IMG/VR virus record: IMGVR_UViG_3300012943_000001
Location: 103,743 to 167,742 of that record
DNA: 64,000 bases
Direction: 5' to 3' (one strand)
Source: a virus
Lineage: Duplodnaviria > Heunggongvirae > Uroviricota > Caudoviricetes
Shown here one piece after another: positions 1 to 64,000 of the stretch; positions within the stretch are counted from its first letter, which is position 1; every line of letters starts with the position of its first letter. The position numbers were made by a program, and so were the translations under genes. Below the pieces are notes generated by a model that ran no database searches, had not been told where the DNA came from, and was given only the letters and a program-made list of their open reading frames with translations.

Positions 1-167
1 ATATGCGAGTTAAGCATGTGCAGGCGAAATGCGTCATAGAAGCTTACGAAAAATATTTAGCTCGTGGAGGATTTTATCTTACTAAATCAGACTGTGAAAA
101 ATTAAATCGTTTAGTCAAAAGAATCAAAAAGTCAAATCAAAGAGGTATTACATGTATCGTTTAGCAA
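1..167 (+). CDS. 3' end of an upstream gene (hypothetical, partial)
   Basis: Open frame 3 from the window edge to TAG at ~165-167; overlaps the next start. Confidence 0.3.
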
Positions 168-1024
168 TTATAGGGTCTCGAAAATTTTCAGATTATTCCT
201 TACTATGTGGTGAGATGGGCAAATTGCCCAAACCCGCACTCATCGTAAGTGGTGGAGCTAAAGGGGCAGATACTTTAGGCAAGAGGTATGCGGACGAGCA
301 TGGAGTACCTACGAAGATTTTCCCGGCTATCTGGCGTCCAGAAGGCGAGGGTGGCCCTATGGACAAAGGTGCGGGCATGAAGAGGAACGTCGATATCGTA
401 GACGAGTCCACCGCCGTTCTTGCGTTCTGGGACGGAGACTCTACAGGAACAATGCACAGTATCAACCTTTGTATTCTGAAGAAGAAGTTTGTCAAGATTG
501 TCTACACGGGTCTTCCAAAGAAGTTGGACGAGAAAGACATTTTCGGATTCTCTGGCAAGCACCGCTGGCTTAGTAACATGTGGCCTGTCGAGATTGAGGT
601 CAATGGTATCAAGTTCGACTCCGTAGAGAACGCGTATCAGGCTTGTAAGTTCGCTGGACAACTTGACCTTATCAAGAAGCTGTCTACAATGCCAGCTCTG
701 AAGACGAAGAGCGAAGCAAAAAAGCACATCGTCACAACGGTAGACTTCCACGGCAAGAAGGTCAAGTTCATGAAGATGCTTCTTAAGAAGAAGTTTGAGA
801 ACCCATGTCTACGTCAGAAGCTCTTGAATACTGGTACAATCCATATTGAAGAGACGAATACTTGGGGCGACGATTTCTGGGGATGCTGCCCGCAGGGTGT
901 GGGCGAAAATAATTTAGGCAAACTTCTTATGGAAATTAGGCAGGAGCTTGCTGATAATGCTACGTACAAATTCGAGCGTGCAGAGGAACGCCAACAAGCA
1001 TTAAAAGACGCACAGCAACCATGA
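152..1024 (+). CDS. SLOG (DUF2493-like) / NADAR (YbiA-like) fusion protein
   Basis: N-term IIGSRKF...IVSGGAKGADTLG (SLOG/DprA-like Rossmann); C-term KHRWLSNMWP...FDSVENAYQACKF (YbiA/NADAR motif). Confidence 0.7.
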   Translation: MYRLAIIGSRKFSDYSLLCGEMGKLPKPALIVSGGAKGADTLGKRYADEHGVPTKIFPAIWRPEGEGGPMDKGAGMKRNVDIVDESTAVLAFWDGDSTGTMHSINLCILKKKFVKIVYTGLPKKLDEKDIFGFSGKHRWLSNMWPVEIEVNGIKFDSVENAYQACKFAGQLDLIKKLSTMPALKTKSEAKKHIVTTVDFHGKKVKFMKMLLKKKFENPCLRQKLLNTGTIHIEETNTWGDDFWGCCPQGVGENNLGKLLMEIRQELADNATYKFERAEERQQALKDAQQP

Positions 1025-1836
1025 AGAAAATTCTAGTCATCGGAGATAGTTGTTTAGATGTATTCATTAAGGGAACGGTAAATCGCCTATGTCCAGAGGC
1101 TCCCGTTCCGGTCTTGAATCCTACGAGCAAGACCATCAATCAAGGGATGGCGGGAAACCTAGAGGCGAATCTCCGCACTCTTGGACCAGACAATGAAATC
1201 GTCTTCATTACGAATACGTGTTCAATCACAAAGACTCGTTATGTAGATACCGCATCCGGCTACATACTTTTGAGAGTAGACGAGAACGACAAAATCAAAG
1301 ACCCATTGACCCTTGAGAGTCTTTACAAGACACTTCTAGCAATTGACATGTCCTTGAAGGATTTTCACTCTATTGTGATTTCAGATTATGATAAAGGGTA
1401 TCTTCCGATAGATAATTTGGAGAGCATCATCTCTTGTATAAAGCAGCATACAGACGCCATTATCTTCATGGACACAAAGAAGATTTTGGGCAATTGGTCC
1501 AAACAAGTTGATATCGTCAAAATCAACTCGAAAGAGTATCAAGAGCAACTGAAGTATCATTACCATCCAGAAGACTACTGTAAGACCCTAATTGTTACAT
1601 TAGGGGCAAAAGGTTCACAAATTGTAAAAGGGGACCACGTTGTCCATGTCGAAGGTAAACGCGTAGAAGTCATGGATGTGAGCGGAGCCGGAGACACTTA
1701 TCTCGCAGCTTTGGTCACCATATATGTAAACAACGACCTCATACAAGGGGCGATGCGTTACGCTAATTTTGCGGCTGCGGTCGCAGTGTCTAAGCATGGA
1801 GTCGTAACAGTCAAAAATACAGAGGTGGAGGTTTAA
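1021..1836 (+). CDS. PfkB-family carbohydrate kinase (HldE/RfaE domain-I-like)
   Basis: ILVIGDSCLDVFI...RLCPEAPVPV N-term as in heptose-7-P kinase; GAGD motif (VSGAGDTYLAAL); ATGA overlap with the upstream gene. Confidence 0.65.
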   Translation: MKKILVIGDSCLDVFIKGTVNRLCPEAPVPVLNPTSKTINQGMAGNLEANLRTLGPDNEIVFITNTCSITKTRYVDTASGYILLRVDENDKIKDPLTLESLYKTLLAIDMSLKDFHSIVISDYDKGYLPIDNLESIISCIKQHTDAIIFMDTKKILGNWSKQVDIVKINSKEYQEQLKYHYHPEDYCKTLIVTLGAKGSQIVKGDHVVHVEGKRVEVMDVSGAGDTYLAALVTIYVNNDLIQGAMRYANFAAAVAVSKHGVVTVKNTEVEV

Positions 1837-2291
1837 TGGGAGTACAAAAGGAGGTCTTTACCTTCAAAAAACAAATCGGCGTAGGTAACGTGGGAGAGAA
1901 TTTATTCTTGAAGACCTATGCGGGTTCAACAAAGAGTACAGACCTCAAGTACGATTTCACTTATAAAGGTAAGAAGGTCGAACTAAAGACCGACACTTAC
2001 CCAATGGAAAAGACCTCGAATTTCTTTATGGAACAATACGGAAGTATTGAAGACAAGAAACTCGGCGGACCTTGGAGGGCGTCACAAGACGAAGTTGATT
2101 ATTTCGTATATCTATATCTGGCGGACAAGAAGTTTTTCTGGTTTGAAACCAAAAGTCTTGTGAAGTTCTTAGACGAATGCGTCAAAGATTTACGTGGCAA
2201 ATCTGTGTGGAACAGAGGCTATACAACATTTGGATTTGCGGTTCCAAGAGCTTTAGTAGACGATTTGATTATCAAGAGAGACCAAGCATGA
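1836..2291 (+). CDS. hypothetical protein
   Basis: 151-aa ORF, TAATG overlap with the upstream gene, no recognised motif. Confidence 0.5.
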   Translation: MGVQKEVFTFKKQIGVGNVGENLFLKTYAGSTKSTDLKYDFTYKGKKVELKTDTYPMEKTSNFFMEQYGSIEDKKLGGPWRASQDEVDYFVYLYLADKKFFWFETKSLVKFLDECVKDLRGKSVWNRGYTTFGFAVPRALVDDLIIKRDQA

Positions 2292-3058
2292 AAGAAATGT
2301 TATTCTCATACATAGGAGGTTCGTCGATGTACGGACTTCCTAAAGTAGAGAGTTCCGACAAGGACTACTACGCTATTGGCACCTACAAAGATTTAGGTGG
2401 CGAGGCTCGCCTGTACCCACGCAAGAGGTGGAATCAGAAGAAGCGTACTAAGGCATGGGACGTAGAATATATTGAGCTGTGTGCGTTCTTTACCTACCTA
2501 ATGAACGGGCATATCTTCTACGTAGAGTCTTTATTCGTTCCGAAGAACGCCGTGCATATCAAGAATGATAAGTTTGAGCGTTTGGTTCTAGACAACGTTC
2601 CCAAGCTAATAGACCGCAATCAAGTCCTCGACAATATCTTTGAGAACGCGGAGCATATACAGGCCAGAAACTTGGAATGGGTAGAACTTCTTCGAAGCAA
2701 GATTCTTCCTACCAACCCCGAGAAGAAAATTATAGCGGGCATAGAGAGGATGCATCAGGAATTTATTCGTAAGGGGTTCTTCCATAGAGATTATCTCCAT
2801 GCTATCAGAGTCGCATCATCATCCATATCATTGATGAAAGATGGCGTCTATGGTACGCAGCTCGCAGACTTCGACCCAGAGGCTTTTGAGTTTTGCAGTA
2901 GGTTGAAGCAAAGACCAGAAGATTTTGAGAAGAAGGACGTAGACCAATTCTTGGAATCTCGCCTAGACATACTAAAGAAATTCGACTTCATATTAGATGA
3001 CCAATTCGAATTCAACACGTCTTACGTGCAGTCAGTGATTAAGGAATTCTACCCTTGA
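2288..3058 (+). CDS. MNT-type (Pol-beta superfamily) nucleotidyltransferase
   Basis: GGSSMYGLPKVESSDKDYY matches the GS-x9-13-DhDh NTase motif; start moved to the ATG at 2288 (ATGA overlap) instead of 2177. Confidence 0.5.
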   Translation: MKEMLFSYIGGSSMYGLPKVESSDKDYYAIGTYKDLGGEARLYPRKRWNQKKRTKAWDVEYIELCAFFTYLMNGHIFYVESLFVPKNAVHIKNDKFERLVLDNVPKLIDRNQVLDNIFENAEHIQARNLEWVELLRSKILPTNPEKKIIAGIERMHQEFIRKGFFHRDYLHAIRVASSSISLMKDGVYGTQLADFDPEAFEFCSRLKQRPEDFEKKDVDQFLESRLDILKKFDFILDDQFEFNTSYVQSVIKEFYP

Positions 3059-3085
3059 CTCTTTTGACACTTCTGAGTAAGATAG
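3055..3085 (+). promoter_or_regulatory. sigma70-like promoter (CTTGACT...-10 TAAGAT) upstream of dnaE
   Basis: cccTTGACTcttttgacacttctgagTAAGATagg. Confidence 0.5.
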
Positions 3086-3088
3086 GGT

Positions 3089-5734
3089 ATGCCCTTTGCT
3101 GACAGCTTTAAGCCTTACGGAAACCTTGGATTACACGGCGTACGCCTTCCACAATTTCAAATTGAAAAGAAGTATTACGACCGCCTGAGCATTTCCGACA
3201 AGGCAGACAACGCAACCTTTCTTAAAGAGCTTTGCAGAAAAGCCTTCGTCGAGAAAGGTCTTGGGCAAGCAACTAACAAGGCGGAATACGAGGATAGAGC
3301 GAAGATGGAGCTGGAGGTTTTTAGAGACCTTGGCTTCACTGACTACGTACTTCTTATTTGGGACATTCTTAATTTCTGCCATGAGAATGATATTCCAGTA
3401 GGTCCGGGTCGTGGCTCTGCCGCAGGCTCTTTAGTCCTTTATTTAATTGGCATTACGAATATCGACCCAATTAAAAACGGATTATACTTCGAACGTTTCG
3501 TATCGAAGAGCCGTGCAAAGAAAACGGTCGTTGACGGCATTACGTACTTGGACGGCTCCCTCCTTCCCGACGTTGACTCTGACATTTGTTACTACAAGCG
3601 TTACAAGGTCATCGACTATATTCAGAACAAGTTCCCGGGCAGAACTTGCAAAATTCTCACGGTAAATACTCTGTCTGGCAAGCTCGTATTAAAGGAGGCG
3701 GTCAAGACCGTCCTTGAGTATGCGGAAGATGACGTTAAAGTATTAGCAGGCTACATTGAAAAGGTTTTCGGCGTAGTTGAGAGTCTACATAAAGCTGAAA
3801 CCAAAGAAGGTGAAATCAAGAAGTGGGTTAGTCTCCCTAAGAAGAAATATGAGTTTACAACCAATAAGCAGACATATGAGATTGCCCGCAAGCTAGAAGA
3901 CCTTCCAAAAAACTTTGGCGTCCACCCTTCCGCTCTCGTAGTCAGCTACGATAAGTTGGAGAACTTCTGCCCTGTCCAATTGGCGAAGGTTAAGAAGGAA
4001 GAAGAGGGTTCTGAAATCCATACCGTATCGGGATTCGATATGAACTGGGTGGCAGAGTTTGCAGTTAAGGTTGACGTACTTGGTCTCCGTTCCGTCTCCA
4101 TTGTGGATGACGTATGCAAAATGTTGAAGTTGGATATCAATAGCGTTGACCTAAGCGACCCGAAGATTTATCAACCACTTCAGGACTTGAGGACGCCGCA
4201 TGGTATTTTCCAAATCGAAGCGAATACCCAGTACAAGGCTTGCAAAGATGTAAAACCAAATAGTTTGGCGGAGGTGTCTGACCTTATGGCTCTCGCACGT
4301 CCGGGAGCCTTGGACTATATTAAGAACTATGTCGAAAACAAAGGTGGCAAAGAGGTGGTTAAAGTTCACCCTGAGCTAGACAAGATTCTCGGCGAGACTA
4401 AGAATGTGGCTTTGTATCAAGAGCAAATGATGCAGATTGCCCATAAAGTTTTTGGCTTCACACTTGATGAAGCTGAAATTTTGCGTCGTATCGTTGGTAA
4501 GAAGAAGGTAGACCAAATGCCTGAATGGAAGGAGAAAGTTTACAAGAAGGCTGAAGAAAACGGACTATCCAAAGAGATTGGCGATATGTATTGGAAGATT
4601 CTGGACGACTCTTCTAATTACTCATTCAACAAATCTCACTCTGTCAGCTATGCAACGCTGGCAACGTGGACTCTTTATCTGAAGTTTAATCATCCTCAAT
4701 ACTTCTTCCTCGCTCTTTTGAAGATGGCGAAACATGAGCCAAAGCCTCTTGAAGAAATTTCCAAGATTTCCAAGGAACTTCACTACTTCAATATAAAACT
4801 CCTGCCTCCTGATTTGCTGTTGAGCGATATGGAATTCCGCATCGAGGGTCGCGATATCCGTTACGGACTTGGCTCTATGAAGAGCGTGTCCGAAAAGACT
4901 ATGGCGGCATTGACGACATTTAGGAGTGAAGACGTTTCCAGCAAAGTGACTAACAAGTTTCAATTGTTCCAAGCAGCCAAACAGGCGAAGCTTAACATTG
5001 GCGTTCTGTCCGTTCTAATTCAAGCCGGTGCATTGGCGTCCCTAAAGGGAAGCCGTAGCTACAACGTCATGGAAGCTCAGGTCTTTAATAAACTCTCAGA
5101 CACAGAGAAGAGATTCTTATTAGATATGGGCGAAGAGTTTAACTATGATGTATTCGTGGCCCTAAAGACCATTGTCAAAGAGAAGAGGATGAGAGAGAAT
5201 GGCAAGACGCCAATCATCAAGGACACTCGTTACGCAACCATTCAAAAGCACTGCGAAAAATATCTGAAGATTTATCAGATGAACGCTAAGAACGAGCCGC
5301 TTGCAAACTGGTTCTTTGAAAATAAGCTGTTAGGTTATTCTTACAGCAGCACGCTTTATGATATCTTGAAAGGGGAAATTAAAGGGCTCTCCCCATTGGA
5401 AGACTTCGACACTTACGAACAGAATGATAAGGTTGTGTTTGCGGGCGTAGTCAAGGAAGCTAAAGCAAGCAAGAGCAAGAAGGGAAAGAATATGTTCCGT
5501 CTAGTTGTAGAAGACGGCAACAAATCTCTTGGGACAATCATGTTCGACCATACCTTTGACGAGTGGAAGATGGACCATAGGGATGAAGCGGGCAAACCAA
5601 TCTTTCCTGAAGAAGAGGATATTGTTGTCATCGTAGGCAAGAAATCTAATGACATTGTGTTTCTAGATAATATGACGGTACTAGACGGCAAAGTATACCT
5701 CAAGCTTTCTGAACTCAAAGACAAGGACGAATAA
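3089..5734 (+). CDS. dnaE: DNA polymerase III alpha (DnaE) catalytic core lacking an N-terminal PHP domain
   Basis: GPGRGSAAGSLVLYLIGITNIDP palm/fingers signature; 881 aa; the sigma70-like promoter and -10 TAAGAT lie just upstream. Confidence 0.8.
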   Translation: MPFADSFKPYGNLGLHGVRLPQFQIEKKYYDRLSISDKADNATFLKELCRKAFVEKGLGQATNKAEYEDRAKMELEVFRDLGFTDYVLLIWDILNFCHENDIPVGPGRGSAAGSLVLYLIGITNIDPIKNGLYFERFVSKSRAKKTVVDGITYLDGSLLPDVDSDICYYKRYKVIDYIQNKFPGRTCKILTVNTLSGKLVLKEAVKTVLEYAEDDVKVLAGYIEKVFGVVESLHKAETKEGEIKKWVSLPKKKYEFTTNKQTYEIARKLEDLPKNFGVHPSALVVSYDKLENFCPVQLAKVKKEEEGSEIHTVSGFDMNWVAEFAVKVDVLGLRSVSIVDDVCKMLKLDINSVDLSDPKIYQPLQDLRTPHGIFQIEANTQYKACKDVKPNSLAEVSDLMALARPGALDYIKNYVENKGGKEVVKVHPELDKILGETKNVALYQEQMMQIAHKVFGFTLDEAEILRRIVGKKKVDQMPEWKEKVYKKAEENGLSKEIGDMYWKILDDSSNYSFNKSHSVSYATLATWTLYLKFNHPQYFFLALLKMAKHEPKPLEEISKISKELHYFNIKLLPPDLLLSDMEFRIEGRDIRYGLGSMKSVSEKTMAALTTFRSEDVSSKVTNKFQLFQAAKQAKLNIGVLSVLIQAGALASLKGSRSYNVMEAQVFNKLSDTEKRFLLDMGEEFNYDVFVALKTIVKEKRMRENGKTPIIKDTRYATIQKHCEKYLKIYQMNAKNEPLANWFFENKLLGYSYSSTLYDILKGEIKGLSPLEDFDTYEQNDKVVFAGVVKEAKASKSKKGKNMFRLVVEDGNKSLGTIMFDHTFDEWKMDHRDEAGKPIFPEEEDIVVIVGKKSNDIVFLDNMTVLDGKVYLKLSELKDKDE

Positions 5735-6096
5735 TGTCACAAGAATTCTTGATGAACAGAAAGATTCTGGCTAGACATAAGCTTGTAGACTTCTATGGCT
5801 GCAACCCAAACATACTAAGCTTTTCAAAGTTCCTAGAACCTATCATGATGGAAGCGAGCCAGAAGGCTGGCTGCTTTATGGTTGGAGTGAAGGCTCACCA
5901 GTTTAATCCAGTAGGGGCGACCGTGGTTGTATTGGTTGCCGAATCGCACCTATCCATTCACACTTGGCCCGAACATCATAAGGCTCTCGTAGATATCTTC
6001 GCCTCTGGAGACCTAGACTTTGAGGCGGCAATCAATCATATTCACAACGCACTTCAAGCAACTTCACGTAAAGTGATAGACGTAGAAAGAGGATAA
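5734..6096 (+). CDS. speD: S-adenosylmethionine decarboxylase proenzyme (class 1b)
   Basis: ESHLSIHTWPE self-cleavage/pyruvoyl motif; ~120 aa. Confidence 0.8.
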   Translation: MSQEFLMNRKILARHKLVDFYGCNPNILSFSKFLEPIMMEASQKAGCFMVGVKAHQFNPVGATVVVLVAESHLSIHTWPEHHKALVDIFASGDLDFEAAINHIHNALQATSRKVIDVERG

Positions 6097-7583
6097 TGGA
6101 CGACTTCATATTTGAGGAGATTACTATTAACTCCCAAGGCAGAAATTTTGCCGCAGCAATCAAGGCGAAGGAACAGCTTTATAAATCGAAGAACATCGAG
6201 GTTTACGATACAGAAGCGTTTGGCCGCTGCCTGTATTTGGATGGCTCATTGCAGCTCTGCGAGAAATACGAGCACATGTACCATGAGGCTATCGTACATC
6301 CCGGACTGTACAACGTCCCTAGTCTTCAAAAGGTTTTGATTATTGGTGGTGGCGACGGAGGCACGCTCAGAGAGGTCTTGAAATATAAAGGTCTCAAGAA
6401 GGTCGTGTTCTGTGAAATCCTTCCTGAGATTGTAGATGTCTCTAGGCAACATCTGCCATTTACAAAGCTAGAAGATAGCTTGCAGAATCCTATCGTCGAA
6501 TTGGTTTATCAAGACGGTGCAAAATACGTACAGTCTACTAAAGAATACTTTGACGCAGTAATCGTAGACTGCTCAGACCCGCAAGGTAATTCTGAAGTCT
6601 TATACTCTAGAGAATTTTTGACAAATTGCAGAGAGAGAATTTCTCAGGATGGAAGCTTTGCCATACAAGCAACCAACGCATTTGTAAGAGACGCGTTCGT
6701 AAGAAAATTAGAGTACGAACTTCGTCGTATATTCGGTATGGTAAAGTATATGTTCGTGCCCATTCCTAGTTATGTTACAGGTGGCATAGGCTTCTTTTTC
6801 GCTGGGGATAGAAACAGCCCCAAAAGCGGCCTACCCGCAGACCTCAAGTTTATTAACGAGAGAACTATTGCGGCTGGGTTTGCAATGTGTCATGACGTAC
6901 TCTATAAAAACAAACTAGAAGAGTTGTTCGATAAATACTGCGAAACATTCCTTAACTGGAAAGAAAAGCTTAGTCCCGCAGAACTTGAATACGTGCTCAG
7001 TTCATTTCAGTTTGAAAGCGAGCCCGTGTCTGAAGAAGGGCAGGTCAAACATTTAGAGTTTGGACATTCTGTAATGAAGGGTGGCGTTAGCTGCGAATAC
7101 TTGACGGTCATGACTGAAGAGAACGACGAAGAGATGCAGCCTCTAACCAAAGAGCTTATCAAGAAAAGAAAAGCCGTTATTCCAAAAGGGCTGAAGGTGA
7201 AGGGAGTTCGATTCTGCACAATGTTTAAGACGTGTGAGTACATAATGGTTTTGACGTTGGACGAACTCCGTGTCCACTATCCAGAGCTTTATGCCAAGAA
7301 GCCAGACCGTTGTTACGATAAAGTTCGGGTGCATTTGGCGTATTCTAACACTAGGTTTTGCATGGCCTCTGCCGTATTTTCAGACCTCAGTCGCAGATAC
7401 TATGTCGGTATCATGGATTGGGAGGCGGAGCTTATTCGCCCCGGAACAGACATAAAGCTTACCAGAGACAAGTTGAATAGCTACGGAAAAGTTCTAATTG
7501 ACGCATTCGGAAGAGAAGGAGTCCGCCCTTACGAGGTAATCTGGAAAAACAAGGACTGCTACGACATCTCGTTCGCGGCATAA
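6096..7583 (+). CDS. speE: spermidine synthase-like aminopropyltransferase with a ~200-aa C-terminal extension
   Basis: VLIIGGGDGGTLREVLKY signature; DGAKY and VDCSDP motifs; C-terminal 200 aa unassigned. Confidence 0.75.
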   Translation: MDDFIFEEITINSQGRNFAAAIKAKEQLYKSKNIEVYDTEAFGRCLYLDGSLQLCEKYEHMYHEAIVHPGLYNVPSLQKVLIIGGGDGGTLREVLKYKGLKKVVFCEILPEIVDVSRQHLPFTKLEDSLQNPIVELVYQDGAKYVQSTKEYFDAVIVDCSDPQGNSEVLYSREFLTNCRERISQDGSFAIQATNAFVRDAFVRKLEYELRRIFGMVKYMFVPIPSYVTGGIGFFFAGDRNSPKSGLPADLKFINERTIAAGFAMCHDVLYKNKLEELFDKYCETFLNWKEKLSPAELEYVLSSFQFESEPVSEEGQVKHLEFGHSVMKGGVSCEYLTVMTEENDEEMQPLTKELIKKRKAVIPKGLKVKGVRFCTMFKTCEYIMVLTLDELRVHYPELYAKKPDRCYDKVRVHLAYSNTRFCMASAVFSDLSRRYYVGIMDWEAELIRPGTDIKLTRDKLNSYGKVLIDAFGREGVRPYEVIWKNKDCYDISFAA

Positions 7584-7589
7584 TTTTCC

Positions 7590-7620
7590 TTGACTTTCAG
7601 TTAAATGTCTGCATTACTCC
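7590..7620 (+). promoter_or_regulatory. conserved CTTGACTTT-type promoter
   Basis: ccTTGACTttcag...; upstream of the HNH gene. Confidence 0.4.
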
Positions 7621-7630
7621 TCGTACAACC

Positions 7631-8323
7631 ATGAAAATCGTAGCACCTCAAGACCGTACTACCCTTCTTCTTAACTCAGCGTACATGCCCATCAACATCA
7701 CGACGGCAAGGGCTGCGTTCAACCACGTCATTACGGGTAGAGTTAAGCCAATCGACCGCTTCGGTATGCCCCACGGCTTCCCAGAGGACGATAAAGGACA
7801 TCTTATCACGGACATCACCCAGCATTACTGGTTCTTGTTCAAGGACGTACTTGACGGTACGCAAGAGAAGGATGGCACCGTAACCCCTTATGACGAGCGG
7901 GATGGCATCTACTTTGCCAACCAACCCATTCTTCGAAGTGCCCAAGGCTCATGGCCTATTCCTACTATCGCTCTCACTACGAGTAAGTTTTTCCGCAACA
8001 AAACGAGCGGAAAGATTACAATTCAAAGGCTTGCGAAGCACTACAAGAACGTTTGCCAAATTTGTAACCAAAAGTTTCCAACGGCTCAACTTACCATTGA
8101 GCACGTCTTTGCCCGCTCGAAGGGTGGAGCTAACGACGAAACCAACTGCATTCCTACGTGCCAGCCATGTAATTCGCAGAAGGCGGACATCGTTCCATAC
8201 TTCGACAGCAATGGCGTGAACCTTGAAGACAAGATTCAACCTCTTCCTTCTTTCTTGGTTGCGAACCAATCAGACGCTCGTCCCGAGTGGAGTCAGTACA
8301 TCGTACCTACGTACAAGCACTAA
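7631..8323 (+). CDS. HNH endonuclease
   Basis: CQICNQKF...HVFARSKGGANDETNCIPTCQPCNSQK (HNH with Cys pairs). Confidence 0.7.
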   Translation: MKIVAPQDRTTLLLNSAYMPINITTARAAFNHVITGRVKPIDRFGMPHGFPEDDKGHLITDITQHYWFLFKDVLDGTQEKDGTVTPYDERDGIYFANQPILRSAQGSWPIPTIALTTSKFFRNKTSGKITIQRLAKHYKNVCQICNQKFPTAQLTIEHVFARSKGGANDETNCIPTCQPCNSQKADIVPYFDSNGVNLEDKIQPLPSFLVANQSDARPEWSQYIVPTYKH

Positions 8324-8330
8324 GCATCAA

Positions 8331-8370
8331 GCAAAGAATCTTTAACCGGGTTCTTTGCTTGACTTTTTGT
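8331..8370 (+). terminator. intrinsic terminator candidate (overlaps the next promoter)
   Basis: GCAAAGAA-(loop)-TTCTTTGC then TTGACTTTTTG. Confidence 0.4.
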
Positions 8371-8390
8371 AAACGATGGGTATCATGACT
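8359..8390 (+). promoter_or_regulatory. conserved CTTGACTTT-type promoter upstream of clpB
   Basis: gcTTGACTttttgtaaacgatgggTATCATgac. Confidence 0.45.
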
Positions 8391-8392
8391 AC

Positions 8393-10879
8393 ATGAACGA
8401 AAATCTGACGCCACGTCTTAAGGAACTTCTTAAAAGGGCTCGTAAGCGGGCCGTGGAACTTAAAAACGACTACATCGGAGTAGAGCACGTTTTCCTAGCT
8501 TGGCTAGAAGGAACTAGCTCAGGACAGTCTACGGACGTTCTTAAGAAAACGGGTGTTGCGTTTGATAAGATTAAAGAGCTTATCTACAGGGCAATCTTAC
8601 CAGAGGTAGGTAAGGAAGCAGATATTACGAAAGCTATTGACCTGAACGCAGAGCTTGTAGCCAATATAAAAGAAGCGAAGACTATTGCAGATAACATCGG
8701 CAATGAGTATGTAGGCATTGAACATTTTATCATAGCTCTCTTCAATAATGAAGACGGCTTGATTTTCAAAACGTTGGACAGCTTGTCTGTCAACGTCGTA
8801 GATGTTAAGAAAGCTATCTCAGACAGTCTTTCGACTAAAGAGGTTGAACGTACAAAAATTCCTTCTGGCGGTCCAGTTAAAGACGAGTCTGAAGGCAAGA
8901 CGGGTGGAGACTCCATGCTTCGAAAGTTCTCTATTGAACTTGTGGAGCGAGCGTCTAAAGGGGAGCTTGACCCGGTTATCGGTCGTGAGGACGAAGTTAA
9001 GCGTGTCATCAGAATTCTTGCTCGCAAGAAAAAGAACAATCCTGTCTTAGTTGGTTCTGCGGGTGTGGGTAAGACTTCTGTTGTCGAAGGCTTGGCCCTT
9101 CGTATCTACGAAAAGAACGTCCCTCTTGCTCTACAGGACAAACGCATCTTTGCGTTAGACCTTGGCCGCATGATTGCGGGTACGGTTTATAGAGGTCAGT
9201 TTGAAGAGCGTCTAAAGAAAATCATGGAGGAAGTGAAGGCGAATAAGAATTTTATCGTCTTCATCGACGAGCTTCACACGGTCATCGGAGCAGGTGGAGC
9301 AGAAGGCTCTATGGATGCCTCCAACATGATTAAGCCCGCTCTTGCACGTGGAGACTTCAATTGCATAGGTGCAACCACACTCGACGAATATAGGAAGTAC
9401 ATTGAAAAAGACCCAGCTTTGGAACGCAGATTCCAAGGCGTACATGTGGGAGAGCCTAACCCAAAAGATACCGTTCTTATCCTTAAGGGTGCGGCAAAGT
9501 CATATGAGAAGTTTCACGGCGTCAAGTATCCTCTAGAAGTCATCGAAGCAATTGTAGATTTGTCTACTCGCTTCATCAGAGATAGATTCCAACCCGACAA
9601 GAGCTTTGACGTTCTTGACGAAATTGGTGCGGCTGTAAAGCTTGCGAATGGTAAAGTCTCTGGTGATAGACTTGAGACGGAAACAAAGCTCACAGAAATC
9701 AAAAAACTTAAGGCTCAGGTTATCAAAGAAGAGAGATATGAAGAAGCGGGCAAACTCAAAGAAGAAGAGGCTCGTCTTGAATTCGAACTCGCAAAGTACA
9801 AAGATACGGAGAAGACGAAAAAGAGTGTAGTTAAACTTGCGGATGTCCACGAGGTTATTAGCAAGTGGACGGGAGTTCCCGTGGGTGAATTGAGCAAGTC
9901 TGATAAAGAGAAGCTTCTGAATATCGGGGCGACTCTCAAAGCGGTCGTAGTTGGTCAGGACGAAGCAGCAGACGCGGTTGCGAAGAGACTTAAGAAATAC
10001 AACACTCCACTCAAAGACGAGAAGCGTCCAATTGGTGGATTCCTGTTTGTAGGTCCAACGGGCAGCGGCAAGACACTACTTGCCCAAACCGTCGCAGTGA
10101 AACACTTTGGTACTGAAGCGGAGAAATGCTTCCTAGAACTCGACATGAGCGAGTACGTAGATTCTGTATCCGCGAACAGACTGATTGGTCCTCCTCCCGG
10201 ATATGTAGGTTATGATGAAGGCGGCACACTTACCAAGTTCGTAAGAGAGAATCCGTATTCAGTTATCTTGTTTGACGAAATTGAGAAGGCTCACTACCAA
10301 GTAAGACTCCTCCTTCTTCAAATCTTAGATAAGGGATGCTTGACAGACAACAAAGGCATTGTGGTCGATTTCAAGAACACAATCATCATCGCCACCACGA
10401 ACGAGGCTATGGACGTTGCAAAAAGCATGGGCTTTGGAACTGCGGAAAGTATCAAAGAAAGTGTGCGTTCAAATATGATTACAAAGCTCAAGCAAACTTT
10501 TTCGCCTGAGCTTATCAACAGATTTGAAATTGCTTTCTTCAATAAATTGACAAAAGACACCGCTCGCCAAGTGGCAGAACTTGAAATTGCAAAGCTGAAT
10601 GGACGCCTTATAAAAGCCAAAGCCAAAGTTAAATGCCAGCCTGACGCTCTCGACCTCATATTGAAGAAGGGTTTTGATGACACGCTAGGTGCAAGGAATA
10701 TGCGAAGCGAAGTGGAGCGTCTGATAGAAGATGCTTTGACAGATGATTTCCTTAAGGAGAATATACCAGAAAACAGTGTAATTGTATTCAGAGCGGAGAA
10801 TGATTCTCTCGCTTATGAAATAACAAAAGAAACATATGAACACACTACTTCTCGTATATCTAGTCTGGCTACCTCTTAG
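8393..10879 (+). CDS. clpB: ClpB/ClpA-family AAA+ chaperone (two nucleotide-binding domains)
   Basis: Clp_N repeat N-term; Walker A GSAGVGKT and GPTGSGKT; coiled-coil M-domain between the NBDs. Confidence 0.85.
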
Positions 10880-11057
10880 CACAGTCTTCTATGAAACAGT
10901 TAAGAAAGACCAAATCGTAAATAAGAAGAAGAAAGCCCTTTTCTTGGCTCTCACGCTTCCTTCTTCATGGTTCTTCGTTCTTAATGAAAGCGTAGCAAAG
11001 CTTGCAACAAAACTACCATTCGTCGCGAAAGTTGCGAAATGGTTTGTTAAGAAGTAA
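10836..11057 (+). CDS. small membrane protein (hypothetical)
   Basis: 73 aa, hydrophobic N-term [11 protein letters not shown]; overlaps the clpB 3' end. Confidence 0.3.
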   Translation: MNTLLLVYLVWLPLSTVFYETVKKDQIVNKKKKALFLALTLPSSWFFVLNESVAKLATKLPFVAKVAKWFVKK

Positions 11058-11064
11058 TCTTCTG

Positions 11065-11090
11065 GGCCGGTAGAAATACCGGCCTTTTTA
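11065..11090 (+). terminator. rho-independent terminator
   Basis: GGGCCGGTAgaaaTACCGGCC + TTTTTATT. Confidence 0.7.
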
Positions 11091-11093
11091 TTG

Positions 11094-11125
11094 TTGACTT
11101 TTTTGACATTGTGGATATTATAGAT
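11094..11125 (+). promoter_or_regulatory. conserved TTGACTTTT-type promoter
   Basis: tgTTGACTtttttgacattgtggatATTATAgat. Confidence 0.5.
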
Positions 11126-11179
11126 GATGAAATCCGCAGTAAGTGCGGCTTGTCTTAACAATCAAAAGAGGAAATACAT

Positions 11180-12082
11180 ATGGATATCCACGGATATTCC
11201 GCACACATTCTTGTGAATGGTCGGAAGGTAAAAGAGTATCGCCACAAGGGACTTACGTTCATTGAGGCCAAAGACGGAACAGAGTTTACCGTCGAAGTAA
11301 AGAATCATACAGGCCAGAGAATTTTGGCAATTGTATCGGTCGATGGACTAGATATCATCGACGGAAAATCGGCAACGAGCAAGTCTCGCGGTTATATCAT
11401 TAACCCGCATTCAGCAGATACATTCTCTGGATGGCGTCGAAGCAAAGAGCAGGTTGCTTCTTTCAAGTTCACAACTAAAGAGAAGAGCTATGCAACAGAG
11501 AAGGGCGAAGGTCAGAACAACGGTGTCATCGCAATCAGATTGATTGCGGAGAAACTTAAGCCGTTCATTCCACAGTTTGTCGCTCCCGCACCTGAACCGT
11601 ATCAATGGCCGTCTCAACCACGTACCCCATTCCTTCCTCCATCCTTTGGAGACCATGTGATTTCAGGTACATCAGCACCTACATTAGGTGGAGGAACAAC
11701 AACCAGCAACAGACCGCGTACTCGTGTAACGTATAGTGCTAACGGACTATTTGCAGGTCCAGCCACCAGAGGAGTACAACCAGCTCAGGCGGAAACGTTC
11801 AACTACTCTGTACAATCAACTAGTCTTAATGAAGAGTCTGTGGCAGTTGCGGGTGCATCATTTGATATGGGCACGGGTTGGGGCACAGCCAAAGAAGAGA
11901 AGGTTGTCGAAACTGAATTCGAATACGGCGTAGAGCTTGGCACATTAGAGTTCTTCTATGCAAGCCGCGACGCACTTAAAGCAATGGGTATTCCATTGGT
12001 AACGCAAAGAGAAGTCCCAGCCCTTCCACGAGGATTTAAGGACGCACCATACGCACAACCACCAAAAGACTGGAGAGGGTAA
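11180..12082 (+). CDS. hypothetical protein
   Basis: 300-aa ORF after a terminator plus promoter. Confidence 0.55.
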   Translation: MDIHGYSAHILVNGRKVKEYRHKGLTFIEAKDGTEFTVEVKNHTGQRILAIVSVDGLDIIDGKSATSKSRGYIINPHSADTFSGWRRSKEQVASFKFTTKEKSYATEKGEGQNNGVIAIRLIAEKLKPFIPQFVAPAPEPYQWPSQPRTPFLPPSFGDHVISGTSAPTLGGGTTTSNRPRTRVTYSANGLFAGPATRGVQPAQAETFNYSVQSTSLNEESVAVAGASFDMGTGWGTAKEEKVVETEFEYGVELGTLEFFYASRDALKAMGIPLVTQREVPALPRGFKDAPYAQPPKDWRG

Positions 12083-12083
12083 T

Positions 12084-12740
12084 ATGCAAAACAACATTTC
12101 AAAAACAGCAAAGAAAATCGCGAACCTTATCGTTGTAGATAGAAGTAGCTCCATGTCTACTATTAGAGACAAGGTTATCCTTGGCTTTAACGAGCAACTT
12201 CAAAGTATCAAAACGCTGGACGAAACAAATGGAACGAAAAGTTCTGTCAGCATCGTCTACTTTGATTCAGGCGTAGAAGTTCCAGTCACGAAAGCGGACC
12301 CATTAAGTTTGGAACCTCTTACATCGACAAGTTACGTGCCGAATGGTATGACTGCGTTCTACGATGGTCTTGCAATGGGTATTAAGAACTTGGAAGACGC
12401 CCTAGGTTCAGAGCTAGGTGAGACTGAAGTGCTTGTCACGACAATCACGGACGGTCAAGAGAACAGCTCTAGGAAATATACGGGCTCACAGGTCGCGGAC
12501 CTAATCAAACAGTTCCAAACGGACTACGGTTGGACCTTTAATTTCATTGGGGCAAACATTGATACCGAACAATTGGCACAGACTCTAAACGTCTCTGCAT
12601 CAAACGCTATCAACTTTGCAGCCACAGACGAAGGAACAAAAGTTGCATTCGACACTTTAAGAATGGCAAGAACTTCGTACTATACTAAGAAGCTTTCGGG
12701 AGAAGATACCACTCAGGACTTCTACTCGGGATTAAAATAA
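12084..12740 (+). CDS. von Willebrand factor A (vWA) domain protein
   Basis: MIDAS DxSxS motif (VVDRSSSMS). Confidence 0.7.
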   Translation: MQNNISKTAKKIANLIVVDRSSSMSTIRDKVILGFNEQLQSIKTLDETNGTKSSVSIVYFDSGVEVPVTKADPLSLEPLTSTSYVPNGMTAFYDGLAMGIKNLEDALGSELGETEVLVTTITDGQENSSRKYTGSQVADLIKQFQTDYGWTFNFIGANIDTEQLAQTLNVSASNAINFAATDEGTKVAFDTLRMARTSYYTKKLSGEDTTQDFYSGLK

Positions 12741-12754
12741 ATAACGTTACATAT

Positions 12755-13162
12755 ATGGAACTACAAGGTAAAATCATCCTTATCAAGGAAACAGAAACAG
12801 TCGGTGCGAATGGCTTTCAAAAGAGAGAGTTCGTAATCGAGACAGCGGACCAATACCCACAAAAGATTAAACTTGAATTCACAAAAGACAAGTGCGGCTT
12901 GCTCGACAACTATGCTGTCGGTGCAAACGTGAAGGTTGACTTCAATCTTAGGGGTTCAGAGTACAACGGTAAATACTACGTCACGGTTCAAGCGTGGAAG
13001 ATTGGTGCAGCAACGGCAGCAGCAGGTGGCTCCGCTCCACGTGCAGGTGGTCCAACGACCGCTCGCCGTCCAGCAGCAGGTCCACGTGCGGGAGGCTCAC
13101 CAGCCCCTCGTCAACCACAACCGCCTGTAAATGATGCAGGTGGCGAAGACGCACCGTGGTAA
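12755..13162 (+). CDS. DUF3127-like small OB-fold protein with a Pro/Ala/Gly-rich tail
   Basis: N-terminal 85 aa conserved-looking; C-term AAGGSAPRAGGPTTARRPAAG low complexity. Confidence 0.5.
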   Translation: MELQGKIILIKETETVGANGFQKREFVIETADQYPQKIKLEFTKDKCGLLDNYAVGANVKVDFNLRGSEYNGKYYVTVQAWKIGAATAAAGGSAPRAGGPTTARRPAAGPRAGGSPAPRQPQPPVNDAGGEDAPW

Positions 13163-13187
13163 TCGACTTGATTAGTGTATGATTTAT

Positions 13188-13216
13188 GGGGAGTCCAGAA
13201 ATGGACTCCCTTTTTG
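13188..13216 (+). terminator. rho-independent terminator
   Basis: GGGGAGTCCagaaaTGGACTCCC + TTTTT. Confidence 0.7.
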
Positions 13217-13217
13217 T

Positions 13218-13247
13218 TTGACAAATTCGAAAGCTTTGAGTAAGATG
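13218..13247 (+). promoter_or_regulatory. sigma70-like promoter (TTGACA ... TAAGAT)
   Basis: tTTGACAaattcgaaagctttgagTAAGATgcg. Confidence 0.5.
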
Positions 13248-13252
13248 CGTGG

Positions 13253-13825
13253 ATGCGTATAGCACTAGACTTAGACGGGGTACTCGTCAACTTCACCAAA
13301 GCGGCCTGTAAGAAGATGGGCGAACCGTATCCAAGCAAGCTAGTATTCCCTAGTTACTCGTGGATATTCGACAAGTACGGCAAGCAGTCTTGTTACAAGA
13401 GGCTTCGCGGCCACCACTTCTGGGTAGAGATGGAGAAGTATCCGTGGGCAGACAAGCTCGTGAGTCTTGTAGATGAATTGTCTGATGGCAATTGGATGTT
13501 TCTTACAAAGCCGATGAGAGACCCGTATTGTTTCTCTGGTAAAGCTGAATGGTTGATGAAACACTATCCACAATACATGGATAGACTGACTATCATCAGC
13601 GGACCTAAAGAAGAGTTCGTCAGGAATATGTATGATATTCTCATTGATGATAAACCTGAGAATATTCAGGAGTGGAGTAAGAGTGGAGGCAGTCCCTTTT
13701 ATTGGCACGAAGTATCCGATGACATAGACGACGAAGTTATTGAGGAAAGACTCGAAAAGCTTAAGAAGCATATTCTCGGTCTAGTAGAATACAAAGAACG
13801 CATGAGCGGCCACAAAGACTTTTAA
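13253..13825 (+). CDS. HAD-superfamily 5'(3')-deoxyribonucleotidase
   Basis: MRIALDLDGVLVNF (HAD motif I DxDGV). Confidence 0.7.
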   Translation: MRIALDLDGVLVNFTKAACKKMGEPYPSKLVFPSYSWIFDKYGKQSCYKRLRGHHFWVEMEKYPWADKLVSLVDELSDGNWMFLTKPMRDPYCFSGKAEWLMKHYPQYMDRLTIISGPKEEFVRNMYDILIDDKPENIQEWSKSGGSPFYWHEVSDDIDDEVIEERLEKLKKHILGLVEYKERMSGHKDF

Positions 13826-13840
13826 CTCAACCCATATCAT

Positions 13841-14287
13841 ATGAAAATCAGTATCGACGCAGACGACCTAGAACTCATTCTCCGCAAGCATAAAATCGAC
13901 CAGAAGGTCGCGGAGTTTATTGTCAAAGATGCAGAGCAAGTTGCAGAGGACAACAAGCCAGACCCAACGGGCAAGGCACCAAAAGCCAAGTATAAGTATT
14001 TGGTTGTAGCCTCAGACCCAGACGGCTTGATTCCAAACCTTGAGAACGTTCCAATGTGGGTGTTCAAAGTACCAGAGGAAGAAAAGCACACGGAAGTGAT
14101 GGCTCGCTTCTTCAAAGGTGTCTACGACTTCAATGCCAAGTCCAGAAAGGGTAGGAAGAATCCTATTAAGTCTGTGGGTGACGGTATCCAAGCGGTGGGT
14201 TCAAAGCACTTCAAACCAGCGAAGAGCCCAATCGTAACAAAGGAGCCAGTCATTGTTCTCGTCACTGATAACAAGATTCCTAACTGA
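13841..14287 (+). CDS. hypothetical protein
   Basis: 148-aa ORF. Confidence 0.5.
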   Translation: MKISIDADDLELILRKHKIDQKVAEFIVKDAEQVAEDNKPDPTGKAPKAKYKYLVVASDPDGLIPNLENVPMWVFKVPEEEKHTEVMARFFKGVYDFNAKSRKGRKNPIKSVGDGIQAVGSKHFKPAKSPIVTKEPVIVLVTDNKIPN

Positions 14288-14460
14288 CGCAATATAATTG
14301 CAATTGTAATATAGAGAAAGGAGATGACCGCACTCAGAAACTAAATTTCAAAATGTAGGAAACGAGAAGGCCGCAAGAATATATTTTCGTGTAACCTTCG
14401 ACGAGCGAGTATCACTCAAGAAGAGTGCGACCGCTTTAACGTTTTTATCAAATCTACACT

Positions 14461-15399
14461 ATGAAAATTAGTTCTATGAGAACCGACACACTGCATGTTG
14501 TCACGGTCATCTCCAATCCAATCAGATTCAAATCTCGTTATGCACTATACGAGAATTTCAAGAGACAAGTAGCTTGTGCGGGAGCGAAACTCTGGACGGT
14601 AGAAATCGCATTTGGCGATAGACCGTTTGAAGTTACTGAGGCGGGAAACCCATATCATCTTCAGCTACGAACCTTTGAGGAGTTGTGGCACAAAGAGAAT
14701 ATGATTAACCTCATGATTCAAAGACTACCTTTGGATTGGGAGTATGTAGCTTGGGTTGACGCAGACATTCTTTTCCACAGACCAGATTGGGTTGAAGAGA
14801 CCGTCCACCAACTTCAACATTATATGGTCATCCAAATGTTTAGTCATGCAATCGACTTGTGTCCAAACTACAAGTGCATGAAGCAGCACAACGGATTTGT
14901 ATGGTCCTATTTTCAAAATGGATTTGAGTCTCCAAAGGGCTACGGTTACAAGAAGTATGGCCTATGGCACCCGGGCTTTGCGTGGGCAGCGAGACGCGAA
15001 GCGATTGACACTCTTGGAGGTTTGATTGATTTTGGTATTTTGGGTGCAGGTGACAGACATATGGCAACGGCCCTTATCGGTTGCGTCGAAGACTCCGTTC
15101 CTCCAAACATTGGTAAGGCTTACTTGAATGAGCTTAAGATTTGGGAGAAGAGAGCGGCCAAGTTGGACAAAGATATTGGCTACATGGAAGGAACCATCAG
15201 TCACTATTGGCACGGTAAGAAGAAAGACAGAAGATATACAGAGCGTTGGAAGATTCTTATCGACAATCAATACGACCCTGACACAGACATCAAGAGAGAT
15301 TGGCAAGGTTTGTGGCAGCTTGCGGGCAATAAGCCAAGGCTTAGAGACCAAATCCGCTCTTACTTCAGAGCGAGAAACGAAGATTCAATCGACGTTTAA
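14461..15399 (+). CDS. putative GT-A fold glycosyltransferase
   Basis: DxD-like WVDADI after a beta-strand-rich N-term; weak. Confidence 0.45.
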   Translation: MKISSMRTDTLHVVTVISNPIRFKSRYALYENFKRQVACAGAKLWTVEIAFGDRPFEVTEAGNPYHLQLRTFEELWHKENMINLMIQRLPLDWEYVAWVDADILFHRPDWVEETVHQLQHYMVIQMFSHAIDLCPNYKCMKQHNGFVWSYFQNGFESPKGYGYKKYGLWHPGFAWAARREAIDTLGGLIDFGILGAGDRHMATALIGCVEDSVPPNIGKAYLNELKIWEKRAAKLDKDIGYMEGTISHYWHGKKKDRRYTERWKILIDNQYDPDTDIKRDWQGLWQLAGNKPRLRDQIRSYFRARNEDSIDV

Positions 15400-15407
15400 C
15401 AGTTTAA

Positions 15408-15436
15408 GACGCATCGTAAATGGTGCGTCTTTTTTC
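15408..15436 (+). terminator. rho-independent terminator
   Basis: AGACGCAtcgtaaatggTGCGTCT + TTTTTT. Confidence 0.65.
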
Positions 15437-15462
15437 TTGACTTTCGCAACAGGATAGGCAGA
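15437..15462 (+). promoter_or_regulatory. conserved CTTGACTTT-type promoter upstream of the PARP gene
   Basis: tcTTGACTttcgcaacaggataggcagaatg. Confidence 0.45.
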
Positions 15463-16866
15463 ATGCACGCTATGCCTATCCCTAGCGAATCCTTCGGAAC
15501 AAGTCCGTTCGACTCTAAGTTCGACGTAGTTAAATCTGTCACGCTTCAAATGACGGACTTTGCCGAGGGAAACAACAAGTTCTATCAGATGGAGCTGCAC
15601 AAGGGCGATAGCGGCAAGTTCCGCATCTTCTCCGCGTACGGACGCACGGGCAAGACTCCAGTGAAGGAAGAGCGTATTCCTCGTGACGAAGCTCACGCTA
15701 TCTCTGAGATGGATAAGATTCAAAAGTCCAAAGAGAAAAAGGGCTATCGCAAAGTAGATATGGTTGCGACGAACCACGGTACGGACGTAGGCAACGCGAA
15801 GATTCTTTCTCAGGATTTCAAGAAGGATAAGGTAGTTGCCCCAAACAAGAATCAAAAGGCCGCGATTCAGCTAGAAGCCTCCATTGTGGGATTGGTAGAA
15901 CGCCTGTACTCTGAGGCTGGACAAAGCTGTAAGAGCCAGCTTAACGGCTCCCTGCAATCGACCGCATCCAATCCTCTAGGTACGCTTTCTCTTACTCAGC
16001 TTCAGGAAGGTAAAGACATCATTCTGAAAGTTAACGCTCTTCTGTCACAGAAGAAAAGCCTTATCGACTCTATTGAGCCAGAGGTCGTCGAACTTTCAAA
16101 CGCGTTCTATAGTGCAATCCCCCAAGAAATCCCATTGCGTCCAAAAGATGCAGACGGGCGTAAGGAATGGATTCGTAGATTTGCTTTGAACAACTCAAAG
16201 ATTCTTGACGAAAAGAATGACTTGCTAGACCTGCTTGGCGACGTTAAAGGCATGATGGCTGGTTTCGCCACAGACGATATCGCCGTCAAGTATAACGAGC
16301 TGAATTGCAAAGTCGAAGTCGCTCCTACCGACAAGTTCCGTTGGGCCAAGGACTATTTGGAGTCTTCCCAGTCCCGCCACCACAATTGGAAGCTTATCGT
16401 TAAGAAAGTTTGGCAGATTGAAAGCAAAGGACAGAGCGGCTATCGTAGTACGGTAGAGAAGATTGGAAATGTCCAGCAACTTTTCCACGGCTCCCGTGCA
16501 TCAAATATCATGGGTATCTGCAAAAAAGGCTTGCTATTACGTCCGCCCGGTGCATATGTTACCGGAAGCATGTTCGGCAACGGTCTTTACTTTGCCGACC
16601 AATCCACAAAATCTTCTCAGTACGCCACCGCACGTTTCGGAGGAAGCTCCTCAAGCTATGGTAACTCGTATTTCATGTTCATTGCGGATGTCGCATTGGG
16701 CAAGATTATGAAGTATCAAGACTCCCAAAGCTATCTACAGAAAGCTCCTCACGGCTACGACTCTGTACAGGGCGAAAAGGGCCGCAGTCTAGTACACAAC
16801 GAATTTATCGTCTACGATATCAAACAAAACGAACTCAAATACTTAATCGAATTCGAACAAAGGTAA
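15463..16866 (+). CDS. poly(ADP-ribose) polymerase-like protein (WGR + PARP catalytic domain)
   Basis: H-Y-E triad: FHGSRASN, GNGLYFADQS, NEFIVYD; WGR-like FYQMELH...FSAYGRTGKT at the N-term. Confidence 0.8.
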   Translation: MHAMPIPSESFGTSPFDSKFDVVKSVTLQMTDFAEGNNKFYQMELHKGDSGKFRIFSAYGRTGKTPVKEERIPRDEAHAISEMDKIQKSKEKKGYRKVDMVATNHGTDVGNAKILSQDFKKDKVVAPNKNQKAAIQLEASIVGLVERLYSEAGQSCKSQLNGSLQSTASNPLGTLSLTQLQEGKDIILKVNALLSQKKSLIDSIEPEVVELSNAFYSAIPQEIPLRPKDADGRKEWIRRFALNNSKILDEKNDLLDLLGDVKGMMAGFATDDIAVKYNELNCKVEVAPTDKFRWAKDYLESSQSRHHNWKLIVKKVWQIESKGQSGYRSTVEKIGNVQQLFHGSRASNIMGICKKGLLLRPPGAYVTGSMFGNGLYFADQSTKSSQYATARFGGSSSSYGNSYFMFIADVALGKIMKYQDSQSYLQKAPHGYDSVQGEKGRSLVHNEFIVYDIKQNELKYLIEFEQR

Positions 16867-16869
16867 TAT

Positions 16870-17775
16870 ATGAAAATCGCACAACTCAAAGTCGGAGATA
16901 GAGTCTTTCTTGACGCGTCTCTTGGTAGGAAATGGGACGAAGGTCAGGACAATCCATACTCTGACGGCCAATACGGAAATCTGGATGGCGAAGTTACCGC
17001 TATCAAATCTACTTGGGTAGATGTCAAATGGGATAACGGTCAAATCAATAGCTATGGAGATAATGACCTTAACTTGGCAGCGAACAGGCCGCAGGCTCAC
17101 GCCCCAGCTTCCGCCGCTCCAAGCGTCACGGTCACTCCTACTGGAACGACCACTGCACCTGTAGCTTCCAAGCCAGCAGAGGCAAAGATTATCATTACGG
17201 CAGCGGCTTTGGCCCTCCCTGATTTGGAGACCGCTGTAGCAAGAGTCGTTTCCAAGTTCACGAACGATTCGTTGACATTCTCCGCCTATGATGTCACGTC
17301 TCGCCTTCGTCAGGAAATCAATTCGAAGCAAATCGAAATCTCCAGCATTCCAGTGTCCGATGTAGACGGCGTACAAACCCGTCGCATTGTTCACGCTGAC
17401 GTTCGCCCAATCGTCACTCGCCTTGTCGCGGGTATCCCAGCATACACAAAGCGTCTTAGTGCGAATGGTGACTACATTGAGTACGCAACAATCGTTCCTA
17501 CTCCAATCCGTACTGCGAAAGCTCCTACTGTTACGGTGACGCCAACCGCAACGACGACCTCTGGCGTCTTGGGCTCCAAGACATCCGCGTCTCCTCGTGC
17601 TCACAAAATCACGCAGGAATACGTTACGGCAAAGCGTACCACCACGCTTAAGGCAATCCAGAGCCGTATCAAAAACGACGCTCCAACGGTTCGAGAAATC
17701 GAAACGATTGCAGTGGGGCTCGGGTTCAAGGTCACACCAAAGACCCCGTACTACGCAACGGAAGTTTCAGTCTAA
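16870..17775 (+). CDS. hypothetical protein with Thr/Pro-rich internal repeats
   Basis: Two PxVTVTPTxTTT repeats ~140 aa apart. Confidence 0.5.
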   Translation: MKIAQLKVGDRVFLDASLGRKWDEGQDNPYSDGQYGNLDGEVTAIKSTWVDVKWDNGQINSYGDNDLNLAANRPQAHAPASAAPSVTVTPTGTTTAPVASKPAEAKIIITAAALALPDLETAVARVVSKFTNDSLTFSAYDVTSRLRQEINSKQIEISSIPVSDVDGVQTRRIVHADVRPIVTRLVAGIPAYTKRLSANGDYIEYATIVPTPIRTAKAPTVTVTPTATTTSGVLGSKTSASPRAHKITQEYVTAKRTTTLKAIQSRIKNDAPTVREIETIAVGLGFKVTPKTPYYATEVSV

Positions 17776-17783
17776 TCTACGAA

Positions 17784-17810
17784 CCCTCGAAGAAATTCGG
17801 GGGTTTTTTC
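17784..17810 (+). terminator. rho-independent terminator
   Basis: CCCTCGAAgaaaTTCGGGGG + TTTTTT. Confidence 0.65.
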
Positions 17811-17842
17811 TTGACTTCTAACCCAAAGTCTGGACACTGTAC
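17811..17842 (+). promoter_or_regulatory. conserved CTTGACTT-type promoter upstream of the macro gene
   Basis: tcTTGACTtctaacccaaagtctggacactgTACGTC. Confidence 0.4.
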
Positions 17843-17845
17843 GTC

Positions 17846-18337
17846 ATGATTACAGAACGAATCGGTAACCTTCTGACGGACCCGCAAGTGAACGTCATCG
17901 CTCACCAGTGTAATTGTTTCCATACAATGGGAGGAGGTATCGCTCGCATCATCGCTCAGATGTATCCTGAAGCCGTCCGTGCAGATAATGAAACCCCTCA
18001 CGGTGACGAAAGTAAGATGGGTACGTTCTCCGTAGCGACTGTACAGAGAGGCGATAAAAAAATCCGCATCGTCAATATGTATGGTCAATACAAGACGAGC
18101 AATACGGAGCGTATGACCCGATACGACGCTCTACACGACGCTCTTTTCGAGCTTGAGGCAACGATTCGTGCCAGCGTTAACGTAGACCAATACATTGTAG
18201 GAGTTCCCTACGGATTGGGCTCGGCTCTTGGCGGAGGTTCGTGGACCATTGTGCGGGCAATCCTCGAACGCATCTTTGGTAAATCGCCCGTCCAACTTCA
18301 TATTATTCGACTTCCTGATGTTCCAGACCTCGAATAA
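17846..18337 (+). CDS. macro domain protein (ADP-ribose binding / hydrolase)
   Basis: NVIAHQCNCFHTMGGGIARII matches the macro VNAAN...GGGV core. Confidence 0.75.
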   Translation: MITERIGNLLTDPQVNVIAHQCNCFHTMGGGIARIIAQMYPEAVRADNETPHGDESKMGTFSVATVQRGDKKIRIVNMYGQYKTSNTERMTRYDALHDALFELEATIRASVNVDQYIVGVPYGLGSALGGGSWTIVRAILERIFGKSPVQLHIIRLPDVPDLE

Positions 18338-18339
18338 GC

Positions 18340-18372
18340 TTGACTTTCCTAACACGTTAAAATACCGTCCAC
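18340..18372 (+). promoter_or_regulatory. conserved CTTGACTTTCC-type promoter upstream of pncA
   Basis: gcTTGACTttcctaacacgttaaaataccg. Confidence 0.45.
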
Positions 18373-18379
18373 TCGCAAC

Positions 18380-19180
18380 ATGAATATCCAACTCCTCATT
18401 ATCGACCCGCAGATTGACTTCTGCGACCCCAAAGGTGCCTTATCTGTCAAAGGTGCCGACCAAGACATGGTTCGCCTCGCCGCGATGATTAAGAAGCATC
18501 ACGCTTCCATCGACGACATCCGCGTGACTCTCGACAGTCACCAGAAAATCCACATCGCCCACCCAATCTGTTGGGTTGACGCACAAGGTAAACATCCTGC
18601 CCCTTTCACCCTCATTACTGAGGCGGACGTTGCGGGTAGCAGCCCGAAGTGGAAGGCTTACAATCCAGCTTGGCAGAAACGTCAAGTTGATTACGTCAAG
18701 GCTCTCAGCACGGGTGGCCGCTACGTTCTCGTTATCTGGCCTGAGCATTGCCTTATCGGCACGCCCGGTCACGCGGTATACCCAACCCTCGGCGAAGCCC
18801 TTGCGGTATGGCAGGACGAAAACTTCGGCATGATTGACTTCGTGACCAAAGGTTCGAATCCATTCACCGAACACTATAGCGTCGTCAAAGCGGACGTTCC
18901 CGATATCGGAGACCCGACTACAAATATCAACACCAGCTTCATCAAGCGTCTTGAAGATGCGGACGTGATTTTGGTTGCGGGTGAAGCTCTCTCGCACTGT
19001 GTCGCTAATTCGGTTCGCGATATCGCACTCGAATTCGGCGACGAACATATCAAGAAATTCGTTCTTCTTGAAGACGCAACAAGTCCAGTCACCGGCTTTG
19101 AAAAGATGGCCGACGACTTCGTGACAGAGATGAAGGCGAAGGGTATGCAAATCGCCAAGACCACGACCTTCTTCAAGTAA
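18380..19180 (+). CDS. pncA: isochorismatase-family amidase, nicotinamidase (PncA)-like
   Basis: IIDPQIDFC (Asp), SHCVANS (Cys) triad elements; 266 aa. Confidence 0.65.
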   Translation: MNIQLLIIDPQIDFCDPKGALSVKGADQDMVRLAAMIKKHHASIDDIRVTLDSHQKIHIAHPICWVDAQGKHPAPFTLITEADVAGSSPKWKAYNPAWQKRQVDYVKALSTGGRYVLVIWPEHCLIGTPGHAVYPTLGEALAVWQDENFGMIDFVTKGSNPFTEHYSVVKADVPDIGDPTTNINTSFIKRLEDADVILVAGEALSHCVANSVRDIALEFGDEHIKKFVLLEDATSPVTGFEKMADDFVTEMKAKGMQIAKTTTFFK

Positions 19181-19213
19181 GAGGTCTCAACGCCAATATC
19201 AATCTCTATATTT

Positions 19214-19951
19214 ATGCCTAAACTAATGGGTAAGAATGATTCCGTGGTACTTAGCACGGTATCGAATTTCGGGTTTTCAGGTACACGTCCTGAAGCCCTC
19301 GGTGCAAGCGAGTACACAATTGTGTCCATCGCTGTAGACATTTCGGGCTCTGTAGCAAGTTACGAAGCAAGTCTCGTAGAAGCCTACAAGAACATTATCG
19401 GCTCTTGCCGCAAGAATCCTCGTGCCGAAAATCTTCTGGTGCGTGGAGTGACCTTCAACGAAAATCTGAGCGAGTTGCACGGCTTTGTAGGTCTCGACAC
19501 TATCAAAGAAGACCAACTCAGTCTTCACGCTCACGGCGGCACAGCCCTCTTCGACTCTGCCTTGGAAGGTGTTGAAGCTCTTGGCAAGTACGGCAAGACG
19601 CTCTTCGATATGGACTATTTGGTCAATGGAGTTCTCTTCATTGTGACCGATGGCGACGACACAAGCTCCCGCCTCGCGTCCCCAGACAAGATTAAGGCCG
19701 CTTTGGAGAAGGTTCGCAAGACGGAAGTCCTCGAATCTATCAAAGTGATTCTTATCGGTGTGGGCGACCAGAACTCGGTTCAGCAATACCTCGACACTCT
19801 CCATAAGAACGCAGGTTTCGACCAGTTCGCGTGGATTGGTGGTGCAGATGCCAAAGCCCTCGCCAAGATGGCTGCATTCGTCAGCAACAGCATTAGCTCC
19901 AGTTCGCAGGCGTTGGGTACAGGTGGCCCATCCCAGAATCTTACAGTCTAA
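19214..19951 (+). CDS. vWA domain protein
   Basis: AVDISGSVAS MIDAS motif. Confidence 0.6.
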   Translation: MPKLMGKNDSVVLSTVSNFGFSGTRPEALGASEYTIVSIAVDISGSVASYEASLVEAYKNIIGSCRKNPRAENLLVRGVTFNENLSELHGFVGLDTIKEDQLSLHAHGGTALFDSALEGVEALGKYGKTLFDMDYLVNGVLFIVTDGDDTSSRLASPDKIKAALEKVRKTEVLESIKVILIGVGDQNSVQQYLDTLHKNAGFDQFAWIGGADAKALAKMAAFVSNSISSSSQALGTGGPSQNLTV

Positions 19952-20298
19952 TGTCTGAGGTATCCAAAGAGCTGGCTCAAAAGATAGCCGACGAAATCAG
20001 GGAGAAGCTTATCGAAAAGTACATCACTGTACTTAACGAGGCTTACGATGCGGACCCTGCGGCTATCCACGCCTTGCTCCTCAACAGGATTCCCTGTAAC
20101 GAAAAGCTCGCAAATCATCCTACGATTCAGGTCACTGAAGAAACCGTTCCAAAGCAAACGTACTATTCGGTTGGCGTACTAGGTCTACTAAATGGACTTA
20201 TTGCGTCAGCTACAGGTACGTGTGTGGCGGCGAAGTTCTCCGAGCCTGATAAGGAAGGGCGAGCGACGCTCCTAGGGTTTCAAAAATACAACGGATAA
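19951..20298 (+). CDS. hypothetical protein
   Basis: ATGTCTGA overlap with the upstream gene; followed by an intrinsic terminator. Confidence 0.5.
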   Translation: MSEVSKELAQKIADEIREKLIEKYITVLNEAYDADPAAIHALLLNRIPCNEKLANHPTIQVTEETVPKQTYYSVGVLGLLNGLIASATGTCVAAKFSEPDKEGRATLLGFQKYNG

Positions 20299-20303
20299 CC
20301 AAC

Positions 20304-20326
20304 GGGGAGGGTAACCTCCCCTTTTT
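20304..20326 (+). terminator. rho-independent terminator
   Basis: GGGGAGGgtaaCCTCCCC + TTTTT. Confidence 0.7.
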
Positions 20327-20331
20327 AATTT

Positions 20332-20634
20332 ATGAGTTCGCTATTTATAACGAAATCAAGGTACGACCATATCACTAACTTGTTCACTTCGCTATCTATG
20401 GAGAAGTATAAAGCGGGCGTACCTATGGGTAAAGAATTCGTCTTTGAACTTAAGAAGGATAAGTTCATGAGCCTACAAGAACACTTTGGAGAAAACGCAA
20501 AATCCTTTTTTGATTCAGCGATACAATCTGATGGATTCTACCTCGTAGATGACATAGGTGTTCTGTCGGGTTGGGCAGGTCTCCGCCATATCAGAAAAGG
20601 TAAAGTGACGAACTACATAACTTATAGGTCATAA
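20332..20634 (+). CDS. hypothetical protein
   Basis: 100-aa ORF. Confidence 0.45.
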   Translation: MSSLFITKSRYDHITNLFTSLSMEKYKAGVPMGKEFVFELKKDKFMSLQEHFGENAKSFFDSAIQSDGFYLVDDIGVLSGWAGLRHIRKGKVTNYITYRS

Positions 20635-20635
20635 T

Positions 20636-21139
20636 ATGGAATGCTATAGAATCGAGAACGCCACCGCTATTGGCGGACAAAGATTGGTGGGTGTAGATAT
20701 GAGCAGTTACCCAATCAAAAAGGGAAACTGTTTTGACGTAAAGGTGGGTGAGGAGTACGTAGGTATAGTTAATTTTGGAGCGGAGAATTTAAGAGAGCTT
20801 GTTAAGAGAGGTCTGACGTGGCCTATCAAAATCAAACGTCTCGCTTCTAACGTAGGTTTGATTGTGGACGAGCGTATCCCAGACCACTGGTATCAAGATA
20901 GATACTGTGAGGTATGCACTCCTGAAGCGTTCCTCAATCACTTCCAACTTATGCGGCGTGAGCGTGCGGTGGCACGTGGAGACCGTGAAATTCTACCGGG
21001 CGGATACGTAAGGTCTAGAATAGGTCCGAATCCCGTTTTTGACTACGTTGGAGAGAAAAAGATTGACTTTAAGAACTGGCATTTCAAGATAGAAACCGAA
21101 GTCGTGCAACAGTTCGGCGACGACGGCAAACCACTATGA
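20636..21139 (+). CDS. hypothetical protein
   Basis: 167-aa ORF. Confidence 0.5.
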   Translation: MECYRIENATAIGGQRLVGVDMSSYPIKKGNCFDVKVGEEYVGIVNFGAENLRELVKRGLTWPIKIKRLASNVGLIVDERIPDHWYQDRYCEVCTPEAFLNHFQLMRRERAVARGDREILPGGYVRSRIGPNPVFDYVGEKKIDFKNWHFKIETEVVQQFGDDGKPL

Positions 21140-21327
21140 CGATAGGCAAATACAAAGTCTACCCATTCGAGAAGGTCGAAACGATTGACGGCGTTTGGGG
21201 AGACTGGAAATGCGAGATAGAAGACACTGCGGGCAACCTCAGCATCGGCTATATCGAAGGCGACGGTGGCCTGTTCGAAGAATCTACACTCAAAGACGAA
21301 AACGGAAATCTTATTCCTCATGATTAA
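21136..21327 (+). CDS. hypothetical small protein
   Basis: 63 aa, ATGA overlap with the upstream gene. Confidence 0.4.
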   Translation: MTIGKYKVYPFEKVETIDGVWGDWKCEIEDTAGNLSIGYIEGDGGLFEESTLKDENGNLIPHD

Positions 21328-22174
21328 CACAGACTCATACTATGAAATTGGGGCCGGGCATGTCTTCAATCAAGACTATGCTGATAGCGGTTTCTTTACT
21401 ACTCCCGAGAATGGGAAGAAGTATTACTATGCCGTGGTATCTGATGGATGCTCTGGGTCGAAGGATAGTGACATCGGGGCTCGCTGGATGGCGAAGAATT
21501 TCCCTATCGTTGCACGTGCGGCTCTTATGGGTGAGACAAGCGTCTCTCTACGTGAGAACATCGAGCATGTTCTTGTAGAGAAGATGAAGTCTGAAGAGCG
21601 GCTTTGGTCGATTGCTGGCGAAGCGTACGACGCAACGCTCGTGGCGGTCATCTATGACGAGACCCTAGACGTACTTCATTCCTTCGCTTGGGGCGACGGA
21701 CATATCTTACTCGTAGCCAAAGAGGGCGTATCATTTCTTACTTCAATCAAGTATCGCTCTAACGCTCCATACTATCTATCGTATAGAGTTAGTGTAGATA
21801 GAGAGATGCGGTATGAAGAGTTTTTTGGAAACAATTATGCCGACGTTACCTACAATCTTCTTACGGACGAAAATATTGTCCGTGTTGTAGAGAAGGATGA
21901 ATTCAAAAAGAAGTTTGTGTATGACGAAGTTCCGGGGGCGTCAAAGCTTATCAAGCACGCTCTAGTTATGACCGATGGCGTAGAGACGTATCATAGAAAG
22001 TTCGATGTAGATACCACTATGTCTATGCGTAACGTCTTCAGTCAATTTTCACAATACAAAAACACTCACGGCGAGTTCGTCAAACGTAGAATGCAAAAGG
22101 TCAAGTCCTTCGCAGAGAAGGAAGAGTGGCAGCACTTTGACGACATCAGCGTGGCAACAATTAGTCTGGTATGA
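21320..22174 (+). CDS. PP2C/SpoIIE-like Ser/Thr phosphatase
   Basis: YYAVVSDGCSGSKDSD and LVMTDGVETY resemble PP2C metal-binding motifs; start taken at the ATG overlapping the upstream stop (ATGATTAA). Confidence 0.55.
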   Translation: MINTDSYYEIGAGHVFNQDYADSGFFTTPENGKKYYYAVVSDGCSGSKDSDIGARWMAKNFPIVARAALMGETSVSLRENIEHVLVEKMKSEERLWSIAGEAYDATLVAVIYDETLDVLHSFAWGDGHILLVAKEGVSFLTSIKYRSNAPYYLSYRVSVDREMRYEEFFGNNYADVTYNLLTDENIVRVVEKDEFKKKFVYDEVPGASKLIKHALVMTDGVETYHRKFDVDTTMSMRNVFSQFSQYKNTHGEFVKRRMQKVKSFAEKEEWQHFDDISVATISLV

Positions 22175-23049
22175 GCGACCACAAACCAATTCATTTTCAC
22201 GTCTACGACCCATCTACCTCTTTCTTCAAGTCGAGCAAGAACGATGCGGCCAAAAGATTCGTAGTGCTCTGTAACAATTCAGAGAACTGTGAGCTTCATA
22301 AGAAAGGCACGTGCATACTCAGAAGCTTTTGGGGAGGCGGATGTCCGTATGGATATTGTTCTAATGAAGAAGGCTATACAAGAAGAGCCAGAGGGTTTGG
22401 GACATGGATTCGCAAGCAGGGAGAGATGTATAAAGGCGTCCCGTCTATTTCATCGCCTCCGAAGAAGCTTGCGGTGGTGGGAGACTACATCTATATCCCG
22501 TACGCTCATGCAAACATGAACAAGGAAGTTCCTTTCCTTGGTCATGGTGGGTTTATGTCCTCTGGTAGCAACTTCATTAAGAAAGAGGATTGGACCATAC
22601 ATAATATTGCGAAGATAGTCGCGTTCCATCCACAAGCTTTGATGGGAGGCTATATCGACTCATATTGGAAAGAGGAAGTCCCCCTTTTCCTTTCTCACCT
22701 TGAAGAGGTAATGCCTGACATGTATAAAGAGTTGCTGGCGACATATCCGCAATTCATAAAAAGCTTCAATCTCCTCGCTCCCAAAAACTACGTAGGCCGC
22801 AAAGCTAAAGTAAAAACTCTTTCGCCATGTACGTTCCGTACTAAAGGTTCTCAAGACGGGGACTATAAAGTTACGTGGATTTGGGACGGGAAAGTATTGA
22901 AGACGGCTTCGGATTCGGTCTACCAGTCCATATGGGGAAGTGTCAATAAATATGAGAGTTTGGAAATGACGCTCATACCTAATGACGACTCCGTTATCGA
23001 AATCACAGACAACGCTCAGGTAAATGCTGGCACCGTATTCGTTGACTGA
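22171..23049 (+). CDS. Cys-rich hypothetical protein
   Basis: CNNSENCELHKKGTCILRSFWGGGCPYGYC cluster. Confidence 0.5.
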   Translation: MSDHKPIHFHVYDPSTSFFKSSKNDAAKRFVVLCNNSENCELHKKGTCILRSFWGGGCPYGYCSNEEGYTRRARGFGTWIRKQGEMYKGVPSISSPPKKLAVVGDYIYIPYAHANMNKEVPFLGHGGFMSSGSNFIKKEDWTIHNIAKIVAFHPQALMGGYIDSYWKEEVPLFLSHLEEVMPDMYKELLATYPQFIKSFNLLAPKNYVGRKAKVKTLSPCTFRTKGSQDGDYKVTWIWDGKVLKTASDSVYQSIWGSVNKYESLEMTLIPNDDSVIEITDNAQVNAGTVFVD

Positions 23050-25166
23050 TGTCTTTATTCAATAAAATACTTTCCGCATACGGGATACGTAAAGGCGTAG
23101 GGAAATCTTATTTCAATTTCAATCCATATCTACCGCCCCCACCGATACCAATGCCGCCAGTGGCGACGCCAATGCCCACACCGCCTCCTCCTATTACGCC
23201 AATAGGCAAGCCGTACAATCCTTGGGCGAATGTTAACGTAACTTTTAATCCATACACTCTAAATAATAAAAAGAATCTCCCGGCGTTAGGCGTGTCCGGT
23301 GCGTTCCCTACCTGCATGGTTACGGGTCTGTCATCGCCAAGTAGTGGAAGTTTTTGGCACACCTACGGCAGAAGTAATCCCATTTATCCTGCACCAGTTA
23401 GCTCCGAACTAGAAGCCGAAGAGTTCCAAACCCATTTTAGTAGAAACACCTCAGCACGAATTCCAACCAATATGCTAAACAACTTAACAGTTAACGGAAA
23501 GAAGCTTTCCCTTAAGCAGTCTGACTATAAAGCGTCGGGTGGTGAAGGCGTCGTGTATGTAAAGCACGGAGAAGCTTTCAAGATTTATCATAATCCAAGT
23601 AAGATGATTCCTGTAGGTAAGATTCAGGAACTCAAAGAACTTGCACTTGGAAATGTCTTGGGACCAACCGATATTATCTACGAAGGTAATGCTCCAGTTG
23701 GATTCGTCATGAAGTACGTAAGCGATTCAGAGTTCCTGTGCAAGTTGTTCACGAAGGGATTCCGTGACAAGAATCAAATTACGCACGACAATATTAACGG
23801 GCTCGTACTGAATATGCAGAAGACTTTGGAGCATATTCATACTAAGAAAATTTTGGTGGTAGATTACAACGAGATGAATTTCTTGGTGAACAACGCCTAC
23901 GACACCGTATATCATATCGACGTAGACTCATGGCAGACTCCATCATACCCAGCCACGGCAATCATGGAGTCGATTCGTGACCGCTCTATCAAGAATAATA
24001 AGTGGACTGAAGGCAGTGATTGGTTTAGCTTCGCCGTCGTTGCATTTCAATTGTACTTGGGATGTCATCCGTATAAAGGTCGTCATCCAGACTTTGCTCC
24101 AAAGGATTGGCTGAAGATGATGGACCAGAACGTAAGCATCTTCAATAAGCAATGCAGGCTTCCGCCCGCATCACAGACGCTTGACGCTATCCCAAAAGGT
24201 CACCTCAAATGGTTTGAAGGCGTCTTTGAACGTGGAGAAAGAAATGCTCCGCCTCTTCCAGACCAAATGCCAGCCTTGGCGAGACTCAAGCCTACTATTG
24301 TTCAGTCGAACGCGAAGTTTGATATTTCGGGCGTACGCAAGTATAGTTCGAACCTTCAGATGATTCGCTTCATTGACGGAATTTGCTATGCTCTTACTGA
24401 GACGGGAGTTTATGGAGACTCTAAAGAGTTCGCCACATTCGCAAAAGAAACCGGCTACGTTTCTCGTAGGACGGTTAAAGACATCGTGCCCGTACAGGGA
24501 GACTCGCCACTTATTATTGAGTGGAATAAGATTGCGGCAAAGCTTACCTACAAGACTTTTGCTGGCGTAGAGGTCGGAGCGATTGAGTCGAATGGCTTTT
24601 TCGTTTCCAATCGTTGCGTCTATACCGTGCTTCGTGACAGTTTGATTGAGGTCTCGTTTATAAATAAAGGCGTCAAGATAAACGCTCCGCAGCAATCAGT
24701 GGCGAACATCTTCCATAATCATCAAGTCTTTGACGGATTCGTAGCACAGAACATGCTTAACACTTGCCGCTTTGCCATTCCAGTGAAGGCGGGTCTGTGT
24801 GTCAATCTCCATATGAAGGAGCTGGACAAGTACCGCATCATTGACGGCAAGTATGAATCGGGCGTTCTTATCGTCATCGTCGAAAAATCGGGTAAGTACG
24901 ATAGGTTCACTTTCATCCTCGACAAAACCTTCAGCAGCTATACATATCGGAAGGAAGAGGGCGTGATTGCTTACGACATCAACTTCGCAGTTAAAGACAA
25001 CGGAGTGTGCGTCGCAACCAATGACGACAAGATTGAAGCTTTTGTTACCTACGACAAGGTAAAGCTTTTGGAGTCGCCACTAGACGACAACGAACCTTTG
25101 GTGGCGTTTAAGAACGACATTTACTTCTACGCGGGGGACGGCTTATTCAAGCTGGCATCTAAATAA
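23049..25166 (+). CDS. eukaryote-like (Hanks-type) protein kinase with a Pro-rich N-terminus and a C-terminal domain
   Basis: G-loop ASGGEGVVYVK, Lys AFKIY, catalytic loop VVDYNEMNFLV, DVDS (DFG-like). Confidence 0.6.
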   Translation: MSLFNKILSAYGIRKGVGKSYFNFNPYLPPPPIPMPPVATPMPTPPPPITPIGKPYNPWANVNVTFNPYTLNNKKNLPALGVSGAFPTCMVTGLSSPSSGSFWHTYGRSNPIYPAPVSSELEAEEFQTHFSRNTSARIPTNMLNNLTVNGKKLSLKQSDYKASGGEGVVYVKHGEAFKIYHNPSKMIPVGKIQELKELALGNVLGPTDIIYEGNAPVGFVMKYVSDSEFLCKLFTKGFRDKNQITHDNINGLVLNMQKTLEHIHTKKILVVDYNEMNFLVNNAYDTVYHIDVDSWQTPSYPATAIMESIRDRSIKNNKWTEGSDWFSFAVVAFQLYLGCHPYKGRHPDFAPKDWLKMMDQNVSIFNKQCRLPPASQTLDAIPKGHLKWFEGVFERGERNAPPLPDQMPALARLKPTIVQSNAKFDISGVRKYSSNLQMIRFIDGICYALTETGVYGDSKEFATFAKETGYVSRRTVKDIVPVQGDSPLIIEWNKIAAKLTYKTFAGVEVGAIESNGFFVSNRCVYTVLRDSLIEVSFINKGVKINAPQQSVANIFHNHQVFDGFVAQNMLNTCRFAIPVKAGLCVNLHMKELDKYRIIDGKYESGVLIVIVEKSGKYDRFTFILDKTFSSYTYRKEEGVIAYDINFAVKDNGVCVATNDDKIEAFVTYDKVKLLESPLDDNEPLVAFKNDIYFYAGDGLFKLASK

Positions 25167-25167
25167 A

Positions 25168-25539
25168 GTGTACAGGCTGACAGGTACGATTAGGTATGGT
25201 AACTCATGGGCGTGGGTGGAATGTCCTTATGACGTAGGGGCATACTACCGGCATATCGTCAAGTGGTTGAGCGGGAAACAACTCAGTTCTCCACTTAACG
25301 GGGCTCATATCACTCTGGTTGCTGGAAAATACGAAGCCAACGCGAGCACGCATCCAATGTGGAGGGCTCACGAAGGCAAGCCCATAAACTTTACTTACGG
25401 AGTCCTTTCCGGCATTGAAAGCTATTACTGGCTCACAATCGAGGAAGATTCTGAGTTGAGAAATTTTCGTCGCGAATTAGATTTACCGCCAGAGCTAAAG
25501 TGGCCCTTTCACCTAACGATTGGGAAAGAAAATCCTTGA
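25168..25539 (+). CDS. 2H phosphoesterase superfamily protein (LigT/CPDase/Acb1-like)
   Basis: Two H-x-T-x motifs: GAHITLV and PFHLTIG; 123 aa. Confidence 0.6.
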   Translation: MYRLTGTIRYGNSWAWVECPYDVGAYYRHIVKWLSGKQLSSPLNGAHITLVAGKYEANASTHPMWRAHEGKPINFTYGVLSGIESYYWLTIEEDSELRNFRRELDLPPELKWPFHLTIGKENP

Positions 25540-25568
25540 CTTTTGAAAACGACCGTAAAAGCTCGTCC
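25536..25568 (+). promoter_or_regulatory. conserved CTTGACTTTTGAAAAC-type promoter upstream of pncB
   Basis: ccTTGACTtttgaaaacgaccgtaaaagctcg. Confidence 0.45.
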
Positions 25569-25570
25569 GC

Positions 25571-26794
25571 ATGATTATCACTAGTCTCCTCGACCTCGAC
25601 CTGTATAAGCTGACGGTAGGCCAAGTCATCTTCAAAAACTTCCGCTTCGTCCGGGCGAAGTACCGCATGACGGTTCGCAATGGCAAGCAGATTAACTTCT
25701 GGCATGGAGACATCGCTCGCCAGATGGAAGTTGAGATTAAAGCTCTTGAAAACTTGAGTCTACAACCTGACGAGGCAGACTATCTTCGCAAGTTGGGTTT
25801 GGGATTCGAAGAGTCGTATCTACGTTTTCTTTCGAACAAGCCTATGGAAGGTTGCTTCGTTAGATACGTTCATCAAGAAAGCATAAAGTTTACAGACAAC
25901 GACTACGTTCCTGAAGTACATGGAGAATGGTGCAGAGCTATGCTTTACGAAATCTTCTGTCTTAGTATCGCGAATGAAATTTTCGCTAGGCAGTATTGCA
26001 GGTTCAATAATGTCAAATACGATTGGCTTACAGAGGCGGGAGAGGTTCGCCTTGCAAAGAAGATTGCATATCTTCAAGAACATAAAGCGGGAAACTACTG
26101 TAAACATCCGATGTCGATTTCGGAGTTCGGTACGCGTCGCCGGTTGAGTCATGCTTGGCAAGCTCATGTCGTCAAGGAACTCTATAGCAGCGGAGTAATC
26201 AATGCCACGAGTAACGTTTACTTCGGAAAGCTATTCGACATTCCTGTTCGCGGCACTTTCGGCCACGAGTTCACAATGGGTATGCAAGCCTTAACCCGCG
26301 TGCAAGACAGTCAGAAAGAAGCGTTGTGGCTTTGGCATAGAGAGTGGAATGGAAAGCTTTCACTTGCTTTAGACGATACGCTTGGCGATGCGAAGTTCGT
26401 CCAAGATTTTGATAAGGACTTAGCTATGGCTTATTCGGGCCTTCGTCACGATTCGGGCGAGCCAGAGGCGTGGACGGAAGACCGCATCACTATGTATCAT
26501 AGGCTCGACGTGAATCCAGAACAGAAGACTCTTTTGTACTCAGACGGGCTGGACGTTCATAAAGCGGTAGCACTACGCAACCTTGTGGGCTTACGAGCCA
26601 TTCCGAAGTTCGGTATCGGTACGAATTTTACCAACGATACGTTCTCGCCTGTCCCGCAGGTTGTCATGAAGATTGTTCATTGCAACGGTCAACATGTTGC
26701 AAAGCTTTCGAACAATCCCGCCAAGGCTTGCTGCGATGACCCTGAATATCTCCGCTACATCAAGCACATTTCGGGAGTGAAAGATTCAGCTTGA
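25571..26794 (+). CDS. pncB: nicotinate phosphoribosyltransferase
   Basis: N-term SLLDLDLYKLTVGQV typical of NAPRTase; 407 aa. Confidence 0.8.
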   Translation: MIITSLLDLDLYKLTVGQVIFKNFRFVRAKYRMTVRNGKQINFWHGDIARQMEVEIKALENLSLQPDEADYLRKLGLGFEESYLRFLSNKPMEGCFVRYVHQESIKFTDNDYVPEVHGEWCRAMLYEIFCLSIANEIFARQYCRFNNVKYDWLTEAGEVRLAKKIAYLQEHKAGNYCKHPMSISEFGTRRRLSHAWQAHVVKELYSSGVINATSNVYFGKLFDIPVRGTFGHEFTMGMQALTRVQDSQKEALWLWHREWNGKLSLALDDTLGDAKFVQDFDKDLAMAYSGLRHDSGEPEAWTEDRITMYHRLDVNPEQKTLLYSDGLDVHKAVALRNLVGLRAIPKFGIGTNFTNDTFSPVPQVVMKIVHCNGQHVAKLSNNPAKACCDDPEYLRYIKHISGVKDSA

Positions 26795-26822
26795 CTTTCC
26801 TAGAACGATTTTCATCCTCCTA
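26791..26822 (+). promoter_or_regulatory. conserved CTTGACTTTCC-type promoter upstream of nadE
   Basis: gcTTGACTttcctagaacgattttcatcc. Confidence 0.45.
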
Positions 26823-26826
26823 ACCC

Positions 26827-28545
26827 ATGAAAGTTCTCCTCGCCCAGCTTAATCCCGTCGTAGGTGACCTCGAAGGCAACTTTGCCAAGGTCCGCGAAGT
26901 CATTCTGAAGCACGCGGGCAGTCATGATTTGATTGTCTTTCCCGAGTTGACCCTCACTGGCTACCCGCCAAACGACCTGCTTCTCCGTAAGGGATTCGTG
27001 GACGAACAACTCGTCTACGTAGACAAGGTTCGCAAGCTTTCCTACCGTACGCCCGAATGCACCATCCTCATTGGTGCCGTGACGAACAATGAAGAGGTGG
27101 GTAAGCCTCTTCGCAACTCCGCCCTTGGGTTTAACAACGGACATCGTATCGTCACCTATCACAAGCAACTCCTCCCTACCTATAATATCTTCGACGAGAA
27201 TCGTTATTTTGAACCGGGCAATGGAGATGGTTGCGTCTTCCATATCAATACGAAGAAACACGGCAAGGTTGTCTTGGGTCTTCTTATTTGCGAAGACTGT
27301 TGGAATGATGAAGCTGTGTGCGACGCACCACTCTATCCAACCAATCCTGTTCAGAAGGTATTCGAGAACGAGTTCGACCTTCCTAAAGTACAGGCCGTCA
27401 TCACTCTCAACGCTTCCCCTTCGGACGTAGGCAAGCATTCGTATCGCTACACTATGTATTCGACTTTATCGGAGAAGTGTGGCGTGCCGTTCGTCTATGT
27501 TAATTCGGTAGGTGGGCAAGATTCGCTCGTGTTCGATGGACACAGTTTTGTTGTGGATGGCAAGTCGATTTGGTACGCCAAAGGATTTGTTGAAGACCTA
27601 TGGAGTGCGGAGATTCTGGTGCCACAGCCAAACATGCCCGCCCTTCAAGTCCCGCAGTATCATCGCGAGATGCTTATCATTGAGCATTTGAAGCTCGGCC
27701 TCAAAGACTATGTTACCAAGAACGGTTTTCAGAAGGTTGTTGTAGGTAGCTCGGGCGGCATTGATAGTGCCGTCGTACTCATGATTGCGAAGGAAGCCCT
27801 TGGTGCAGAGAACGTCTTTGCGGTTACTATGCCGTCGAAGTTTTCGAGTGAAGGTAGTTGGAAAGACTCGGAAGTCCTCTGTGATAACCTTGGCGTCAAG
27901 CTATACAACCGTCCAATCATCGACGAAGTTCTGGCTTCGATTGAAGCATTTAAGAAGTCGTTTGGTGTAGAGCCAAGCCGCATGACCATCGAGAATATGC
28001 AGGCCCGCATCCGTGGCCGCATCCTCATGGAGTTCAGCAATCATTTTGGTGCCCTCGTTCTATCGACTGGTAACAAATCGGAAATGAGTGTGGGTTACTG
28101 CACTATCTATGGTGACATGTGCGGTGGACTCAGCCTCATTGCAGACCTCTATAAGATGGAAGTCTATGCGGTCGCCAAGTTCCATAACGAGAATCATAGC
28201 GAGCCAATCATTCCTAAAGACATCGTGGACAAAGCCCCTTCGGCTGAACTCTGGGAAGGTCAGAAAGACACTGACAGCCTGCCTCCATATCCAGTCCTCG
28301 ACGCAGTTCTAAAGCTTTATTTGGAGCGTGACCTCATGTCGTACGAAGAGATTCAAGAGGCGAAGCTCCTTATCGAGAACATGAGCCTGAAGGATATCAA
28401 ACGAATCCTCAAGATGACGGACAACGCAGAGTTCAAACGTCGTCAGGCCGCACCTGTCATCCGTATTCATAAGCGTGCGTTCGGATTCGGTCGTAATCTA
28501 CCAATCACCCAACGCTACAAGGTCAGCTACGAAAACGTACTGTGA
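26827..28545 (+). CDS. nadE: glutamine-dependent NAD+ synthetase (nitrilase + NadE domains)
   Basis: MKVLLAQLNP nitrilase start; SGGIDSAVV PP-loop; 572 aa. Confidence 0.85.
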   Translation: MKVLLAQLNPVVGDLEGNFAKVREVILKHAGSHDLIVFPELTLTGYPPNDLLLRKGFVDEQLVYVDKVRKLSYRTPECTILIGAVTNNEEVGKPLRNSALGFNNGHRIVTYHKQLLPTYNIFDENRYFEPGNGDGCVFHINTKKHGKVVLGLLICEDCWNDEAVCDAPLYPTNPVQKVFENEFDLPKVQAVITLNASPSDVGKHSYRYTMYSTLSEKCGVPFVYVNSVGGQDSLVFDGHSFVVDGKSIWYAKGFVEDLWSAEILVPQPNMPALQVPQYHREMLIIEHLKLGLKDYVTKNGFQKVVVGSSGGIDSAVVLMIAKEALGAENVFAVTMPSKFSSEGSWKDSEVLCDNLGVKLYNRPIIDEVLASIEAFKKSFGVEPSRMTIENMQARIRGRILMEFSNHFGALVLSTGNKSEMSVGYCTIYGDMCGGLSLIADLYKMEVYAVAKFHNENHSEPIIPKDIVDKAPSAELWEGQKDTDSLPPYPVLDAVLKLYLERDLMSYEEIQEAKLLIENMSLKDIKRILKMTDNAEFKRRQAAPVIRIHKRAFGFGRNLPITQRYKVSYENVL

Positions 28546-28910
28546 ATAAACTCAGGGAAGCTAAGAGGCTCGTCAGGTCCGCAAAGACCAAAGCGGATTT
28601 GAAAGCTTTAGGATTTAGACAGACCCGGGTCTTTAATAGTACGGTGGACTTTATCTACATTCACCATGAGCTTCAAGCCGTGGTGAAAGAGTCGTGGATT
28701 GTAGGGGAACGCCCTCCACGTCGCTTACGAATTCCGACTGAGAGATTTTTCTGTCCAGCATTCAACAGGTTGGTAATACTACAACCCTTTGCAGATACAA
28801 GGGAAGGTGGTAGAGCTTTAGACCTACTGAGAGTTTCCTATCTCAGTGCCGACCCAAAGTCTTCGAATGCAGCTTGGTTTGACGGCAAACCCGTTTACAT
28901 CGACTGGTAA
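28542..28910 (+). CDS. hypothetical protein
   Basis: 122 aa, 4-bp overlap with the upstream gene. Confidence 0.5.
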   Translation: MNKLREAKRLVRSAKTKADLKALGFRQTRVFNSTVDFIYIHHELQAVVKESWIVGERPPRRLRIPTERFFCPAFNRLVILQPFADTREGGRALDLLRVSYLSADPKSSNAAWFDGKPVYIDW

Positions 28911-28913
28911 AGC

Positions 28914-28946
28914 TTGACATTCTGAAAAATTCAGCTACTCTCTGCA
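28914..28946 (+). promoter_or_regulatory. sigma70-like promoter (TTGACA) upstream of nadD
   Basis: gcTTGACAttctgaaaaattcagctactctctg. Confidence 0.4.
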
Positions 28947-28948
28947 CC

Positions 28949-29554
28949 ATGAGACGCAAAGCCATTTTGGGTGGAGCCTTTGACCCAATTCATAACGACC
29001 ATATCCGCATGGGCTACGGCATCATGTACATGGGACTGGTTAATGAAGTTCACTACACTCCTTGTTACAAACACAAGTTTGGCAAGGATATGGCAACCGT
29101 AGACCATCGTCTAGCTATGGGGTTCGAAGGTCTTCAGGAAGCAAGAAAGAAGTACGCGATGGACTTCCGACTTTCGAGAGAAGAGTTCCGAATTCAGCAC
29201 GAAGGCAGCACGTACGAATATCTAACTCAACATATTTATCCAAAGTATAAAGAAGCTCAAGACGAATACTACTTCGTCATTGGCTCTGACAACGCGGTCC
29301 AAATCGAAAAGTTTCATTGTTGGCAGGAGTTGATTAAAATTATCAACTTCATCGTTGTACGTAGAGACGGCTTTATGGCGTCGGGCAACGAATGGTTTAT
29401 GCAGAAGCCTCACCGCTTTGTTGACCTTGGGCTTGCAGGTCTTTCCTCAACTTTGATTCGCGATACGATAAAGAGTCAGGGTCATATCGGCATCAAAGAT
29501 ATGGTGCCCGAATCTGTCTACGAGTATATTACCAAGCACAATCTATACAAATGA
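28949..29554 (+). CDS. nadD: nicotinate/nicotinamide mononucleotide adenylyltransferase
   Basis: GGAFDPIHNDH (H/TxGH) motif; SDNAVQI. Confidence 0.75.
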   Translation: MRRKAILGGAFDPIHNDHIRMGYGIMYMGLVNEVHYTPCYKHKFGKDMATVDHRLAMGFEGLQEARKKYAMDFRLSREEFRIQHEGSTYEYLTQHIYPKYKEAQDEYYFVIGSDNAVQIEKFHCWQELIKIINFIVVRRDGFMASGNEWFMQKPHRFVDLGLAGLSSTLIRDTIKSQGHIGIKDMVPESVYEYITKHNLYK

Positions 29555-30081
29555 GCAAGAAAAATTACCCAATGCCTTCTATCACTGGTGACGTTATTGT
29601 ATATGACGTGTTTTACCAGAAGATTCTTCTTATCAAACGTAAGAAAGACCCGTTCGCCAATACGTGGGCTATCGTAGGCGGATTCTTCAATGCAGAGACG
29701 CATGACGAAGGCGTACAGGACGCATCGGTTGAGGCGGCAGCTATTCGTGAGCTGAAGGAAGAGACCAATATCGACCTCGCACAAATCACGCCTTTAGGCG
29801 GATGCACGTTCCGCTTTCTCACGCTCCAAGACGCTCCCGGTCGTGACCCTCGTGGCCGCGTCGTAACTGCGGTCTATACACTCCGCATTACGAGTGGACA
29901 GGTCATGGACAAGATTCGCGTGGAAGCCAAGCCGCTTGACGACGCTGAAGATATGAAGTGGTTTTCCATCTTTGAGCTTGTTGAAGAAGACAAGATTCCT
30001 TTGGCGTTTGACCATAGGGATTCGATTCGCCAACTCTTCTATCAAGAATTCGGAGGCAGACCGTGGCTGACGAAAAAGTAA
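29551..30081 (+). CDS. Nudix hydrolase (probable ADP-ribose pyrophosphatase)
   Basis: Nudix box GGFFNAETHDEGVQDASVEAAAIRELKEETNI; 4-bp overlap with nadD. Confidence 0.75.
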   Translation: MSKKNYPMPSITGDVIVYDVFYQKILLIKRKKDPFANTWAIVGGFFNAETHDEGVQDASVEAAAIRELKEETNIDLAQITPLGGCTFRFLTLQDAPGRDPRGRVVTAVYTLRITSGQVMDKIRVEAKPLDDAEDMKWFSIFELVEEDKIPLAFDHRDSIRQLFYQEFGGRPWLTKK

Positions 30082-30434
30082 CATGGGAAGGAACGTCTTT
30101 TGGCAAGGCTATAGACTCGCACGTAGCTGAAATCAAAGACTGGCCTTATGTTATTGTTTTTTGGTGCGGATTAAAGGAGCAAGAGTACAACGAAGCCGTC
30201 TTAAACAATACTGGATTCCCTTACGCCTTCCTGTCTTTAATGAAGGCGGACGGTCCAGACAAGGTAGAGAACTATGAGTTCATTTACTTTGTTAAGATGA
30301 CCGAGGAAATGTATGAGTCATACTTTGGCTCAATGTTTGCGTCAGCTTTCAAAACAACTTACTTTAGAATTTACTACAATGGAGACTTCGTTGGAGGATA
30401 CATCAAAAAACCCGTCACGCCGACCGGCGATTGA
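30063..30434 (+). CDS. hypothetical protein
   Basis: 123-aa ORF. Confidence 0.45.
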   Translation: MADEKVTWEGTSFGKAIDSHVAEIKDWPYVIVFWCGLKEQEYNEAVLNNTGFPYAFLSLMKADGPDKVENYEFIYFVKMTEEMYESYFGSMFASAFKTTYFRIYYNGDFVGGYIKKPVTPTGD

Positions 30435-30459
30435 GGGCGAGTATTATTCGAATATCTTA

Positions 30460-31074
30460 ATGTTGTCGCGGGAGAATAAACCTCTTGCTTCAATAGGGGA
30501 GAAACGTGCGAATTGGTATGTCCAGCGAAAAGGTTTGGCAGAAGACGTGCAGGATGAAGAAACTAAGAAACTCTTCCCGTCTTTTCGCCGCATCATTCGT
30601 CTTAAGTTCAAAGCTAAGATGGAAGACCGGACGGACCCGTTCTATCTAGAAGTTAAAGAGACGCAGTGCGTTGTTTGTGGTGGTAGAGAAAATCTCTCAC
30701 TTCATCACGTTGTTCCTTCGTGCGTTCGCAAACATTTTCCTGAAGAACATAAGAAACACTCGCATAGCTGGTGTGTTCTATTATGCTCCCACCATCATCA
30801 CCTCGCGGATAAGCTTGCTCTAGAGCTTCATGAACAAGAACTGAAGGATTTGGAGGAAGGTATCCGCCTACACGCGGCACAGGCCCGCGAAGCGTGGGGT
30901 CGAAACTTCATTGCTCGCCAAGGTGGGCTCGAAAAGGTGAAAGAGCTTTACCGAGAAAAGTTTCTTCAAATCGAACCTCAGCATCTTCCGTCAGGATTTC
31001 TCGAAGACCATCTAACGCTTGAGAAATTTCTTGACTTTCCAGAAACATCGTGCGACAATCCGCCCATCAGTTAA
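30460..31074 (+). CDS. Cys/His-rich zinc-binding (HNH-like) protein
   Basis: CVVCGG...LHHVVPSC...CSHHHH; start moved to the internal ATG to avoid overlap with the upstream ORF. Confidence 0.45.
   Translation: MLSRENKPLASIGEKRANWYVQRKGLAEDVQDEETKKLFPSFRRIIRLKFKAKMEDRTDPFYLEVKETQCVVCGGRENLSLHHVVPSCVRKHFPEEHKKHSHSWCVLLCSHHHHLADKLALELHEQELKDLEEGIRLHAAQAREAWGRNFIARQGGLEKVKELYREKFLQIEPQHLPSGFLEDHLTLEKFLDFPETSCDNPPIS
31031..31062 (+). promoter_or_regulatory. conserved CTTGACTTTCCAGAAAC-type promoter (inside the 3' end of the upstream ORF)
   Basis: tcTTGACTttccagaaacatcgtgcgacaatcc. Confidence 0.45.
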
Positions 31075-31083
31075 ATTCATTCT

Positions 31084-31341
31084 ATGAGATTCCTACTTAT
31101 CCCTCTCGTCCTCATCCTTCTCGTCTGGGTACTTATCAAGTTCTACAAGTCCCGCCGCGTCGATAAATTTTTAGACAGCGTAGTCACGAAGCCAACTCCC
31201 AACAGTGCGGAAGCTCTTGCTCAAGAGGTAGACCGCATCAAAGAGGAGGAGGAACGCACAAAACGAGCAATCGAAACCCGCAAGGAAGAAATCGCTCGCG
31301 AACACGACTCTCTGTCTAAACTAACAAAAAACACAAAATAA
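31084..31341 (+). CDS. small single-pass membrane protein with a coiled-coil
   Basis: LLIPLVLILLVWVLI TM then EEEERTKRAIETRKEE. Confidence 0.5.
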   Translation: MRFLLIPLVLILLVWVLIKFYKSRRVDKFLDSVVTKPTPNSAEALAQEVDRIKEEEERTKRAIETRKEEIAREHDSLSKLTKNTK

Positions 31342-31342
31342 C

Positions 31343-32680
31343 ATGTCCCTCCGCAACTCAGATTCAGAAGGCTTCGGCTCTTCTATCAAAGACAAGTTCA
31401 AGATTGGTGCAGGCATCTTCGCGGTGCTCATCGTACTCAGTCTTTTCTTCGGTGCCATTGGTAAGAACGATGACCAAAACTGGCAAGTCCTCCAATACCC
31501 GAACGGCAACGTCCAAGTCATCAACACTCCCGGTTACTACTTGAAGTGGTTCGGCTCCGTTACGACCTATCCTCGTAACTGGCAGGTCGAATACAACGCT
31601 CATGACGGAGCGGACTGGTCCACCAAAGTGACGTTTAATGATGGTGGCTGGGCTCATATGGATTCTATCATCCGTTTTGCCTCCCCATCTGACACTGACA
31701 AGCAGCGTGCATTCCATCGTTTGTTTGCCGGTAGCGAAAAGAATGTAGAGTCTGCTGTTTGGGCTCACTTGTCTGACGCTATGAAGTCCTCTGGACCAGT
31801 AATGTCCACGTCCGAACACCAATCTGCCCGCCGCTCTGAATTCAACGCACTCGTACAAGAGCAGCTTGATAAAGGTCTCTTCGAAATGAAGAAAGTTGAG
31901 AAGCAGCTTCTTGACCAGACCGACGAAAAGGGTAAGCCAATCACGGTCTACGCCACCGAAGTCCTCGTTGACAAGGAAGGTAAGTCCCTCGTTTCTAAAA
32001 CTTCTCCTCTTACAGATTTCGGCATCAAAATTACGCAGTTCTCTATTACGGATGTCCGCTATGACGAGCAGACCGTCAAGCAGTTCGTAACAAAGAAAGA
32101 AGCGTTCCTCGCCGCAGAAAACTCCAAAGCTCAACGCGAGAAGGAAGTTCAGGAACGTCTCATGGTTACCGAAAAGGGTCTTCGTGAGAAGGCTGAAGCT
32201 GAAGCCGCAGCTAACAAGCAAAAGGCCACAGAAGTTATCAATGCCCAACGTGAGAAAGAAGTCGCCGAACTCAACGCTAACCGTGAGAAGGTCGTCGCTG
32301 AAACCAACGCCGCTCGTGAATACGCCGTCGCCAAGCTCACTAAAGAGCAGGCTGAGGTTAAGGCAAATCAAGAGCTTGAAGTTGCCCGCATCGGTCGTCA
32401 AGCCGCTGAGGAAGACGCCAAGAAGCAGATTGTCCTCGCTCAGGCCAAGAAGGAAAGCATCGCCCTCGGTGGTGCAATTACAGAGCGTGACCGCGTGCTT
32501 GCCGAAATTAGCCGCGACCGCGACGTTCAGGTTGCAGCTCAGTTGTCCAAGATTGCTACACCTTCGACCATTATCAGCGGTGGTGGAGCAAATGGTGGTG
32601 GCGATACACAGTCCACTCTCATGAACCTCGTGCTTATGAAGAGCATGGGAGTTCTCCCAGAGACGCCAGCCAAGAAGTAA
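31343..32680 (+). CDS. SPFH/band-7 (prohibitin/HflK-like) membrane protein
   Basis: N-terminal TM, SPFH core, C-terminal Ala/Glu/Lys coiled-coil repeats (AQREKEV...). Confidence 0.75.
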   Translation: MSLRNSDSEGFGSSIKDKFKIGAGIFAVLIVLSLFFGAIGKNDDQNWQVLQYPNGNVQVINTPGYYLKWFGSVTTYPRNWQVEYNAHDGADWSTKVTFNDGGWAHMDSIIRFASPSDTDKQRAFHRLFAGSEKNVESAVWAHLSDAMKSSGPVMSTSEHQSARRSEFNALVQEQLDKGLFEMKKVEKQLLDQTDEKGKPITVYATEVLVDKEGKSLVSKTSPLTDFGIKITQFSITDVRYDEQTVKQFVTKKEAFLAAENSKAQREKEVQERLMVTEKGLREKAEAEAAANKQKATEVINAQREKEVAELNANREKVVAETNAAREYAVAKLTKEQAEVKANQELEVARIGRQAAEEDAKKQIVLAQAKKESIALGGAITERDRVLAEISRDRDVQVAAQLSKIATPSTIISGGGANGGGDTQSTLMNLVLMKSMGVLPETPAKK

Positions 32681-32702
32681 GGAAAGTCTAGTTAAGTTTA
32701 CA

Positions 32703-32730
32703 AGCCGCTCAGAAATGGGCGGCTTTTTGC
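32703..32730 (+). terminator. rho-independent terminator after the SPFH gene
   Basis: AGCCGCtcagaaatggGCGGCT + TTTTG. Confidence 0.6.
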
Positions 32731-32760
32731 TTGACAAATGCCAGAGGTTACCCATAGTGA
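32731..32760 (+). promoter_or_regulatory. sigma70-like promoter (TTGACA) after a terminator
   Basis: gcTTGACAaatgccagaggttacccaTAGTGAaat. Confidence 0.4.
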
Positions 32761-32956
32761 AATCATGTTCGGAAAAGCGTCTCAAGAGATTTCCAAATAC
32801 CTCACGACAGGTATGCATCACTCGACTAACGAGGCTCAGGAACGTGTGACTCAAATCATAGAGAAATGCGTGGCTGAAGAAGCTCGAAACCATACGCCTT
32901 CAGAATTTGCTATTAAGCTTTTCCAAATTGCATCCTCACCAGACTATTCCATATGA
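32738..32956 (+). CDS. hypothetical small protein
   Basis: The first ATG lies inside the promoter -35; the true start is more likely the internal ATG ~32765. Confidence 0.35.
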   Translation: MPEVTHSEIMFGKASQEISKYLTTGMHHSTNEAQERVTQIIEKCVAEEARNHTPSEFAIKLFQIASSPDYSI

Positions 32957-33426
32957 ACTTGTTCAATATTGAAAACGCTTTCGAGCGTAATAAAGCTCGC
33001 GGTTGGCCTACAACCTATTTCGCTATCGACATCCACGATACCATCTTCAAGGGTGCGTACAAACTCGACAACCCCGGCAAGACGTTCTATCCTTGGGCCA
33101 AGGAAGTGCTCCTCAATCTAACCAACAACCCGGGCGTCTCTATCATCCTCTACACCGCCAGCCACCACGGACCTGCCAGAGATGTAGAACGGTGGCTCTA
33201 TGAGCACGGAATACGCATTCTAGACATCAACCACAACCCGGACCATCGTAGCAACGAGCTGTGCGATTTCTCCAAGAAGTTTCACTTCGACGTTCTTTTG
33301 GATGACAAGGGCGGCTTTGAAGGCTGGCATGATTGGTTCCTTATCATGCATGAGTTGAAACGCATCGGTCAATGGGTAGACGAACCTAAAGCTACTGAGT
33401 CAAAGAAGTCACTCACAAAGAATTGA
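32953..33426 (+). CDS. hypothetical protein (possible HAD-like)
   Basis: FAIDIHDTIF weakly resembles HAD motif I. Confidence 0.45.
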   Translation: MNLFNIENAFERNKARGWPTTYFAIDIHDTIFKGAYKLDNPGKTFYPWAKEVLLNLTNNPGVSIILYTASHHGPARDVERWLYEHGIRILDINHNPDHRSNELCDFSKKFHFDVLLDDKGGFEGWHDWFLIMHELKRIGQWVDEPKATESKKSLTKN

Positions 33427-33427
33427 A

Positions 33428-33460
33428 CTTGACTTTCCGAACAGCTTGTCAATACTCAAC
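33428..33460 (+). promoter_or_regulatory. conserved CTTGACTTTCCGAAC-type promoter upstream of lemA
   Basis: acTTGACTttccgaacagcttgtcaatactc. Confidence 0.5.
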
Positions 33461-33476
33461 CAGCAATCTCAAAACT

Positions 33477-34061
33477 ATGAAAGCACTCATTATCGTAGGC
33501 GTAATCGCCCTCCTCGCTGGCCTTTGGGCTATAGCTAGTTACAACGGTCTCGTCAACAAAGACGTAGAGGTTCAAGAGAAGTGGGCTCAGGTAGAAAACG
33601 TCTACCAGCGTCGCTTCGACCTCATTCCTAACTTGGTTGAAACCGTAAAAGGTGCAGCCAACTTCGAAAAGTCCACCTTCGTGGAGGTCACTGAGGCTCG
33701 TGCCAAGGTAGGCCAAATCAGCGTGGACATGAAGAATGCGGCCCCAACCGTCGAACAGTTGAAGCAATTCCAGCAAGCTCAACAAGGCTTAGGTGCGGCA
33801 ATGTCCCGCCTTATCGCAGTTGCGGAAAATTATCCACAACTCAAAGCGAACGAGAACTTCCTCGCCCTTCAGACTCAAATCGAAGGTACAGAGAATCGCA
33901 TTTCAGTTGAGCGTCGTAATTATAACACGGTCGTAGCATCATACAATAGTGCGGTCCGTCGTTTCCCCGGTAACATTTTTGCGGGCATCTTTGGCTTCCA
34001 AGTCAAGGCTCCGTTCGAGTCTGAAAAGGGTGCCGATAAAGCTCCTAAAGTTTCCTTCTAA
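33477..34061 (+). CDS. lemA: LemA family membrane protein
   Basis: TM then YNGLV...EKWAQVENVYQRRFDLIPNLVETVKG (LemA hallmark); start taken at the internal ATG after the promoter. Confidence 0.8.
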   Translation: MKALIIVGVIALLAGLWAIASYNGLVNKDVEVQEKWAQVENVYQRRFDLIPNLVETVKGAANFEKSTFVEVTEARAKVGQISVDMKNAAPTVEQLKQFQQAQQGLGAAMSRLIAVAENYPQLKANENFLALQTQIEGTENRISVERRNYNTVVASYNSAVRRFPGNIFAGIFGFQVKAPFESEKGADKAPKVSF

Positions 34062-34771
34062 TGAAGAAGTTCCTTCTAGTCCTCTCTCTGTTTTGTGCGA
34101 CGTTCGCGTTTGCAGAGACAGACCTCGCGGCCCCAACTCGCCTCTTCACTGATAAAGCCAATGTAGTGTCTTCGGACGTTGCATTGGATGTTGAAGTGAA
34201 GCTCAATCAGCTCAACGAGGCAACCACGACTGAGTTCGCGGTCTATATTGTTCCGACGCTCGACACAGAGTCCAGCTTGGAAGACTATACACAACGTACG
34301 GCTCAACGCTGGGGCACGGGCAAAGCCGACAAGAACAATGGTCTCGTACTTTTCCTGTTCGCCAAAGACAGCGAAGGTTATAAACGCATTCGTTTCGAGA
34401 CTGGATATGGACTAGAAGGTGCGTTCCCGGACGCCAAGGCAAAGCTTATCATCGAGCGTGCTATCGTTCCCCTTCTGAAGGAAGATAAGTGGAATGAGGC
34501 TGTACAGGCAGGCGTAGATGCTGCCATCGCAGAAATCAAAGGTGAGTACGAGGTTCCAAAGGCTCCAAGCAATGCCAAACTATACCTCAAGCTTGGGGCG
34601 TTCCTTTTCGGTATCTGGCTCGTTTGTATTTGCATTTGGCCTAAATATACTTGGGAGATTACTTGTATGTTCCTCGACGTACTTTTGACCTCTTCAAAGA
34701 GTAGTGGCAGCAAGGGATACTCGGGCGGAGGCGGAAGCTTCGGTGGCGGTGGAGCGTCAGGGAAAGCTTAA
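34061..34771 (+). CDS. TPM-domain (TLP18.3/YgcG-like) phosphatase-fold protein
   Basis: Signal peptide, TPM core, C-terminal TM and Gly-rich tail; TAATGA overlap with lemA. Confidence 0.75.
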   Translation: MKKFLLVLSLFCATFAFAETDLAAPTRLFTDKANVVSSDVALDVEVKLNQLNEATTTEFAVYIVPTLDTESSLEDYTQRTAQRWGTGKADKNNGLVLFLFAKDSEGYKRIRFETGYGLEGAFPDAKAKLIIERAIVPLLKEDKWNEAVQAGVDAAIAEIKGEYEVPKAPSNAKLYLKLGAFLFGIWLVCICIWPKYTWEITCMFLDVLLTSSKSSGSKGYSGGGGSFGGGGASGKA

Positions 34772-34772
34772 C

Positions 34773-35030
34773 ATGGACCCAACTCCCCTTCATCAACAAT
34801 CCGTCCTATCGGTATGCCTTAAGCTCGTGGTATCCATTGGGATAGTCGTAACGATAGCGAACCTCGTTCCTGATAAGGTAGCGACGCTTCTTATGACGTG
34901 GAGCATTCTTGGCTTCATAGCTTTTCCTATCCAAACCACAACTGCGTTGTGGAAACATTTCCTTCATAGCCCTATAATAGGTTTCTATGAAATCTTAGAC
35001 CGCATTCAACAAAGGTTCTCCCGTGGATAA
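34773..35030 (+). CDS. small membrane protein
   Basis: Two predicted TM helices; start at the internal ATG just after the TPM stop. Confidence 0.4.
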   Translation: MDPTPLHQQSVLSVCLKLVVSIGIVVTIANLVPDKVATLLMTWSILGFIAFPIQTTTALWKHFLHSPIIGFYEILDRIQQRFSRG

Positions 35031-35235
35031 ACCTATCCTGCCTCAAGAGTACGCCCATGAGTGGACGATTACTATCAAAGCTGACGACCCAAAGGGAGCA
35101 ATGGATGCAGTATGGGCATGTTGGGAAGCTTGGCAAAAGAAAGTGGAGCCGCTTGGAGGGGCGTGTCCTGCGTGCATGGGCAATCGTATGACCTATGACG
35201 TTCATAAGACTAAATCACCTCCTAAAACAGAATAA
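35023..35235 (+). CDS. hypothetical small protein
   Basis: 70 aa, CPAC motif. Confidence 0.4.
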   Translation: MDKPILPQEYAHEWTITIKADDPKGAMDAVWACWEAWQKKVEPLGGACPACMGNRMTYDVHKTKSPPKTE

Positions 35236-35237
35236 TT

Positions 35238-35420
35238 ATGCTTAGAAATCAATATCTCCGTGCCCGCCACAAAGCCTTCAAAGCTCAAAAGAACTTCGAA
35301 AAACATCGCATAGGCGATTGGAGATGGTGTTATTGGTACGCCGTCCATAAGAAGTGGGCTATCAAAGCTGACAAACTTTCCTGTATGTCTACGGCTGAGA
35401 AGGCCGCAATCCTTTACTAA
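35238..35420 (+). CDS. hypothetical small basic protein
   Basis: 60 aa, Trp/Lys-rich. Confidence 0.4.
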   Translation: MLRNQYLRARHKAFKAQKNFEKHRIGDWRWCYWYAVHKKWAIKADKLSCMSTAEKAAILY

Positions 35421-35421
35421 C

Positions 35422-35895
35422 ATGACTCCAGTCCTCTATATCCTAATGCGTACCGACCTTCCTAGCATGAATGCTGGCAAGGCAATGGCTCAGGCATCGC
35501 ACGCTTCAAACGCTTTTGTTAAAATGGCGGAGGGAGACCTACATGAAATTCGTGCTCAAATGACAGAGCAATGGAAGACTGAAACCAGTCAGGGCTTTGG
35601 TACGGTTCTTGTTCTCGCAGCCACACAAAAGGAAATCGAGGATGCTGTAGAAGCGGCCAGACTCAATATGCTTATTGCGGGTCAAGTCACAGACCCAACA
35701 TACCCTTATCGAGTAGACAATATCGAAATCGCAAACCTCATTCCTACGTCTGTTGATACAGCTCCTCGCTCTGTACCTTTAGATACAAAGACTCCCGTAA
35801 CTCTCTATAGAAGAGAAGTGACTTGCGGCTTTATATTTGGCGACAAAGACGACTATGCTGGTGAGGTAGTCAAACATCTAAAGCTCCATCCATAG
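35422..35895 (+). CDS. PTH2-family peptidyl-tRNA hydrolase
   Basis: RTDLPSMNAGKAMAQASHAS matches the PTH2 R.DL...GK..AQ..HA core. Confidence 0.65.
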   Translation: MTPVLYILMRTDLPSMNAGKAMAQASHASNAFVKMAEGDLHEIRAQMTEQWKTETSQGFGTVLVLAATQKEIEDAVEAARLNMLIAGQVTDPTYPYRVDNIEIANLIPTSVDTAPRSVPLDTKTPVTLYRREVTCGFIFGDKDDYAGEVVKHLKLHP

Positions 35896-35899
35896 TTCA

Positions 35900-36781
35900 A
35901 TGAACGTAAAGTGGCTGATAGAGGACTTCGACGCGGACAACAAAATCTGGGAGACGGTCGCGGAGGTAAGACGCCTCGGCCTACCCTGTGAGATTGCTGA
36001 CTACTACAATTTCTATCTCAACGGCAACGTTGTAGAAGATGGGAAGAAGGTCTTGTCGAAGTTTCAGGATGACGATTGCGTCATCTTCCAAGGCTCCATT
36101 CAGCTCGCCCTCTGGATTAAGAGGAACAAGCCGTGGGTGCCGGGAATGTGGTTTGAACCTGAGAAGTTCAAATGCACGTACTTCTACTCGTACTTGGGTG
36201 AATTCCTATTCAATCAAGACTATATCTTTTCGACCATTGGAGAGTACAAGCGTCGTCGCGACATGTTCTACCACCTTGTTGGCAAGGATGATTGCTTGTT
36301 CATGCGTCCTGACAACGGGACGAAATCATTCACTGGTCAAATCTTTAAGAAGGAAACCCACAATACAGATTGGGCTTTCTTCGACACGTACACAAAGGCT
36401 GAAGACATTGTAGTCATTGCTCCACCAAAGCGTATTCACGCTGAGTATAGATTTGTCATAGGAGGCGACGAGATTGTAGGAGCGAGTATGTATCGCTATG
36501 AAGACAAGGCCCGCCTAATGCCGGGAGCCCCAAAGCGTGCTCATAATGTCGTCAAGGAAATCGTCAAGGTCATCAACAAAGACATGAAGATTGGAGCTAT
36601 GTATGTCGTTGACATAGCGGAAGACTACGATGACAAATACAGCCTCATGGAAATCAATTGCTTCAACTGTGCAGGTCTATACGAGACAGACAGGAAGGCG
36701 GTCGTAGCCGCAGCGAATCAACTCGCTTGGAACGAGTATCAAGAGTATATGAAGGTAGAAGAAGAGTTTTCTCAGTCTTAA
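35900..36781 (+). CDS. ATP-grasp fold enzyme (paralog 1)
   Basis: EYRFVIGGDEIVGASMYRY and MEINCFN resemble ATP-grasp B-loop / Mg-binding E-x-N. Confidence 0.55.
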   Translation: MNVKWLIEDFDADNKIWETVAEVRRLGLPCEIADYYNFYLNGNVVEDGKKVLSKFQDDDCVIFQGSIQLALWIKRNKPWVPGMWFEPEKFKCTYFYSYLGEFLFNQDYIFSTIGEYKRRRDMFYHLVGKDDCLFMRPDNGTKSFTGQIFKKETHNTDWAFFDTYTKAEDIVVIAPPKRIHAEYRFVIGGDEIVGASMYRYEDKARLMPGAPKRAHNVVKEIVKVINKDMKIGAMYVVDIAEDYDDKYSLMEINCFNCAGLYETDRKAVVAAANQLAWNEYQEYMKVEEEFSQS

Positions 36782-36784
36782 GAG

Positions 36785-37525
36785 ATGAAAACCATAGCAT
36801 ACATTCAGAAGGTTGGTGGCGAGTTCCCCAACATCAACTTTCTTACAGCTTATATTGCTCTGAAGAGATTCTTTGGATACAGGATTGTATTCTTTGAGAA
36901 CGTCGAAGAGATACTGGACTACGTAACTAAAGAGACGATTGTCTTTGGCGGCATTCCTGTTATGGATAAGGTCTTTAAGAGGCTTGGCGTCAATCCCATT
37001 ATCCCGTATTATCCTTATAGGCTAATAGATTTTACTGGACGCAAGGTCTGGAAGATGAGCGTCAAGAACGTTCGTCACGACGTTGAGAACGGAGCCGCAT
37101 TCTTTGTGAAGCCCGTAGAGGAAATGAAGAAGAGCTTCAACGGAATGATTATGTCGAAGTTCCTGCATCTTCTACCCATGCATCATTTAGACGAGGATGT
37201 TATGGTATGGTGTTCGGAAATCATCAAGCTCGAATCAGAGTACCGATGCTATATTCATAGAGAGCAGGGAGTGTTGGGTTGTAAGCATTATGCGGGCGAT
37301 TGGAAGAAGATGATTGATACATCCCTTCCTGAAGTAATGCGGCATATCTATTACGACAAGTCTCCTATCGCCTATAGTATCGACCTAGGAGTAACAGACA
37401 AGGGAGAGACCGTTCTCGTGGAATGTAATGACGCATTGTCACTTGGATGCTATGGCTTAGACCCTTCTTTGTATGGATGTATGATTGTAGACAGATGGAA
37501 AGAAATAATGAATGAGCCAAGGTAA
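36785..37525 (+). CDS. ATP-grasp fold enzyme (paralog 2)
   Basis: EYRCYIHREQ..., VLVECNDA motif; tandem to paralog 1. Confidence 0.55.
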   Translation: MKTIAYIQKVGGEFPNINFLTAYIALKRFFGYRIVFFENVEEILDYVTKETIVFGGIPVMDKVFKRLGVNPIIPYYPYRLIDFTGRKVWKMSVKNVRHDVENGAAFFVKPVEEMKKSFNGMIMSKFLHLLPMHHLDEDVMVWCSEIIKLESEYRCYIHREQGVLGCKHYAGDWKKMIDTSLPEVMRHIYYDKSPIAYSIDLGVTDKGETVLVECNDALSLGCYGLDPSLYGCMIVDRWKEIMNEPR

Positions 37526-37823
37526 GAAACAGGTCCGAAACAATTTCCGCGAATCCGTCTTCAAGAGAGATGGTTACAGATGCCGCGTATGCAAGAAGGT
37601 AGACGCTTTAGACGCTCACCACATCACGGACCGTAACGAGATGCCAAATGGCGGCTACGTCAAAGAGAACGGTATCAGCTTGTGTCCTGAGTGTCACCTC
37701 AAGGCAGAGAAGTTTCATATCTACGGCGGCAGAATCTATGAGACGGGCTTCCACCCCGACGACCTTTACAGACGCATCAACTCTTCAAAAGAAAAGGCGA
37801 CCAAAGCAAGTGAGCTACTATAA
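37512..37823 (+). CDS. HNH endonuclease (small)
   Basis: CRVCKK...AHHITDRNE...SLCPECH. Confidence 0.6.
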   Translation: MSQGKKQVRNNFRESVFKRDGYRCRVCKKVDALDAHHITDRNEMPNGGYVKENGISLCPECHLKAEKFHIYGGRIYETGFHPDDLYRRINSSKEKATKASELL

Positions 37824-37863
37824 ACCATCCTCCATCAAGCTCGTCGAATACAATCTCTTGAAG

Positions 37864-38211
37864 ATGTCGGACGAGAAAGTTTGGGCAAGACTTCTCCCTC
37901 TTACGCTTCCAATGGGTTTGGCAAGAGGAGCGTTCGAAGATATACAGTCTCGTAGTCATTCTTATGAGAAAGCAAAGATTTGCGTAGCTAAAGTGAATGG
38001 CCGCATTGTAGCGTGGGCATTCGTCAATAAGTTGGCGGGTATGACCTATTCCAGTTTGTGGGCGTTCACGCATCCATCTTATCGTCAAAAGGGATTACAG
38101 AGTGAGTACCTGATGCCGTACTGGGCCAAACGGGAAAAGAAATGCGGGTATCAGAACGACAACCTGCGTCGCAAGAAAACCTTTGCCGCTTACGAGCGAG
38201 CCAAAGCTTGA
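37864..38211 (+). CDS. GNAT-family N-acetyltransferase
   Basis: Motif A-like YRQKGLQSE; start at the internal ATG after the HNH stop. Confidence 0.5.
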   Translation: MSDEKVWARLLPLTLPMGLARGAFEDIQSRSHSYEKAKICVAKVNGRIVAWAFVNKLAGMTYSSLWAFTHPSYRQKGLQSEYLMPYWAKREKKCGYQNDNLRRKKTFAAYERAKA

Positions 38212-38240
38212 CTTTTTCGAAACGTTAGGGTATCTTAAAG
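38208..38240 (+). promoter_or_regulatory. conserved CTTGACTTTTTCGAAACG-type promoter upstream of dCMP deaminase
   Basis: gcTTGACTttttcgaaacgttagggTATCTTaaa. Confidence 0.5.
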
Positions 38241-38242
38241 GG

Positions 38243-38761
38243 ATGTCTGAAACCCTGCCAATCCCTTCATGGGACGAACTCTTCATGCGTCACGCCTATC
38301 TGATTGCGTCCAAGTCGAAAGACCAACGTACAAAGATTGGTGCAATCCTAGTAAGAGACAAACACGTCATTAGTGAAGGGTTTAACGGTCTGCCAATGGG
38401 TGTATGCGACCATGACCCTCTCCGCCAACTCCGCCCCGAAAAATACTTCTGGTTCGAACATGCTGAACGCAATTCCGTTTATTGTTGTGCCCGTTACGGC
38501 ATCCGCTCCGAAGGAGCTGTTATGTTTACTCAGGGCATCCCCTGTGCGGATTGTGCCAGAGCAGTTATTCAAGCGGGCGTATCCGAAGTCGTGGTTCATA
38601 AACAATGGCAGGAGTTTGAGACCAAGTTCTATTGGGAGAAATGGTTGGACTCCAGCAAGCGGTCTTCGGCAATGCTTAAAGAGGCGGGAATTCAAGTCAG
38701 AGTATATGATGGAGTTTTGGGACTCAAAGGTATGTTAGATGGGAAAGTGATAGATGTATGA
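38243..38761 (+). CDS. dCMP deaminase
   Basis: HAERNS and PCADCA zinc-binding motifs; start at the internal ATG downstream of the promoter. Confidence 0.8.
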   Translation: MSETLPIPSWDELFMRHAYLIASKSKDQRTKIGAILVRDKHVISEGFNGLPMGVCDHDPLRQLRPEKYFWFEHAERNSVYCCARYGIRSEGAVMFTQGIPCADCARAVIQAGVSEVVVHKQWQEFETKFYWEKWLDSSKRSSAMLKEAGIQVRVYDGVLGLKGMLDGKVIDV

Positions 38762-39087
38762 GCACTGCATACCACTTTATTATAAAGGAAATCGACTTAG
38801 TAGATGATTGCAGGCATAAAAGATACTTCAGACTCTCTTTAACAGGAACAAGAGCAATCACCAGCCTCAACTATTTCTTTTGGGGCACAAAACGCAGAAA
38901 CTACAAACCTAGCTACGTCAAAGGCACTCACCTGTACTATTGTCAAAGAGAGCATGAGTTTAACGAAGACCAAGAACGCCATAAGAAACAAAACCTTCAT
39001 TGGAAGGGCGAACTAATAGAGGTAGACTCTATCTGGGCATTCTATAAGGCAATCGGCTACGACTATAAGAAACAAAAATGGGTATGA
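38758..39087 (+). CDS. hypothetical protein
   Basis: 109 aa. Confidence 0.45.
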   Translation: MSTAYHFIIKEIDLVDDCRHKRYFRLSLTGTRAITSLNYFFWGTKRRNYKPSYVKGTHLYYCQREHEFNEDQERHKKQNLHWKGELIEVDSIWAFYKAIGYDYKKQKWV

Positions 39088-39470
39088 AACTAAAATTTAG
39101 AGTTTGGGATAGAAAACAATTTCGCTACCTTGCGACCGTAGATGGTTCTTGGTACGAGCTATTCTCCACCCGTGAAGAGTCTCTTCGAGTCGAACGCTCT
39201 GGTCAACGCGGCTTCCTATCTCTTGGGTACGCCATCCAAAGAGACGACCTCTTTATCGTCGAACAATATACTGGCGTAAACGATAACTACGGTACAGAAA
39301 TCTATCTCAACGACATCGTTGAAGTGAACGGGCAGAGCAGACGCATCGTCTATAGATACAGCGGTTTTTATTGCGAAGGTTCAGACTATGGGTTAAATAC
39401 TGTTTGGTTTAGAGGGGGAGACCCCAAAGTCGTAGCCTGTATGGCAGACACAATTCTTACAACATCATGA
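39078..39470 (+). CDS. YopX-like phage protein
   Basis: N-term MKLKFRVWDRKQ typical of the YopX family. Confidence 0.5.
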   Translation: MGMKLKFRVWDRKQFRYLATVDGSWYELFSTREESLRVERSGQRGFLSLGYAIQRDDLFIVEQYTGVNDNYGTEIYLNDIVEVNGQSRRIVYRYSGFYCEGSDYGLNTVWFRGGDPKVVACMADTILTTS

Positions 39471-40807
39471 TTCCATTGAATAAACTTAAAGCGGTCCATA
39501 TCTTTGGTGGAGGCACGGTCGCCCATATCACGAACCACTTCGCGGTATCTGCCCCTGCGTACGGAGCCACGGCCAGACAGCTTGAACTTATTATTCGTAC
39601 GAACGAGCATGGATGGTTTGACAACTGTTACACAGAGACGCATTTTACAAAGATGGCAGACCCGCAAGGCGACTCTAGGTTTGTCCTAGAGACTAATGAA
39701 GACGTTGCCGCCCGCATTGAAGGGTTGAAGAAAAGCCCGAACACTAAAGTTATCTTCTTTAACTGTGCGTTGGTAGATTGGACACCTACAGAAGGAACGT
39801 TGTGGCCTCGCGACGGCTCAGACAGTTACGAGAGTTTGAAAGCCGAGAGTCTTGGGAAGTATGGTCCTCGTCTTAATTCCAGAGACCATAGAGACATCGA
39901 CATTAGATTCAAACCTGCTGAGAAAATCATCTCCAACATTCGTAAAGGCCGCAAAGACATCTTCCTTGTAGGTTTCAAGACAACTTGCGGAGCGTCCAAG
40001 CAAGAGATGTTTGAGAAGGGACTCAGGCTTTGTAAGGAGGGTTCTGTTAATCTTGTCCTCGTAAATGATACAAAGACGCGTTGGAATATGATTGTAACGC
40101 CCGAAGAGGTGACTTATCATGAGACGAGCGACCGCATTGACGCCCTCCGCAACCTTGTCGAAATGGCGTGGCTTCGTTCTCAGCTTACATTCACTCAGTC
40201 AACAGTGATTGCAGGCGACCCCGTACCGTGGACAGACCCGCGAGTTCCTAGCTCGCTCCGTAAGATTGTAGACCACTGTGTAAGCGGCTCTGCGTATAAA
40301 GTGTTTAACGGTGCGACCGTAGGTCACTTTGCTTGTAAGCTTTCTGATACGGAATTCCTGACTTCAATCCGTAAGTCTGACTTCAATAAACTTTACGAGA
40401 ACGGTCTTGTCTATGTAAAGACGGACGGACCCGATAGCGTCATTGCTTACGGAGCGAAACCTTCAGTAGGTGGACAGTCTCAACGCATCGTCTTCAACGA
40501 CCATAAGGGTTTTGACTGTATCGTTCATTTCCATTGCCCACTTCGCCCCGGAAATCCGGGCAACATTCCAATCCGCTCTCAGCGTGAGGTAGAATGCGGC
40601 TCGCATCAATGCGGTAAGAATACTTCTGACGGTCTCGGTCATTTTACAGTAGCAAACAGCACGGGTTCGTATGTTATTAAAGCGGTCATGCTTGACCAGC
40701 ATGGCCCAAATATCGTCTTCCATAAAGACACGCCTCCTCGGCTCGTCATCGACTTTATTGAGAGAAATTTCGACCTCACGAAGAAGACGGGAGGCTATCA
40801 CCTATGA
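39467..40807 (+). CDS. hypothetical protein (446 aa)
   Basis: Gly-rich N-term VHIFGGGTVAHI (Rossmann-like?); Cys cluster near the C-term. Confidence 0.55.
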   Translation: MIPLNKLKAVHIFGGGTVAHITNHFAVSAPAYGATARQLELIIRTNEHGWFDNCYTETHFTKMADPQGDSRFVLETNEDVAARIEGLKKSPNTKVIFFNCALVDWTPTEGTLWPRDGSDSYESLKAESLGKYGPRLNSRDHRDIDIRFKPAEKIISNIRKGRKDIFLVGFKTTCGASKQEMFEKGLRLCKEGSVNLVLVNDTKTRWNMIVTPEEVTYHETSDRIDALRNLVEMAWLRSQLTFTQSTVIAGDPVPWTDPRVPSSLRKIVDHCVSGSAYKVFNGATVGHFACKLSDTEFLTSIRKSDFNKLYENGLVYVKTDGPDSVIAYGAKPSVGGQSQRIVFNDHKGFDCIVHFHCPLRPGNPGNIPIRSQREVECGSHQCGKNTSDGLGHFTVANSTGSYVIKAVMLDQHGPNIVFHKDTPPRLVIDFIERNFDLTKKTGGYHL

Positions 40808-41169
40808 GTCCGATTAAACAAAAAATCGCAATCGCGGAAGCGTGTGGTTGGGCGTGGCTTATGTACAATGCACGTCCCGTTCTGTTTGACGCGGACTTTT
40901 GGGCCAAGCATCCAGAAACAAAGAAGCACCAAATCACCGCAGAAGAATTGGCGGACTCGTATCAATTAGAGATTGGGATGGGCGGTCTTCCCGACTATCT
41001 AAACGACTTAAACGCAATGCACGAGGCGGAGAAGTTTTTAACATCAACAGACCTAGGTTGGAAATATATTGAAGTTCTTAAGAAAGTGACTTTCGAATTG
41101 CCTTGGTGTGCGACGGCCCGTCAACGAGCAGAAGCATTCCTTAAAACACTCGACCTTTGGACATCGTGA
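40804..41169 (+). CDS. hypothetical protein
   Basis: 121 aa. Confidence 0.5.
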   Translation: MSPIKQKIAIAEACGWAWLMYNARPVLFDADFWAKHPETKKHQITAEELADSYQLEIGMGGLPDYLNDLNAMHEAEKFLTSTDLGWKYIEVLKKVTFELPWCATARQRAEAFLKTLDLWTS

Positions 41170-41843
41170 GATACGAAGACAAAACACTTGAATTTAGGCA
41201 CTTTCTAAAAACCAACCTTCCGGGTCATGAAGCACTCGTTGATTACGTACTTCTGAATCCGAAGTTTATGTTATGGAGCGGCTGTTCTCATAAAGACCGC
41301 CATCATTACGGTATTGGTGGACTTCAATATCATACGTGGGAAGTTGTTCACCTTTGTAATGTGAACGCCTACACTATGGACATAATATGTAAGGGTAAGA
41401 AGGAGATAAATAAAGTTGTACTTCTCCTCGCCGCTTTGTATCATGACGTAGGCAAGATGTGGGATTATGTACCCGTAAAACCTTCAAGGCCCTCGGAAGA
41501 CTCTCCTGTAAGAGAGGTTGATTTTCAAGGATTGCAAGACTACGCAAGAAATGGAGCGGCAGACTTTATTCAATGGAAAGGTGCCAGTCACAAACGTACT
41601 ATCCATCATATTTCCCGCTCTGGTGTCGAATGGACTAAAGCTGTAACTCAGACTGGCGTGGGCAAAGAGATTGAAGACGAGGTTCTTCATTGCATCCTTT
41701 CCCACCACGGCCAAAGAGAGTGGGGCTCACCAGTTGCACCAAAGAGTCGTGAAGCATGGATGCTATTCCTTTGTGACGGCATCAGTGCAAGAATGAACGA
41801 CGCGGATTCATTTGATATGAAGGGGCAGGTTAAAAACGTATAA
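41157..41843 (+). CDS. HD-domain phosphohydrolase
   Basis: H...LLAALYHDVGK HD motif. Confidence 0.65.
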   Translation: MDIVRYEDKTLEFRHFLKTNLPGHEALVDYVLLNPKFMLWSGCSHKDRHHYGIGGLQYHTWEVVHLCNVNAYTMDIICKGKKEINKVVLLLAALYHDVGKMWDYVPVKPSRPSEDSPVREVDFQGLQDYARNGAADFIQWKGASHKRTIHHISRSGVEWTKAVTQTGVGKEIEDEVLHCILSHHGQREWGSPVAPKSREAWMLFLCDGISARMNDADSFDMKGQVKNV

Positions 41844-42118
41844 TGGGCGTCCAATACGAAACCTTCATGGGTGGTTACACTCCGATATGTAACAACTGCG
41901 GGGTTTCTCTATGTTGGGATATCAGTCCAAATGATTACGAAGAAGATAAAGACTTCTGGGAACAGTGGACTTGCAAAGATTGTAATCCGAACTATCAAGG
42001 AGCCTTAAAACGTTGGAGAGTCGAAAATGTCAAACGAACTAGAAGCGGAAGCGGCAAGACTGAAGGTCATACAAGACAAGGACCAGAAATGGCGAAAAGG
42101 CCCAAAGATAACACGTAA
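41843..42118 (+). CDS. small zinc-ribbon protein
   Basis: CNNCG...CKDC; 3' end overlaps the next gene. Confidence 0.4.
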   Translation: MGVQYETFMGGYTPICNNCGVSLCWDISPNDYEEDKDFWEQWTCKDCNPNYQGALKRWRVENVKRTRSGSGKTEGHTRQGPEMAKRPKDNT

Positions 42119-42329
42119 AGATATAGACCTTGCAATTAAGAACGGAGGCGAATTAAGAATGCCTCCAGACGAATTCGAGCAAGTAGACAAGACAATTAAA
42201 TTTGGAAAGCACAAAGGCAAAACATATAGCTTCGTATACAAAAACGATTCAAGATGGTTCTATTGGGCTATGGACAACATCCAAGGGTTCAGAGCCAAAG
42301 CAGAGGCGGCAAAATATCAAAATGATTAA
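42027..42329 (+). CDS. small protein with an FGKHKGKTY motif
   Basis: Good RBS GGAGAG-8nt-ATG; shares a FG.[HY]KG.TY...W motif with 42806..42997. Confidence 0.45.
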   Translation: MSNELEAEAARLKVIQDKDQKWRKGPKITRKDIDLAIKNGGELRMPPDEFEQVDKTIKFGKHKGKTYSFVYKNDSRWFYWAMDNIQGFRAKAEAAKYQND

Positions 42330-42816
42330 GAAATTTAGAGTAAGAGACATGGCACGCAAGTGCTGGTTAGATACCACAGAAACGTCACTACACGCGTTTA
42401 CAGACTACTTCATAGACTTTAGTGGTCTTGTCAGGGCGACCGAAGGGGCTATAGGAGAGTCTTCTAAAATGGAGTATGCGAATTTAGACCATACAGATTA
42501 TGGAGTGCGTCCTATAGTCTTTACAAGAGAAGAGGAACGCTTCAAGGTCCAGCAATACATCGGAATGAAGGACAAGGACGGTAAGGAAATCTTCGAGGGT
42601 GATATTGTAGGAGGGTTTGGCCGCGAATTTGTAGTCGAATTTGGCATTGCCCGACGTACTATAGGTAGTGGTACGTCCGCTTACGAGATTGACATTCCCT
42701 GTTTCTATTTCCTAGATACATCTACAAGCGAGAAAGTCTTTCCTATATGCGAGACAGACTCCCGCCTTCACGACCTAGCCTCCTTAACTATTACTGGCAC
42801 TATATTTGATAAGTAA
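42322..42816 (+). CDS. YopX-like phage protein (second paralog)
   Basis: MIKKFRVRDMARK N-term; start at the internal ATG overlapping the upstream stop. Confidence 0.5.
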   Translation: MIKKFRVRDMARKCWLDTTETSLHAFTDYFIDFSGLVRATEGAIGESSKMEYANLDHTDYGVRPIVFTREEERFKVQQYIGMKDKDGKEIFEGDIVGGFGREFVVEFGIARRTIGSGTSAYEIDIPCFYFLDTSTSEKVFPICETDSRLHDLASLTITGTIFDK

Positions 42817-42997
42817 AATGGTACTTCTTATTGGCGACGAATCCAACGCGACGCCAGCTTCAGATAACAAACTAACATTCGGTTGCTATAAGGGACAAAC
42901 TTATCAGTGGCTTTACGAAAACGACGGGGAATATTGGACATGGTGTATGAAAAACGTGTCGTGGTTCAGAGATAAGGTAAACAAACTAGTGTGCTGA
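42806..42997 (+). CDS. small protein with an FGCYKGQTY motif
   Basis: Paralogous motif to 42027..42329. Confidence 0.4.
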   Translation: MISKMVLLIGDESNATPASDNKLTFGCYKGQTYQWLYENDGEYWTWCMKNVSWFRDKVNKLVC

Positions 42998-43005
42998 AAT
43001 TGGTC

Positions 43006-43038
43006 TTGACTTTCCCAAAACACCACCAACACTGACCG
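43006..43038 (+). promoter_or_regulatory. conserved CTTGACTTTCCCAAAAC-type promoter upstream of the RNA ligase gene
   Basis: tcTTGACTttcccaaaacaccaccaacactg. Confidence 0.45.
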
Positions 43039-43041
43039 CTT

Positions 43042-44154
43042 ATGAAAATCGTCCTCTCAGATATCGACCCAGAGTCTTTCATGGTTCATCCGCACGAGAT
43101 TGCGGGTGAGACCTGCTATCTGGTTCAGCCTATCCATATCGGTGCAAAGTGGACCAAATCCAACTTGCACCAACGGTCCTCCGTGTGGAACGCTCAGGGC
43201 GAACTCGTTTCCGCTTCCTTCAAGAAATTCTTCAATTGGGCAGAGCAGCCAGACCTTGCATACACTCCTTTCTCCCTGACGGCGAACGGTGGATGTGAGT
43301 TGATTGAGAAAATCGACGGTTCTACTCTTATCGTTTCGAGGTATAAGGGCCAGACTATCATCCGTACTCGTGGTACAACCGACGCCTCTAAACTCGACAA
43401 CGGTCATGAAATCGAGTGGTTGAAAGACAAGTATCCTCGTGCGTTCAAGTTCCCAGATAAAGATGGGAATGACTACGAGACCGCACCGTACTCATTGATT
43501 TATGAGTGGGTATCTCCAGAGAATAAAATCGTATTGAATTATGGTGAAGACCCAGACATTTATTTGACTGCGGTTATCAACCATGACACCTATACACTTT
43601 GGCCTCAAGACGAAGTAGATGTTCTCGCAACCCTTCTTCTAGTGAAACGTCCAGCTCGCTATAACTTCGCGTCCGTGGCAGAAATGCTTGCGGCTGTCGA
43701 AGACCTAAAGGGCAAGGAAGGTCTCTGCGTCTACTGTAACAAGGGTCAAGATATCCGTAAGGTTAAGTCCGCATGGTATCTCGCGTTGCACCGTATGAAG
43801 ACGGAGTTTGGTTCGTACGAGCGTGTAGTAGACTTCTACTTCACGATGAACAAGCCAACCTATCAGGAATACTACCAGTTCATTGTAGATAACTACGATT
43901 TCGAATTGGCAGAGCAGTGCCGTGGTCATATCTCAAAGGTATGCGACGGCATGAAAGAGGTTGCCGTTCTGATTGCGGCTATGACCGAAAAGGTTGAACC
44001 ACTCCGTACGAAGTCCCGCAAGGATGCAGCCGCAGTAATTCTTCAAGCTTATGGCTTGACAAATCGCTCAGGCATGGCATTCTCCATCCTCGACAACAAG
44101 CCACTCAAGGTAGACGACTACAAAAAACTCCTGTACCAAGTAACGAAGGACTAA
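43042..44154 (+). CDS. ATP-dependent RNA/DNA ligase-family nucleotidyltransferase (Rnl-like)
   Basis: Motif I EKIDGS, motif IV EGLCVY, motif V RKVKS. Confidence 0.6.
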   Translation: MKIVLSDIDPESFMVHPHEIAGETCYLVQPIHIGAKWTKSNLHQRSSVWNAQGELVSASFKKFFNWAEQPDLAYTPFSLTANGGCELIEKIDGSTLIVSRYKGQTIIRTRGTTDASKLDNGHEIEWLKDKYPRAFKFPDKDGNDYETAPYSLIYEWVSPENKIVLNYGEDPDIYLTAVINHDTYTLWPQDEVDVLATLLLVKRPARYNFASVAEMLAAVEDLKGKEGLCVYCNKGQDIRKVKSAWYLALHRMKTEFGSYERVVDFYFTMNKPTYQEYYQFIVDNYDFELAEQCRGHISKVCDGMKEVAVLIAAMTEKVEPLRTKSRKDAAAVILQAYGLTNRSGMAFSILDNKPLKVDDYKKLLYQVTKD

Positions 44155-44155
44155 A

Positions 44156-44479
44156 ATGATTCCCGACAAGCTCCTTAATCTCAGCTATACCAAGCACGCG
44201 ATTAGGGAAGCTTGTTGCGAACGTTTTGGTAGTATAGAGCATCGTCCCAAGAATTTTATAAAGGTGGGTTGCAAGGCGGTGACCGAAAGTGCAGAGAAGC
44301 CTAACGTTATCAAAGCTACCTATATCTATGACGACTGGCGAGATGTCATTTTAGTCATAGACACCATAACTAAAACCGTAATTACAAACTACCTCAAACC
44401 CGCCCAAAACAAAGGCGTATTCAAAGGTCGATTTCGAATTCAGCCAAAGCATGAGCTACAAACTTTTTCTCGACGATGA
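44156..44479 (+). CDS. hypothetical protein
   Basis: 107 aa. Confidence 0.45.
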   Translation: MIPDKLLNLSYTKHAIREACCERFGSIEHRPKNFIKVGCKAVTESAEKPNVIKATYIYDDWRDVILVIDTITKTVITNYLKPAQNKGVFKGRFRIQPKHELQTFSRR

Positions 44480-44813
44480 ACGCATTCCTCAAAAAGTTTT
44501 TTGGGTTCCGCTTCCACTAGGCCCTTGGGTAATTGTCCGTTCTTACAACGAGTTCGTAGAGCACATCACAAAGAACGGTCTACCTGAGTTCATCTCTTTT
44601 GACCACGATTTATCCTTCGAAGACCAGAACGTTGGGGGAAAATCCCCAGACGAATACAAGGAAAAGACCGGGATGCACTGTGCTCACTGGCTGGTTAACT
44701 TTTGCCTTGACAATAACCTCAAGTGTCCTAACTTCACGGTCCACAGTATGAATCCAGTTGGTGCCAGAAACATCCGCTGCCTCCTCCAAGACTTTATCAT
44801 CTCACAAGAATGA
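44451..44813 (+). CDS. hypothetical protein
   Basis: 120 aa. Confidence 0.45.
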   Translation: MSYKLFLDDERIPQKVFWVPLPLGPWVIVRSYNEFVEHITKNGLPEFISFDHDLSFEDQNVGGKSPDEYKEKTGMHCAHWLVNFCLDNNLKCPNFTVHSMNPVGARNIRCLLQDFIISQE

Positions 44814-45262
44814 CGCTTTCAAATCTAGCTTTCAAACTCGCCGTGTTCTACCACGAGGGACAGACGCGTGAAAACGGTGTACCGTATATCACTCACCCTA
44901 TCGCCGTGGCAGAGATTGCCGTCGAATCAGTTGGCAACCTCTATTCTGAGGAAGTCATCGACATCATCAAAGCAATCGCTGACCTCCACGACGTTTTAGA
45001 AGACTGCGAAAAGAAGGGTGCGAGTGTCCAGTCTCTCAAGGAAAGCTTTAAGGGCTTCGCCAGAGCTGACGACGTAATCGACGCCGTAGTTTGCCTCACG
45101 AAAGTTGCGGGCGAATCATATTTCGTATATCTACAACGTGTCAAAGCTAACGAGTTTGCCAGAATCGTCAAGCTCGCAGACCTCCAACATAACCTCGGCG
45201 ACCTGCCTCCGGGCAAACGCCGAGACAAGTATCTCCTCGCTCAGTATTTCCTCCTCAACTAA
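44810..45262 (+). CDS. small alarmone hydrolase (RelA/SpoT HD domain, Mesh1-like)
   Basis: FYHEGQTRENGVPYITHP and LHDVLEDC match (p)ppGpp hydrolase HD motifs; 150 aa. Confidence 0.7.
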   Translation: MTLSNLAFKLAVFYHEGQTRENGVPYITHPIAVAEIAVESVGNLYSEEVIDIIKAIADLHDVLEDCEKKGASVQSLKESFKGFARADDVIDAVVCLTKVAGESYFVYLQRVKANEFARIVKLADLQHNLGDLPPGKRRDKYLLAQYFLLN

Positions 45263-45263
45263 A

Positions 45264-45938
45264 ATGAAGATTCCAAAGTTCGATACAGTTAAGACGAAGA
45301 TTTTCTTCGGAAGCGACTTCCACTTGTCGCACAAGCAGCCATTCATTTGGCAGGCACGTGGCTTCAATTCGATTGAGGAGCACGCTAATTTCATCATTGA
45401 CGAGACGAACAAGGTTGTTGGTGAAGACGACATCCTGTTTTACTTGGGCGATTTCTCGCTCAACTCGACGCCTGACGAGACGCGTGCATACTTCCGTCGA
45501 TTCAAGACGAAGCACATCTATTACATTTGGGGCAACCACGAGTCCAACACTTGGGCTATCTATCAGGACGCAATCCGGGAGAAGTTCAAGGGTCTTCCAT
45601 TCGTGCCTCCAGAGGTTTATCATTTCACATGGGAGAACGTGACGTTCTTTGGTAAGAGCCTTATGGTTAATATCAATGGACAAATCGTAATCCTATCGCA
45701 CTTCGCCCATTACATTTGGGATACGATGCAGCACGGTGCGTGGAATATTTGCGGCCATAGTCATGGCAACTGTGCGGAGCTTGTACCAGAGGCGGCATTT
45801 GGTAAGGTTCTAGACGTTGGCGTGGATGTCGCCGTAAAGCTCAACGCAAGTCCTGTCGTATCGTTTGAAGAGGTGGAGGAAATCCTCTACAAGAAGGCGA
45901 TTCAAGTTCGAGACCATCACAATAAGCAGACAACATGA
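45264..45938 (+). CDS. calcineurin-like metallophosphoesterase (polynucleotide 3'-phosphatase candidate)
   Basis: GDFHL, GDF, GNHE motifs; start at the internal ATG immediately after the upstream stop. Confidence 0.7.
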   Translation: MKIPKFDTVKTKIFFGSDFHLSHKQPFIWQARGFNSIEEHANFIIDETNKVVGEDDILFYLGDFSLNSTPDETRAYFRRFKTKHIYYIWGNHESNTWAIYQDAIREKFKGLPFVPPEVYHFTWENVTFFGKSLMVNINGQIVILSHFAHYIWDTMQHGAWNICGHSHGNCAELVPEAAFGKVLDVGVDVAVKLNASPVVSFEEVEEILYKKAIQVRDHHNKQTT

Positions 45939-46414
45939 TTTCAGAGTTCCATATGTTAGTTGGTATCGTTGGCTCTGGCAAGAGCACGTTATGCAAGAAG
46001 TTACTTGTAGATAAGCAAGCGACTCTTGTCAGCTCTGACGATATACGCCTAGAGGTTTGTGGCAACATGACAGACCAATCCAAGAATGGCTTAATCTTTA
46101 CAAAGATTATTCCTGAGAGGATTAAGGCTGGACTGAAGGCGGGCAACGTTGTGTACGACGCAACGAACTATAACCGCAAGTCTCGCCGTGAGTGGTTGAC
46201 TCTAGCCAAGTCTCTAGGTGCGAGGACGGTAGTTCATCAAATGCTAACCCCATTCGATGAGTGCCGTCGTCGTAATGCCGCACGCCTAGAGCGTGTTGTG
46301 CCTGACTTCGTAATCGACAAGATGGTTGCGGGTTGGGAAGCTCCAGACATGAACATCGAGAAAATCGACGAAATCATCCTAGTATCTGAGAGTGGCGTTG
46401 CGAAAGTTGCTTGA
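45935..46414 (+). CDS. pnk: polynucleotide 5'-kinase domain protein (T4 Pnk kinase-like)
   Basis: P-loop GIVGSGKST; VVYDATNYNRKSRREW resembles the T4 Pnk DxTN...R segment. Confidence 0.7.
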   Translation: MISEFHMLVGIVGSGKSTLCKKLLVDKQATLVSSDDIRLEVCGNMTDQSKNGLIFTKIIPERIKAGLKAGNVVYDATNYNRKSRREWLTLAKSLGARTVVHQMLTPFDECRRRNAARLERVVPDFVIDKMVAGWEAPDMNIEKIDEIILVSESGVAKVA

Positions 46415-46442
46415 CTTTCCCGCCATTCTCGGTACTCTTAAC
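46411..46442 (+). promoter_or_regulatory. conserved CTTGACTTTCC-type promoter
   Basis: gcTTGACTttcccgccattctcggTACTCTtaa. Confidence 0.45.
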
Positions 46443-46465
46443 GTTTTACCTAATCAAATCTTACT

Positions 46466-46933
46466 ATGTCCAAAATCAATCTCGCCAAAGCCCTCAAAGT
46501 CAAAAATTCCCTTATCAGCGAAATCAATCGCTCCAAGGCTGTCTTTGCTCGTGAAAACTCCCGTAAGGAAGGCTCCACGTCCAAGGTTGACCGCGAACAG
46601 CTCTGGGACCAAATCTCCGTCAAAACCCAGCAGTTGGTCAAGCTGAAGGGGCAAATCGCCGCCGCGAACATTGCCATCTATCCAACGCTTGCCCTTATGG
46701 AGGAGGCTAAGTCTGCAATCACGTTCCTACAGCAGCTCAATACTACAGACGGAAAGGTCGTTGAGCATAGCCGCTATGGTACGGGTCCAAACCTTGAGAC
46801 GAACTTCTCCGCCTTCATCACGCAAGATGGGGTGGATAAGAGGGTCAACGAGTTTCAGAAGATTATCGAAGACGCACAAGATGCGGTGGACGCCTATAAC
46901 GCAACCACATTCATCGAAGTCTCATTCGTCTAA
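46466..46933 (+). CDS. hypothetical protein
   Basis: 155 aa after the promoter at 46411. Confidence 0.5.
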   Translation: MSKINLAKALKVKNSLISEINRSKAVFARENSRKEGSTSKVDREQLWDQISVKTQQLVKLKGQIAAANIAIYPTLALMEEAKSAITFLQQLNTTDGKVVEHSRYGTGPNLETNFSAFITQDGVDKRVNEFQKIIEDAQDAVDAYNATTFIEVSFV

Positions 46934-47151
46934 CACTTTGGGCCGCTGGTTCGGCGTCTAACAGGCACGGGAGTATTTTAATGACGAAAGTCATTGGAAA
47001 TCTATCTATAACGATAATGATAAGGAGTAAAGGCTTCGGCCCTAATAAGGTTCAACGCTCATGAACTCAAAAGTTATCAATTAAAGATTAAGAATCAAAA
47101 CTCTGTTTCCCTCACGTTTGTTATTCGCCGGATTAGCGGTTCATTTATTTT

Positions 47152-47304
47152 ATGATAAGATTCGCCATCGCGTTCTTATTGGGAGCGGCAGTCGCACTTT
47201 GGTTCCCCTTGTTTATCAAGGCGGTCCTCTGCCTCATTGGGTACGTAATCGTTGCGTCCTTAGCTACTCTCCTCTTCTTGGCTATCGTGGGTAGCAAGGC
47301 TTGA
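47152..47304 (+). CDS. small hydrophobic peptide (~50 aa, two TM)
   Basis: Manual ORF MIRFAIAFLLGAAVALWFPLF...; not in the ORF track (<60 aa). Confidence 0.35.
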   Translation: MIRFAIAFLLGAAVALWFPLFIKAVLCLIGYVIVASLATLLFLAIVGSKA

Positions 47305-47332
47305 CTTTACTGAAACGGCTACTAGAATGAAT
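47301..47332 (+). promoter_or_regulatory. conserved CTTGACTTTACTGAAACG-type promoter (-10 TAGAAT)
   Basis: gcTTGACTttactgaaacggctacTAGAATgaa. Confidence 0.55.
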
Positions 47333-47355
47333 TTCATGATTAACTCCCAACCCTA

Positions 47356-47649
47356 ATGGCTATTGTCAAAACAACCCGCTATTACCTGAATGTTTTTGGA
47401 AGCATTCAGAGAGACTTCAAGACTACAGCGTCCGAAGGCTCCAACAATAGAGACGACGTATTCGAATATACATTCCCAAACGACGAACTATTCTTTCAGC
47501 ATTTTTATCGACTCAATATCAAAACCGCTCAGGGCAAACTTCTAAAGGGTAAAACCTTGGTGGGGGTCTATACAAGAAGGGGTCTGGAAAAGAAAGACCG
47601 CCCTCGCCCCCGAATGAACAGCCAAAAATTCAGAGAACGCGACGAATGA
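47356..47649 (+). CDS. hypothetical protein
   Basis: 97 aa after the promoter at 47301. Confidence 0.45.
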   Translation: MAIVKTTRYYLNVFGSIQRDFKTTASEGSNNRDDVFEYTFPNDELFFQHFYRLNIKTAQGKLLKGKTLVGVYTRRGLEKKDRPRPRMNSQKFRERDE

Positions 47650-47858
47650 AAAAAGCATTTACATTAGTGGAAATCATGGTCGTCGTTTGTATCATAGGGG
47701 TTGTAGCCGCTATGGCAATTCCCGCCTTTCAAAAGCTCAAAGAGAGTAAAGCGAATGCAGATAAACGCAGGTCTCCACACAGAGTCGAACAAGTACAATC
47801 CTATACTCCTCCCGAGGAAATCATAATCAACGGTTATAAATATCGCCTAGTAAGGTAA
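47646..47858 (+). CDS. type IV pilin-like (prepilin N-terminal methylation motif) small protein
   Basis: KKAFTLVEIMVVVCIIGVVAAMAIP is a canonical class III signal / pilin N-terminus. Confidence 0.5.
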   Translation: MKKAFTLVEIMVVVCIIGVVAAMAIPAFQKLKESKANADKRRSPHRVEQVQSYTPPEEIIINGYKYRLVR

Positions 47859-47860
47859 CA

Positions 47861-48889
47861 ATGGCAGTGGCAAGAAAATTAGCGTCCATCCAAAAAATTC
47901 TAGACATACTTCCCCATGCAAACGCGGACACGTTAGAGATTGCCCGCGTCTTGGGTTGGAAGGTTTGCGTCAAGAAGGGCGAGTTCAAAGTAGGAGACTA
48001 CTGTGTCTACATGGAGATTGACTCTATGTTGCCGCAGAAACCTGAGTTTGAATTCCTTCGTTCCAAAGGATTCAGGATTAAAACCGTCAGGCTCCGTGGA
48101 GAAGTGTCTCAGGGCATCGCATTCCCACTATCTATCCTTGATGGATATAAGGTTCACGACCAGCATCAGGAGATACCTTACTTAGAAGATTTGGATGTCA
48201 CTGAGCTTATTGGCGTCGTCAAGTACGAGCCCGCAATCCACTTCGCTATTGGCGGAGAGATTAAGGGTCATTTCCCAGAGTTTTTGAAGAAGACGGACGA
48301 GACCCGCATCCAAGCCTTTCCTCGTCTCCTAGACCGCTACAAGGGCGAACGCTTCTACGTTACAGAGAAGTTGGACGGCTCTTCCATGACCGTATATTTC
48401 AAAGACGGTATGTTTGGTATTTGCAGTCGTAACTACGAACTTAGAGAGACTGAAGGTAACGCTCTATGGGCAACCGCAAAGAGGCTCCACCTACCCGAGA
48501 AACTTACGGCTTTTGGTCGCAATATTGCGATTCAGGGTGAGCTTATCGGTCCGGGCATCCAAGGTAACAAATACAAGGTCAAAGAACATCAGTTCCGTCC
48601 GTTCAACGCTATCAACATCAATGAGGCGAAACGTATTGGAGCTGTCGAACTGTTCTCTTTGTGCTCTGCACTAGACCTAGAGCCCGTTCCTGTAATCGAC
48701 TTCTGGTTCGTTCTTAACCATACTGTAGACGATATAGTGTCGTACGCAGAGGGTAAGAGTGCTTTGAATTCAAACACGGAAAGAGAGGGTGTCGTCATTC
48801 GTTACATCGAAGAGAAGTACGACGAAGACATTGGAGACTTGAGCTTCAAAGTCATCAGCCCTAACTTCCTGCTTAAATCAGACGAGTAA
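47861..48889 (+). CDS. RNA ligase, DRB0094/Rnl5 family
   Basis: N-terminal OB LASIQKI...ADTLEIARVLGWKVCVKKGEFKVGDYCVYMEIDS; motif I EKLDGSS. Confidence 0.75.
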   Translation: MAVARKLASIQKILDILPHANADTLEIARVLGWKVCVKKGEFKVGDYCVYMEIDSMLPQKPEFEFLRSKGFRIKTVRLRGEVSQGIAFPLSILDGYKVHDQHQEIPYLEDLDVTELIGVVKYEPAIHFAIGGEIKGHFPEFLKKTDETRIQAFPRLLDRYKGERFYVTEKLDGSSMTVYFKDGMFGICSRNYELRETEGNALWATAKRLHLPEKLTAFGRNIAIQGELIGPGIQGNKYKVKEHQFRPFNAININEAKRIGAVELFSLCSALDLEPVPVIDFWFVLNHTVDDIVSYAEGKSALNSNTEREGVVIRYIEEKYDEDIGDLSFKVISPNFLLKSDE

Positions 48890-48890
48890 T

Positions 48891-49412
48891 ATGCTGGCAC
48901 CGGCCTATGACCATAAAGACAATCTCTCAGAGGTCTGGGTTCAGTATTCGACGCATCCAGACTTCAAATTCTGGAATGCGGAGCCAACATATCATTTCAC
49001 TCCAGACATTTACCCTACTCAAAAGAAAGAAGAGTGGGTAAGCGTAGATGATAGCGGCAAGATTCATGGCTACTTCTGTGCGTGGGTAGACAAGAACACG
49101 TTCTGCCTCAATGATATTGGCATAGTAAGGTTTGTGGAAGGTAAGCGGTTTTCGCTTGACTTTTGCAGGTACATTGCTAGTATCAGGAAACGGTACAGGC
49201 TAGCACGTTGGGCTTGTATCGAAGGCAATCCCGCCTCAGCGTCTTATGACCATATGGTCAAGTTGCTAGGCGGCAAAAAGGTCGGAACGTTCACCAATAA
49301 GGTGCGGCTATCTGATGGCCAATTCTACAACGAAACTTGGTACGAAGCTCCGGGCGTTGTGCCGCTAAAAAATTACTTCAATGCTAAGAAACAAGCAGAC
49401 CGACAAGGATAA
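48891..49412 (+). CDS. hypothetical protein
   Basis: 173 aa. Confidence 0.5.
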   Translation: MLAPAYDHKDNLSEVWVQYSTHPDFKFWNAEPTYHFTPDIYPTQKKEEWVSVDDSGKIHGYFCAWVDKNTFCLNDIGIVRFVEGKRFSLDFCRYIASIRKRYRLARWACIEGNPASASYDHMVKLLGGKKVGTFTNKVRLSDGQFYNETWYEAPGVVPLKNYFNAKKQADRQG

Positions 49413-50049
49413 AAGCATTCTCAAGCTTCAAAGAGAGTTGAGCCGTCTATGGCAAGCTAAGTGGAACTATCCGCTAATTGAAGTGGACGTTCCATATCAA
49501 AACGGTTGGACGAAATCATTCGAACTTCGTGACGACATTTCCCGTCGTACAGACGCGGCGGTATTCAAGAAGATTCTGAAAAGGATTAACTCTAAAGTAT
49601 TTTGCCGAACCAAGAACTTCCTAAAACGAGATGGTACAGCAATCCCTCATGACCTAGACGTAATTGGAGTAAATGAGTGGGAGGGTTTGGGTTGGCCTGA
49701 GCATTACAAGAAGTATTTCTATTTTGGCTACATCATTCGCCACCGCCGCATTATTAAATGCTATAGCTTCATTAACTCCTACTATTTCGTAGATAAGATT
49801 GAGCCTCATATCATAACTCATCAACGCGTCGTTATTCCTCAAGTAGAATCTCGCATTGCAGAGATTCGTGCAAAGATGAGTCGTGGTCTATGGAATAGAC
49901 TGAATAATCTCAAGGGATGTCGTCGTATGTCTGACGACTGGCGTCTTTCTAAACAGCGAGCTTTTGAAGCTTTGAACACTAAAGAAATCGAAGATATCCG
50001 CTACGAGTCTATCCGTTTCAACCCTTACAAAGACCAAACCAATGATTGA
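49381..50049 (+). CDS. hypothetical protein
   Basis: 222 aa. Confidence 0.5.
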   Translation: MLRNKQTDKDKSILKLQRELSRLWQAKWNYPLIEVDVPYQNGWTKSFELRDDISRRTDAAVFKKILKRINSKVFCRTKNFLKRDGTAIPHDLDVIGVNEWEGLGWPEHYKKYFYFGYIIRHRRIIKCYSFINSYYFVDKIEPHIITHQRVVIPQVESRIAEIRAKMSRGLWNRLNNLKGCRRMSDDWRLSKQRAFEALNTKEIEDIRYESIRFNPYKDQTND

Positions 50050-50446
50050 CCCTATCGTAATCAAAGAGACCCAAGTCCATCATAAAGGCTGGGGTAAAGA
50101 AGTATGGATTGCCAACAACGCAAAATATTGCGGCAAAATACTCTATTTCAACAAGGGTGCAGAATTTTCCATGCACTACCATATGCTGAAGCATGAGACT
50201 TTTTACATTCTTAGTGGCAAGATTGTTTTACGAGGATTCGACCTGAGCGACGCCACCCCGCACGAAGAGACCTACGGACCGGGCACGGTCATCGTAATCC
50301 CCGCAGGAAACCCACACAAGATTTTCGCCATCGAAGAGACCGTCGTCATCGAAGTAAGTACGCAACACTTTGAGGATGACTCGTATAGGATTCAGAGGGG
50401 CGACTCTCAGAAGACCGTCTTCGCCGAGGCGGTAAGAACCGCTTGA
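50042..50446 (+). CDS. cupin-fold protein
   Basis: MHYHMLKHETFYILSG ... NPHKI (cupin metal-site pattern). Confidence 0.6.
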   Translation: MIDPIVIKETQVHHKGWGKEVWIANNAKYCGKILYFNKGAEFSMHYHMLKHETFYILSGKIVLRGFDLSDATPHEETYGPGTVIVIPAGNPHKIFAIEETVVIEVSTQHFEDDSYRIQRGDSQKTVFAEAVRTA

Positions 50447-50475
50447 CTTTCTGGAAACGCTAGGGAGAATGTAAA
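50443..50475 (+). promoter_or_regulatory. conserved CTTGACTTTCTGGAAACG-type promoter
   Basis: gcTTGACTttctggaaacgctagggaGAATGTaaa. Confidence 0.5.
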
Positions 50476-50477
50476 AC

Positions 50478-50933
50478 ATGCAGTTAACCGAATTCGTAAA
50501 ACAAACAGTCCGCAACTTCGACTCGACCGTAAAAAAAGCCGAGGAAAAAGCGGAAGAGATAGAAGCCGCCAAAAGCTGTGCAAAAGATGAATTATCTAAA
50601 TATCTAGAATGCTATATTGAAGAGTTCGTTCTTGAAGGTCGTGTAGTGACCTACCCTCGTCCTCGCAACCTTAAAATCTCATTCGACAATCATGAGGTCG
50701 TCTCAATTTCAATTACGAATCATGAACTGGGGTGCCGCGTAGTAATAAACTGCCCTCTATCCGATAAACACAGCGACACGTTTGCATTTCGAGTTAGCTC
50801 CAAAGAAGATGTAGACACGCTATTTACCAAGAAAGATAATCTCGACCTATTAACTTTAATCAAACAATCTATCTTAAATCATTTCAACTCTGGCGTAAAA
50901 ATCGTTCTTGACTCAGTTCTAAGTAGGTTATAA
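50478..50933 (+). CDS. hypothetical protein
   Basis: 151 aa after the promoter at 50443. Confidence 0.5.
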   Translation: MQLTEFVKQTVRNFDSTVKKAEEKAEEIEAAKSCAKDELSKYLECYIEEFVLEGRVVTYPRPRNLKISFDNHEVVSISITNHELGCRVVINCPLSDKHSDTFAFRVSSKEDVDTLFTKKDNLDLLTLIKQSILNHFNSGVKIVLDSVLSRL

Positions 50934-50934
50934 T

Positions 50935-51330
50935 ATGTCTCCAGCAGAAGTCATCAAGCTTTGGAAATCAATCGAACAAGAAAAACAATTTAAGGACGCA
51001 CTCAAAGAAAGCGGGTTTCGTTACATAGGAAGCGGGCTAGAGTCCGTGGTGTATGCAAAGCCTCGGTCAGAGTTTGTAGTTAAAGTTTGTGATGGTAGGA
51101 TAGCGACCCATAAATTAAAAGACCCACAATTAGAAAAATATCGACTAGGCTACATTTTTACAAACAGACGAAAAAGCGTCGGTATTCAAATGCGAGTAAA
51201 TAGGTCCAACCGTTATAGAGCTTGGGCTCAGATTAGAGACTCGGTAAATACAGACCTTTCTGAATTTGACATACATCAACAAAATGTAGGCTGGTATAAA
51301 GGTAAGCCCGTAATCATTGACTACGTATGA
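50935..51330 (+). CDS. hypothetical protein
   Basis: 131 aa. Confidence 0.5.
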   Translation: MSPAEVIKLWKSIEQEKQFKDALKESGFRYIGSGLESVVYAKPRSEFVVKVCDGRIATHKLKDPQLEKYRLGYIFTNRRKSVGIQMRVNRSNRYRAWAQIRDSVNTDLSEFDIHQQNVGWYKGKPVIIDYV

Positions 51331-51776
51331 AAACTAGGTATAAGGTAGCTATTAGCATCATCGCTCTCGCATTAACCGCACACTTCTTTAAGATTTGTAC
51401 GTACTCAGCGTATTACGCAGGCAAATTAGATGGAGCAAAAGAAAATGGCGACTATGTTATTCAGGTCAATAAGCAGGCGGCAAAGGAAAGGCAAGAAGGC
51501 ATCAAGAGTGACTGGATAAAGATTCTCACCCCAGACGGCAGAGCTTATTATAAGACAGATTTGGCCGCTCCTACGCTCTTTGTGGAGCAGATGGACTACG
51601 TTTCATTCGACAAGGGAACCTACGCCTTCAAACCGCAAGACTTCGATATCTTTGAAATCTTCTACATCGTCCACAATCATCCTGATGACGGCATCAAGTT
51701 TGAAGTACCGGCTCAGGAAGACCCAGAGGATTCAATCCCTGAAGGTAAGTATGGCGGCAAGTTTCGTCTTCTTTGA
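51327..51776 (+). CDS. hypothetical membrane-anchored protein
   Basis: N-terminal TM VAISIIALALTAHF. Confidence 0.5.
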   Translation: MKTRYKVAISIIALALTAHFFKICTYSAYYAGKLDGAKENGDYVIQVNKQAAKERQEGIKSDWIKILTPDGRAYYKTDLAAPTLFVEQMDYVSFDKGTYAFKPQDFDIFEIFYIVHNHPDDGIKFEVPAQEDPEDSIPEGKYGGKFRLL

Positions 51777-51784
51777 AAAGTCTC

Positions 51785-51815
51785 TTGACAAATCGACCAA
51801 ACCAGATATACTCTA
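51785..51815 (+). promoter_or_regulatory. sigma70-like promoter (TTGACA ... TATACT)
   Basis: tcTTGACAaatcgaccaaaccagaTATACTcta. Confidence 0.5.
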
Positions 51816-51833
51816 GCACATCAAGTTTAACAT

Positions 51834-52058
51834 ATGGCGTTCACACTCAAATCCAAAAAATCTCTCTCGACGATTCTCTCGTCTTTTCAAAAAACACTTG
51901 CAGAGCTTCAAGTTCTAACCGAAGCAAACCAAGCTGAGGTAGCAACCAATCAGACGAGGATAGCGTCTCTTCAGGAGACCAACGCAAATCTCGACGCAGA
52001 GACGAAACAGGCGGCAGTGGTGGCGACAAACCTCAAGTCAATCTTGGGTCAACAGTAA
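51834..52058 (+). CDS. small coiled-coil protein
   Basis: 74 aa; promoter at 51785. Confidence 0.4.
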   Translation: MAFTLKSKKSLSTILSSFQKTLAELQVLTEANQAEVATNQTRIASLQETNANLDAETKQAAVVATNLKSILGQQ

Positions 52059-52145
52059 GTTCTTTCAAATAAACAATTTAAGCGAATTTTGTGGAGTGTG
52101 CAAACCGTGCTTCACAGGGGAAAAGATTAGTGTTCTAAGTTTTGA

Positions 52146-52176
52146 GTTGACAAACGGTTCGAAAATTTCCTCAGAT
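52146..52176 (+). promoter_or_regulatory. sigma70-like promoter (TTGACAAACGG)
   Basis: gagTTGACAaacggttcgaaaatttcctcag. Confidence 0.4.
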
Positions 52177-52192
52177 TTCTAAAAATAAAGCT

Positions 52193-52225
52193 TGATTTTC
52201 GAAACATTCAGTGTAATATAGGTTG
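52193..52225 (+). promoter_or_regulatory. conserved CTTGATTTTCGAAAC-type promoter (-10 TAATAT) upstream of the tRNA-array leader
   Basis: gcTTGATTttcgaaacattcagtgTAATATagg. Confidence 0.5.
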
Positions 52226-52429
52226 TAGAAAATTAAGAAAGCAGCAGATGTATAAAACAATTTCCAGTTCATTTAGTAACCCGGCCTCTTCAAGAGCTGC
52301 CCTACCGTTGTCCCATCTCTGGGTCCGCGTAGGAAATCAAGAAGATAAGGGTAATCAGGGTCTCTCTAAGAAAGAGATATAAGGAATAACAAAACACTTT
52401 TGTAATCCGAATATCGTAAAACTTAAAGA

Positions 52430-52460
52430 GGCCCAAGAAGAAATTCTTGGGTCTTTTTTA
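52430..52460 (+). terminator. rho-independent terminator
   Basis: GGCCCAAGAAgaaaTTCTTGGGTC + TTTTTTATT. Confidence 0.7.
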
Positions 52461-52657
52461 TTAACAATTCTCAGGTTGTCGGTAACCACAAAACCGACAC
52501 TAACGTCCGAAGTCACAGTAGGGCGTCCAAACCAGAAGTGCGTCTAGTTTAACTAGGGCCGCTGAGAGGGACGAAACAAATGCCAAGTTTTACGGTATTG
52601 GATTATGTAATAGGTGGCGTCGCGGCCTTGCTCTATATGAGCAGAACGGCGACAAAT

Positions 52658-52733
52658 GGGGATGTAGCTCAGTTGGTAGAGCACCTGCTTTGCAAGCAGA
52701 TTGTCGCAGGTTCGACCCCTGTCATCTCCACCA
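52658..52733 (+). tRNA. tRNA-Ala(TGC)
   Basis: GGGGATGTAGCTCAG...TTCGACC...CTCCACCA; loop TTTGCAA; G3:U70. Confidence 0.8.
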
Positions 52734-52782
52734 TTTCATTGACGCGGTTGTTACTACACGGGTTAGTCAGGAAGTAACATTT

Positions 52783-52858
52783 GGGGGCAAAGCATTGCTG
52801 GCAATGCGTCTGTCTTGCACACAGAAAACTGCGGGTTCGACTCCCGCTGTCTCCACCA
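52783..52858 (+). tRNA. tRNA-Ala(TGC)-like, atypical D-arm
   Basis: GGGGGCA...loop CTTGCAC...TTCGACT...TGTCTCCACCA; G3:U70 present. Confidence 0.5.
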
Positions 52859-52992
52859 ATTTCGTATCAGTGAGTTCAATAGCAAAAGCCGCAAGGTGAA
52901 GTAACTATTATTCATAAGCTCTGTCTGAGCAAGTCGGGTTAAAATCCGAAAGCTGATACAAGCCCGCATATAGGTTGCGGGTGTTAATTTAT

Positions 52993-53067
52993 GGCCCGGT
53001 AGTTTAGAAGTTAGAATACCTGTCTTTCACACAGGAGATGAGGGAGCGTTACCCTCTCGGGCTACCA
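52993..53067 (+). tRNA. tRNA-Glu(TTC)-like, unusual T-loop
   Basis: Loop CTTTCAC; D-loop TAGAAGTTAG as in Glu; T-loop AGCGTTA non-canonical. Confidence 0.45.
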
Positions 53068-53150
53068 TTTATATGACGGCGTAGAGGTTCGGTATTACTA
53101 CGACTCGTAGATACCGTCATTAGCTTGAGATTAGATACCTCAAGCGTTAA

Positions 53151-53240
53151 GGAGAGGTGTCAGAGCGGTTTATTGAGTCTGTCTTGAAAACAGAAGGGTT
53201 GTAAAAGGCCCCGTGGGTTCAAATCCCACCCTCTCCTCCA
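53151..53240 (+). tRNA. tRNA-Ser(TGA), type II
   Basis: GGAGAGG...loop CTTGAAA...long variable arm...TTCAAAT...CCTCTCCTCCA. Confidence 0.75.
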
Positions 53241-53297
53241 TTTTTCTGTTGTGAATGTTCAGCGGGCCTAGCGACCCGCCTATAGAGTGAGCAATGG

Positions 53298-53323
53298 GAA
53301 GCAACTAGCGGGTTGCTTTTTGT
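53298..53323 (+). terminator. rho-independent terminator candidate inside the tRNA array
   Basis: GAAGCAACtagcggGTTGCTT + TTTTG. Confidence 0.5.
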
Positions 53324-53397
53324 GTCAGAAAGGGCACGATATAAAAGACGAATACGATGGAACGCGGTCGTCTCTAAATAATACGGAGTTCCACCAC

Positions 53398-53487
53398 GGA
53401 GAGTTGGGCGAGTGGTTTATGCCGAGACTTTGCTAAAGTCTTGCTGCCGAAAGGTGGCCGGGGGTTCGAATCCCTCATTCTCCGCCA
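53398..53487 (+). tRNA. tRNA-Ser(GCT), type II
   Basis: Loop TTGCTAA, long variable arm, TTCGAAT T-loop, CCA. Confidence 0.7.
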
Positions 53488-53491
53488 ATTT

Positions 53492-53567
53492 GGTTGTATA
53501 GTGTAAAGGTCGCATTGGTAGATTGTCAATCTACAGGTCGGGGTTCAACTTCCCCGTACAACCGCCA
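53492..53567 (+). tRNA. tRNA-Asp(GTC)
   Basis: Loop TTGTCAA; TTCAACT T-loop; ...CAACCGCCA. Confidence 0.7.
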
Positions 53568-53573
53568 ATTTAT

Positions 53574-53647
53574 GGTTCCATCGTTCAACGGATAGGACAG
53601 CATCCTTCTAAGTTGCATATGGGGGTTCGATTCCCTCTGGAACTACC
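53574..53647 (+). tRNA. tRNA-Arg(TCT)
   Basis: Loop CTTCTAA, stem GCATC/GTTGC (one U.U); TTCGATT. Confidence 0.65.
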
Positions 53648-53652
53648 ATTTA

Positions 53653-53728
53653 TAGAGTCATCGTTCAACGGATAGGACTTAAGTTTCCTAAACTTAGTAT
53701 CAGGGTTCGATTCCCTGTGACTCTACCA
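53653..53728 (+). tRNA. tRNA-Arg(CCT)
   Basis: Stem TAAGT/ACTTA, loop TTCCTAA; TTCGATT; ACCA. Confidence 0.7.
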
Positions 53729-53738
53729 TTCAGTTTAT

Positions 53739-53814
53739 GGACGATTAGCACAGCGGCTAATGCACCTGCTTTACACGCAGGCTACCGGGGGTTCGAGTCC
53801 GTCATCGTCTACCA
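53739..53814 (+). tRNA. tRNA-Val(TAC)
   Basis: Loop TTTACAC; TTCGAGT; ...CGTCTACCA. Confidence 0.7.
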
Positions 53815-53926
53815 TTTAGGTTTGCTCACCAGCCTTTGTAATAGTGAGTCTTTTGATGATTAAGGTGAAAATCATCCAGTATACATAGTGGATTATGTCA
53901 TCGTCTTCTTTACGATAAAAGAAAAT

Positions 53927-54001
53927 GGGTTGTAAGCATAGGTGGCGATGCTCTAGGCTCTTAACCTTGAGAACGGGGTTCGATTCCCCGACAACCCACC
54001 A
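53927..54001 (+). tRNA. tRNA-Lys(CTT)
   Basis: GGGTTGT...loop CTCTTAA...TTCGATT...ACAACCCACCA. Confidence 0.65.
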
Positions 54002-54005
54002 TTTT

Positions 54006-54078
54006 GACGCGTTAGCCAAGCGGCAAGGCGGCTCTCTGCAAAAGGGTCTAGACTGGTTCGACTCCAGTACGTGTCTCC
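54006..54078 (+). tRNA. tRNA-Cys(GCA)
   Basis: Loop CTGCAAA; GGTTCGACTCC; discriminator U + CCA as in Cys. Confidence 0.7.
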
Positions 54079-54125
54079 AATTATGAATTATAAGGAAAGA
54101 GAAAATAGAAACGCAGAATAGTTAT

Positions 54126-54199
54126 TGGCCTATGATGTAATGGTAGCGTCTTCGCTTGATAGGCGAATGGTTAGGGTTCGATTCCCTGTAGGCCAACCA
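54126..54199 (+). tRNA. tRNA-Ile(GAT)
   Basis: Stem TTCGC/GCGAA, loop TTGATAG; TTCGATT; ...GGCCAACCA. Confidence 0.65.
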
Positions 54200-54274
54200 G
54201 TTTATGACTCGACACCGTTGTGGCGAAAACCTTTTTGAAGGTTAATAACTCGCTCTTCGCTTTAGAGTCTCTTT

Positions 54275-54351
54275 GGAAATATAGCTCAACTGGTTAGAGC
54301 AGCATCCTTTTAAGTTGTTGGTTGTGGGTTCGAGTCCCGCTATTTCCACCA
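54275..54351 (+). tRNA. tRNA-Lys(TTT)
   Basis: GGAAATATAGCTCAACTGG...loop CTTTTAA...TTCGAGT...TATTTCCACCA. Confidence 0.7.
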
Positions 54352-54484
54352 ATTTCCGTTAGTAGTAACACCCCTATAATTAGACGAACCTTAAGTCATC
54401 GCTCTTTTTGAAGCTGGGACTACGTGTTTACTCGTAGTAAATAGTCTCGTGTGGAAACGAGTAGCTACGACGGAATTAGTTTAT

Positions 54485-54558
54485 GGACCTTTAGTGTAAT
54501 GTAGCACGAGAACCTTTGAAGTTCTCCAGTGTAGGTTCAAGTCCTACGGGGTCTGCCA
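54485..54558 (+). tRNA. tRNA-Gln(TTG)
   Basis: Stem AGAAC/GTTCT, loop CTTTGAA; discriminator G; TTCAAGT. Confidence 0.6.
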
Positions 54559-54563
54559 ATTTT

Positions 54564-54637
54564 GGGTTTATGGTGTAATGGCTGCACAGCGTCCTTTTAA
54601 GTCGTATGTCACGGTTCGAGTCCGTGTAGACCCACCA
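54564..54637 (+). tRNA. tRNA-Lys(TTT), second divergent copy
   Basis: Stem GCGTC/GTCGT (U.U), loop CTTTTAA; TTCGAGT; ACCA. Confidence 0.55.
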
Positions 54638-54643
54638 ATTTAT

Positions 54644-54718
54644 TGTTCTATTGTGTAATGGTTAGCACGGCATCCTTTGAAGTTGCTTGTCCTCGTTCGA
54701 ATCGAGGTAGAACAGCCA
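54644..54718 (+). tRNA. tRNA-Gln(TTG), second copy (U1:A72, G73)
   Basis: TGTTCTA...loop CTTTGAA...TTCGAAT...TAGAACAGCCA. Confidence 0.65.
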
Positions 54719-54813
54719 GTCTCCAACGGCGGGTAGGCCCGTCAAACAATATAGGAAGTCCTAACAAAACATATATCAGAAGGAGTAGGTGAAATCTTCT
54801 GAGCTTCCACTAT

Positions 54814-54888
54814 GCAAGTGTCGTCCAATGGATAGGACATCAGATTACGAATCTGAGAACGGGGGTTCGACTCCCTCCACTTGTACCA
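54814..54888 (+). tRNA. tRNA-Arg(ACG)
   Basis: Stem TCAGA/TCTGA, loop TTACGAA; TTCGACT; ACCA. Confidence 0.65.
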
Positions 54889-54894
54889 ATTTAT

Positions 54895-54970
54895 GGATAC
54901 GTGAGATAATGGAAGTCTGCTTGTCTTCGAAACAAGTTCTATGTAGGTTCGAGTCCTACCGTGTCCACCA
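54895..54970 (+). tRNA. tRNA-Arg(TCG)
   Basis: Stem CTTGT/ACAAG, loop CTTCGAA; TTCGAGT. Confidence 0.6.
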
Positions 54971-55114
54971 ATTTGCGGTCATACCGCAGCGTTTAGTAGT
55001 AATAGTTGCGAAGCAAAGTTCAATGCCGCATGTTAAAGTCAAAGTCTTCTTTGTAAAGATGATGAGCCCAGTACGGGTAATGTGCGAAACGTTTAAGCTA
55101 GACGTAGAATTTAT

Positions 55115-55209
55115 AGAGGGGTCGCATAGTTGGCCTAGTGCGTTCGCTTGGAAAGCGAATGGTCGGTTAAAAACCCGGCCCGCGAGTTCGAATCTCGCTC
55201 CCTCTGCCA
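55115..55209 (+). tRNA. tRNA-Ser(GGA), type II
   Basis: Loop TTGGAAA; long variable arm; TTCGAAT; ...CCCTCTGCCA. Confidence 0.65.
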
Positions 55210-55219
55210 AGTTTCTTAT

Positions 55220-55306
55220 GGAGATGACGCCGCAATTGGTAGCGGTATTCGGCTGTAAACCGAACGCCTTCGGGCACTGTGGGTTCGAATCCCTCCAGCT
55301 CCACCA
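55220..55306 (+). tRNA. tRNA-Tyr(GTA), type II
   Basis: Loop CTGTAAA; variable hairpin GCC-TTCG-GGC; one acceptor mismatch. Confidence 0.6.
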
Positions 55307-55311
55307 TTTAT

Positions 55312-55397
55312 GGGAGTCATGACAATCGGCTAGTCGCTTCGCTGTAAACGAAGTAACCCGCGAAGGGTGGCAGGTTCAATTCCTGCGGCTCCCACCA
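55312..55397 (+). tRNA. tRNA-Tyr(GTA), second divergent copy
   Basis: Stem CTTCG/CGAAG, loop CTGTAAA; variable ACCC-GCGA-AGGGT; TTCAATT. Confidence 0.6.
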
Positions 55398-55404
55398 AGT
55401 TTAT

Positions 55405-55479
55405 AGGGTGTTCGTCCAATTGGTAGGACAACTGTCTCCAAAATAGTGAATCTCGGTTCAAGTCCGAGGCACCCTGCCA
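55405..55479 (+). tRNA. tRNA-Trp(CCA)
   Basis: Loop CTCCAAA; discriminator G; TTCAAGT. Confidence 0.65.
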
Positions 55480-55558
55480 CCTTCCGACGCCCGTCTATAG
55501 ACTCGTCTATAGCTTGCGAAGAAGTTTGTGCGTTTGGGTTCGCCTTAAAAAGCCCTAT

Positions 55559-55633
55559 GGGATGGTAGCTCCAATGTAGAGCAGATGCCTGAAGAGCATC
55601 GTGTTGTCGGTTCAAGTCCGACCCTTCCCACCA
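55559..55633 (+). tRNA. tRNA-Phe(GAA)
   Basis: Stem GATGC/GCATC, loop CTGAAGA; TTCAAGT; ACCA. Confidence 0.65.
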
Positions 55634-55639
55634 ATTTAT

Positions 55640-55716
55640 TATGTCGAACGAACCATCGGTTGGACGACCTGACTGTTAATCAGGTGAAGCAAGTTCGAAC
55701 CTTGCCGACATAGCCA
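55640..55716 (+). tRNA. tRNA-Asn(GTT)-like, atypical D-arm
   Basis: Stem CCTGA/TCAGG, loop CTGTTAA; TTCGAAC; GCCA end; D-stem poorly paired. Confidence 0.4.
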
Positions 55717-55722
55717 TTTTAT

Positions 55723-55799
55723 TCCGCGTTAGCTCAGTTGGCAGTAGCGAGTGTCTGTTAAACACTAGGTCGTACGTTCGAACCGTACACGCGGAGCCA
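55723..55799 (+). tRNA. tRNA-Asn(GTT)
   Basis: TCCGCGTTAGCTCAGTTGG...loop CTGTTAA...TTCGAAC...ACGCGGAGCCA. Confidence 0.75.
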
Positions 55800-55839
55800 A
55801 ATTTCAGTTGAAAAATTAACGAGTCCTGTTAATATCAGG

Positions 55840-56391
55840 ATGTCGGTTCAATCAGATAGGGTCAAACTTTGGAGAAAACAAACCAAGCTACGTATCGTTC
55901 AGGCGATGGGTGGAAAGTGTCAGTGTTGCGGATACAACAAATGTGTAGACGCCTTAGAGATTCATCACCTAGACCCAGAGGAGAAGTCCTTTACGGTCTC
56001 TGCATTAAGAGCGAATCACGGAAGCTGGGACTCCATAGTGAAAGAACTTAGAAAGTGTGTAATGCTTTGCGGCATCTGTCACGCAGAGTACCACGCGGGC
56101 ATGAGAGAAATTCCCGCAGACGCCCAAAGATTCAACGAAGAATACGTTGACTACAAAGCGTTGGGCAAAGAAAAGAGTTTCTGCCCAATTTGTAAAGAAG
56201 AGAAAGAGGAGTTCAACAAAACATGCTCGTACAAGTGTGCGGCTGTATACAAGGCTCCAATAGATTGGTCTAAGTACGACTTGAAGAAAATGTACGTGGA
56301 CGAAAAGAAAACTCAAACAGAGATTGGCACAATAGTTGGCCTGTCTGATGTTGCGGTTAGTAAGCGACTTAAAAAGTTGGGTCTCAAATAA
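55840..56391 (+). CDS. HNH homing-type endonuclease
   Basis: CQCCGYNKCVDALEIHHLDP...CGICHAEYH; inserted between tRNA genes. Confidence 0.7.
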   Translation: MSVQSDRVKLWRKQTKLRIVQAMGGKCQCCGYNKCVDALEIHHLDPEEKSFTVSALRANHGSWDSIVKELRKCVMLCGICHAEYHAGMREIPADAQRFNEEYVDYKALGKEKSFCPICKEEKEEFNKTCSYKCAAVYKAPIDWSKYDLKKMYVDEKKTQTEIGTIVGLSDVAVSKRLKKLGLK

Positions 56392-56398
56392 TTTTTAT

Positions 56399-56477
56399 AC
56401 GAACGTAGTGCTAGTCTGGTTAAGCGACTCGATTTGGAATCGAGATTTCGCGGGTTCAAATCCCGCCGTTCGTACCA
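56399..56477 (+). tRNA. tRNA-Pro(TGG)
   Basis: Stem CTCGA/TCGAG, loop TTTGGAA; TTCAAAT; ...CGTTCGTACCA. Confidence 0.55.
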
Positions 56478-56496
56478 TTTGTTAGTGTTAGTATAT

Positions 56497-56574
56497 CCGT
56501 CATTAGCGTAATCTGGCTATCGCGTTTCGTTTGGGGCGAAGAGACTGCTGGTTCGAATCCAGCATGGCGGACCA
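56497..56574 (+). tRNA. tRNA-Pro(TGG), second copy
   Basis: Loop TTTGGGG; TTCGAAT; ...ATGGCGGACCA; long D-loop. Confidence 0.5.
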
Positions 56575-56579
56575 TTTAT

Positions 56580-56652
56580 TCACTCGTAGTTTAGTATAAA
56601 ATTCCCTCGCTTTAGAGGGTGACACGCGGCTTATAACCCGTCGAGTGAGCCA
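56580..56652 (+). tRNA. tRNA-like gene with a 6-nt anticodon loop (GCTTTA)
   Basis: Perfect acceptor TCACTCG/CGAGTGA + GCCA; stem CCCTC/GAGGG closes a 6-nt loop; no GG in the D-loop. Confidence 0.35.
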
Positions 56653-56717
56653 TTCTTGCAAGACCGTGAAGCTTGAGGTTGCAACCTTGAGTGAGTGACG
56701 GAAAGCGAAACGTACGT

Positions 56718-56790
56718 GGTGAAGTAACCCAGTGGAAGAGGTAGGCCCGTTAAAGGGCCTCAAGCGTTGGTTCGAATCCAACCTTTGCCG
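56718..56790 (+). tRNA. tRNA-like gene with a 6-nt anticodon loop (GTTAAA), no encoded CCA
   Basis: Acceptor GGTGAAG/CTTTGCC (2 G.U); stem GGCCC/GGGCC; T-arm GTTGG-TTCGAAT-CCAAC. Confidence 0.35.
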
Positions 56791-56875
56791 TATGCGTACT
56801 GAGTAGCATAACTTTATCTAGTGGTTCGCCACTTAGAACCTTCAGGTCTCCATGAAGCAAAACCGGAGACATTAT

Positions 56876-56952
56876 GGGCGTGTGGCGTAATTGGTAAACG
56901 CGTTTGACTCAAAATCAAAATTCTGTCGGTTCGAGTCCGACCTCGCCTACCA
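56876..56952 (+). tRNA. tRNA with anticodon CAA (Leu-like decoding) but a class I body
   Basis: Stem TTTGA/TCAAA, loop CTCAAAA; TTCGAGT; ...CTCGCCTACCA; one acceptor mismatch. Confidence 0.45.
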
Positions 56953-56956
56953 CTTT

Positions 56957-57087
56957 GGGGAGTTAGTTAAAAACTAATCATCCACTTCGACATTTCTCTG
57001 GCAACAGTAGCTATGAAGAGGATTACATCGGAAAAACAAATGCCTGTAAAGCGTTAATAGGAGGTTCGAATCCTCCACTCCCCACCA
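56957..57087 (+). tRNA. elongated tRNA-like gene (~131 nt) with an internal insertion
   Basis: GGGGAGT...(approx 70-nt insert)...GGAGGTTCGAATCCTCC ACTCCCC A CCA; perfect 7-bp acceptor. Confidence 0.35.
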
Positions 57088-57150
57088 ATTTACTTTTCAA
57101 CGCTCGAAGTCCTACGGGACAAGGGCCGAAAAGAAACAGAAAGGATAACA

Positions 57151-57237
57151 ATGGAATTCGTAACTATTGCTATCGCTGCTTATGCGGTTATCGGTTTGCT
57201 ATATCAAATGGCAAAAGCGTACCCGGCAGTTAAATAA
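57151..57237 (+). CDS. small hydrophobic peptide (28 aa)
   Basis: RBS AGGATAACA-ATG; MEFVTIAIAAYAVIGLLYQMAKAYPAVK; followed by an intrinsic terminator. Confidence 0.3.
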   Translation: MEFVTIAIAAYAVIGLLYQMAKAYPAVK

Positions 57238-57246
57238 GAAAACAAA

Positions 57247-57278
57247 TGGGGGCGGCTCTGTAATGGGGTCGCCCCTTT
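57247..57278 (+). terminator. rho-independent terminator after the small peptide ORF
   Basis: GGGGGCGGCtctgtaatggggtCGCCCC + TTTCTATT. Confidence 0.5.
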
Positions 57279-57282
57279 CTAT

Positions 57283-57358
57283 TGATGAATGGTGTAACTG
57301 GCAACACGCTTGATTCTGACTCAAGAGACTCTAGGTTCAACTCCTAGTTCATCAGCCA
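57283..57358 (+). tRNA. tRNA-Gln(CTG) (U1:A72, G73)
   Basis: TGATGAA...stem CTTGA/TCAAG, loop TTCTGAC...TTCAACT...TTCATCAGCCA. Confidence 0.7.
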
Positions 57359-57364
57359 ATTTAT

Positions 57365-57442
57365 GGACGCGTAGCTCAGTTATGTAAGAGCATCGGCTTG
57401 AAACACCGAGGGTCGGCGACTCAGCATCGCCCACGTCCACCA
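57365..57442 (+). tRNA. tRNA-Phe(GAA)-like, non-canonical T-loop
   Basis: GGACGCGTAGCTCAG...loop TTGAAAC; T-loop CTCAGCA; ACCA. Confidence 0.4.
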
Positions 57443-57448
57443 GTTTAT

Positions 57449-57563
57449 GGGCGTCTAGTGTTGAATCCGTAACTCGTACGGAAGTTGAAATACAAGGAAG
57501 CACATCGCGTAGTTGAAGAACGATGACCGCGAAGGTACGGGTTCAAATCCCGAACGTCCACCA
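57449..57563 (+). tRNA. elongated tRNA-like gene (~115 nt)
   Basis: GGGCGTC...CGTAC[~55 nt]GTACG...GGGTTCAAATCCCG AACGTCC A CCA. Confidence 0.3.
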
Positions 57564-57709
57564 CTTTTAGCGACCGCACCAGCTTACGTGAAGATTCGTA
57601 CATTTCGAAGCGTGGACGCACGTGTAGGACCGCAGGCCCCTATATCTTTCGGTATAGAGATTTCCCTGAGACGGGCCGCTAAACAATTTCCAGTAGTCAC
57701 AGTCAGACA

Positions 57710-57781
57710 TTCATCGTAGCTTAATGGTTAAGCAATTGTCTCAAACACAGTATATTGTAGGTTCAAATCCTACCGATACCG
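57710..57781 (+). tRNA. tRNA-like (loop CTCAAAC), weak acceptor, no CCA
   Basis: D-arm GCTT-AATGGTTA-AAGC; T-arm GTAGG-TTCAAAT-CCTAC; acceptor only 4 bp. Confidence 0.3.
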
Positions 57782-57823
57782 CAAGGTATTACCTGTCTGG
57801 CAAATTTTCTCTGGAAAATCTTT

Positions 57824-57898
57824 GGTTGTATAGCTCAATGGTTGAGCAATCTCTTGATAAGGGATAGGTTGTCGGTTCGAACCCGGCTGCAACCACCA
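57824..57898 (+). tRNA. tRNA-Ile(GAT), second copy
   Basis: GGTTGTATAGCTCAATGG...loop TTGATAA...TTCGAAC...TGCAACCACCA. Confidence 0.7.
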
Positions 57899-57943
57899 AT
57901 TCTCTGTTGGCTTGACGGAGCTAAAAATATTGAGCCTTCTTAT

Positions 57944-58021
57944 GGTGTCGTAGGTGTAATTGGCTTTGCATACTAGACTGTGAATCTGGGGGAACGAATT
58001 CGAATTTCGTACGACACACCA
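57944..58021 (+). tRNA. tRNA-His(GTG) with encoded G-1
   Basis: G-GTGTCGT...loop CTGTGAA...TTCGAAT...ACGACACACCA. Confidence 0.7.
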
Positions 58022-58026
58022 TTTAT

Positions 58027-58103
58027 GGCCGTTTAGCCCAATTGGCAGAGGCGTCTGCCTTAGAAGCAGAATGTTGAGGGTTCGAGTCCCTTGGCGGCTA
58101 CCA
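58027..58103 (+). tRNA. tRNA with anticodon TAG (Leu-like decoding), short variable arm
   Basis: Stem TCTGC/GCAGA, loop CTTAGAA; TTCGAGT; ...GGCGGCTACCA. Confidence 0.5.
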
Positions 58104-58267
58104 CTTTAAGGTACTAAAATGTTTTTACTACCTACAGATACTAAAACTATGGAGGATGCTATGACAATGCTAAACGCGAAAGAGAGCAAGCACATCACGG
58201 GCTTGACAATCGGAAGTTAAAGAGAGTTAGGGTTAGAGAACACCATCATAGAGATTACGATTTCTAT

Positions 58268-58624
58268 TTGAGTTATGGAGATATGCTTAAACGCTTTCCC
58301 GTAACTAAGCAAGGCGACCCAGAAGGCTACGACCCAATTCAATGCTACGTCCTAATCGACTCGCATGGAGAACGGAGCGGGCCTCACCCTTGCAATGACC
58401 CTGACACTTTAGACAAAGTTTTAAGAGGCAAAGAGAACGTAAACCTGCAAATCAAAATGTGGGTTGAGTCAGTAATGGACAGCACTCTTTGGCCTGAAGA
58501 AGTGAAAGAGTATACGAAAGATTATCCTGAGTGGGTATTCAAATCGTTCCTCAATCAATTGCATAGAGAGATAGTTAAGAAGATAGGATTCGTTCCTACC
58601 TTTATGAAAGTTTCGCCGCAGTGA
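58268..58624 (+). CDS. hypothetical protein
   Basis: 118-aa ORF (TTG start) between tRNA genes. Confidence 0.45.
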   Translation: MSYGDMLKRFPVTKQGDPEGYDPIQCYVLIDSHGERSGPHPCNDPDTLDKVLRGKENVNLQIKMWVESVMDSTLWPEEVKEYTKDYPEWVFKSFLNQLHREIVKKIGFVPTFMKVSPQ

Positions 58625-58635
58625 TGCGGCTTTGT

Positions 58636-58712
58636 GGCCGGATGACGGAATTGGCATACGTATTGGTCTAAGAAGCCAAGTTTTGTGGGTTCGACTCCCA
58701 CTTCGGCTACCA
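58636..58712 (+). tRNA. tRNA, anticodon read as AAG (uncertain)
   Basis: Stem TTGGT/GCCAA, loop CTAAGAA; TTCGACT; ...TTCGGCTACCA. Confidence 0.4.
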
Positions 58713-58717
58713 CTTTT

Positions 58718-58809
58718 GGGAGTGTAATGTAATGTAGCATCGCACGTTTTATAAACGTGGTGCAGTAGATAACTGCCGAGTATGGGTTCAAGTCCCTTCG
58801 CTCCTACCA
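58718..58809 (+). tRNA. type II tRNA with anticodon read as TAT (unusual)
   Basis: Stem CACGT/ACGTG, loop TTTATAA; variable hairpin GCAGT-AGATA-ACTGC; TTCAAGT; ACCA. Confidence 0.4.
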
Positions 58810-58810
58810 T

Positions 58811-58953
58811 GAGAGTGAGGTGTAATGGTTGCACGTTGACGATAGCAGGCGAAAATATGAGTGAAGCTGGCTAATAACCAACCGCTCCTCAAAGCATAGC
58901 TGTAAGTCTTGAAACATGTCAAAGGAATGGGTCCGAATCCCACGCTCTCTCCA
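58811..58953 (+). tRNA. elongated tRNA-like gene (~143 nt)
   Basis: GAGAGTG...(approx 80-nt insert)...TGGGTCCGAATCCCA CGCTCTC T CCA. Confidence 0.3.
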
Positions 58954-59047
58954 ATTTTGTGAGGGTAGGATAGGTTGTTGCAAATGATAATGTCTTTAGG
59001 TAACTTGCCGCGTAAAGAGTCCTATCTCGAATCACAATCAATTTTAT

Positions 59048-59122
59048 GGCGATATCTTCTAATGGCTAGGAAGGCTGGTTCTCAACCAGATAATCGGGGT
59101 TCGATTCCCCGTATCGCTACCA
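59048..59122 (+). tRNA. tRNA-Glu(CTC)-like
   Basis: GGCGATA...loop TTCTCAA (4-bp stem)...TTCGATT...TATCGCTACCA. Confidence 0.45.
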
Positions 59123-59337
59123 ATTTATGGCGAAGTGCGAGAAAGCTTTAAGTCGCGGTTAAAGTGCAGTGCTTAATAAGCCACTTACGTCACCAATTTA
59201 TAAATACACTCTAGTATCAAATTTCCAGACAGCATAACGAGCGGTTCGACTCCGCCCGAGCATCCCTAAGAAGATGCCGAGGGAACGCTGGAGAACATTT
59301 CTAACTTGAAAAATAGTTAGAGACGGATATAATTCGG

Positions 59338-59721
59338 ATGAAACAAAAGATTTTGAAACTCCTATCCGAAGGAAAGAGTCAGAAGGAAGTGGTAAGACTG
59401 TTGGGTTGCTCATCGGCGACGGTCTGGTATCATTCCTCAGATAAAGCGAAAGCAATAGTTCTACGGAACAACGCAAAGAACAAAACCGACTCTAAGAGAA
59501 GATTGAAAGAAGAGTTCGGAGGAAAGTGTATGTGTTGTGGATACAACAAAAGCTTCAGAGCGTTACACTTTCATCATAAAGACCCGTCTAAAAAGGACGA
59601 CGATATCAATAGCCTTGTAAGTAGAGGTCAGATTACACAAGCACGAGAAGAAGCAAAGAAATGCGTTCTTGTCTGTGCAAACTGCCACGCGGAAATCCAC
59701 GAAGGTATCCGCACCATATAA
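59338..59721 (+). CDS. HNH homing-type endonuclease (paralog of 55840..56391)
   Basis: CMCCGYNKSFRALHFHHKDP...CANCHAEIH. Confidence 0.7.
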   Translation: MKQKILKLLSEGKSQKEVVRLLGCSSATVWYHSSDKAKAIVLRNNAKNKTDSKRRLKEEFGGKCMCCGYNKSFRALHFHHKDPSKKDDDINSLVSRGQITQAREEAKKCVLVCANCHAEIHEGIRTI

Positions 59722-59864
59722 TTTCAGTAGTTACGTAGAGACTTTCATCGTCTATTAAACGAGTGTTTGTGAGGTTCGAATCCCACTCGCCCCACCATTT
59801 ATGGGGCGATACGCAAATGGTAAAGCGGCTAAAATCGTCTCTGCAATTTTTCTCTGAAAACTAA

Positions 59865-59940
59865 GCTGTAGAAGTTCAAAAGGTTGAACGACTCATTGGT
59901 AATGAGTAGGCAGCGGGTTCGATTCCCGCCTATAGCTCCA
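59865..59940 (+). tRNA. tRNA-Thr(GGT)
   Basis: GCTGTAG...GTTC/GAAC D-stem...stem ACTCA/TGAGT, loop TTGGTAA...TTCGATT...CTATAGCTCCA. Confidence 0.7.
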
Positions 59941-59988
59941 CTTTCAACTTGAAGATTACGCCCCTTTGGCGTATAATCTTTAAGACAT

Positions 59989-60064
59989 GCACCAGTATCA
60001 TAGCGGCTAATGAGCTACTTTGCCAAAGTAGATATCGCGGGTTCGAATCCCGCCTGATGCACCA
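59989..60064 (+). tRNA. tRNA-Gly(GCC)
   Basis: Stem CTACT/AGTAG, loop TTGCCAA; TTCGAAT; ...CTGATGCACCA. Confidence 0.65.
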
Positions 60065-60068
60065 ATTT

Positions 60069-60332
60069 ATGATTAAAAGACTAATAGGCCGATTTCAAAT
60101 CTGGCGTTTCAAACGTCAAAACCCAAAGAAAGCGATTGACGTAGAGATGCCCAATTCCGCTCCAGTTGTTGGCCGCTTTGAACTTAAGCCTTCAGGTCTA
60201 GATATTAATTGGCTATCAGAACCTACGCAAAGATTTCCTTACAAAGAGTCTTCACTTAACGAGTGGAAATTTCAGTGGGAAAAAGAGCGTATGAGATTGA
60301 TTAAGGTTGACCAACCTGAAAAAACTTCGTAA
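60069..60332 (+). CDS. hypothetical protein (88 aa)
   Basis: Start moved to the ATG (MIKRLIGRF) immediately after tRNA-Gly; the track ORF start lies inside the tRNA. Confidence 0.45.
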   Translation: MIKRLIGRFQIWRFKRQNPKKAIDVEMPNSAPVVGRFELKPSGLDINWLSEPTQRFPYKESSLNEWKFQWEKERMRLIKVDQPEKTS

Positions 60333-60522
60333 CATGGCCGAGCGTGAATATACAGAAGTTGGAGACGGAGTTTACTTAGGTAAGACCGGCCCTATAGAAG
60401 AAGGAGACATCGCTCCGCCAAATTCTAAAAGTCGTCGATGGGTTACGCAAAAGGGTCTAGAAGACGCGGGTGGACAATTCAAAGACGGTAAGAAAGTTCC
60501 TCCTACAGAGACAGACATATAA
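60307..60522 (+). CDS. hypothetical small protein
   Basis: 71 aa, TTG start, overlaps the upstream ORF end. Confidence 0.35.
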   Translation: MTNLKKLRNMAEREYTEVGDGVYLGKTGPIEEGDIAPPNSKSRRWVTQKGLEDAGGQFKDGKKVPPTETDI

Positions 60523-60530
60523 CATTTTTC

Positions 60531-60605
60531 GCGGGATTCATATATCGGCTATTATGTGAGTTTTCCAAACTTGACAGGTGGGTTCGACTCCCTCATCCCG
60601 CACCA
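60531..60605 (+). tRNA. tRNA-Gly(TCC)
   Basis: GCGGGAT...stem TGAGT/ACTTG, loop TTTCCAA...TTCGACT...ATCCCGCACCA. Confidence 0.55.
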
Positions 60606-60609
60606 TTTC

Positions 60610-60685
60610 GCATCGGTAACTCAATAGGTAGAGTGTCTGTGCTCCACACAGAAGGCTGCGGGTTCAATTCCTGTCCGGTGCTCCA
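60610..60685 (+). tRNA. tRNA with an ambiguous anticodon loop (GCTCCAC; TCC or 5-nt loop CTCCA)
   Basis: GCATCGG...ACTC/GAGT D-stem...TTCAATT...CCGGTGCTCCA. Confidence 0.4.
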
Positions 60686-60692
60686 ATTTCAA

Positions 60693-60768
60693 GCTGACAT
60701 AGCACAACTGGCGGTGCGTTTCTTTCGTAAAGAAAAGGTTGAGGGTTCAAATCCCTCTGTTAGCTCCA
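60693..60768 (+). tRNA. tRNA-Thr(CGT)
   Basis: Stem TTTCT/AGAAA, loop TTCGTAA; TTCAAAT; ...TGTTAGCTCCA. Confidence 0.65.
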
Positions 60769-60774
60769 TTTTAT

Positions 60775-60851
60775 GCAGGTTCTAGGGATGCTGGCTTCCC
60801 GTTTAGGCTCATAACCTTTATGTCGTGGTTCAATTCCATATCCTGCTTCCA
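60775..60851 (+). tRNA. tRNA-Met/Ile2(CAT)
   Basis: Loop CTCATAA; TTCAATT; ...TCCTGCTTCCA. Confidence 0.55.
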
Positions 60852-60854
60852 TTT

Positions 60855-61001
60855 ATGATAGAGTTATCTAGGACAGAAATCATTCGTTTCATTTGCGATA
60901 GAAGAGCTGTACATGAAGGAAGAATGACAAAAGAAGTCTTTTACGCAAAGTACAAAGAGTACGTTGACGAAAGGCCGCACCTTAAGAAACGATATAAATA
61001 A
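60855..61001 (+). CDS. small ORF (~48 aa) between tRNA genes
   Basis: MIELSRTEIIRFICDRRAVHEGRMTKEVFYAKYKEYVDERPHLKKRYK; manual. Confidence 0.25.
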   Translation: MIELSRTEIIRFICDRRAVHEGRMTKEVFYAKYKEYVDERPHLKKRYK

Positions 61002-61004
61002 TTT

Positions 61005-61080
61005 GCCGCTGAAGTTCATATGGGTGAACGCCTCACTTGTAATGAGGATGTAGTCAGTTCAAATCTGACCTGTGGCTCCA
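61005..61080 (+). tRNA. tRNA-Thr(TGT)
   Basis: GCCGCTG...stem CCTCA/TGAGG, loop CTTGTAA...TTCAAAT...CTGTGGCTCCA. Confidence 0.65.
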
Positions 61081-61083
61081 TTT

Positions 61084-61170
61084 GCCGAATTGGCTCAGTG
61101 GCAACAGCACCGCTTTTGTAAAGCGGCGAGGGAAACCTCTACGTCGGTTCGAGTCCGACATTCGGCTCCA
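61084..61170 (+). tRNA. type II Leu-like tRNA, anticodon loop TTTGTAA (assignment uncertain)
   Basis: GCCGAATTGGCTCAGTGG (Leu-like 5' end); variable hairpin GAGG-GAAA-CCTC; TTCGAGT; ...ATTCGGCTCCA. Confidence 0.5.
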
Positions 61171-61539
61171 CTATCTCACTCTCTTTGAGTCTGAGTTCAA
61201 ATTGCGAAAGTTAGGAGTAAGAGAATGACAGTTTGGACACAGTAGTTCTAAATTCTCTTCCCAACTATTTTCTGCGTTACCGTCGATATGATTAACTTCT
61301 AAAGGTACAAGTTGAGTAACGGGATGTTTGGCTGACCAGCCGCACTTGCAGCATTTAGAATTGTATTTCTGAAATAGATACTTACGAACGAATGGTTTTA
61401 TTTTCTTGGTTATTCCTGTCCAACCGATAAGCTCACGAGCTTGCCAAGTCCTGACGCTATTTTCGTAAGTCGTTTTTCCCTGACATTTTAGGGAGCAATA
61501 TTTCTTTTTAGCAGGAGCGTTACAACAGATACAAACCAT
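61171..61539 (-). CDS. HNH endonuclease
   Basis: CPNCH, NHIDGN, multiple Cys pairs; the only clear minus-strand gene, flanking the tRNA array. Confidence 0.65.
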   Translation of the reverse strand: MVCICCNAPAKKKYCSLKCQGKTTYENSVRTWQARELIGWTGITKKIKPFVRKYLFQKYNSKCCKCGWSAKHPVTQLVPLEVNHIDGNAENSWEENLELLCPNCHSLTPNFRNLNSDSKRVR

Positions 61540-61768
61540 GCTGATTATAACTTTAACCTCGCAACTTTCAACAATTTCTGTGATGTGGTTAGCTTAGAAG
61601 CAGCGAGCCTTAATGAGTGTCGATGTTCCCCGCAGGTGTAAAGATTGCGGACCAAAACATCTTAAACAATTGACCCGTGTGTGATAACAATTCGATAGGG
61701 GATGTTTATCGGTGGTCTGTCGAATGGTCACCAGACTTTGGCGTAACAGCACGCGTCCAGAATTCCTC

Positions 61769-61800
61769 TTGACTCTTTTGACAAGGATTACTAGGATAAA
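61769..61800 (+). promoter_or_regulatory. sigma70-like promoter with tandem TTGACT/TTGACA
   Basis: tcTTGACTcttttgacaaggattacTAGGATaaa. Confidence 0.45.
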
Positions 61801-61803
61801 GAG

Positions 61804-62442
61804 GTGAAGTACCTCTTAGTTCTACTGGCTCTTTTGGTCGCGGTTCCTGCGGCTCTTATCCTCACCGATGACCGTAAAGAAGTTAAGGTAGGTTACGAGT
61901 CAGCCCGCGAAGAAATGATTCGCAAGCTCCGTAAGCACGAACAACATATTAGAGAATTGGATGGAGATTACGAGTTCCAAAAGTACCGCGTAAACTACAT
62001 TAGGCGTTCAAAGCAACTTTGTGACTACATAAGGACTCAAGACGTAAAGTTCTACGAAGGCAATGAAGACCATGCCGTAGCTTATGTTAAAGGATTTGCG
62101 AGCTGGTTGCCCCGCAGTGGCATCTACATCAATCCAGCGTTTCTCAGCCAACTCCAAAGTGGAGATGTGATGACGCAACAAGTAATTTTGAATGAGTTAA
62201 GTCATATGGCGTTTTGGGCTGAAGACGCTCCCGTAGGTAATTGGGAGGATTTGCCCCGAGCTAAACTAGCCGACTATTCGGACTGGTACGACGCTTTGAT
62301 TATGTTTGGAGATAGGCAAGAGTATCTAGATAAAATCATTTTAGGGAAAAGTCTTGACTTTACTAACAGAATCCGTATGATTAAGTCATCATGGCAAGAA
62401 CTCATAAATCCATTCTTTCGGGCTCCAAAGGTCGCTTTGTAG
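61804..62442 (+). CDS. secreted/periplasmic hypothetical protein
   Basis: GTG start; signal/TM LLVLLALLVAVPAALIL; promoter at 61769. Confidence 0.55.
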   Translation: MKYLLVLLALLVAVPAALILTDDRKEVKVGYESAREEMIRKLRKHEQHIRELDGDYEFQKYRVNYIRRSKQLCDYIRTQDVKFYEGNEDHAVAYVKGFASWLPRSGIYINPAFLSQLQSGDVMTQQVILNELSHMAFWAEDAPVGNWEDLPRAKLADYSDWYDALIMFGDRQEYLDKIILGKSLDFTNRIRMIKSSWQELINPFFRAPKVAL

Positions 62443-62621
62443 CCATCAACGTACATAACACCAGAATCGACGACACTACGTTCGTCGGCAAGGTACTCAG
62501 GGTCTCCCCTCAGTATGTTACGATTCAATCTTTCGCCAACGCAGGCTTTAAGGGCGGCTTTGAAACCGTTCGCAGAGTCCGCAAGTTTCACAGAGACTCT
62601 ATCGTCTCCGTAACGGGCTAA
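62391..62621 (+). CDS. hypothetical small protein
   Basis: 76 aa, overlaps the upstream gene by ~50 nt. Confidence 0.3.
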   Translation: MARTHKSILSGSKGRFVAINVHNTRIDDTTFVGKVLRVSPQYVTIQSFANAGFKGGFETVRRVRKFHRDSIVSVTG

Positions 62622-62712
62622 CCAATTTGTCAGTAGCTAGGGCCAGACATTCATCGTTATTATCAAAACAACCAAAAACTGTCTACCCATTTTTCTCTGA
62701 CGAAAATTTTTC

Positions 62713-62913
62713 ATGGAAGTAAAAGAACTAGAAGGCAAGGTCGATAAGCTCAGAGCTGACATCATGCATCTCATAAGAGAATTCAAGCGTGAAACGAACT
62801 ACTCTGTAAGCGAAATCGAAGATATGACCGTTCAAACAATAAGCGGCCCGCCTGAAGTTGTTCACCTCCATATAACGGTCTCTTATGATGGACAATCAAC
62901 CTTCAGAAAGTAA
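62713..62913 (+). CDS. hypothetical small protein
   Basis: 66 aa. Confidence 0.35.
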   Translation: MEVKELEGKVDKLRADIMHLIREFKRETNYSVSEIEDMTVQTISGPPEVVHLHITVSYDGQSTFRK

Positions 62914-63100
62914 ACCAAACCTCACAAGATTAGAGGAGTGGTGTAAGCAGGAACAAGAGAAGGGTCTAATCCACGCTCACGTTTCGCATCTCACCAATGA
63001 AGACGTAGAGAGCTGGAATAAGCTGACTGAAGAAGAGCGGGCGAAGCAAGTCATGGACCTTATCGAGGCTCCCACCGTCCCTGACCCAGATTTCTTTTAA
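62885..63100 (+). CDS. hypothetical small protein
   Basis: 71 aa acidic; followed by a double-hairpin terminator. Confidence 0.35.
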   Translation: MMDNQPSESKPNLTRLEEWCKQEQEKGLIHAHVSHLTNEDVESWNKLTEEERAKQVMDLIEAPTVPDPDFF

Positions 63101-63120
63101 CTTTGGTTCGCAAGAATCGA

Positions 63121-63190
63121 ATGGTGGAGGGTGCCAAATCTGGCACCCCTAGCCCCTCCCTAAAAAAGAGGGGTTTAATTTTTTAAGAAA
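63121..63190 (+). terminator. tandem hairpins + T-tract terminator
   Basis: GGTGCCAaatcTGGCACC, CCCCTCcctaaaaaaGAGGGG then TTTAATTTTTT. Confidence 0.55.
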
Positions 63191-63207
63191 GTTCGTATAA
63201 CAAGAAT

Positions 63208-63444
63208 ATGAGCGAGAGCGAACAGATGCGGGCCGAACTTCAAGAGACCTTGAATAAACTTCGTAGCAGATGCGAAGAGAAAAGGGGAATCTGGATAGAG
63301 ACGGACTACGAAGACCTTTGTGTTTACATGGACTCTGCTTTATTCTATTTAGAATTGAATGAGTTCGCGAACTGCGTCAAAGAGATTCAGTACGCTATTG
63401 ACCTCGTAAAGAAATGCGAAGAGGACGTGGGTCCACAAATTTAA
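63208..63444 (+). CDS. hypothetical small protein
   Basis: 78 aa. Confidence 0.4.
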   Translation: MSESEQMRAELQETLNKLRSRCEEKRGIWIETDYEDLCVYMDSALFYLELNEFANCVKEIQYAIDLVKKCEEDVGPQI

Positions 63445-63445
63445 T

Positions 63446-63775
63446 ATGGATAAAGTAAAACAAGAAGTTGCAAGTTACATAGAGAATATTCTCAGAGTAT
63501 GCTATCACGATTGCTCCGATTCGGCTGAGGAGGCCGAGAAGTACGAAGCCCGTTTCAACGCCCGCAACGACGATACGATGACTATAGCAGCTTATATTGA
63601 AGAATTCGCTTTAGACATATACGCAGAGAAGTTCCAAGCTATCTACGACGCGGATTTGAAAGATTGTTCTTACTACGATACGAAGAAAGAGTTGGAAAAT
63701 CCTGTGTTTAGTTTACCAGTACCTCTTGAGAAGATTTGGGACAAACTCAAATTAGACGAGAGACATAAGAAATAA
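63446..63775 (+). CDS. hypothetical protein
   Basis: 109 aa. Confidence 0.45.
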   Translation: MDKVKQEVASYIENILRVCYHDCSDSAEEAEKYEARFNARNDDTMTIAAYIEEFALDIYAEKFQAIYDADLKDCSYYDTKKELENPVFSLPVPLEKIWDKLKLDERHKK

Positions 63776-63779
63776 TTTT

Positions 63780-63857
63780 AGGGTGTTAGCTCAGTTGGTT
63801 TAGAGCGTTTGCCTGTCACGCAAAAGGTCGCGGGTTCGAGTCCCGTACATCCTGCCA
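63780..63857 (+). tRNA. tRNA-Asp(GTC)
   Basis: AGGGTGTTAGCTCAGTTGG...loop CTGTCAC...GGTCGCGGGTTCGAGTCCCGT...ACATCCTGCCA. Confidence 0.75.
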
Positions 63858-63861
63858 GTTT

Positions 63862-64000
63862 ATGAATACATATAGTTATATTTTACTCACATACATCGAC
63901 GGCAAAACCCACAAGTTCGTCTATAACGACGTGAACAAATGTAGAAAGATATTCGGAGAATATAGAAAACGTATTCAAGATGACAAGGAAAAGGGGATTT
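63862..64000 (+). CDS. hypothetical protein, 5' partial (runs off the window)
   Basis: ATG 5 nt after the tRNA; open to the window end. Confidence 0.3.
   Translation, partial: MNTYSYILLTYIDGKTHKFVYNDVNKCRKIFGEYRKRIQDDKEKGI

Follow-up and report, generated by a model that had tools for sequence, protein, structure and literature searches.

A short motif recurs along one strand of the 64,000-nt stretch of phage DNA analysed here (the window). The question that it raises is which RNA polymerase would read it, and how the genes that follow would be translated.

The promoter family

The sequence CTTGACTTT occurs in 15 exact copies, all of them on the + strand (expected number 1.24; maximum of 4 in 100 shuffles); 14 of these lie within 3055-61800 and one further at 62353. 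A position matrix trained on 21 sites gave bimodal scores, with at least 16 bits reached at 22 sites of the + strand and at none of the - strand. The three TTGACA-type sites (13218, 32731 and 51785) have the geometry of the main family. With 22 matrix sites and these three variants, the figure of more than 20 copies given in an earlier note on this DNA is correct. Its assignment of the copies to sigma70-type promoters agrees with the canonical -35 hexamer, the 16-17 nt spacer, A-11 and T-7, and conservation at orthologous genes; the sites are also oriented strictly as the genes are and are placed after terminators or at gene ends. These sequence features identify the motif as a family of sigma70-type promoters, with about two dozen copies in an uncultured 205-kb phage (Table 1). 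About 84 kb of the 205-kb contig was read, including the window, and the family continues at equal density in the flanks on both sides, where a DnaB helicase gene has a promoter 35 nt upstream.

Table 1 Promoter sites of the family, all on the + strand; distances run from the first T of the -35 hexamer to the start codon
Gene or site	Extent	-35	Spacer element	-10	Start codon	Distance (nt)	Remarks
dnaE	3054..3091	TTGACT 3055-3060		TAAGAT 3078-3083	ATG 3089	34	predicted leaderless; -35 holds TGA stop of upstream ORF 2177-3058
HNH endonuclease	7589..7633	7590-7595		CATTAC/ATTACT ~7612-7618	ATG 7631	41	~6-nt leader without SD
ClpC/ClpB-like ATPase	8358..8395	8359-8364	TAAACG	TATCAT 8381-8386	ATG 8393	34	predicted leaderless; terminator-like hairpin 8327-8362 overlaps -35
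DUF7918 gene	11093..11182	11094-11099		TATTAT 11116-11121	ATG 11180		terminator 11064-11085 just 5'; ~51-nt leader with conserved hairpin 11144-11158 and the only strong SD (AAGAGGAAA)
NT5C nucleotidase (TTGACA variant)	13217..13255	13218-13223	GAAAGC	TAAGAT 13241-13246	ATG 13253	35	predicted leaderless; terminator 13188-13211 abuts
WGR-PARP	15436..15474	15437-15442	AACAGG	CAGAAT 15459-15464	ATG 15472	35	predicted leaderless; terminator 15406-15431 abuts
163-aa gene (weak macro-domain match)	17810..17848	17811-17816		GACACT 17833-17838	ATG 17846	35	predicted leaderless; terminator 17781-17806 abuts
266-aa gene (weak isochorismatase match)	18339..18382	18340-18345	AACACG	TACCGT 18363-18368	ATG 18380	40	~5-nt leader
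NAPRTase (pncB)	25535..25573	25536-25541	AAACGA	AAAGCT 25558-25563	ATG 25571	35	predicted leaderless; -35 holds TGA stop of ORF 25168-25539
nadE	26790..26829	26791-26796		CATCCT 26813-26818	ATG 26827	36	predicted leaderless; -35 holds NAPRTase TGA stop
NMNAT-like cytidylyltransferase (TTGACA variant)	28913..28951	28914-28919		TACTCT 28936-28941	ATG 28949	35	predicted leaderless
Site 43 nt inside 3' end of ORF 30313-31074	31030..31086	31031-31036	GAAACA	GACAAT 31054-31059	ATG 31084	53	~18-nt leader without SD
63-aa gene (TTGACA variant)	32730..32767	32731-32736		CATAGT 32753-32758	ATG 32765	34	predicted leaderless; preceded by terminator 32706-32729
lemA	33428..33479	33429-33434	AACAGC	AATACT 33451-33456	ATG 33477	48	~13-nt leader without SD
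dCMP deaminase	38207..38245	38208-38213	GAAACG	TATCTT 38231-38236	ATG 38243	35	predicted leaderless; -35 holds TGA stop of ORF 37648-38211
T4 Rnl1-type RNA ligase	43005..43044	43006-43011	AAAACA	AACACT 43028-43033	ATG 43042	36	predicted leaderless
155-aa gene	46410..46468	46411-46416		TACTCT 46433-46438	ATG 46466	55	~20-nt leader without SD; -35 holds TGA stop of ORF 45935-46414
6-codon mini-ORF MINSQP*	47300..47358	47301-47306	GAAACG	TAGAAT 47323-47328	ATG 47336		predicted leaderless; TAA stop overlaps ATG 47356 of 97-aa gene
Promoter-like site inside ORF 48891-49412	49155..49183	49156-49161		TAGTAT 49178-49183			no evident target
151-aa gene	50442..50480	50443-50448	GAAACG	GAGAAT 50465-50470	ATG 50478	35	predicted leaderless; -35 holds TGA stop of cupin gene 50042-50446
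TTGACA-variant site	51784..51836	51785-51790		TATACT 51807-51812	ATG 51834	49	~14-nt leader
Site before tRNA array	52191..52470	TTGATT 52192-52197	AACATT	TAATAT 52214-52219			followed by predicted ~240-nt structured RNA
212-aa gene, signal-peptide-like N-terminus	61768..61806	61769-61774		TAGGAT 61792-61797	GTG 61804	35	
Site just beyond 61800	62353..62393	62354-62359	AACAGA	TATGAT 62376-62381	ATG 62391	37	

Promoter anatomy and conservation

The extended -35 claimed earlier is well borne out: it reads C-TTGACT-TT and is almost invariant, with C at -36 in 20 of 21 sites and TT directly 3' of the hexamer in 19-20 of 21. The -10 hexamer (nAnnnT) does lie 16-17 nt 3' of the -35, close to the proposed 17 nt, but it is weak, only A-11 and T-7 being conserved (16/21 sites each). 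Likewise, the spacer element described as GAAAC(G) is real but looser, as exact GAAAC is present at only 5 of 24 sites (31031, 38208, 47301, 50443 and 52192, the last shifted by 1 nt). Its core, A(A/C)A, spans about -23 to -21, with A at +12 in 18/24 sites (p = 4e-6), A or C at +13 in 22/24 and A at +14 in 22/24 (p = 2e-10), against an A frequency of about 0.3 at these positions in background TTGACW hexamers. Spacer-element strength shows no correlation with how weak the -10 is (rho = 0.17, p = 0.42), a point against the explanation proposed below. The near-invariance of C(-36) and TT(-29/-28) exceeds the usual demand of sigma70 region 4 and could reflect an extra factor.

Three syntenic relatives (L013, L014 and L015), with ClpC 51-73% and DnaE 75% identical, carry the promoter at the orthologous dnaE, HNH, clpC, NT5C, PARP and other genes, the start codon lying 33-36 nt from the -35. 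At clpC it is kept in all three within that range, at dnaE of L013 the distance is 35 nt, and CTTGACTT at the HNH endonuclease promoter is conserved in 4 genomes. Pairwise identity of orthologous promoters is 0.92 at -36 to -28, 0.57 in the spacer element, 0.49 in the -10 and 0.33-0.40 at all other positions. In a marine sister clade (70 loci) the distances peak alike, 35-38 nt being found for 98 of 661 hexamers, but the -10 is TG-extended and the spacer element is absent.

Recognition by RNA polymerase

The sites would serve as core promoters for the phage's block of early/metabolic genes, which lies on a single strand. The enzyme reading them would be a holoenzyme of the sigma70 family, in the simplest case the host RNA polymerase with its primary sigma factor; the anatomy suggests recognition mainly via the extended -35, assisted by an A(A/C)A-C/G spacer element at about -23 to -18, with a degenerate -10 that retains A-11 and T-7 alone. 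Directly observed are the motif, with its geometry and conservation, and the lack of Shine-Dalgarno (SD) sequences. From these we infer the start sites, the polymerase or sigma factor and the mode of translation; host-type sigma70 core promoters giving mostly leaderless mRNAs are their best explanation, and a likely one.

A comparable spacer element is known from the T7 promoters A1 and A2, where the Z-element (AACCT/AACAT at -22 to -18) is read by the beta' zipper of the RNA polymerase core and, where the -10 is weak, acts jointly with the -35 (PMC3173786). The phage element matches it in sequence and lies 1-2 bp upstream of the T7 A1 register. Given this resemblance, a phage activator is not needed as an explanation, and the proposal that a phage-modified sigma70 or an activator reads GAAAC is not required.

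That proposal, in its wider form, holds that a phage sigma factor, or a sigma70 holoenzyme that is remodelled, modified (e.g. by PARP-like ADP-ribosylation) or joined by a co-activator, reads the flanks of the extended -35 and the GAAAC-like spacer element. We regard it as rather unlikely. Conservation at C(-36), T(-30) and TT(-29/-28) goes far beyond that of typical sigma70 promoters, and these positions keep 92% identity across orthologous promoters, but the -35 hexamer, the spacer length and A-11/T-7 are canonical targets of primary sigma factors, TTGACA and TTGACT replace each other at orthologous sites, and sites 13218 and 32731 keep the leaderless geometry without C(-36) or TT. The clade-specific occurrence of the spacer element, replaced in the marine clade by the TG-extended -10, would fit a dedicated factor, yet the Z-element explains it factor-free. 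The phage encodes a PARP, a NADAR protein, a possible macro domain, a Ser/Thr kinase and a PP2C phosphatase that could modify the host machinery; however, the candidate modifiers are themselves under these promoters and hence cannot be needed for the first round of transcription. Among the proteins of the 64-kb window, Pfam detected no sigma factor, polymerase subunit or known transcription factor, though a sigma factor or sigma-remodelling protein could lie in the contig outside the ~84 kb read.

Leaderless geometry and translation

The most informative feature of the sites, absent from the earlier note, is their leaderless geometry. At 14 genes, TTGAC is followed by the start codon at a distance of 34-37 nt. 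Among the 58 TTGAC[AT] hexamers of the + strand, a long-ORF start was found at 34, 35, 36 and 37 nt in 3, 9, 2 and 1 cases, respectively, against a background of about 0.3 per bin; no - strand TTGAC[AT] hexamer has a long-ORF start at 34-37 nt. In 14 long ORFs the start codon follows the -10 by 5-9 nt, mostly 6-7, which agrees indirectly with the transcript starts 6-9 nt downstream of the -10 expected in the earlier note. Transcription would begin 6-8 nt beyond the -10, a position taken by the A of the start codon at 14 genes. Since the start codon coincides with the expected transcription start, these mRNAs are predicted to be leaderless, and the geometry indicates that the 14 genes probably have mRNAs with no ribosome-binding site. 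Pfam domains begin at residues 3-9 in the NT5C, NadE, NMNAT-like, NAPRTase and dCMP deaminase proteins, and DnaE is conserved between the window and L013 from residue M1; on this evidence the start codons of the leaderless genes are real. All starts in the leaderless set are ATG except GTG 61804. A leaderless mRNA that begins with a codon other than AUG is poorly translated, and this GTG counts against the leaderless reading.

It is very unlikely that the promoters give mRNAs with ordinary leaders, the ATGs being coincidental or mis-called, the starts lying downstream or the main start sites elsewhere. Leaders of 5-51 nt are clear at eight promoters and one 'leaderless' start is the GTG, but the 34-37 nt peak is sharp (15 events), the spacing is kept at orthologous genes of diverged genomes and in the sister clade, Pfam domains or ortholog conservation begin 1-9 residues from the ATGs, and the alternative starts have no SD sequences.

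No SD enrichment was found at the 64 non-leaderless genes (mean anti-SD duplex -1.8 kcal/mol versus -2.7 at random positions); a second SD test again gave no enrichment, with depletion of G 5' of the starts. The 78 genes include 14 predicted leaderless ones, 8 with short SD-less leaders and 43 coupled to the preceding gene (gap of at most 5 nt). Leaderless mRNAs would be translated without an SD sequence and downstream genes would be reached mostly via stop-start coupling, so that expression would be laid out independently of SD sequences as promoter, leaderless first gene and coupled genes.

The proteobacterial host suggested earlier is unsupported, given the lack of SD enrichment and the mixed nearest cellular homologues. 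In a gammaproteobacterial sample, 67% of genes have a strong SD, unlike in the phage; the nearest cellular homologues of ClpC are from Verrucomicrobiota and those of NadE from Gamma- and Betaproteobacteria. In the verrucomicrobial DNA surveyed (45 kb, from one candidate host lineage), no promoter was seen to abut a start codon, a point against the explanation favoured here.

Genomic context

Among the downstream genes named in the earlier note, Pfam confirmed those for DnaE, the ClpC/ClpB-like ATPase, PARP, NAPRTase (pncB), NadE, LemA, dCMP deaminase and RNA ligase; only the 'macro' gene at 17846 (E = 0.041) and the 'pncA' gene at 18380 (isochorismatase match, E = 0.0041) remained below threshold. 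GAAAC is similar to GGAAC, the -35 of ECF sigma promoters, and the conserved 9-mer is more rigid than promoters usually are, but it is scarcely credible that GAAAC is such a -35 or that the repeat is another cis element, such as the operator of a DNA-binding protein, a mobile repeat or a signal for recombination or packaging, as the sites are strictly co-oriented with genes at gene ends or after terminators, are followed by A-11/T-7 16-17 nt on and then a start codon, and have neither dyad symmetry nor flanking repeat structure, while an ECF-type -10 16-17 nt after GAAAC, itself exact at so few sites, would coincide with the start codon or lie past it and place the transcription start inside the ORF.

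The promoter reported before the tRNA-array leader is present at 52192, but a strong hairpin with a T-run (about 52425-52465) follows ~240 nt after it, still 5' of the first tRNA (52658). With this terminator in between, the 52192 promoter may not drive the array directly.

Two contexts can be distinguished for the promoters. In the first, insulated units would be formed by a promoter directly after a terminator; a hairpin with a T-run adjoins the -35 at six sites (8359, 11094, 13218, 15437, 17811 and 32731), in line with the placement described earlier. The second consists of ultra-compact junctions in which the TGA stop lies within the -35 and the ~31-nt intergenic region would hold the core promoter only; the TGA of the upstream gene is that of TTGACT at six sites (3055, 25536, 26791, 38208, 46411 and 50443). 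The copies at 31031 and 38208 do lie inside the preceding ORF, as had been stated.

Promoter family and its distribution

The sequence CTTGACTTT occurs 15 times in the window, on the plus strand only, against a mean of 1.24 copies and a maximum of 4 in dinucleotide-preserving shuffles. A position matrix was built from 21 sites aligned on TTGACT, and its scores were bimodal; 22 plus-strand positions reached at least 16 bits, the next plus-strand scores were at most 10 bits, and no minus-strand position reached 16 bits. Further sites of the TTGACA type with the same layout were found, as was a TTGACA member at 28914 (sites are named by the coordinate of the -35 element). The 22 matrix sites together with the TTGACA-type sites bear out the earlier note, which had claimed more than 20 copies of a conserved promoter.

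Every gene and all 42-44 tRNAs of the window are likewise carried by the plus strand. The window corresponds to positions 29,640-93,639 of a 205,482-bp contig from an ENA metagenome assembly, and the genome is probably complete, because an independent assembly of the same phage in a JGI data set measures 205,462 bp. The family is present at equal density (3-4 promoters per 10 kb, plus strand only) in the 10 kb flanking the window on either side, and one flank promoter stands 35 nt before the start codon of a DnaB helicase. A near-identity DNA search with 20 kb against GenBank phages gave no match and the best DnaE protein match among these phages was about 32% identical, so that no cultured relative could be used for transcript data. 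When the literature was searched for TTGACTTT and CTTGACTT, nothing but primers and unrelated sequences came up.

Promoter anatomy

The consensus reads g-C-TTGACT-TT-c-nn-r-A-(A/C)-A-(c)-(g)-n-T-nnn-nAnn(a/c)T. TTGAC is present in 23 of 24 sites, the exception being TTGATT at 52192, and the extended -35 element is almost invariant, with C at -36 in 20/21 sites and TT after the hexamer in 19-20/21. The spacer measures 16 or 17 nt in all 24 sites. The -10 hexamer is weak, because apart from A-11 and T-7 (each conserved in 16 of 21 sites) its positions are near background, and degenerate forms such as AAAGCT, CATCCT, GACACT and TACTCT are found.

Between the two hexamers lies a second conserved block. 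Its core has A at +12 in 18/24 sites (p=4e-6), A or C at +13 in 22/24 and A at +14 in 22/24 (p=2e-10), whereas A has a frequency of 0.24-0.33 at these positions in 63 other TTGACW hexamers used as a control. The core corresponds to -23 to -21 and is followed by C/G, the whole block extending from about -23 to -18 relative to the -10. The spacer element described previously as GAAAC is therefore real but looser than claimed, the exact string being present in only 5 of 24 sites. No correlation was found when compensation between spacer-element strength and -10 strength was tested.

Start codons at the predicted transcription start

The distance was measured from each plus-strand TTGAC(A/T) to each ATG or GTG opening an ORF of at least 60 codons. 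Start codons were found at 34, 35, 36 and 37 nt in 3, 9, 2 and 1 cases, respectively, with a background of about 0.3 per bin and none on the minus strand. Of the 15 events, the one with TTGAC at 39618 falls within an ORF and is probably due to chance, which leaves 14 genes: dnaE, clpC-like, NT5C, PARP, 17846, NAPRTase, nadE, NMNAT-like, 32765, dCMP deaminase, RNA ligase, 50478, 61804 and 62391. In these genes the start codon follows the end of the -10 by 5-9 nt, mostly 6-7. This gap is the position at which sigma70 initiates, which would place the start codon at the transcription start, and the 14 mRNAs are accordingly predicted to be leaderless. The start codon is ATG in 13 genes and GTG in one, and there is no room for a Shine-Dalgarno (SD) sequence. 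The assigned start codons are credible, because Pfam domains begin at residues 3-9 in five proteins of the set and DnaE is conserved from residue 1 (M1) between the window and L013, a syntenic phage relative. The leaders of eight further promoters measure 5-51 nt, and all but one are without SD. The ORFs at 15463, 32738 and 38183 are mis-started when the first in-frame start codon is taken. This start-codon geometry had been overlooked in the earlier note.

Promoter 47301 is followed by a predicted leaderless six-codon mini-ORF (MINSQP*), the TAA of which overlaps the ATG of gene 47356 (TAATG). It looks like a ribosome-loading device for a gene that would not lie at the 5' end of its mRNA.

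Conservation in related phages

Homologues of the ClpC-like protein and NadE led to a phage family with contigs of about 205-222 kb. Three syntenic relatives were compared with the window, L013 (NCBI GCA_040384425.1, a 222-kb contig whose DnaE is 75% identical), L014 and L015. Their orthologous genes carry the promoter, and the start codon lies 33-36 nt from the -35 at dnaE, clpC, NT5C and 17846. Pairwise identity among orthologous promoters was 0.92 for positions -36 to -28, 0.57 for the spacer element and 0.49 for the -10, and 0.33-0.40 for the remaining spacer, the upstream flank and the segment from the -10 to the start codon. The -35, the spacer element and the -10 are thus three constrained islands amid drifting sequence.

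In the more distant relative L001, whose DnaE is 60% identical, four clean TTGACW-16-TATAAT-6-ATG units were found. A marine sister clade (70 loci, DnaE 44-54% identical, GC 30-43%) showed a distance peak at 35-38 nt, and its 75 dereplicated leaderless promoters gave c-TTGAC(A/T)-17-TGnTAnnaT, with a TG-extended -10 and no A-rich spacer element. Hence, the leaderless geometry and C at -36 belong to the family as a whole, while only the clade of the window has the TTT extension, the spacer element and the degenerate -10.

The dnaE frame of L001 is split, perhaps by an intein, an intron or an inserted homing endonuclease; a frameshift would be another cause.

Translation signals and gene coupling

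The anti-SD duplex energy of the 64 non-leaderless genes averaged -1.8 kcal/mol, compared with -2.7 kcal/mol at random positions. A second SD test, in which internal ATGs served as controls, agreed for the window, L013 and L015, and in the same three genomes the sequence upstream of start codons is depleted in G (8-16%) and enriched in A. By these measures it is a phage without Shine-Dalgarno usage. Moreover, 43 of 78 genes start within 5 nt of the previous stop codon or overlap the previous gene. Taken with the lack of SD, these tight junctions point to an expression pattern in which a promoter would serve a leaderless first gene and the downstream genes would be reached through translational coupling.

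The genes of AdoMet decarboxylase and spermidine synthase are translationally coupled to dnaE in one predicted leaderless operon, an arrangement kept in all close relatives (L013, L014 and L015).

Which polymerase reads the promoters

By hexamers, spacing and position alike, the sites are typical of a primary-sigma holoenzyme. All of them share the strand of the genes and stand at the end of a gene or behind a terminator, and they are conserved in L013, L014 and L015. Host RNA polymerase would be the simplest reader, and a sigma70-family holoenzyme is predicted to initiate 6-9 nt after the -10, where start codons stand at 5-9 nt. In the A1 and A2 promoters of phage T7, AACCT and AACAT at -22 to -18 constitute the Z-element, which is contacted by the beta' zipper of the core enzyme (Yuzenkova et al., PMC3173786) and matters most where the -10 is weak (PMC3173786). 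The window promoters have a spacer block of the same AAC type, in a register 1-2 bp upstream of that in T7 A1, and a candidate role of this block is to act via residues Y47 and R48 of the beta' zipper (E. coli numbering), as in A1/A2. We read the promoters as a type made up of a -35, a Z-like element and a weak -10, with transcription probably starting at the A of the ATG. The likeness to the Z-element allows the spacer block to be read without an activator or a modified sigma70, which the GAAAC element had been taken to suggest.

The alternative that a phage factor reads the promoters stays a rival, because the inspected sequence amounts to about 84 kb of the 205-kb genome. It is nevertheless unlikely, in that Pfam scans of essentially all window proteins revealed no sigma factor, polymerase subunit or transcription-factor domain.

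A broader proposal, which we hold to be quite improbable, is that the phage runs a self-contained SD-free expression programme in which -35-dominated promoters are hard-wired to leaderless translation and phage modifiers retune the RNA polymerase or ribosomes of the host. Leaderless phage mRNAs would then out-compete the SD-led mRNAs of the host, and the clade-specific spacer element would mark a phage-specific recognition step. The programme would extend over the jumbo phages of the 205-222 kb contigs and the large marine sister clade, with the PARP/NADAR/macro-like ADP-ribosylation set, a Ser/Thr kinase with a PP2C phosphatase, a pair of RimK-like R2K ATP-grasp enzymes and the 42 tRNAs as candidate modifiers.

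A PP2C phosphatase gene lies beside that of a 705-aa protein in which a weak Ser/Thr kinase domain was recognised, and two R2K (RimK-like) ATP-grasp proteins are encoded in tandem. The PP2C, kinase-like and R2K proteins are candidates for modifying proteins of the host, with the ribosome or RNA polymerase as possible targets.

Three other promoter types were considered and rejected. The middle promoters of phage T4 (MotA/AsiA) are another phage class in which a conserved element precedes a sigma70 -10. In these, a MotA box at -30 replaces the -35. The window promoters keep TTGAC intact at canonical spacing, and neither a MotA-type promoter nor sigma appropriation is therefore indicated. An ECF-sigma promoter would have a GGAAC-like -35 and a CGT-type -10 about 16-17 nt downstream, both upstream of the gene; with GAAAC taken as the -35, a -10 at 16-17 nt would overlap or pass the start codon. 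A Bacteroidota sigma-A promoter (TTTG at -33, TAnnTTTG at -7) was tried because start contexts are A-rich and free of SD and a DUF3127 protein is encoded, and dismissed as the motif was not enriched (TAnnTTTG 26 times on the plus and 32 times on the minus strand; full bipartite motif 0 and 1 times, respectively).

Comparison with known systems

Like T7 A1/A2, the window promoters are phage promoters presumably made for the host holoenzyme, and the -35 of A1 also reads TTGACTT. The spacer blocks AAACG, AACAG, AACAC and GAAAC (GAAACG) resemble AACCT/AACAT, but stand 1-2 bp further upstream, and the -10 is much weaker than in A1 and A2. The early mRNAs of T7 have SD leaders, whereas most mRNAs of the window are predicted to begin at the ATG.

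The large Thermus phage phiYS40 is reported to use the sigma-A polymerase of its host and to make middle and late transcripts that are mostly leaderless. Leaderless transcription is common in Deinococcus-Thermus, with the -10 a few bp upstream of the ORF; these promoters are -10-only (TANNNT) and mostly without a -35, and leadered genes have a clear RBS motif (PMC12340547). The window phage resembles phiYS40 as a large phage with predicted leaderless transcripts and a presumed reliance on the host polymerase, and shares with Deinococcus-Thermus a -10 just upstream of the ORF. It differs from them in that its -35 is dominant and invariant, its -10 is degenerate and an RBS motif is missing; nor does its GC content of 46% fit Thermus or Deinococcus.

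In Actinobacteria, leaderless genes served by -10-only promoters are common, with TANNNT about 6-8 nt before the start codon (PMC3160421; see also PMC4633059). The transcription start coincides with the AUG there, in actinobacterial phages and in lambda cI (PRM), as is predicted here; unlike the window phage, however, actinobacterial hosts have high GC and use SD on leadered genes, and lambda cI is a single regulated case rather than a genome-wide layout. No leaderless transcripts were found in the jumbo phage phiKZ (PMC8244752).

Leaderless transcription is already known, and the promoter family is not categorically new. It differs from the known cases in the dominant -35, the conserved Z-like spacer block, the stop codons within the -35 and the genome-wide absence of SD. 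The information lies in the -35, in contrast with the known -10-only leaderless promoters of bacteria, and the family offers a natural set of variants for studying the poorly defined Z-element of the spacer. For annotation, the rule of TTGAC, about 35 nt and ATG would fix start codons and transcription units across an uncultured jumbo phage family, on whose genomes standard gene callers that rely on SD are unreliable. The units of terminator, promoter and predicted leaderless ATG, about 45 nt long, would be very compact expression modules for engineering.

Host and gene content

Predicted leaderless first genes, coupled genes and the lack of SD would constrain the translation capacity of the host and can be used as a clue in host prediction. 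In small cellular samples, strong-SD genes made up 67% in a gammaproteobacterial and 29-35% in two verrucomicrobial samples, compared with 17% in the phage, which leans towards Verrucomicrobiota. The proteobacterial host suggested in the earlier note is not supported by these translation signals. The nearest cellular homologues of ClpC are found in Verrucomicrobiota and related PVC lineages (42-43% identity) and those of NadE in Gamma- and Betaproteobacteria (47-50%), and Permianibacter has a syntenic PncA-NAPRTase-NadE cluster. Phage relatives aside, the nearest cellular DnaE homologues all belong to Patescibacteria/CPR (Saccharibacteria, Paceibacterota and others; about 27-32% identity), and distant phage relatives were binned in several kinds of marine metagenome-assembled genomes, of Nitrospinales, Halobacteriovorax and Cellvibrionales. 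A firm host call was rejected, since the auxiliary-gene homologues conflict and no promoter abutting a start codon was found in the two verrucomicrobial samples.

The large NAD+/ADP-ribose module of the window includes SLOG/YAcAr-NADAR, WGR-PARP, a possible macro domain, a possible isochorismatase (PncA), NAPRTase, glutamine-dependent NadE, an NMNAT-like protein and NUDIX. Its pncB-nadE-(~120 aa) block is syntenic with PncA-NAPRTase-NadE-118 aa of the Permianibacter locus L181, where this cluster lies beside NADAR and NrtR.

Upstream contexts and unusual transcripts

Coordinates of promoter contexts and other features in the window and in related loci
Feature	Window	Other loci	Remarks
TTGACA-type extra sites	13218, 32731, 51785		same layout
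Promoters directly after GC-rich hairpin and T-run	8359, 11094, 13218, 15437, 17811, 32731
Promoters with upstream stop codon in -35	3055, 25536, 26791, 38208, 46411, 50443		TGA of T-TGA-CT
NAD+/ADP-ribose module	152-1024, 15472-16866, 17846-19180, 25571-30081
pncB-nadE-like cluster		L181 5722-11698	Permianibacter
AdoMet decarboxylase, spermidine synthase	5734-7583
DUF7918 leader	11121-11182	L013 12772-12833; L014 5390-5451; L015 6306-6367	sequence conservation
Split dnaE frame		L001 10001-11836 and 12037-13290
Terminator-like hairpin and T-run	20285-20334		GGGGAGGGTAACCTCCCCTTTTT
PP2C, kinase-like and R2K genes	21266-25166 and 35900-37525
Mini-ORF	47336-47358
Predicted structured RNA	52226-52470
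tRNA genes	52658-61170 and 63780-63857		plus strand
tRNA with 2-nt anticodon call	56717-56791
tRNA-Ile(tat) call	58718-58809

Six promoters follow directly on an intrinsic terminator, as had been described before. In six others the -35 itself supplies the stop codon of a long upstream ORF, and at these junctions the intergenic region is reduced to about 31 nt, the core promoter only. Copies inside the 3' end of the preceding ORF were likewise confirmed; site 31031 lies 43 nt inside, and the -35 of 38208 holds the upstream TGA stop. Gene 20332 starts 8 nt past a strong terminator-like hairpin and T-run, and its expression would require terminator read-through, because no promoter lies between.

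Among the promoter-proximal genes, only that of DUF7918 has a long leader, which measures about 51 nt and is kept in four genomes (GAAATCCGCAGTAAGTGCGGCTTGTCTTAACAAT). In this leader a hairpin that shows one compensatory pair precedes the sole strong SD of the region (AAGAGGAAA); the leader may act in regulation or bind a protein.

Promoter 52192 precedes a predicted structured RNA of about 240 nt (MFE -63 kcal/mol, z=-3.6), which ends in a strong terminator hairpin upstream of the first tRNA. No Rfam family matched this RNA, and the Rfam matches in the window were tRNAs only. The promoter reported before the leader of the tRNA array is thus present, but with a terminator ahead of the first tRNA the transcript is perhaps a small RNA of the phage and not a leader, and the promoter may not drive the 9-kb array directly. 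The array region holds 42 tRNA genes by ARAGORN and 44 by Rfam matches; the set has duplicates and one odd 2-nt anticodon call, and a long tRNA-Ile(tat) call may reflect an intron or a tRNA-Ile2 type.

Follow-up and report, generated by a model that had tools for sequence, protein, structure and literature searches.

A PARP1/2-type PARP gene of an uncultured jumbo phage, its conserved winged-helix partner and neighbouring macro-domain and NAD+-recycling genes

The locus lies within a stretch of 64,000 nucleotides, hereafter the window, which belongs to an uncultured jumbo phage of about 205 kb. Four ORFs, described preliminarily as encoding a PARP, a repeat protein, a macro domain and a nicotinamidase, are all present on the plus strand at the coordinates below, and the neighbourhood contains the following features.

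152..1024, +: YAcAr(SLOG)-NADAR fusion, a second candidate for ADP-ribose processing, peripheral to the island
15406..15431, +: intrinsic-terminator-like hairpin, 11-bp stem and T-tract, upstream boundary of the PARP unit
15437-15464, +: promoter-like site; it and TTTTCTTGAC come directly after that hairpin
15463..16866, +: PARP, 467 aa, assigned by Pfam, phmmer, family alignment and AF2 model
15538-15756, +: WGR domain of the PARP, aa ~26-98 (Pfam 5.9e-14)
15871-16248, +: helical regulatory domain (HD/PARP_reg), aa 137-262 (Pfam 1.4e-9)
16336-16857, +: ART catalytic domain, aa 292-465 (Pfam 7.5e-35)
16870..17775, +: PARP-associated winged-helix protein, 301 aa, starting 3 nt past the PARP stop codon
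17781..17806, +: terminator-like hairpin, 11-bp stem, then TTTTCTTGACT, between the PARP/partner and macro/PncA units
17846..18337, +: putative macro-domain ADP-ribosyl hydrolase, 163 aa, ALC1-like class, SCO6735-like Gln-type subclass
18380..19180, +: nicotinamidase, PncA-like long form, 266 aa
19214..19951, +: VWA-like protein, 245 aa, separated from PncA by a 33-nt gap

Judged by sequence and predicted structure, ORF 15463-16866 encodes a canonical PARP of the PARP1/2 type with WGR, helical-regulatory and catalytic domains. Its three Pfam matches (WGR, PARP_reg and PARP catalytic) all exceed gathering scores. A WGR-like segment ahead of a catalytic domain with a full H-Y-E triad had been proposed for this ORF, and both elements are confirmed; the helical regulatory domain between them had been overlooked. 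The protein matches human PARP1 WGR-CAT over residues 22-437 (phmmer, E = 1.6e-36), and FHGSR, GLYFAD and NEFIVYD align with its H862, Y896 and E988. The corresponding triad, H342/Y376/E447, is kept in 120/121, 121/121 and 121/121 family members, respectively. Loss of these residues in an alignment had been named as grounds for rejecting the assignment; they are near-invariant among the 121 relatives. Compared with the PDB, the AF2 model (pLDDT 77.8) comes closest to DNA-bound PARP1 (7s6h, E = 5e-29) and to PARP2. The start codon is ambiguous, being either ATG 15463, with AGGA 9 nt upstream, or ATG 15472, which corresponds to M4, a methionine in at least 90% of aligned sequences.

PARP1, PARP2, PARP3 and the bacterial PARPs of Herpetosiphon aurantiacus and Clostridioides difficile CD160 share with the phage PARP their domain architecture (WGR, helical regulatory, ART), the H-Y-E triad and the K/S/Y of the donor site. 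The phage enzyme differs from them in being phage-encoded, in lacking zinc fingers and a BRCT domain and in its WGR motif (Y59-G60-R61), where Tyr replaces Trp in 112/121 family members; its identity to PARP1 is only 21-27%. The loop ahead of the catalytic Glu has 10 residues versus about 38 in PARP1 and is nearer in length to that of tankyrase or PARP4. With the loop shortened by about 28 residues relative to PARP1, the ability of the enzyme to form polymers is uncertain. In vitro activity is documented for bacterial PARPs of the WGR-HD-ART type, with a requirement for DNA in the case of the Herpetosiphon enzyme (PMC8120803). The phage PARP is full-length in its domains and apparently competent for catalysis, with a WGR domain of the break-sensor type.

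Phage PARPs had been called rare in phages; this is so among sequenced isolates, with 16 in 50,697 GenBank records, but not in metagenomes, which hold at least 365 homologues, many of them on contigs of 200-250 kb. WGR-PARPs are also encoded by Xanthomonas phages XacN1 and Xoo-sp13, Stenotrophomonas phages CM1 and RAS14, Klebsiella phages 05F01 and FBKp34 and Cellulophaga phage phi4:1. These annotated PARPs share only 24-30% identity with the PARP of the window and have no annotated macro or nicotinamidase gene adjoining them, although a macro homologue annotated "putative phosphatase" lies 5 kb upstream of the PARP in Klebsiella 05F01. In silico studies of 2021 and 2024 had already described jumbo phages with PARPs and NAD+ synthesis (PMC7824862; PMC11662467); the second, a survey in Microbiome, described "NAD-jumbo phages" that pair Preiss-Handler or salvage NAD+ synthesis with NAD+ consumers including PARP (PMC11662467). 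The partner protein, the macro protein and the Nudix enzyme discussed below are not mentioned in these surveys (PMC7824862; PMC11662467), and the phrase "phage PARP" is used in no paper.

The ORF that begins 3 nt behind the PARP had been labelled a repeat protein. This label has to be dropped: no tandem repeat was found in the 301-aa protein, which is composed of an SH3-like module (aa 1-72) and two winged-helix domains, WH1 (aa ~119-207, the universally conserved portion) and WH2 (aa ~242-300). Two similar Thr/Pro-rich linkers join these folded domains, one between the SH3-like module and WH1 and the other between WH1 and WH2. In the family alignment T143 and R147 are invariant, and F137, S138, N151, H175, Y251, K261, Q264, S265 and K268 are kept in at least 90% of members. 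A profile built from 163 clusters of this family matches an ORF near the PARP in 13/13 loci of the phage PARP clade, 12 of which have this ORF 0-2 genes downstream of the PARP. PARP identity across the loci is 49 to 77%, and searches starting from the partner led to two of them. No partner was found at more distant phage PARPs (XacN1-type, Klebsiella and Cellulophaga; three GenBank loci inspected) or at two bacterial PARP loci. Since it accompanies the PARP at all 13 clade loci, the predicted DNA-binding-type winged-helix protein is the real conserved partner of the PARP, previously unnoticed with phage PARPs. In the preliminary description this gene, inseparable from the PARP, had been taken for a spacer.

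The PARP and partner genes are bracketed by terminator-like hairpins in the window, and counterparts of the hairpin at 17781..17806 are present in two related loci (L005 and L006). With this conserved terminator and a promoter-like boundary in between, macro and PncA are predicted to form a transcription unit apart from the PARP and its partner.

A macro domain had been noted two genes downstream of the PARP, and ORF 17846-18337 bears this out, although its Pfam Macro match (0.041) stays below threshold. The assignment comes from phrog_335 (4e-37), NCBIfam DarG (2.5e-9), PADLOC DarG (2.8e-10) and the ALC1-like macrodomains SCO6735 and BT1257, which share its fold and are its best PDB matches (5e-5 to 3e-4). 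Residues N23 and Q81 correspond to N27 and Q85 of SCO6735, both essential for activity there, and stand where DarG and TARG1 have a catalytic Lys; AdfM of phage PhiKZ, only 21% identical, has this Lys as well. The phage protein is neither fused to nor adjoining a DarT toxin and has a PARP nearby instead. SCO6735, DarG and AdfM strip ADP-ribose off DNA modified by host DarT toxins (PMC9411070, PMC13309987), and SCO6735-type macros also de-modify auto-ADP-ribosylated PARP1 in vitro (PMC9411070).

In 6/13 clade loci the macro gene lies less than 2 kb from the PARP. Two gene orders occur among these, with the macro downstream of the PARP (window, L005, L006) or upstream of it (L007, L015, L016). 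Its family occurs in 2,809 of 50,697 GenBank phages (5.5%), nearly all without a PARP. The proposal that PARP and macro form a writer/eraser set is therefore only partly supported by these comparisons. PARP, predicted macro hydrolase and nicotinamidase do adjoin, and the proximity in six loci favours a dedicated eraser; the intervening terminator, the mostly PARP-free family and the DarT-reversing relatives argue against one. Bacterial PARP systems have PARG as eraser (PMC8120803), whereas the phage PARP is found with the winged-helix protein and an SCO6735-like macro, and no PARG was detected among the ORFs scanned.

The nicotinamidase beside the macro gene, also part of the original proposal, scores below curated HMM cut-offs (Pfam Isochorismatase 0.004, NCBIfam PncA 1.2e-8) and has additional residues between the DxH and WPxHC motifs. 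Alignment with solved nicotinamidases shows the catalytic D9/K157/C207 and the metal-binding D52/H54/H123 to be intact. Further NAD+ genes lie 6-11 kb downstream (25.5-30.1 kb).

25571..26794, +: PncB, nicotinate phosphoribosyltransferase (TIGR01514, 324 bits, cut-off 269.55)
26827..28545, +: NadE, glutamine-dependent NAD+ synthetase, CN_hydrolase and NAD_synthase domains (NF010588, 572 bits, cut-off 479)
28949..29554, +: NadD, nicotinate-mononucleotide adenylyltransferase-like, motifs GGAFDPIHNDH and SSTLIR
29551..30081, +: Nudix hydrolase resembling the ADP-ribose pyrophosphatase domain of NadM-Nudix and NtrR

The top NCBIfam matches of NadD are all NaMN adenylyltransferase models, with scores below equivalog cut-offs. 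Together these genes are predicted to complete a Preiss-Handler NAD+ cycle, so that the island is larger than was first flagged and the suggested recycling of PARP-released nicotinamide by PncA is better supported than before. The Preiss-Handler genes lie less than 13 kb from the PARP in the window and less than 10 kb from it in L005 and L006. In L007, L015 and L016 the PARP adjoins genes of a non-orthologous route based on NAMPT, with either NMNAT-Nudix and Prs-like genes or a Nudix gene standing alone, and PARP relatives adjoining such NAMPT/NMNAT-Nudix salvage genes are 58-60% identical. Neither a macro nor an NAD+ salvage gene lies less than 10 kb from the PARP in 7/13 clade loci, and these genes are therefore not obligatory for PARP function.

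We give about even weight to the view that the jumbo phage carries its own NAD+/ADP-ribose economy with the PARP and winged-helix two-gene unit as its core. The analysis shows the domain architecture, catalytic residues, their conservation, the linkage of the genes and the boundaries of the transcription units. What we infer concerns dependence on DNA, the choice between poly and mono activity, the targets and any direct relationship of the PARP with its partner or with the macro protein. The WGR domain would recognise DNA ends or nicks arising from phage replication, packaging or host nuclease attack, and DNA binding would release the autoinhibition imposed by the helical domain. With NAD+ as substrate, the PARP would then attach ADP-ribose to itself, to its winged-helix partner and/or to the ends of nucleic acids, by which breaks may be marked or protected for repair. 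Nicotinamide would return to NAD+ through PncA, PncB, NadD and NadE, while the macro hydrolase would free ADP-ribose from targets and the Nudix enzyme would degrade it. A repair context speaks for this view, as the PARP adjoins genes for an ATP-dependent DNA ligase and for RNA repair (Thg1, RtcB and RNA ligases) in L009, L011, L012, L017 and Cellulophaga phi4:1.

Counter-defence offers another account, which we consider possible but somewhat unlikely. Macro and NADAR proteins would clear host DarT-type ADP-ribose from phage DNA, and PncA, PncB, NadD, NadE and Nudix would restore NAD+ lost to host NADase defences (Sir2, TIR and similar), by analogy with NARP1-3; the PARP would be nearby only through clustering of NAD+/ADP-ribose genes, and the macro would not be its eraser. 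Rebuilding NAD+ is an established anti-defence strategy of phages: NARP1 (Adps and Namat), NARP2 (Nampt and NMNAT) and NARP3 (PnuC and NadR) are likewise phage-encoded enzyme sets that work from breakdown products. The window differs in deamidating nicotinamide with PncA before the PncB, NadD and NadE steps, and relatives L007 and L015 use genes similar to NARP2. The macro's closest solved or characterised relatives, SCO6735 (PMC9411070), DarG and phage AdfM (PMC13309987), reverse thymidine-ADP-ribosylation of DNA, and the SCO6735-like Asn and Gln, the many PARP-free members of the macro family, the separate transcription unit and the NADAR gene, also found in L015 and L016, point the same way. 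However, the macro has been kept close to the PARP across the clade although gene order was rearranged, and a phage with its own NAD+-consuming PARP has a separate reason to carry salvage genes. Because SCO6735-type enzymes also act on PARP1, the eraser and DNA de-modification roles are not exclusive.

Two further accounts are less convincing. Phages classically employ ARTs to ADP-ribosylate the machinery of the host, and Iyer et al. 2021 proposed this for jumbo-phage PARPs (PMC7824862); by analogy with T4 Alt/ModA/ModB, the PARP might poly- or mono-ADP-ribosylate host proteins, for instance RNA polymerase, those of the nucleoid or those of the translation apparatus, directed to host DNA by its winged-helix partner. 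Genes of the rIIA/rIIB type adjoin the PARP in L008 and L010, but we consider host take-over improbable: the retained WGR and autoinhibitory helical domain suggest activation by nucleic-acid ends rather than constitutive toxin-like activity, and the genes that recur next to the PARP are those for DNA ligase, RNA repair and NAD+ rather than for transcription take-over. It is very improbable that RNA ends or ADP-ribose-1''-phosphate-type by-products are the substrates of PARP and macro during the repair of tRNAs cut by host anticodon nucleases, in concert with phage RNA ligases, a kinase/phosphatase and a large tRNA set. In favour, 42 tRNA genes and a cluster for RNA repair are present in the window; Thg1, RtcB, RNA ligases, a CCA-adding enzyme and a SpoU methylase recur near the PARP (L007, L009, L011, L012, L015, L016 and L017); and GenBank members of phrog_335 are annotated "phosphatase" or Poa1p-like Appr-1''-p processing protein. 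Yet in RNA repair Appr>p is generated by Tpt1/KptA, not by a WGR-PARP, and no Tpt1 was found among the ORFs scanned; moreover, the WGR domains characterised to date are sensors of DNA breaks, and the RNA-repair genes of the window lie 25-30 kb from the PARP.

Behind PncA, the VWA-like protein (19214..19951) is conserved with 73-75% identity in L005 and L006.

The first part of the island consists of four consecutive ORFs on the plus strand, encoding proteins of 467, 301, 163 and 266 aa, as the preliminary description had placed them. They are listed here together with the NAD+ genes further downstream.

15463-16866, plus strand: PARP, 467 aa; WGR-HD-ART, PARP1/2/3-like ARTD
16870-17775, plus strand: winged-helix partner, 301 aa; start 3 nt past the PARP stop codon
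17846-18337, plus strand: macro protein, 163 aa; ALC1-like class, SCO6735-like subclass
18380-19180, plus strand: nicotinamidase (PncA, long form), 266 aa; homologues in huge uncultured phages
25571-26794: PncB of the NAPRTase type; TIGR01514 above the NCBIfam equivalog cut-off
26827-28545: glutamine-dependent NadE; above the NCBIfam equivalog cut-off
28949-29554: NadD-type adenylyltransferase; top matches all NaMN adenylyltransferase models, best 2.3e-31, under cut-off
29551-30081: Nudix protein; resembles ADP-ribose pyrophosphatase domains

The antisense ORFs at 15385-15855, 16843-17604 and 18440-19150 were taken as shadows of the plus-strand genes.

The first protein had been read as a WGR-PARP with an H-Y-E triad. 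Profile searches confirmed the WGR (E = 5.9e-14) and catalytic ART (E = 7.5e-35) domains, and revealed a third domain that had been missed, the helical regulatory PARP_reg (HD) domain, N-terminal to ART (E = 1.4e-9); all three exceed the Pfam gathering threshold. In a phmmer search of PDB sequences, residues 22-437 match human PARP1 WGR-CAT (E = 1.6e-36), with the PARP1 triad in register with FHGSR, GLYFAD and NEFIVYD of the window protein. Of the 121 members in a family alignment, all have Y376 and E447 and 120 have H342; the adjoining K383, S384 and Y387 are likewise conserved. The WGR motif itself reads Y-G-R: G60 and R61 are invariant, and Y59 replaces the tryptophan in 112/121 members. 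The loop ahead of the catalytic E447 has 10 residues in 114/121 members, compared with approximately 38 in PARP1; tankyrase and PARP4 align without a break across this region in the phmmer comparison with PDB sequences. The AlphaFold2 model, computed from 30 family sequences, has a pLDDT of 77.8, and its top PDB match is 7s6h, PARP1 WGR-CAT on a DNA double-strand break (E = 5e-29, about 500 aligned columns), with DNA-bound PARP2 also among the best. Helices occupy residues 139-279, and Foldseek matches the model to PARP1 and PARP2 over the full length.

The position of the PARP start codon is uncertain. The ATG at 15463 is preceded by AGGA 9 nt upstream, and the ATG at 15472 corresponds to M4, where methionine occurs in at least 90% of the aligned sequences. 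The public JGI gene call, which starts at M30 (438 aa) inside the first WGR strand, truncates the WGR domain and is wrong. The exact PARP sequence is recorded on a JGI metagenome contig of 205,462 bp. Scanning 185,579 species genomes with the PARP alignment returned just two matches, both in Bacillales at 34% identity, so the scan gives no clue to the host.

The second gene had been described as encoding a repeat protein. This label was rejected: no tandem repeat is present in the DNA from 16800 to 17850, and the product is composed of SH3-like and winged-helix domains. The N-terminal SH3-like module matches phrog_11307 and phrog_9469, and in relatives gives weak Pfam matches to MIB_HERC2, DUF3553 and DUF4314. 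It is followed by two compact domains set apart by two similar Thr/Pro-rich linkers. In a word-indexed homology search the full 301-aa protein matched no sequence but its own and the central domain matched none, owing to the low-complexity linkers and low identity. An exhaustive HMMER search with residues 112-301 recovered a family of 163 representative clusters, many of whose members are stand-alone proteins of about 185 aa; among the longer members the only fusion is to DUF7695. The AlphaFold2 model of residues 112-301 is confident (pLDDT 89.2) and shows a winged helix with an inserted beta-hairpin, followed by a second domain in the classic winged-helix order. No annotated viral structure in BFVD matched this model at E <= 0.001, and Pfam searches with 60 family members gave isolated weak matches only, to SH3-like and winged-helix families.

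The pairing of this protein with PARP is invariant within the phage clade. A member of the partner family lies near PARP in all 13 clade loci examined (the window and the related loci L004-L012 and L015-L017; PARP identity 49-77%), 0-2 genes downstream in 12 of them and approximately 6 kb downstream in L017. Two of these loci were found starting from the partner side, and both held a WGR-PARP_reg-PARP gene. Three GenBank phage PARP loci, with PARPs no more than 30% identical, gave no match to the partner profile, even with filters off and a threshold of E <= 50, and neither did two bacterial PARP loci with 34% PARP identity.

A strong terminator-like hairpin stands on either side of exactly the PARP and partner pair, and TTTTCTTGAC comes after each; the 64 kb hold no other exact copy of TTTTCTTGAC. 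The macro gene belongs to a predicted transcription unit separate from that of PARP, and a terminator with a promoter-like element between the partner and macro genes is also present in L005 and L006. The wider motif TTT(T/C/G)CTTGAC, in which a T-tract leads into a -35-like TTGAC, occurs in plus-strand intergenic gaps at 7585, 8354, 10939, 15432, 17806 and 32726, with a hairpin ahead of it in its two exact copies. Allowing one mismatch, it is modestly more frequent than chance (15 observed, 8.8 expected). It is probably a terminator/promoter junction of this phage.

The macro assignment of the third gene was borne out by several profiles, with the exception of Pfam Macro, which stayed below threshold (0.041). 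The protein matches phrog_335 (4e-37) and the DarG models of NCBIfam (2.5e-9) and PADLOC (2.8e-10), and its PDB macrodomain matches are SCO6735 (5.3e-5) and BT1257 (2.8e-4). Both thymidine in DNA and auto-modified PARP1 are freed of ADP-ribose by SCO6735, whose activity requires Gln85 and Asn27, which replace the catalytic lysine of DarG and TARG1 (PMC9411070). Both residues have counterparts in the window protein, Q81 (in MYGQY) and N23, and these are kept in the homologues of L005, L006 and the compared locus L002. In the comparisons with AdfM and SCO6735, the window macro lacks the catalytic lysine of DarG (K80), TARG1 (K84) and AdfM and has glutamine at the aligned position. A PARG/DUF2263 domain was found neither among about 54 window ORFs searched with Pfam (all those of at least 150 aa except the ones at 50478-50933 and 55840-56391) nor in the Pfam annotation of 12 related loci.

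The preliminary description cast the macro protein as the eraser of PARP modification, and the evidence divides on this point. A connection between the two is favoured by a macro gene within 2 kb of PARP in 6/13 clade loci, on its downstream side in the window, L005 and L006 and on its upstream side in L007, L015 and L016; the distance in Klebsiella phage 05F01 is 5 kb. A dedicated eraser is disfavoured by the separate transcription unit and by the abundance of the family in phages without PARP: it occurs in 2,809 of 50,697 GenBank phage records, nearly all PARP-less.

The identification of the fourth gene as PncA stands, though its profile scores are under the curated cut-offs (Pfam Isochorismatase, 17.6 bits against 27; NCBIfam PRK11609, 35 against 174). 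The catalytic residues D9, K157 and C207 and the metal-binding residues D52, H54 and H123 align with those of the solved nicotinamidases, yeast Pnc1, M. tuberculosis PncA and the P. horikoshii enzyme. The DxH and WPxHC motifs stand about 30-50 residues further apart than in the yeast and M. tuberculosis proteins. The protein is 36-56% identical to ORFs of the huge phages LR756511, LR745208 and LR756500; in LR756511 and LR756500, other parts of the genome encode PncB and a PARP-like catalytic domain. At 13284-14168 of L005, the JGI minus-strand call over the nicotinamidase homologue is an error, the plus-strand ORF there being 77% identical to the window PncA.

Downstream, the Preiss-Handler set of PncB, NadD and NadE is complete, and NadD carries the HxxH and SSTxxR motifs. 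With PncA, PncB, NadD and NadE all in the window, nicotinamide released by PARP is predicted to be returnable to NAD+ by phage enzymes alone. The block from PARP to NadE is conserved as a whole in L005 and L006. In L007, L015 and L016, PARP adjoins genes of the NAMPT route instead: NAMPT, a stand-alone Nudix gene and cREC in L007; NAMPT, an NMNAT-Nudix gene, a PRPP-synthetase-like gene, cREC and NADAR in L015; and a PRPP-synthetase-like gene, NADAR and Nudix in L016, with no NAMPT within the available L016 DNA. Since two different salvage routes adjoin the same enzyme, we argue that PARP is functionally linked to NAD+ supply. The experimentally defined phage pathways use different enzymes from the Preiss-Handler route of the window, in which no NARP1 (Adps and Namat), NARP2 (Nampt and NMNAT) or NARP3 (PnuC and NadR) pair was found. 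NARP3 was rejected as the identity of the salvage genes, as it is defined by PnuC plus NadR.

The best supported reading, to which we give about an even chance, is that PARP would be activated by nucleic-acid ends and would carry out ADP-ribosylation together with its winged-helix partner. The NAD+ cost would be covered by the phage's own recycling genes, and ADP-ribose would be released by the macro protein and degraded by Nudix. This end-activated PARP is compatible with its main rival explanation, possible and somewhat improbable in our judgement, that the macro protein, the NADAR protein and the salvage genes are chiefly counter-defences against DarT toxins and NADase systems. PhiKZ AdfM, a phage macro that counters DarT2, is of the Lys type (PMC13309987), and the Gln-type window macro is 21% identical to it. 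Roles in host take-over or in RNA repair are less likely. The neighbours of more distant PARP loci are ATP-dependent DNA ligase, RtcB, Thg1, RNA ligases or rIIA/rIIB.

In a more novel proposal, which we regard as unlikely, the phage PARP would have the winged-helix protein as an obligate cofactor or as its principal substrate, in a viral version of a histone- or HPF1-type partnership. Jointly they might form a minimal, self-contained system for DNA-break signalling or end protection on the phage genome, for instance by ADP-ribosylating the partner or DNA ends. The phage NAD+ cycle would fuel this system, and the SCO6735-like macro would reset it.

PARP signalling is usually viewed as a eukaryotic DNA-damage system, and we know of no physiological role for the few bacterial PARPs. 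The phage clade offers a compact PARP of approximately 465 aa with one invariant partner gene, to which some lineages add an adjacent putative eraser and a complete NAD+ supply line. It is therefore a tractable minimal system for asking what a PARP senses and modifies outside eukaryotes, whether ADP-ribosylation protects or repairs viral genomes under nuclease attack, and how a virus funds an NAD+-consuming enzyme while hosts deplete NAD+ as a defence. A further outcome is a Preiss-Handler route distinct from NARP1-3. With the phage uncultured and all functional statements inferred, the locus has limited practical value at present.

The finding is real and richer than first described, yet its headline is already known in silico, from a 2021 note of PARPs in "a few jumbo phages" (PMC7824862) and a 2024 survey of "NAD-jumbo phages" with Preiss-Handler or salvage clusters and NAD+ consumers including PARP, in which pncA is mentioned (PMC11662467). 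Neither paper mentions the partner protein. The macro and Nudix genes are unmentioned in the 2024 survey (PMC11662467), and the 2021 paper covers the Macro, NADAR and Nudix domains of phages without tying them to PARP (PMC7824862). The phrases "phage PARP" and "phage-encoded PARP" were not found in the literature searched. What the present analysis adds is the invariant winged-helix partner, a Gln-type macro that apparently takes the place of PARG, and comparative evidence tying PARP to NAD+ salvage.

The window looks like a piece of a large phage, encoding DNA polymerase III alpha, a ClpB-like ATPase, spermidine synthase, RNA ligases, a kinase with PP2C and 42 tRNA genes. Megablast found no near-identical DNA to the island among GenBank phages, which sets the source apart from the sequenced isolates. 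Upstream of the island, 6096-10879 encodes spermidine synthase, an HNH endonuclease and the ClpB-like double-AAA+ ATPase, a block syntenic in L005 and L006, where AdoMet decarboxylase joins spermidine synthase. Between PncA and PncB, 19214-25166 encodes a VWA protein, a PP2C phosphatase, a 292-aa protein of unknown function and a 705-aa kinase-like protein; L005 keeps all four genes, L006 all except the one for the 292-aa protein. A second VWA paralogue and a DUF7918 protein lie at 11180-12740. The trio of VWA, PP2C and kinase-like genes at 19214-25166 resembles the TerY-P triad (VWA, PP2C and Ser/Thr kinase) in architecture; this reading was not supported, with no TerY-P match in PADLOC and with Pfam Pkinase and VWA under their gathering scores.

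An ATP-dependent DNA ligase lies a few kb from PARP in L009, L011, L012, L017 and L003 (Cellulophaga phi4:1), frequently accompanied by Thg1, RtcB or a CCA-adding enzyme, and the PARP-ligase pairing of distant phage lineages recalls eukaryotic single-strand-break repair. In the window, 43042-48889 holds an RNA-repair-like cluster (Rnl1-like ligase, HD, metallophosphatase, AAA_33 kinase, Rnl2-like ligase), with PTH2 peptidyl-tRNA hydrolase and two R2K ATP-grasp proteins upstream (35422-37525). An SPFH/Band7 protein, LemA and a TPM phosphatase occupy 31343-34771. MVP_shoulder or Band7 proteins also lie within 10 kb of PARP in L007 (390-1349), L008 (2359-2703) and L010 (365-3160), an arrangement reminiscent of the eukaryotic vault with PARP4, perhaps by coincidence. 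The tRNA array (52658-63857, plus strand) provides for almost every amino acid, with several genes duplicated, and includes an odd call with a two-base anticodon at 56717-56791. At the other end, 152-1024 encodes a YAcAr(SLOG)-NADAR fusion, directly followed by a PfkB-family sugar kinase (1021-1836); NADAR genes lie near PARP in L015 and L016 too, and the fusion may provide a second ADP-ribose-processing or an anti-DarT1 function.
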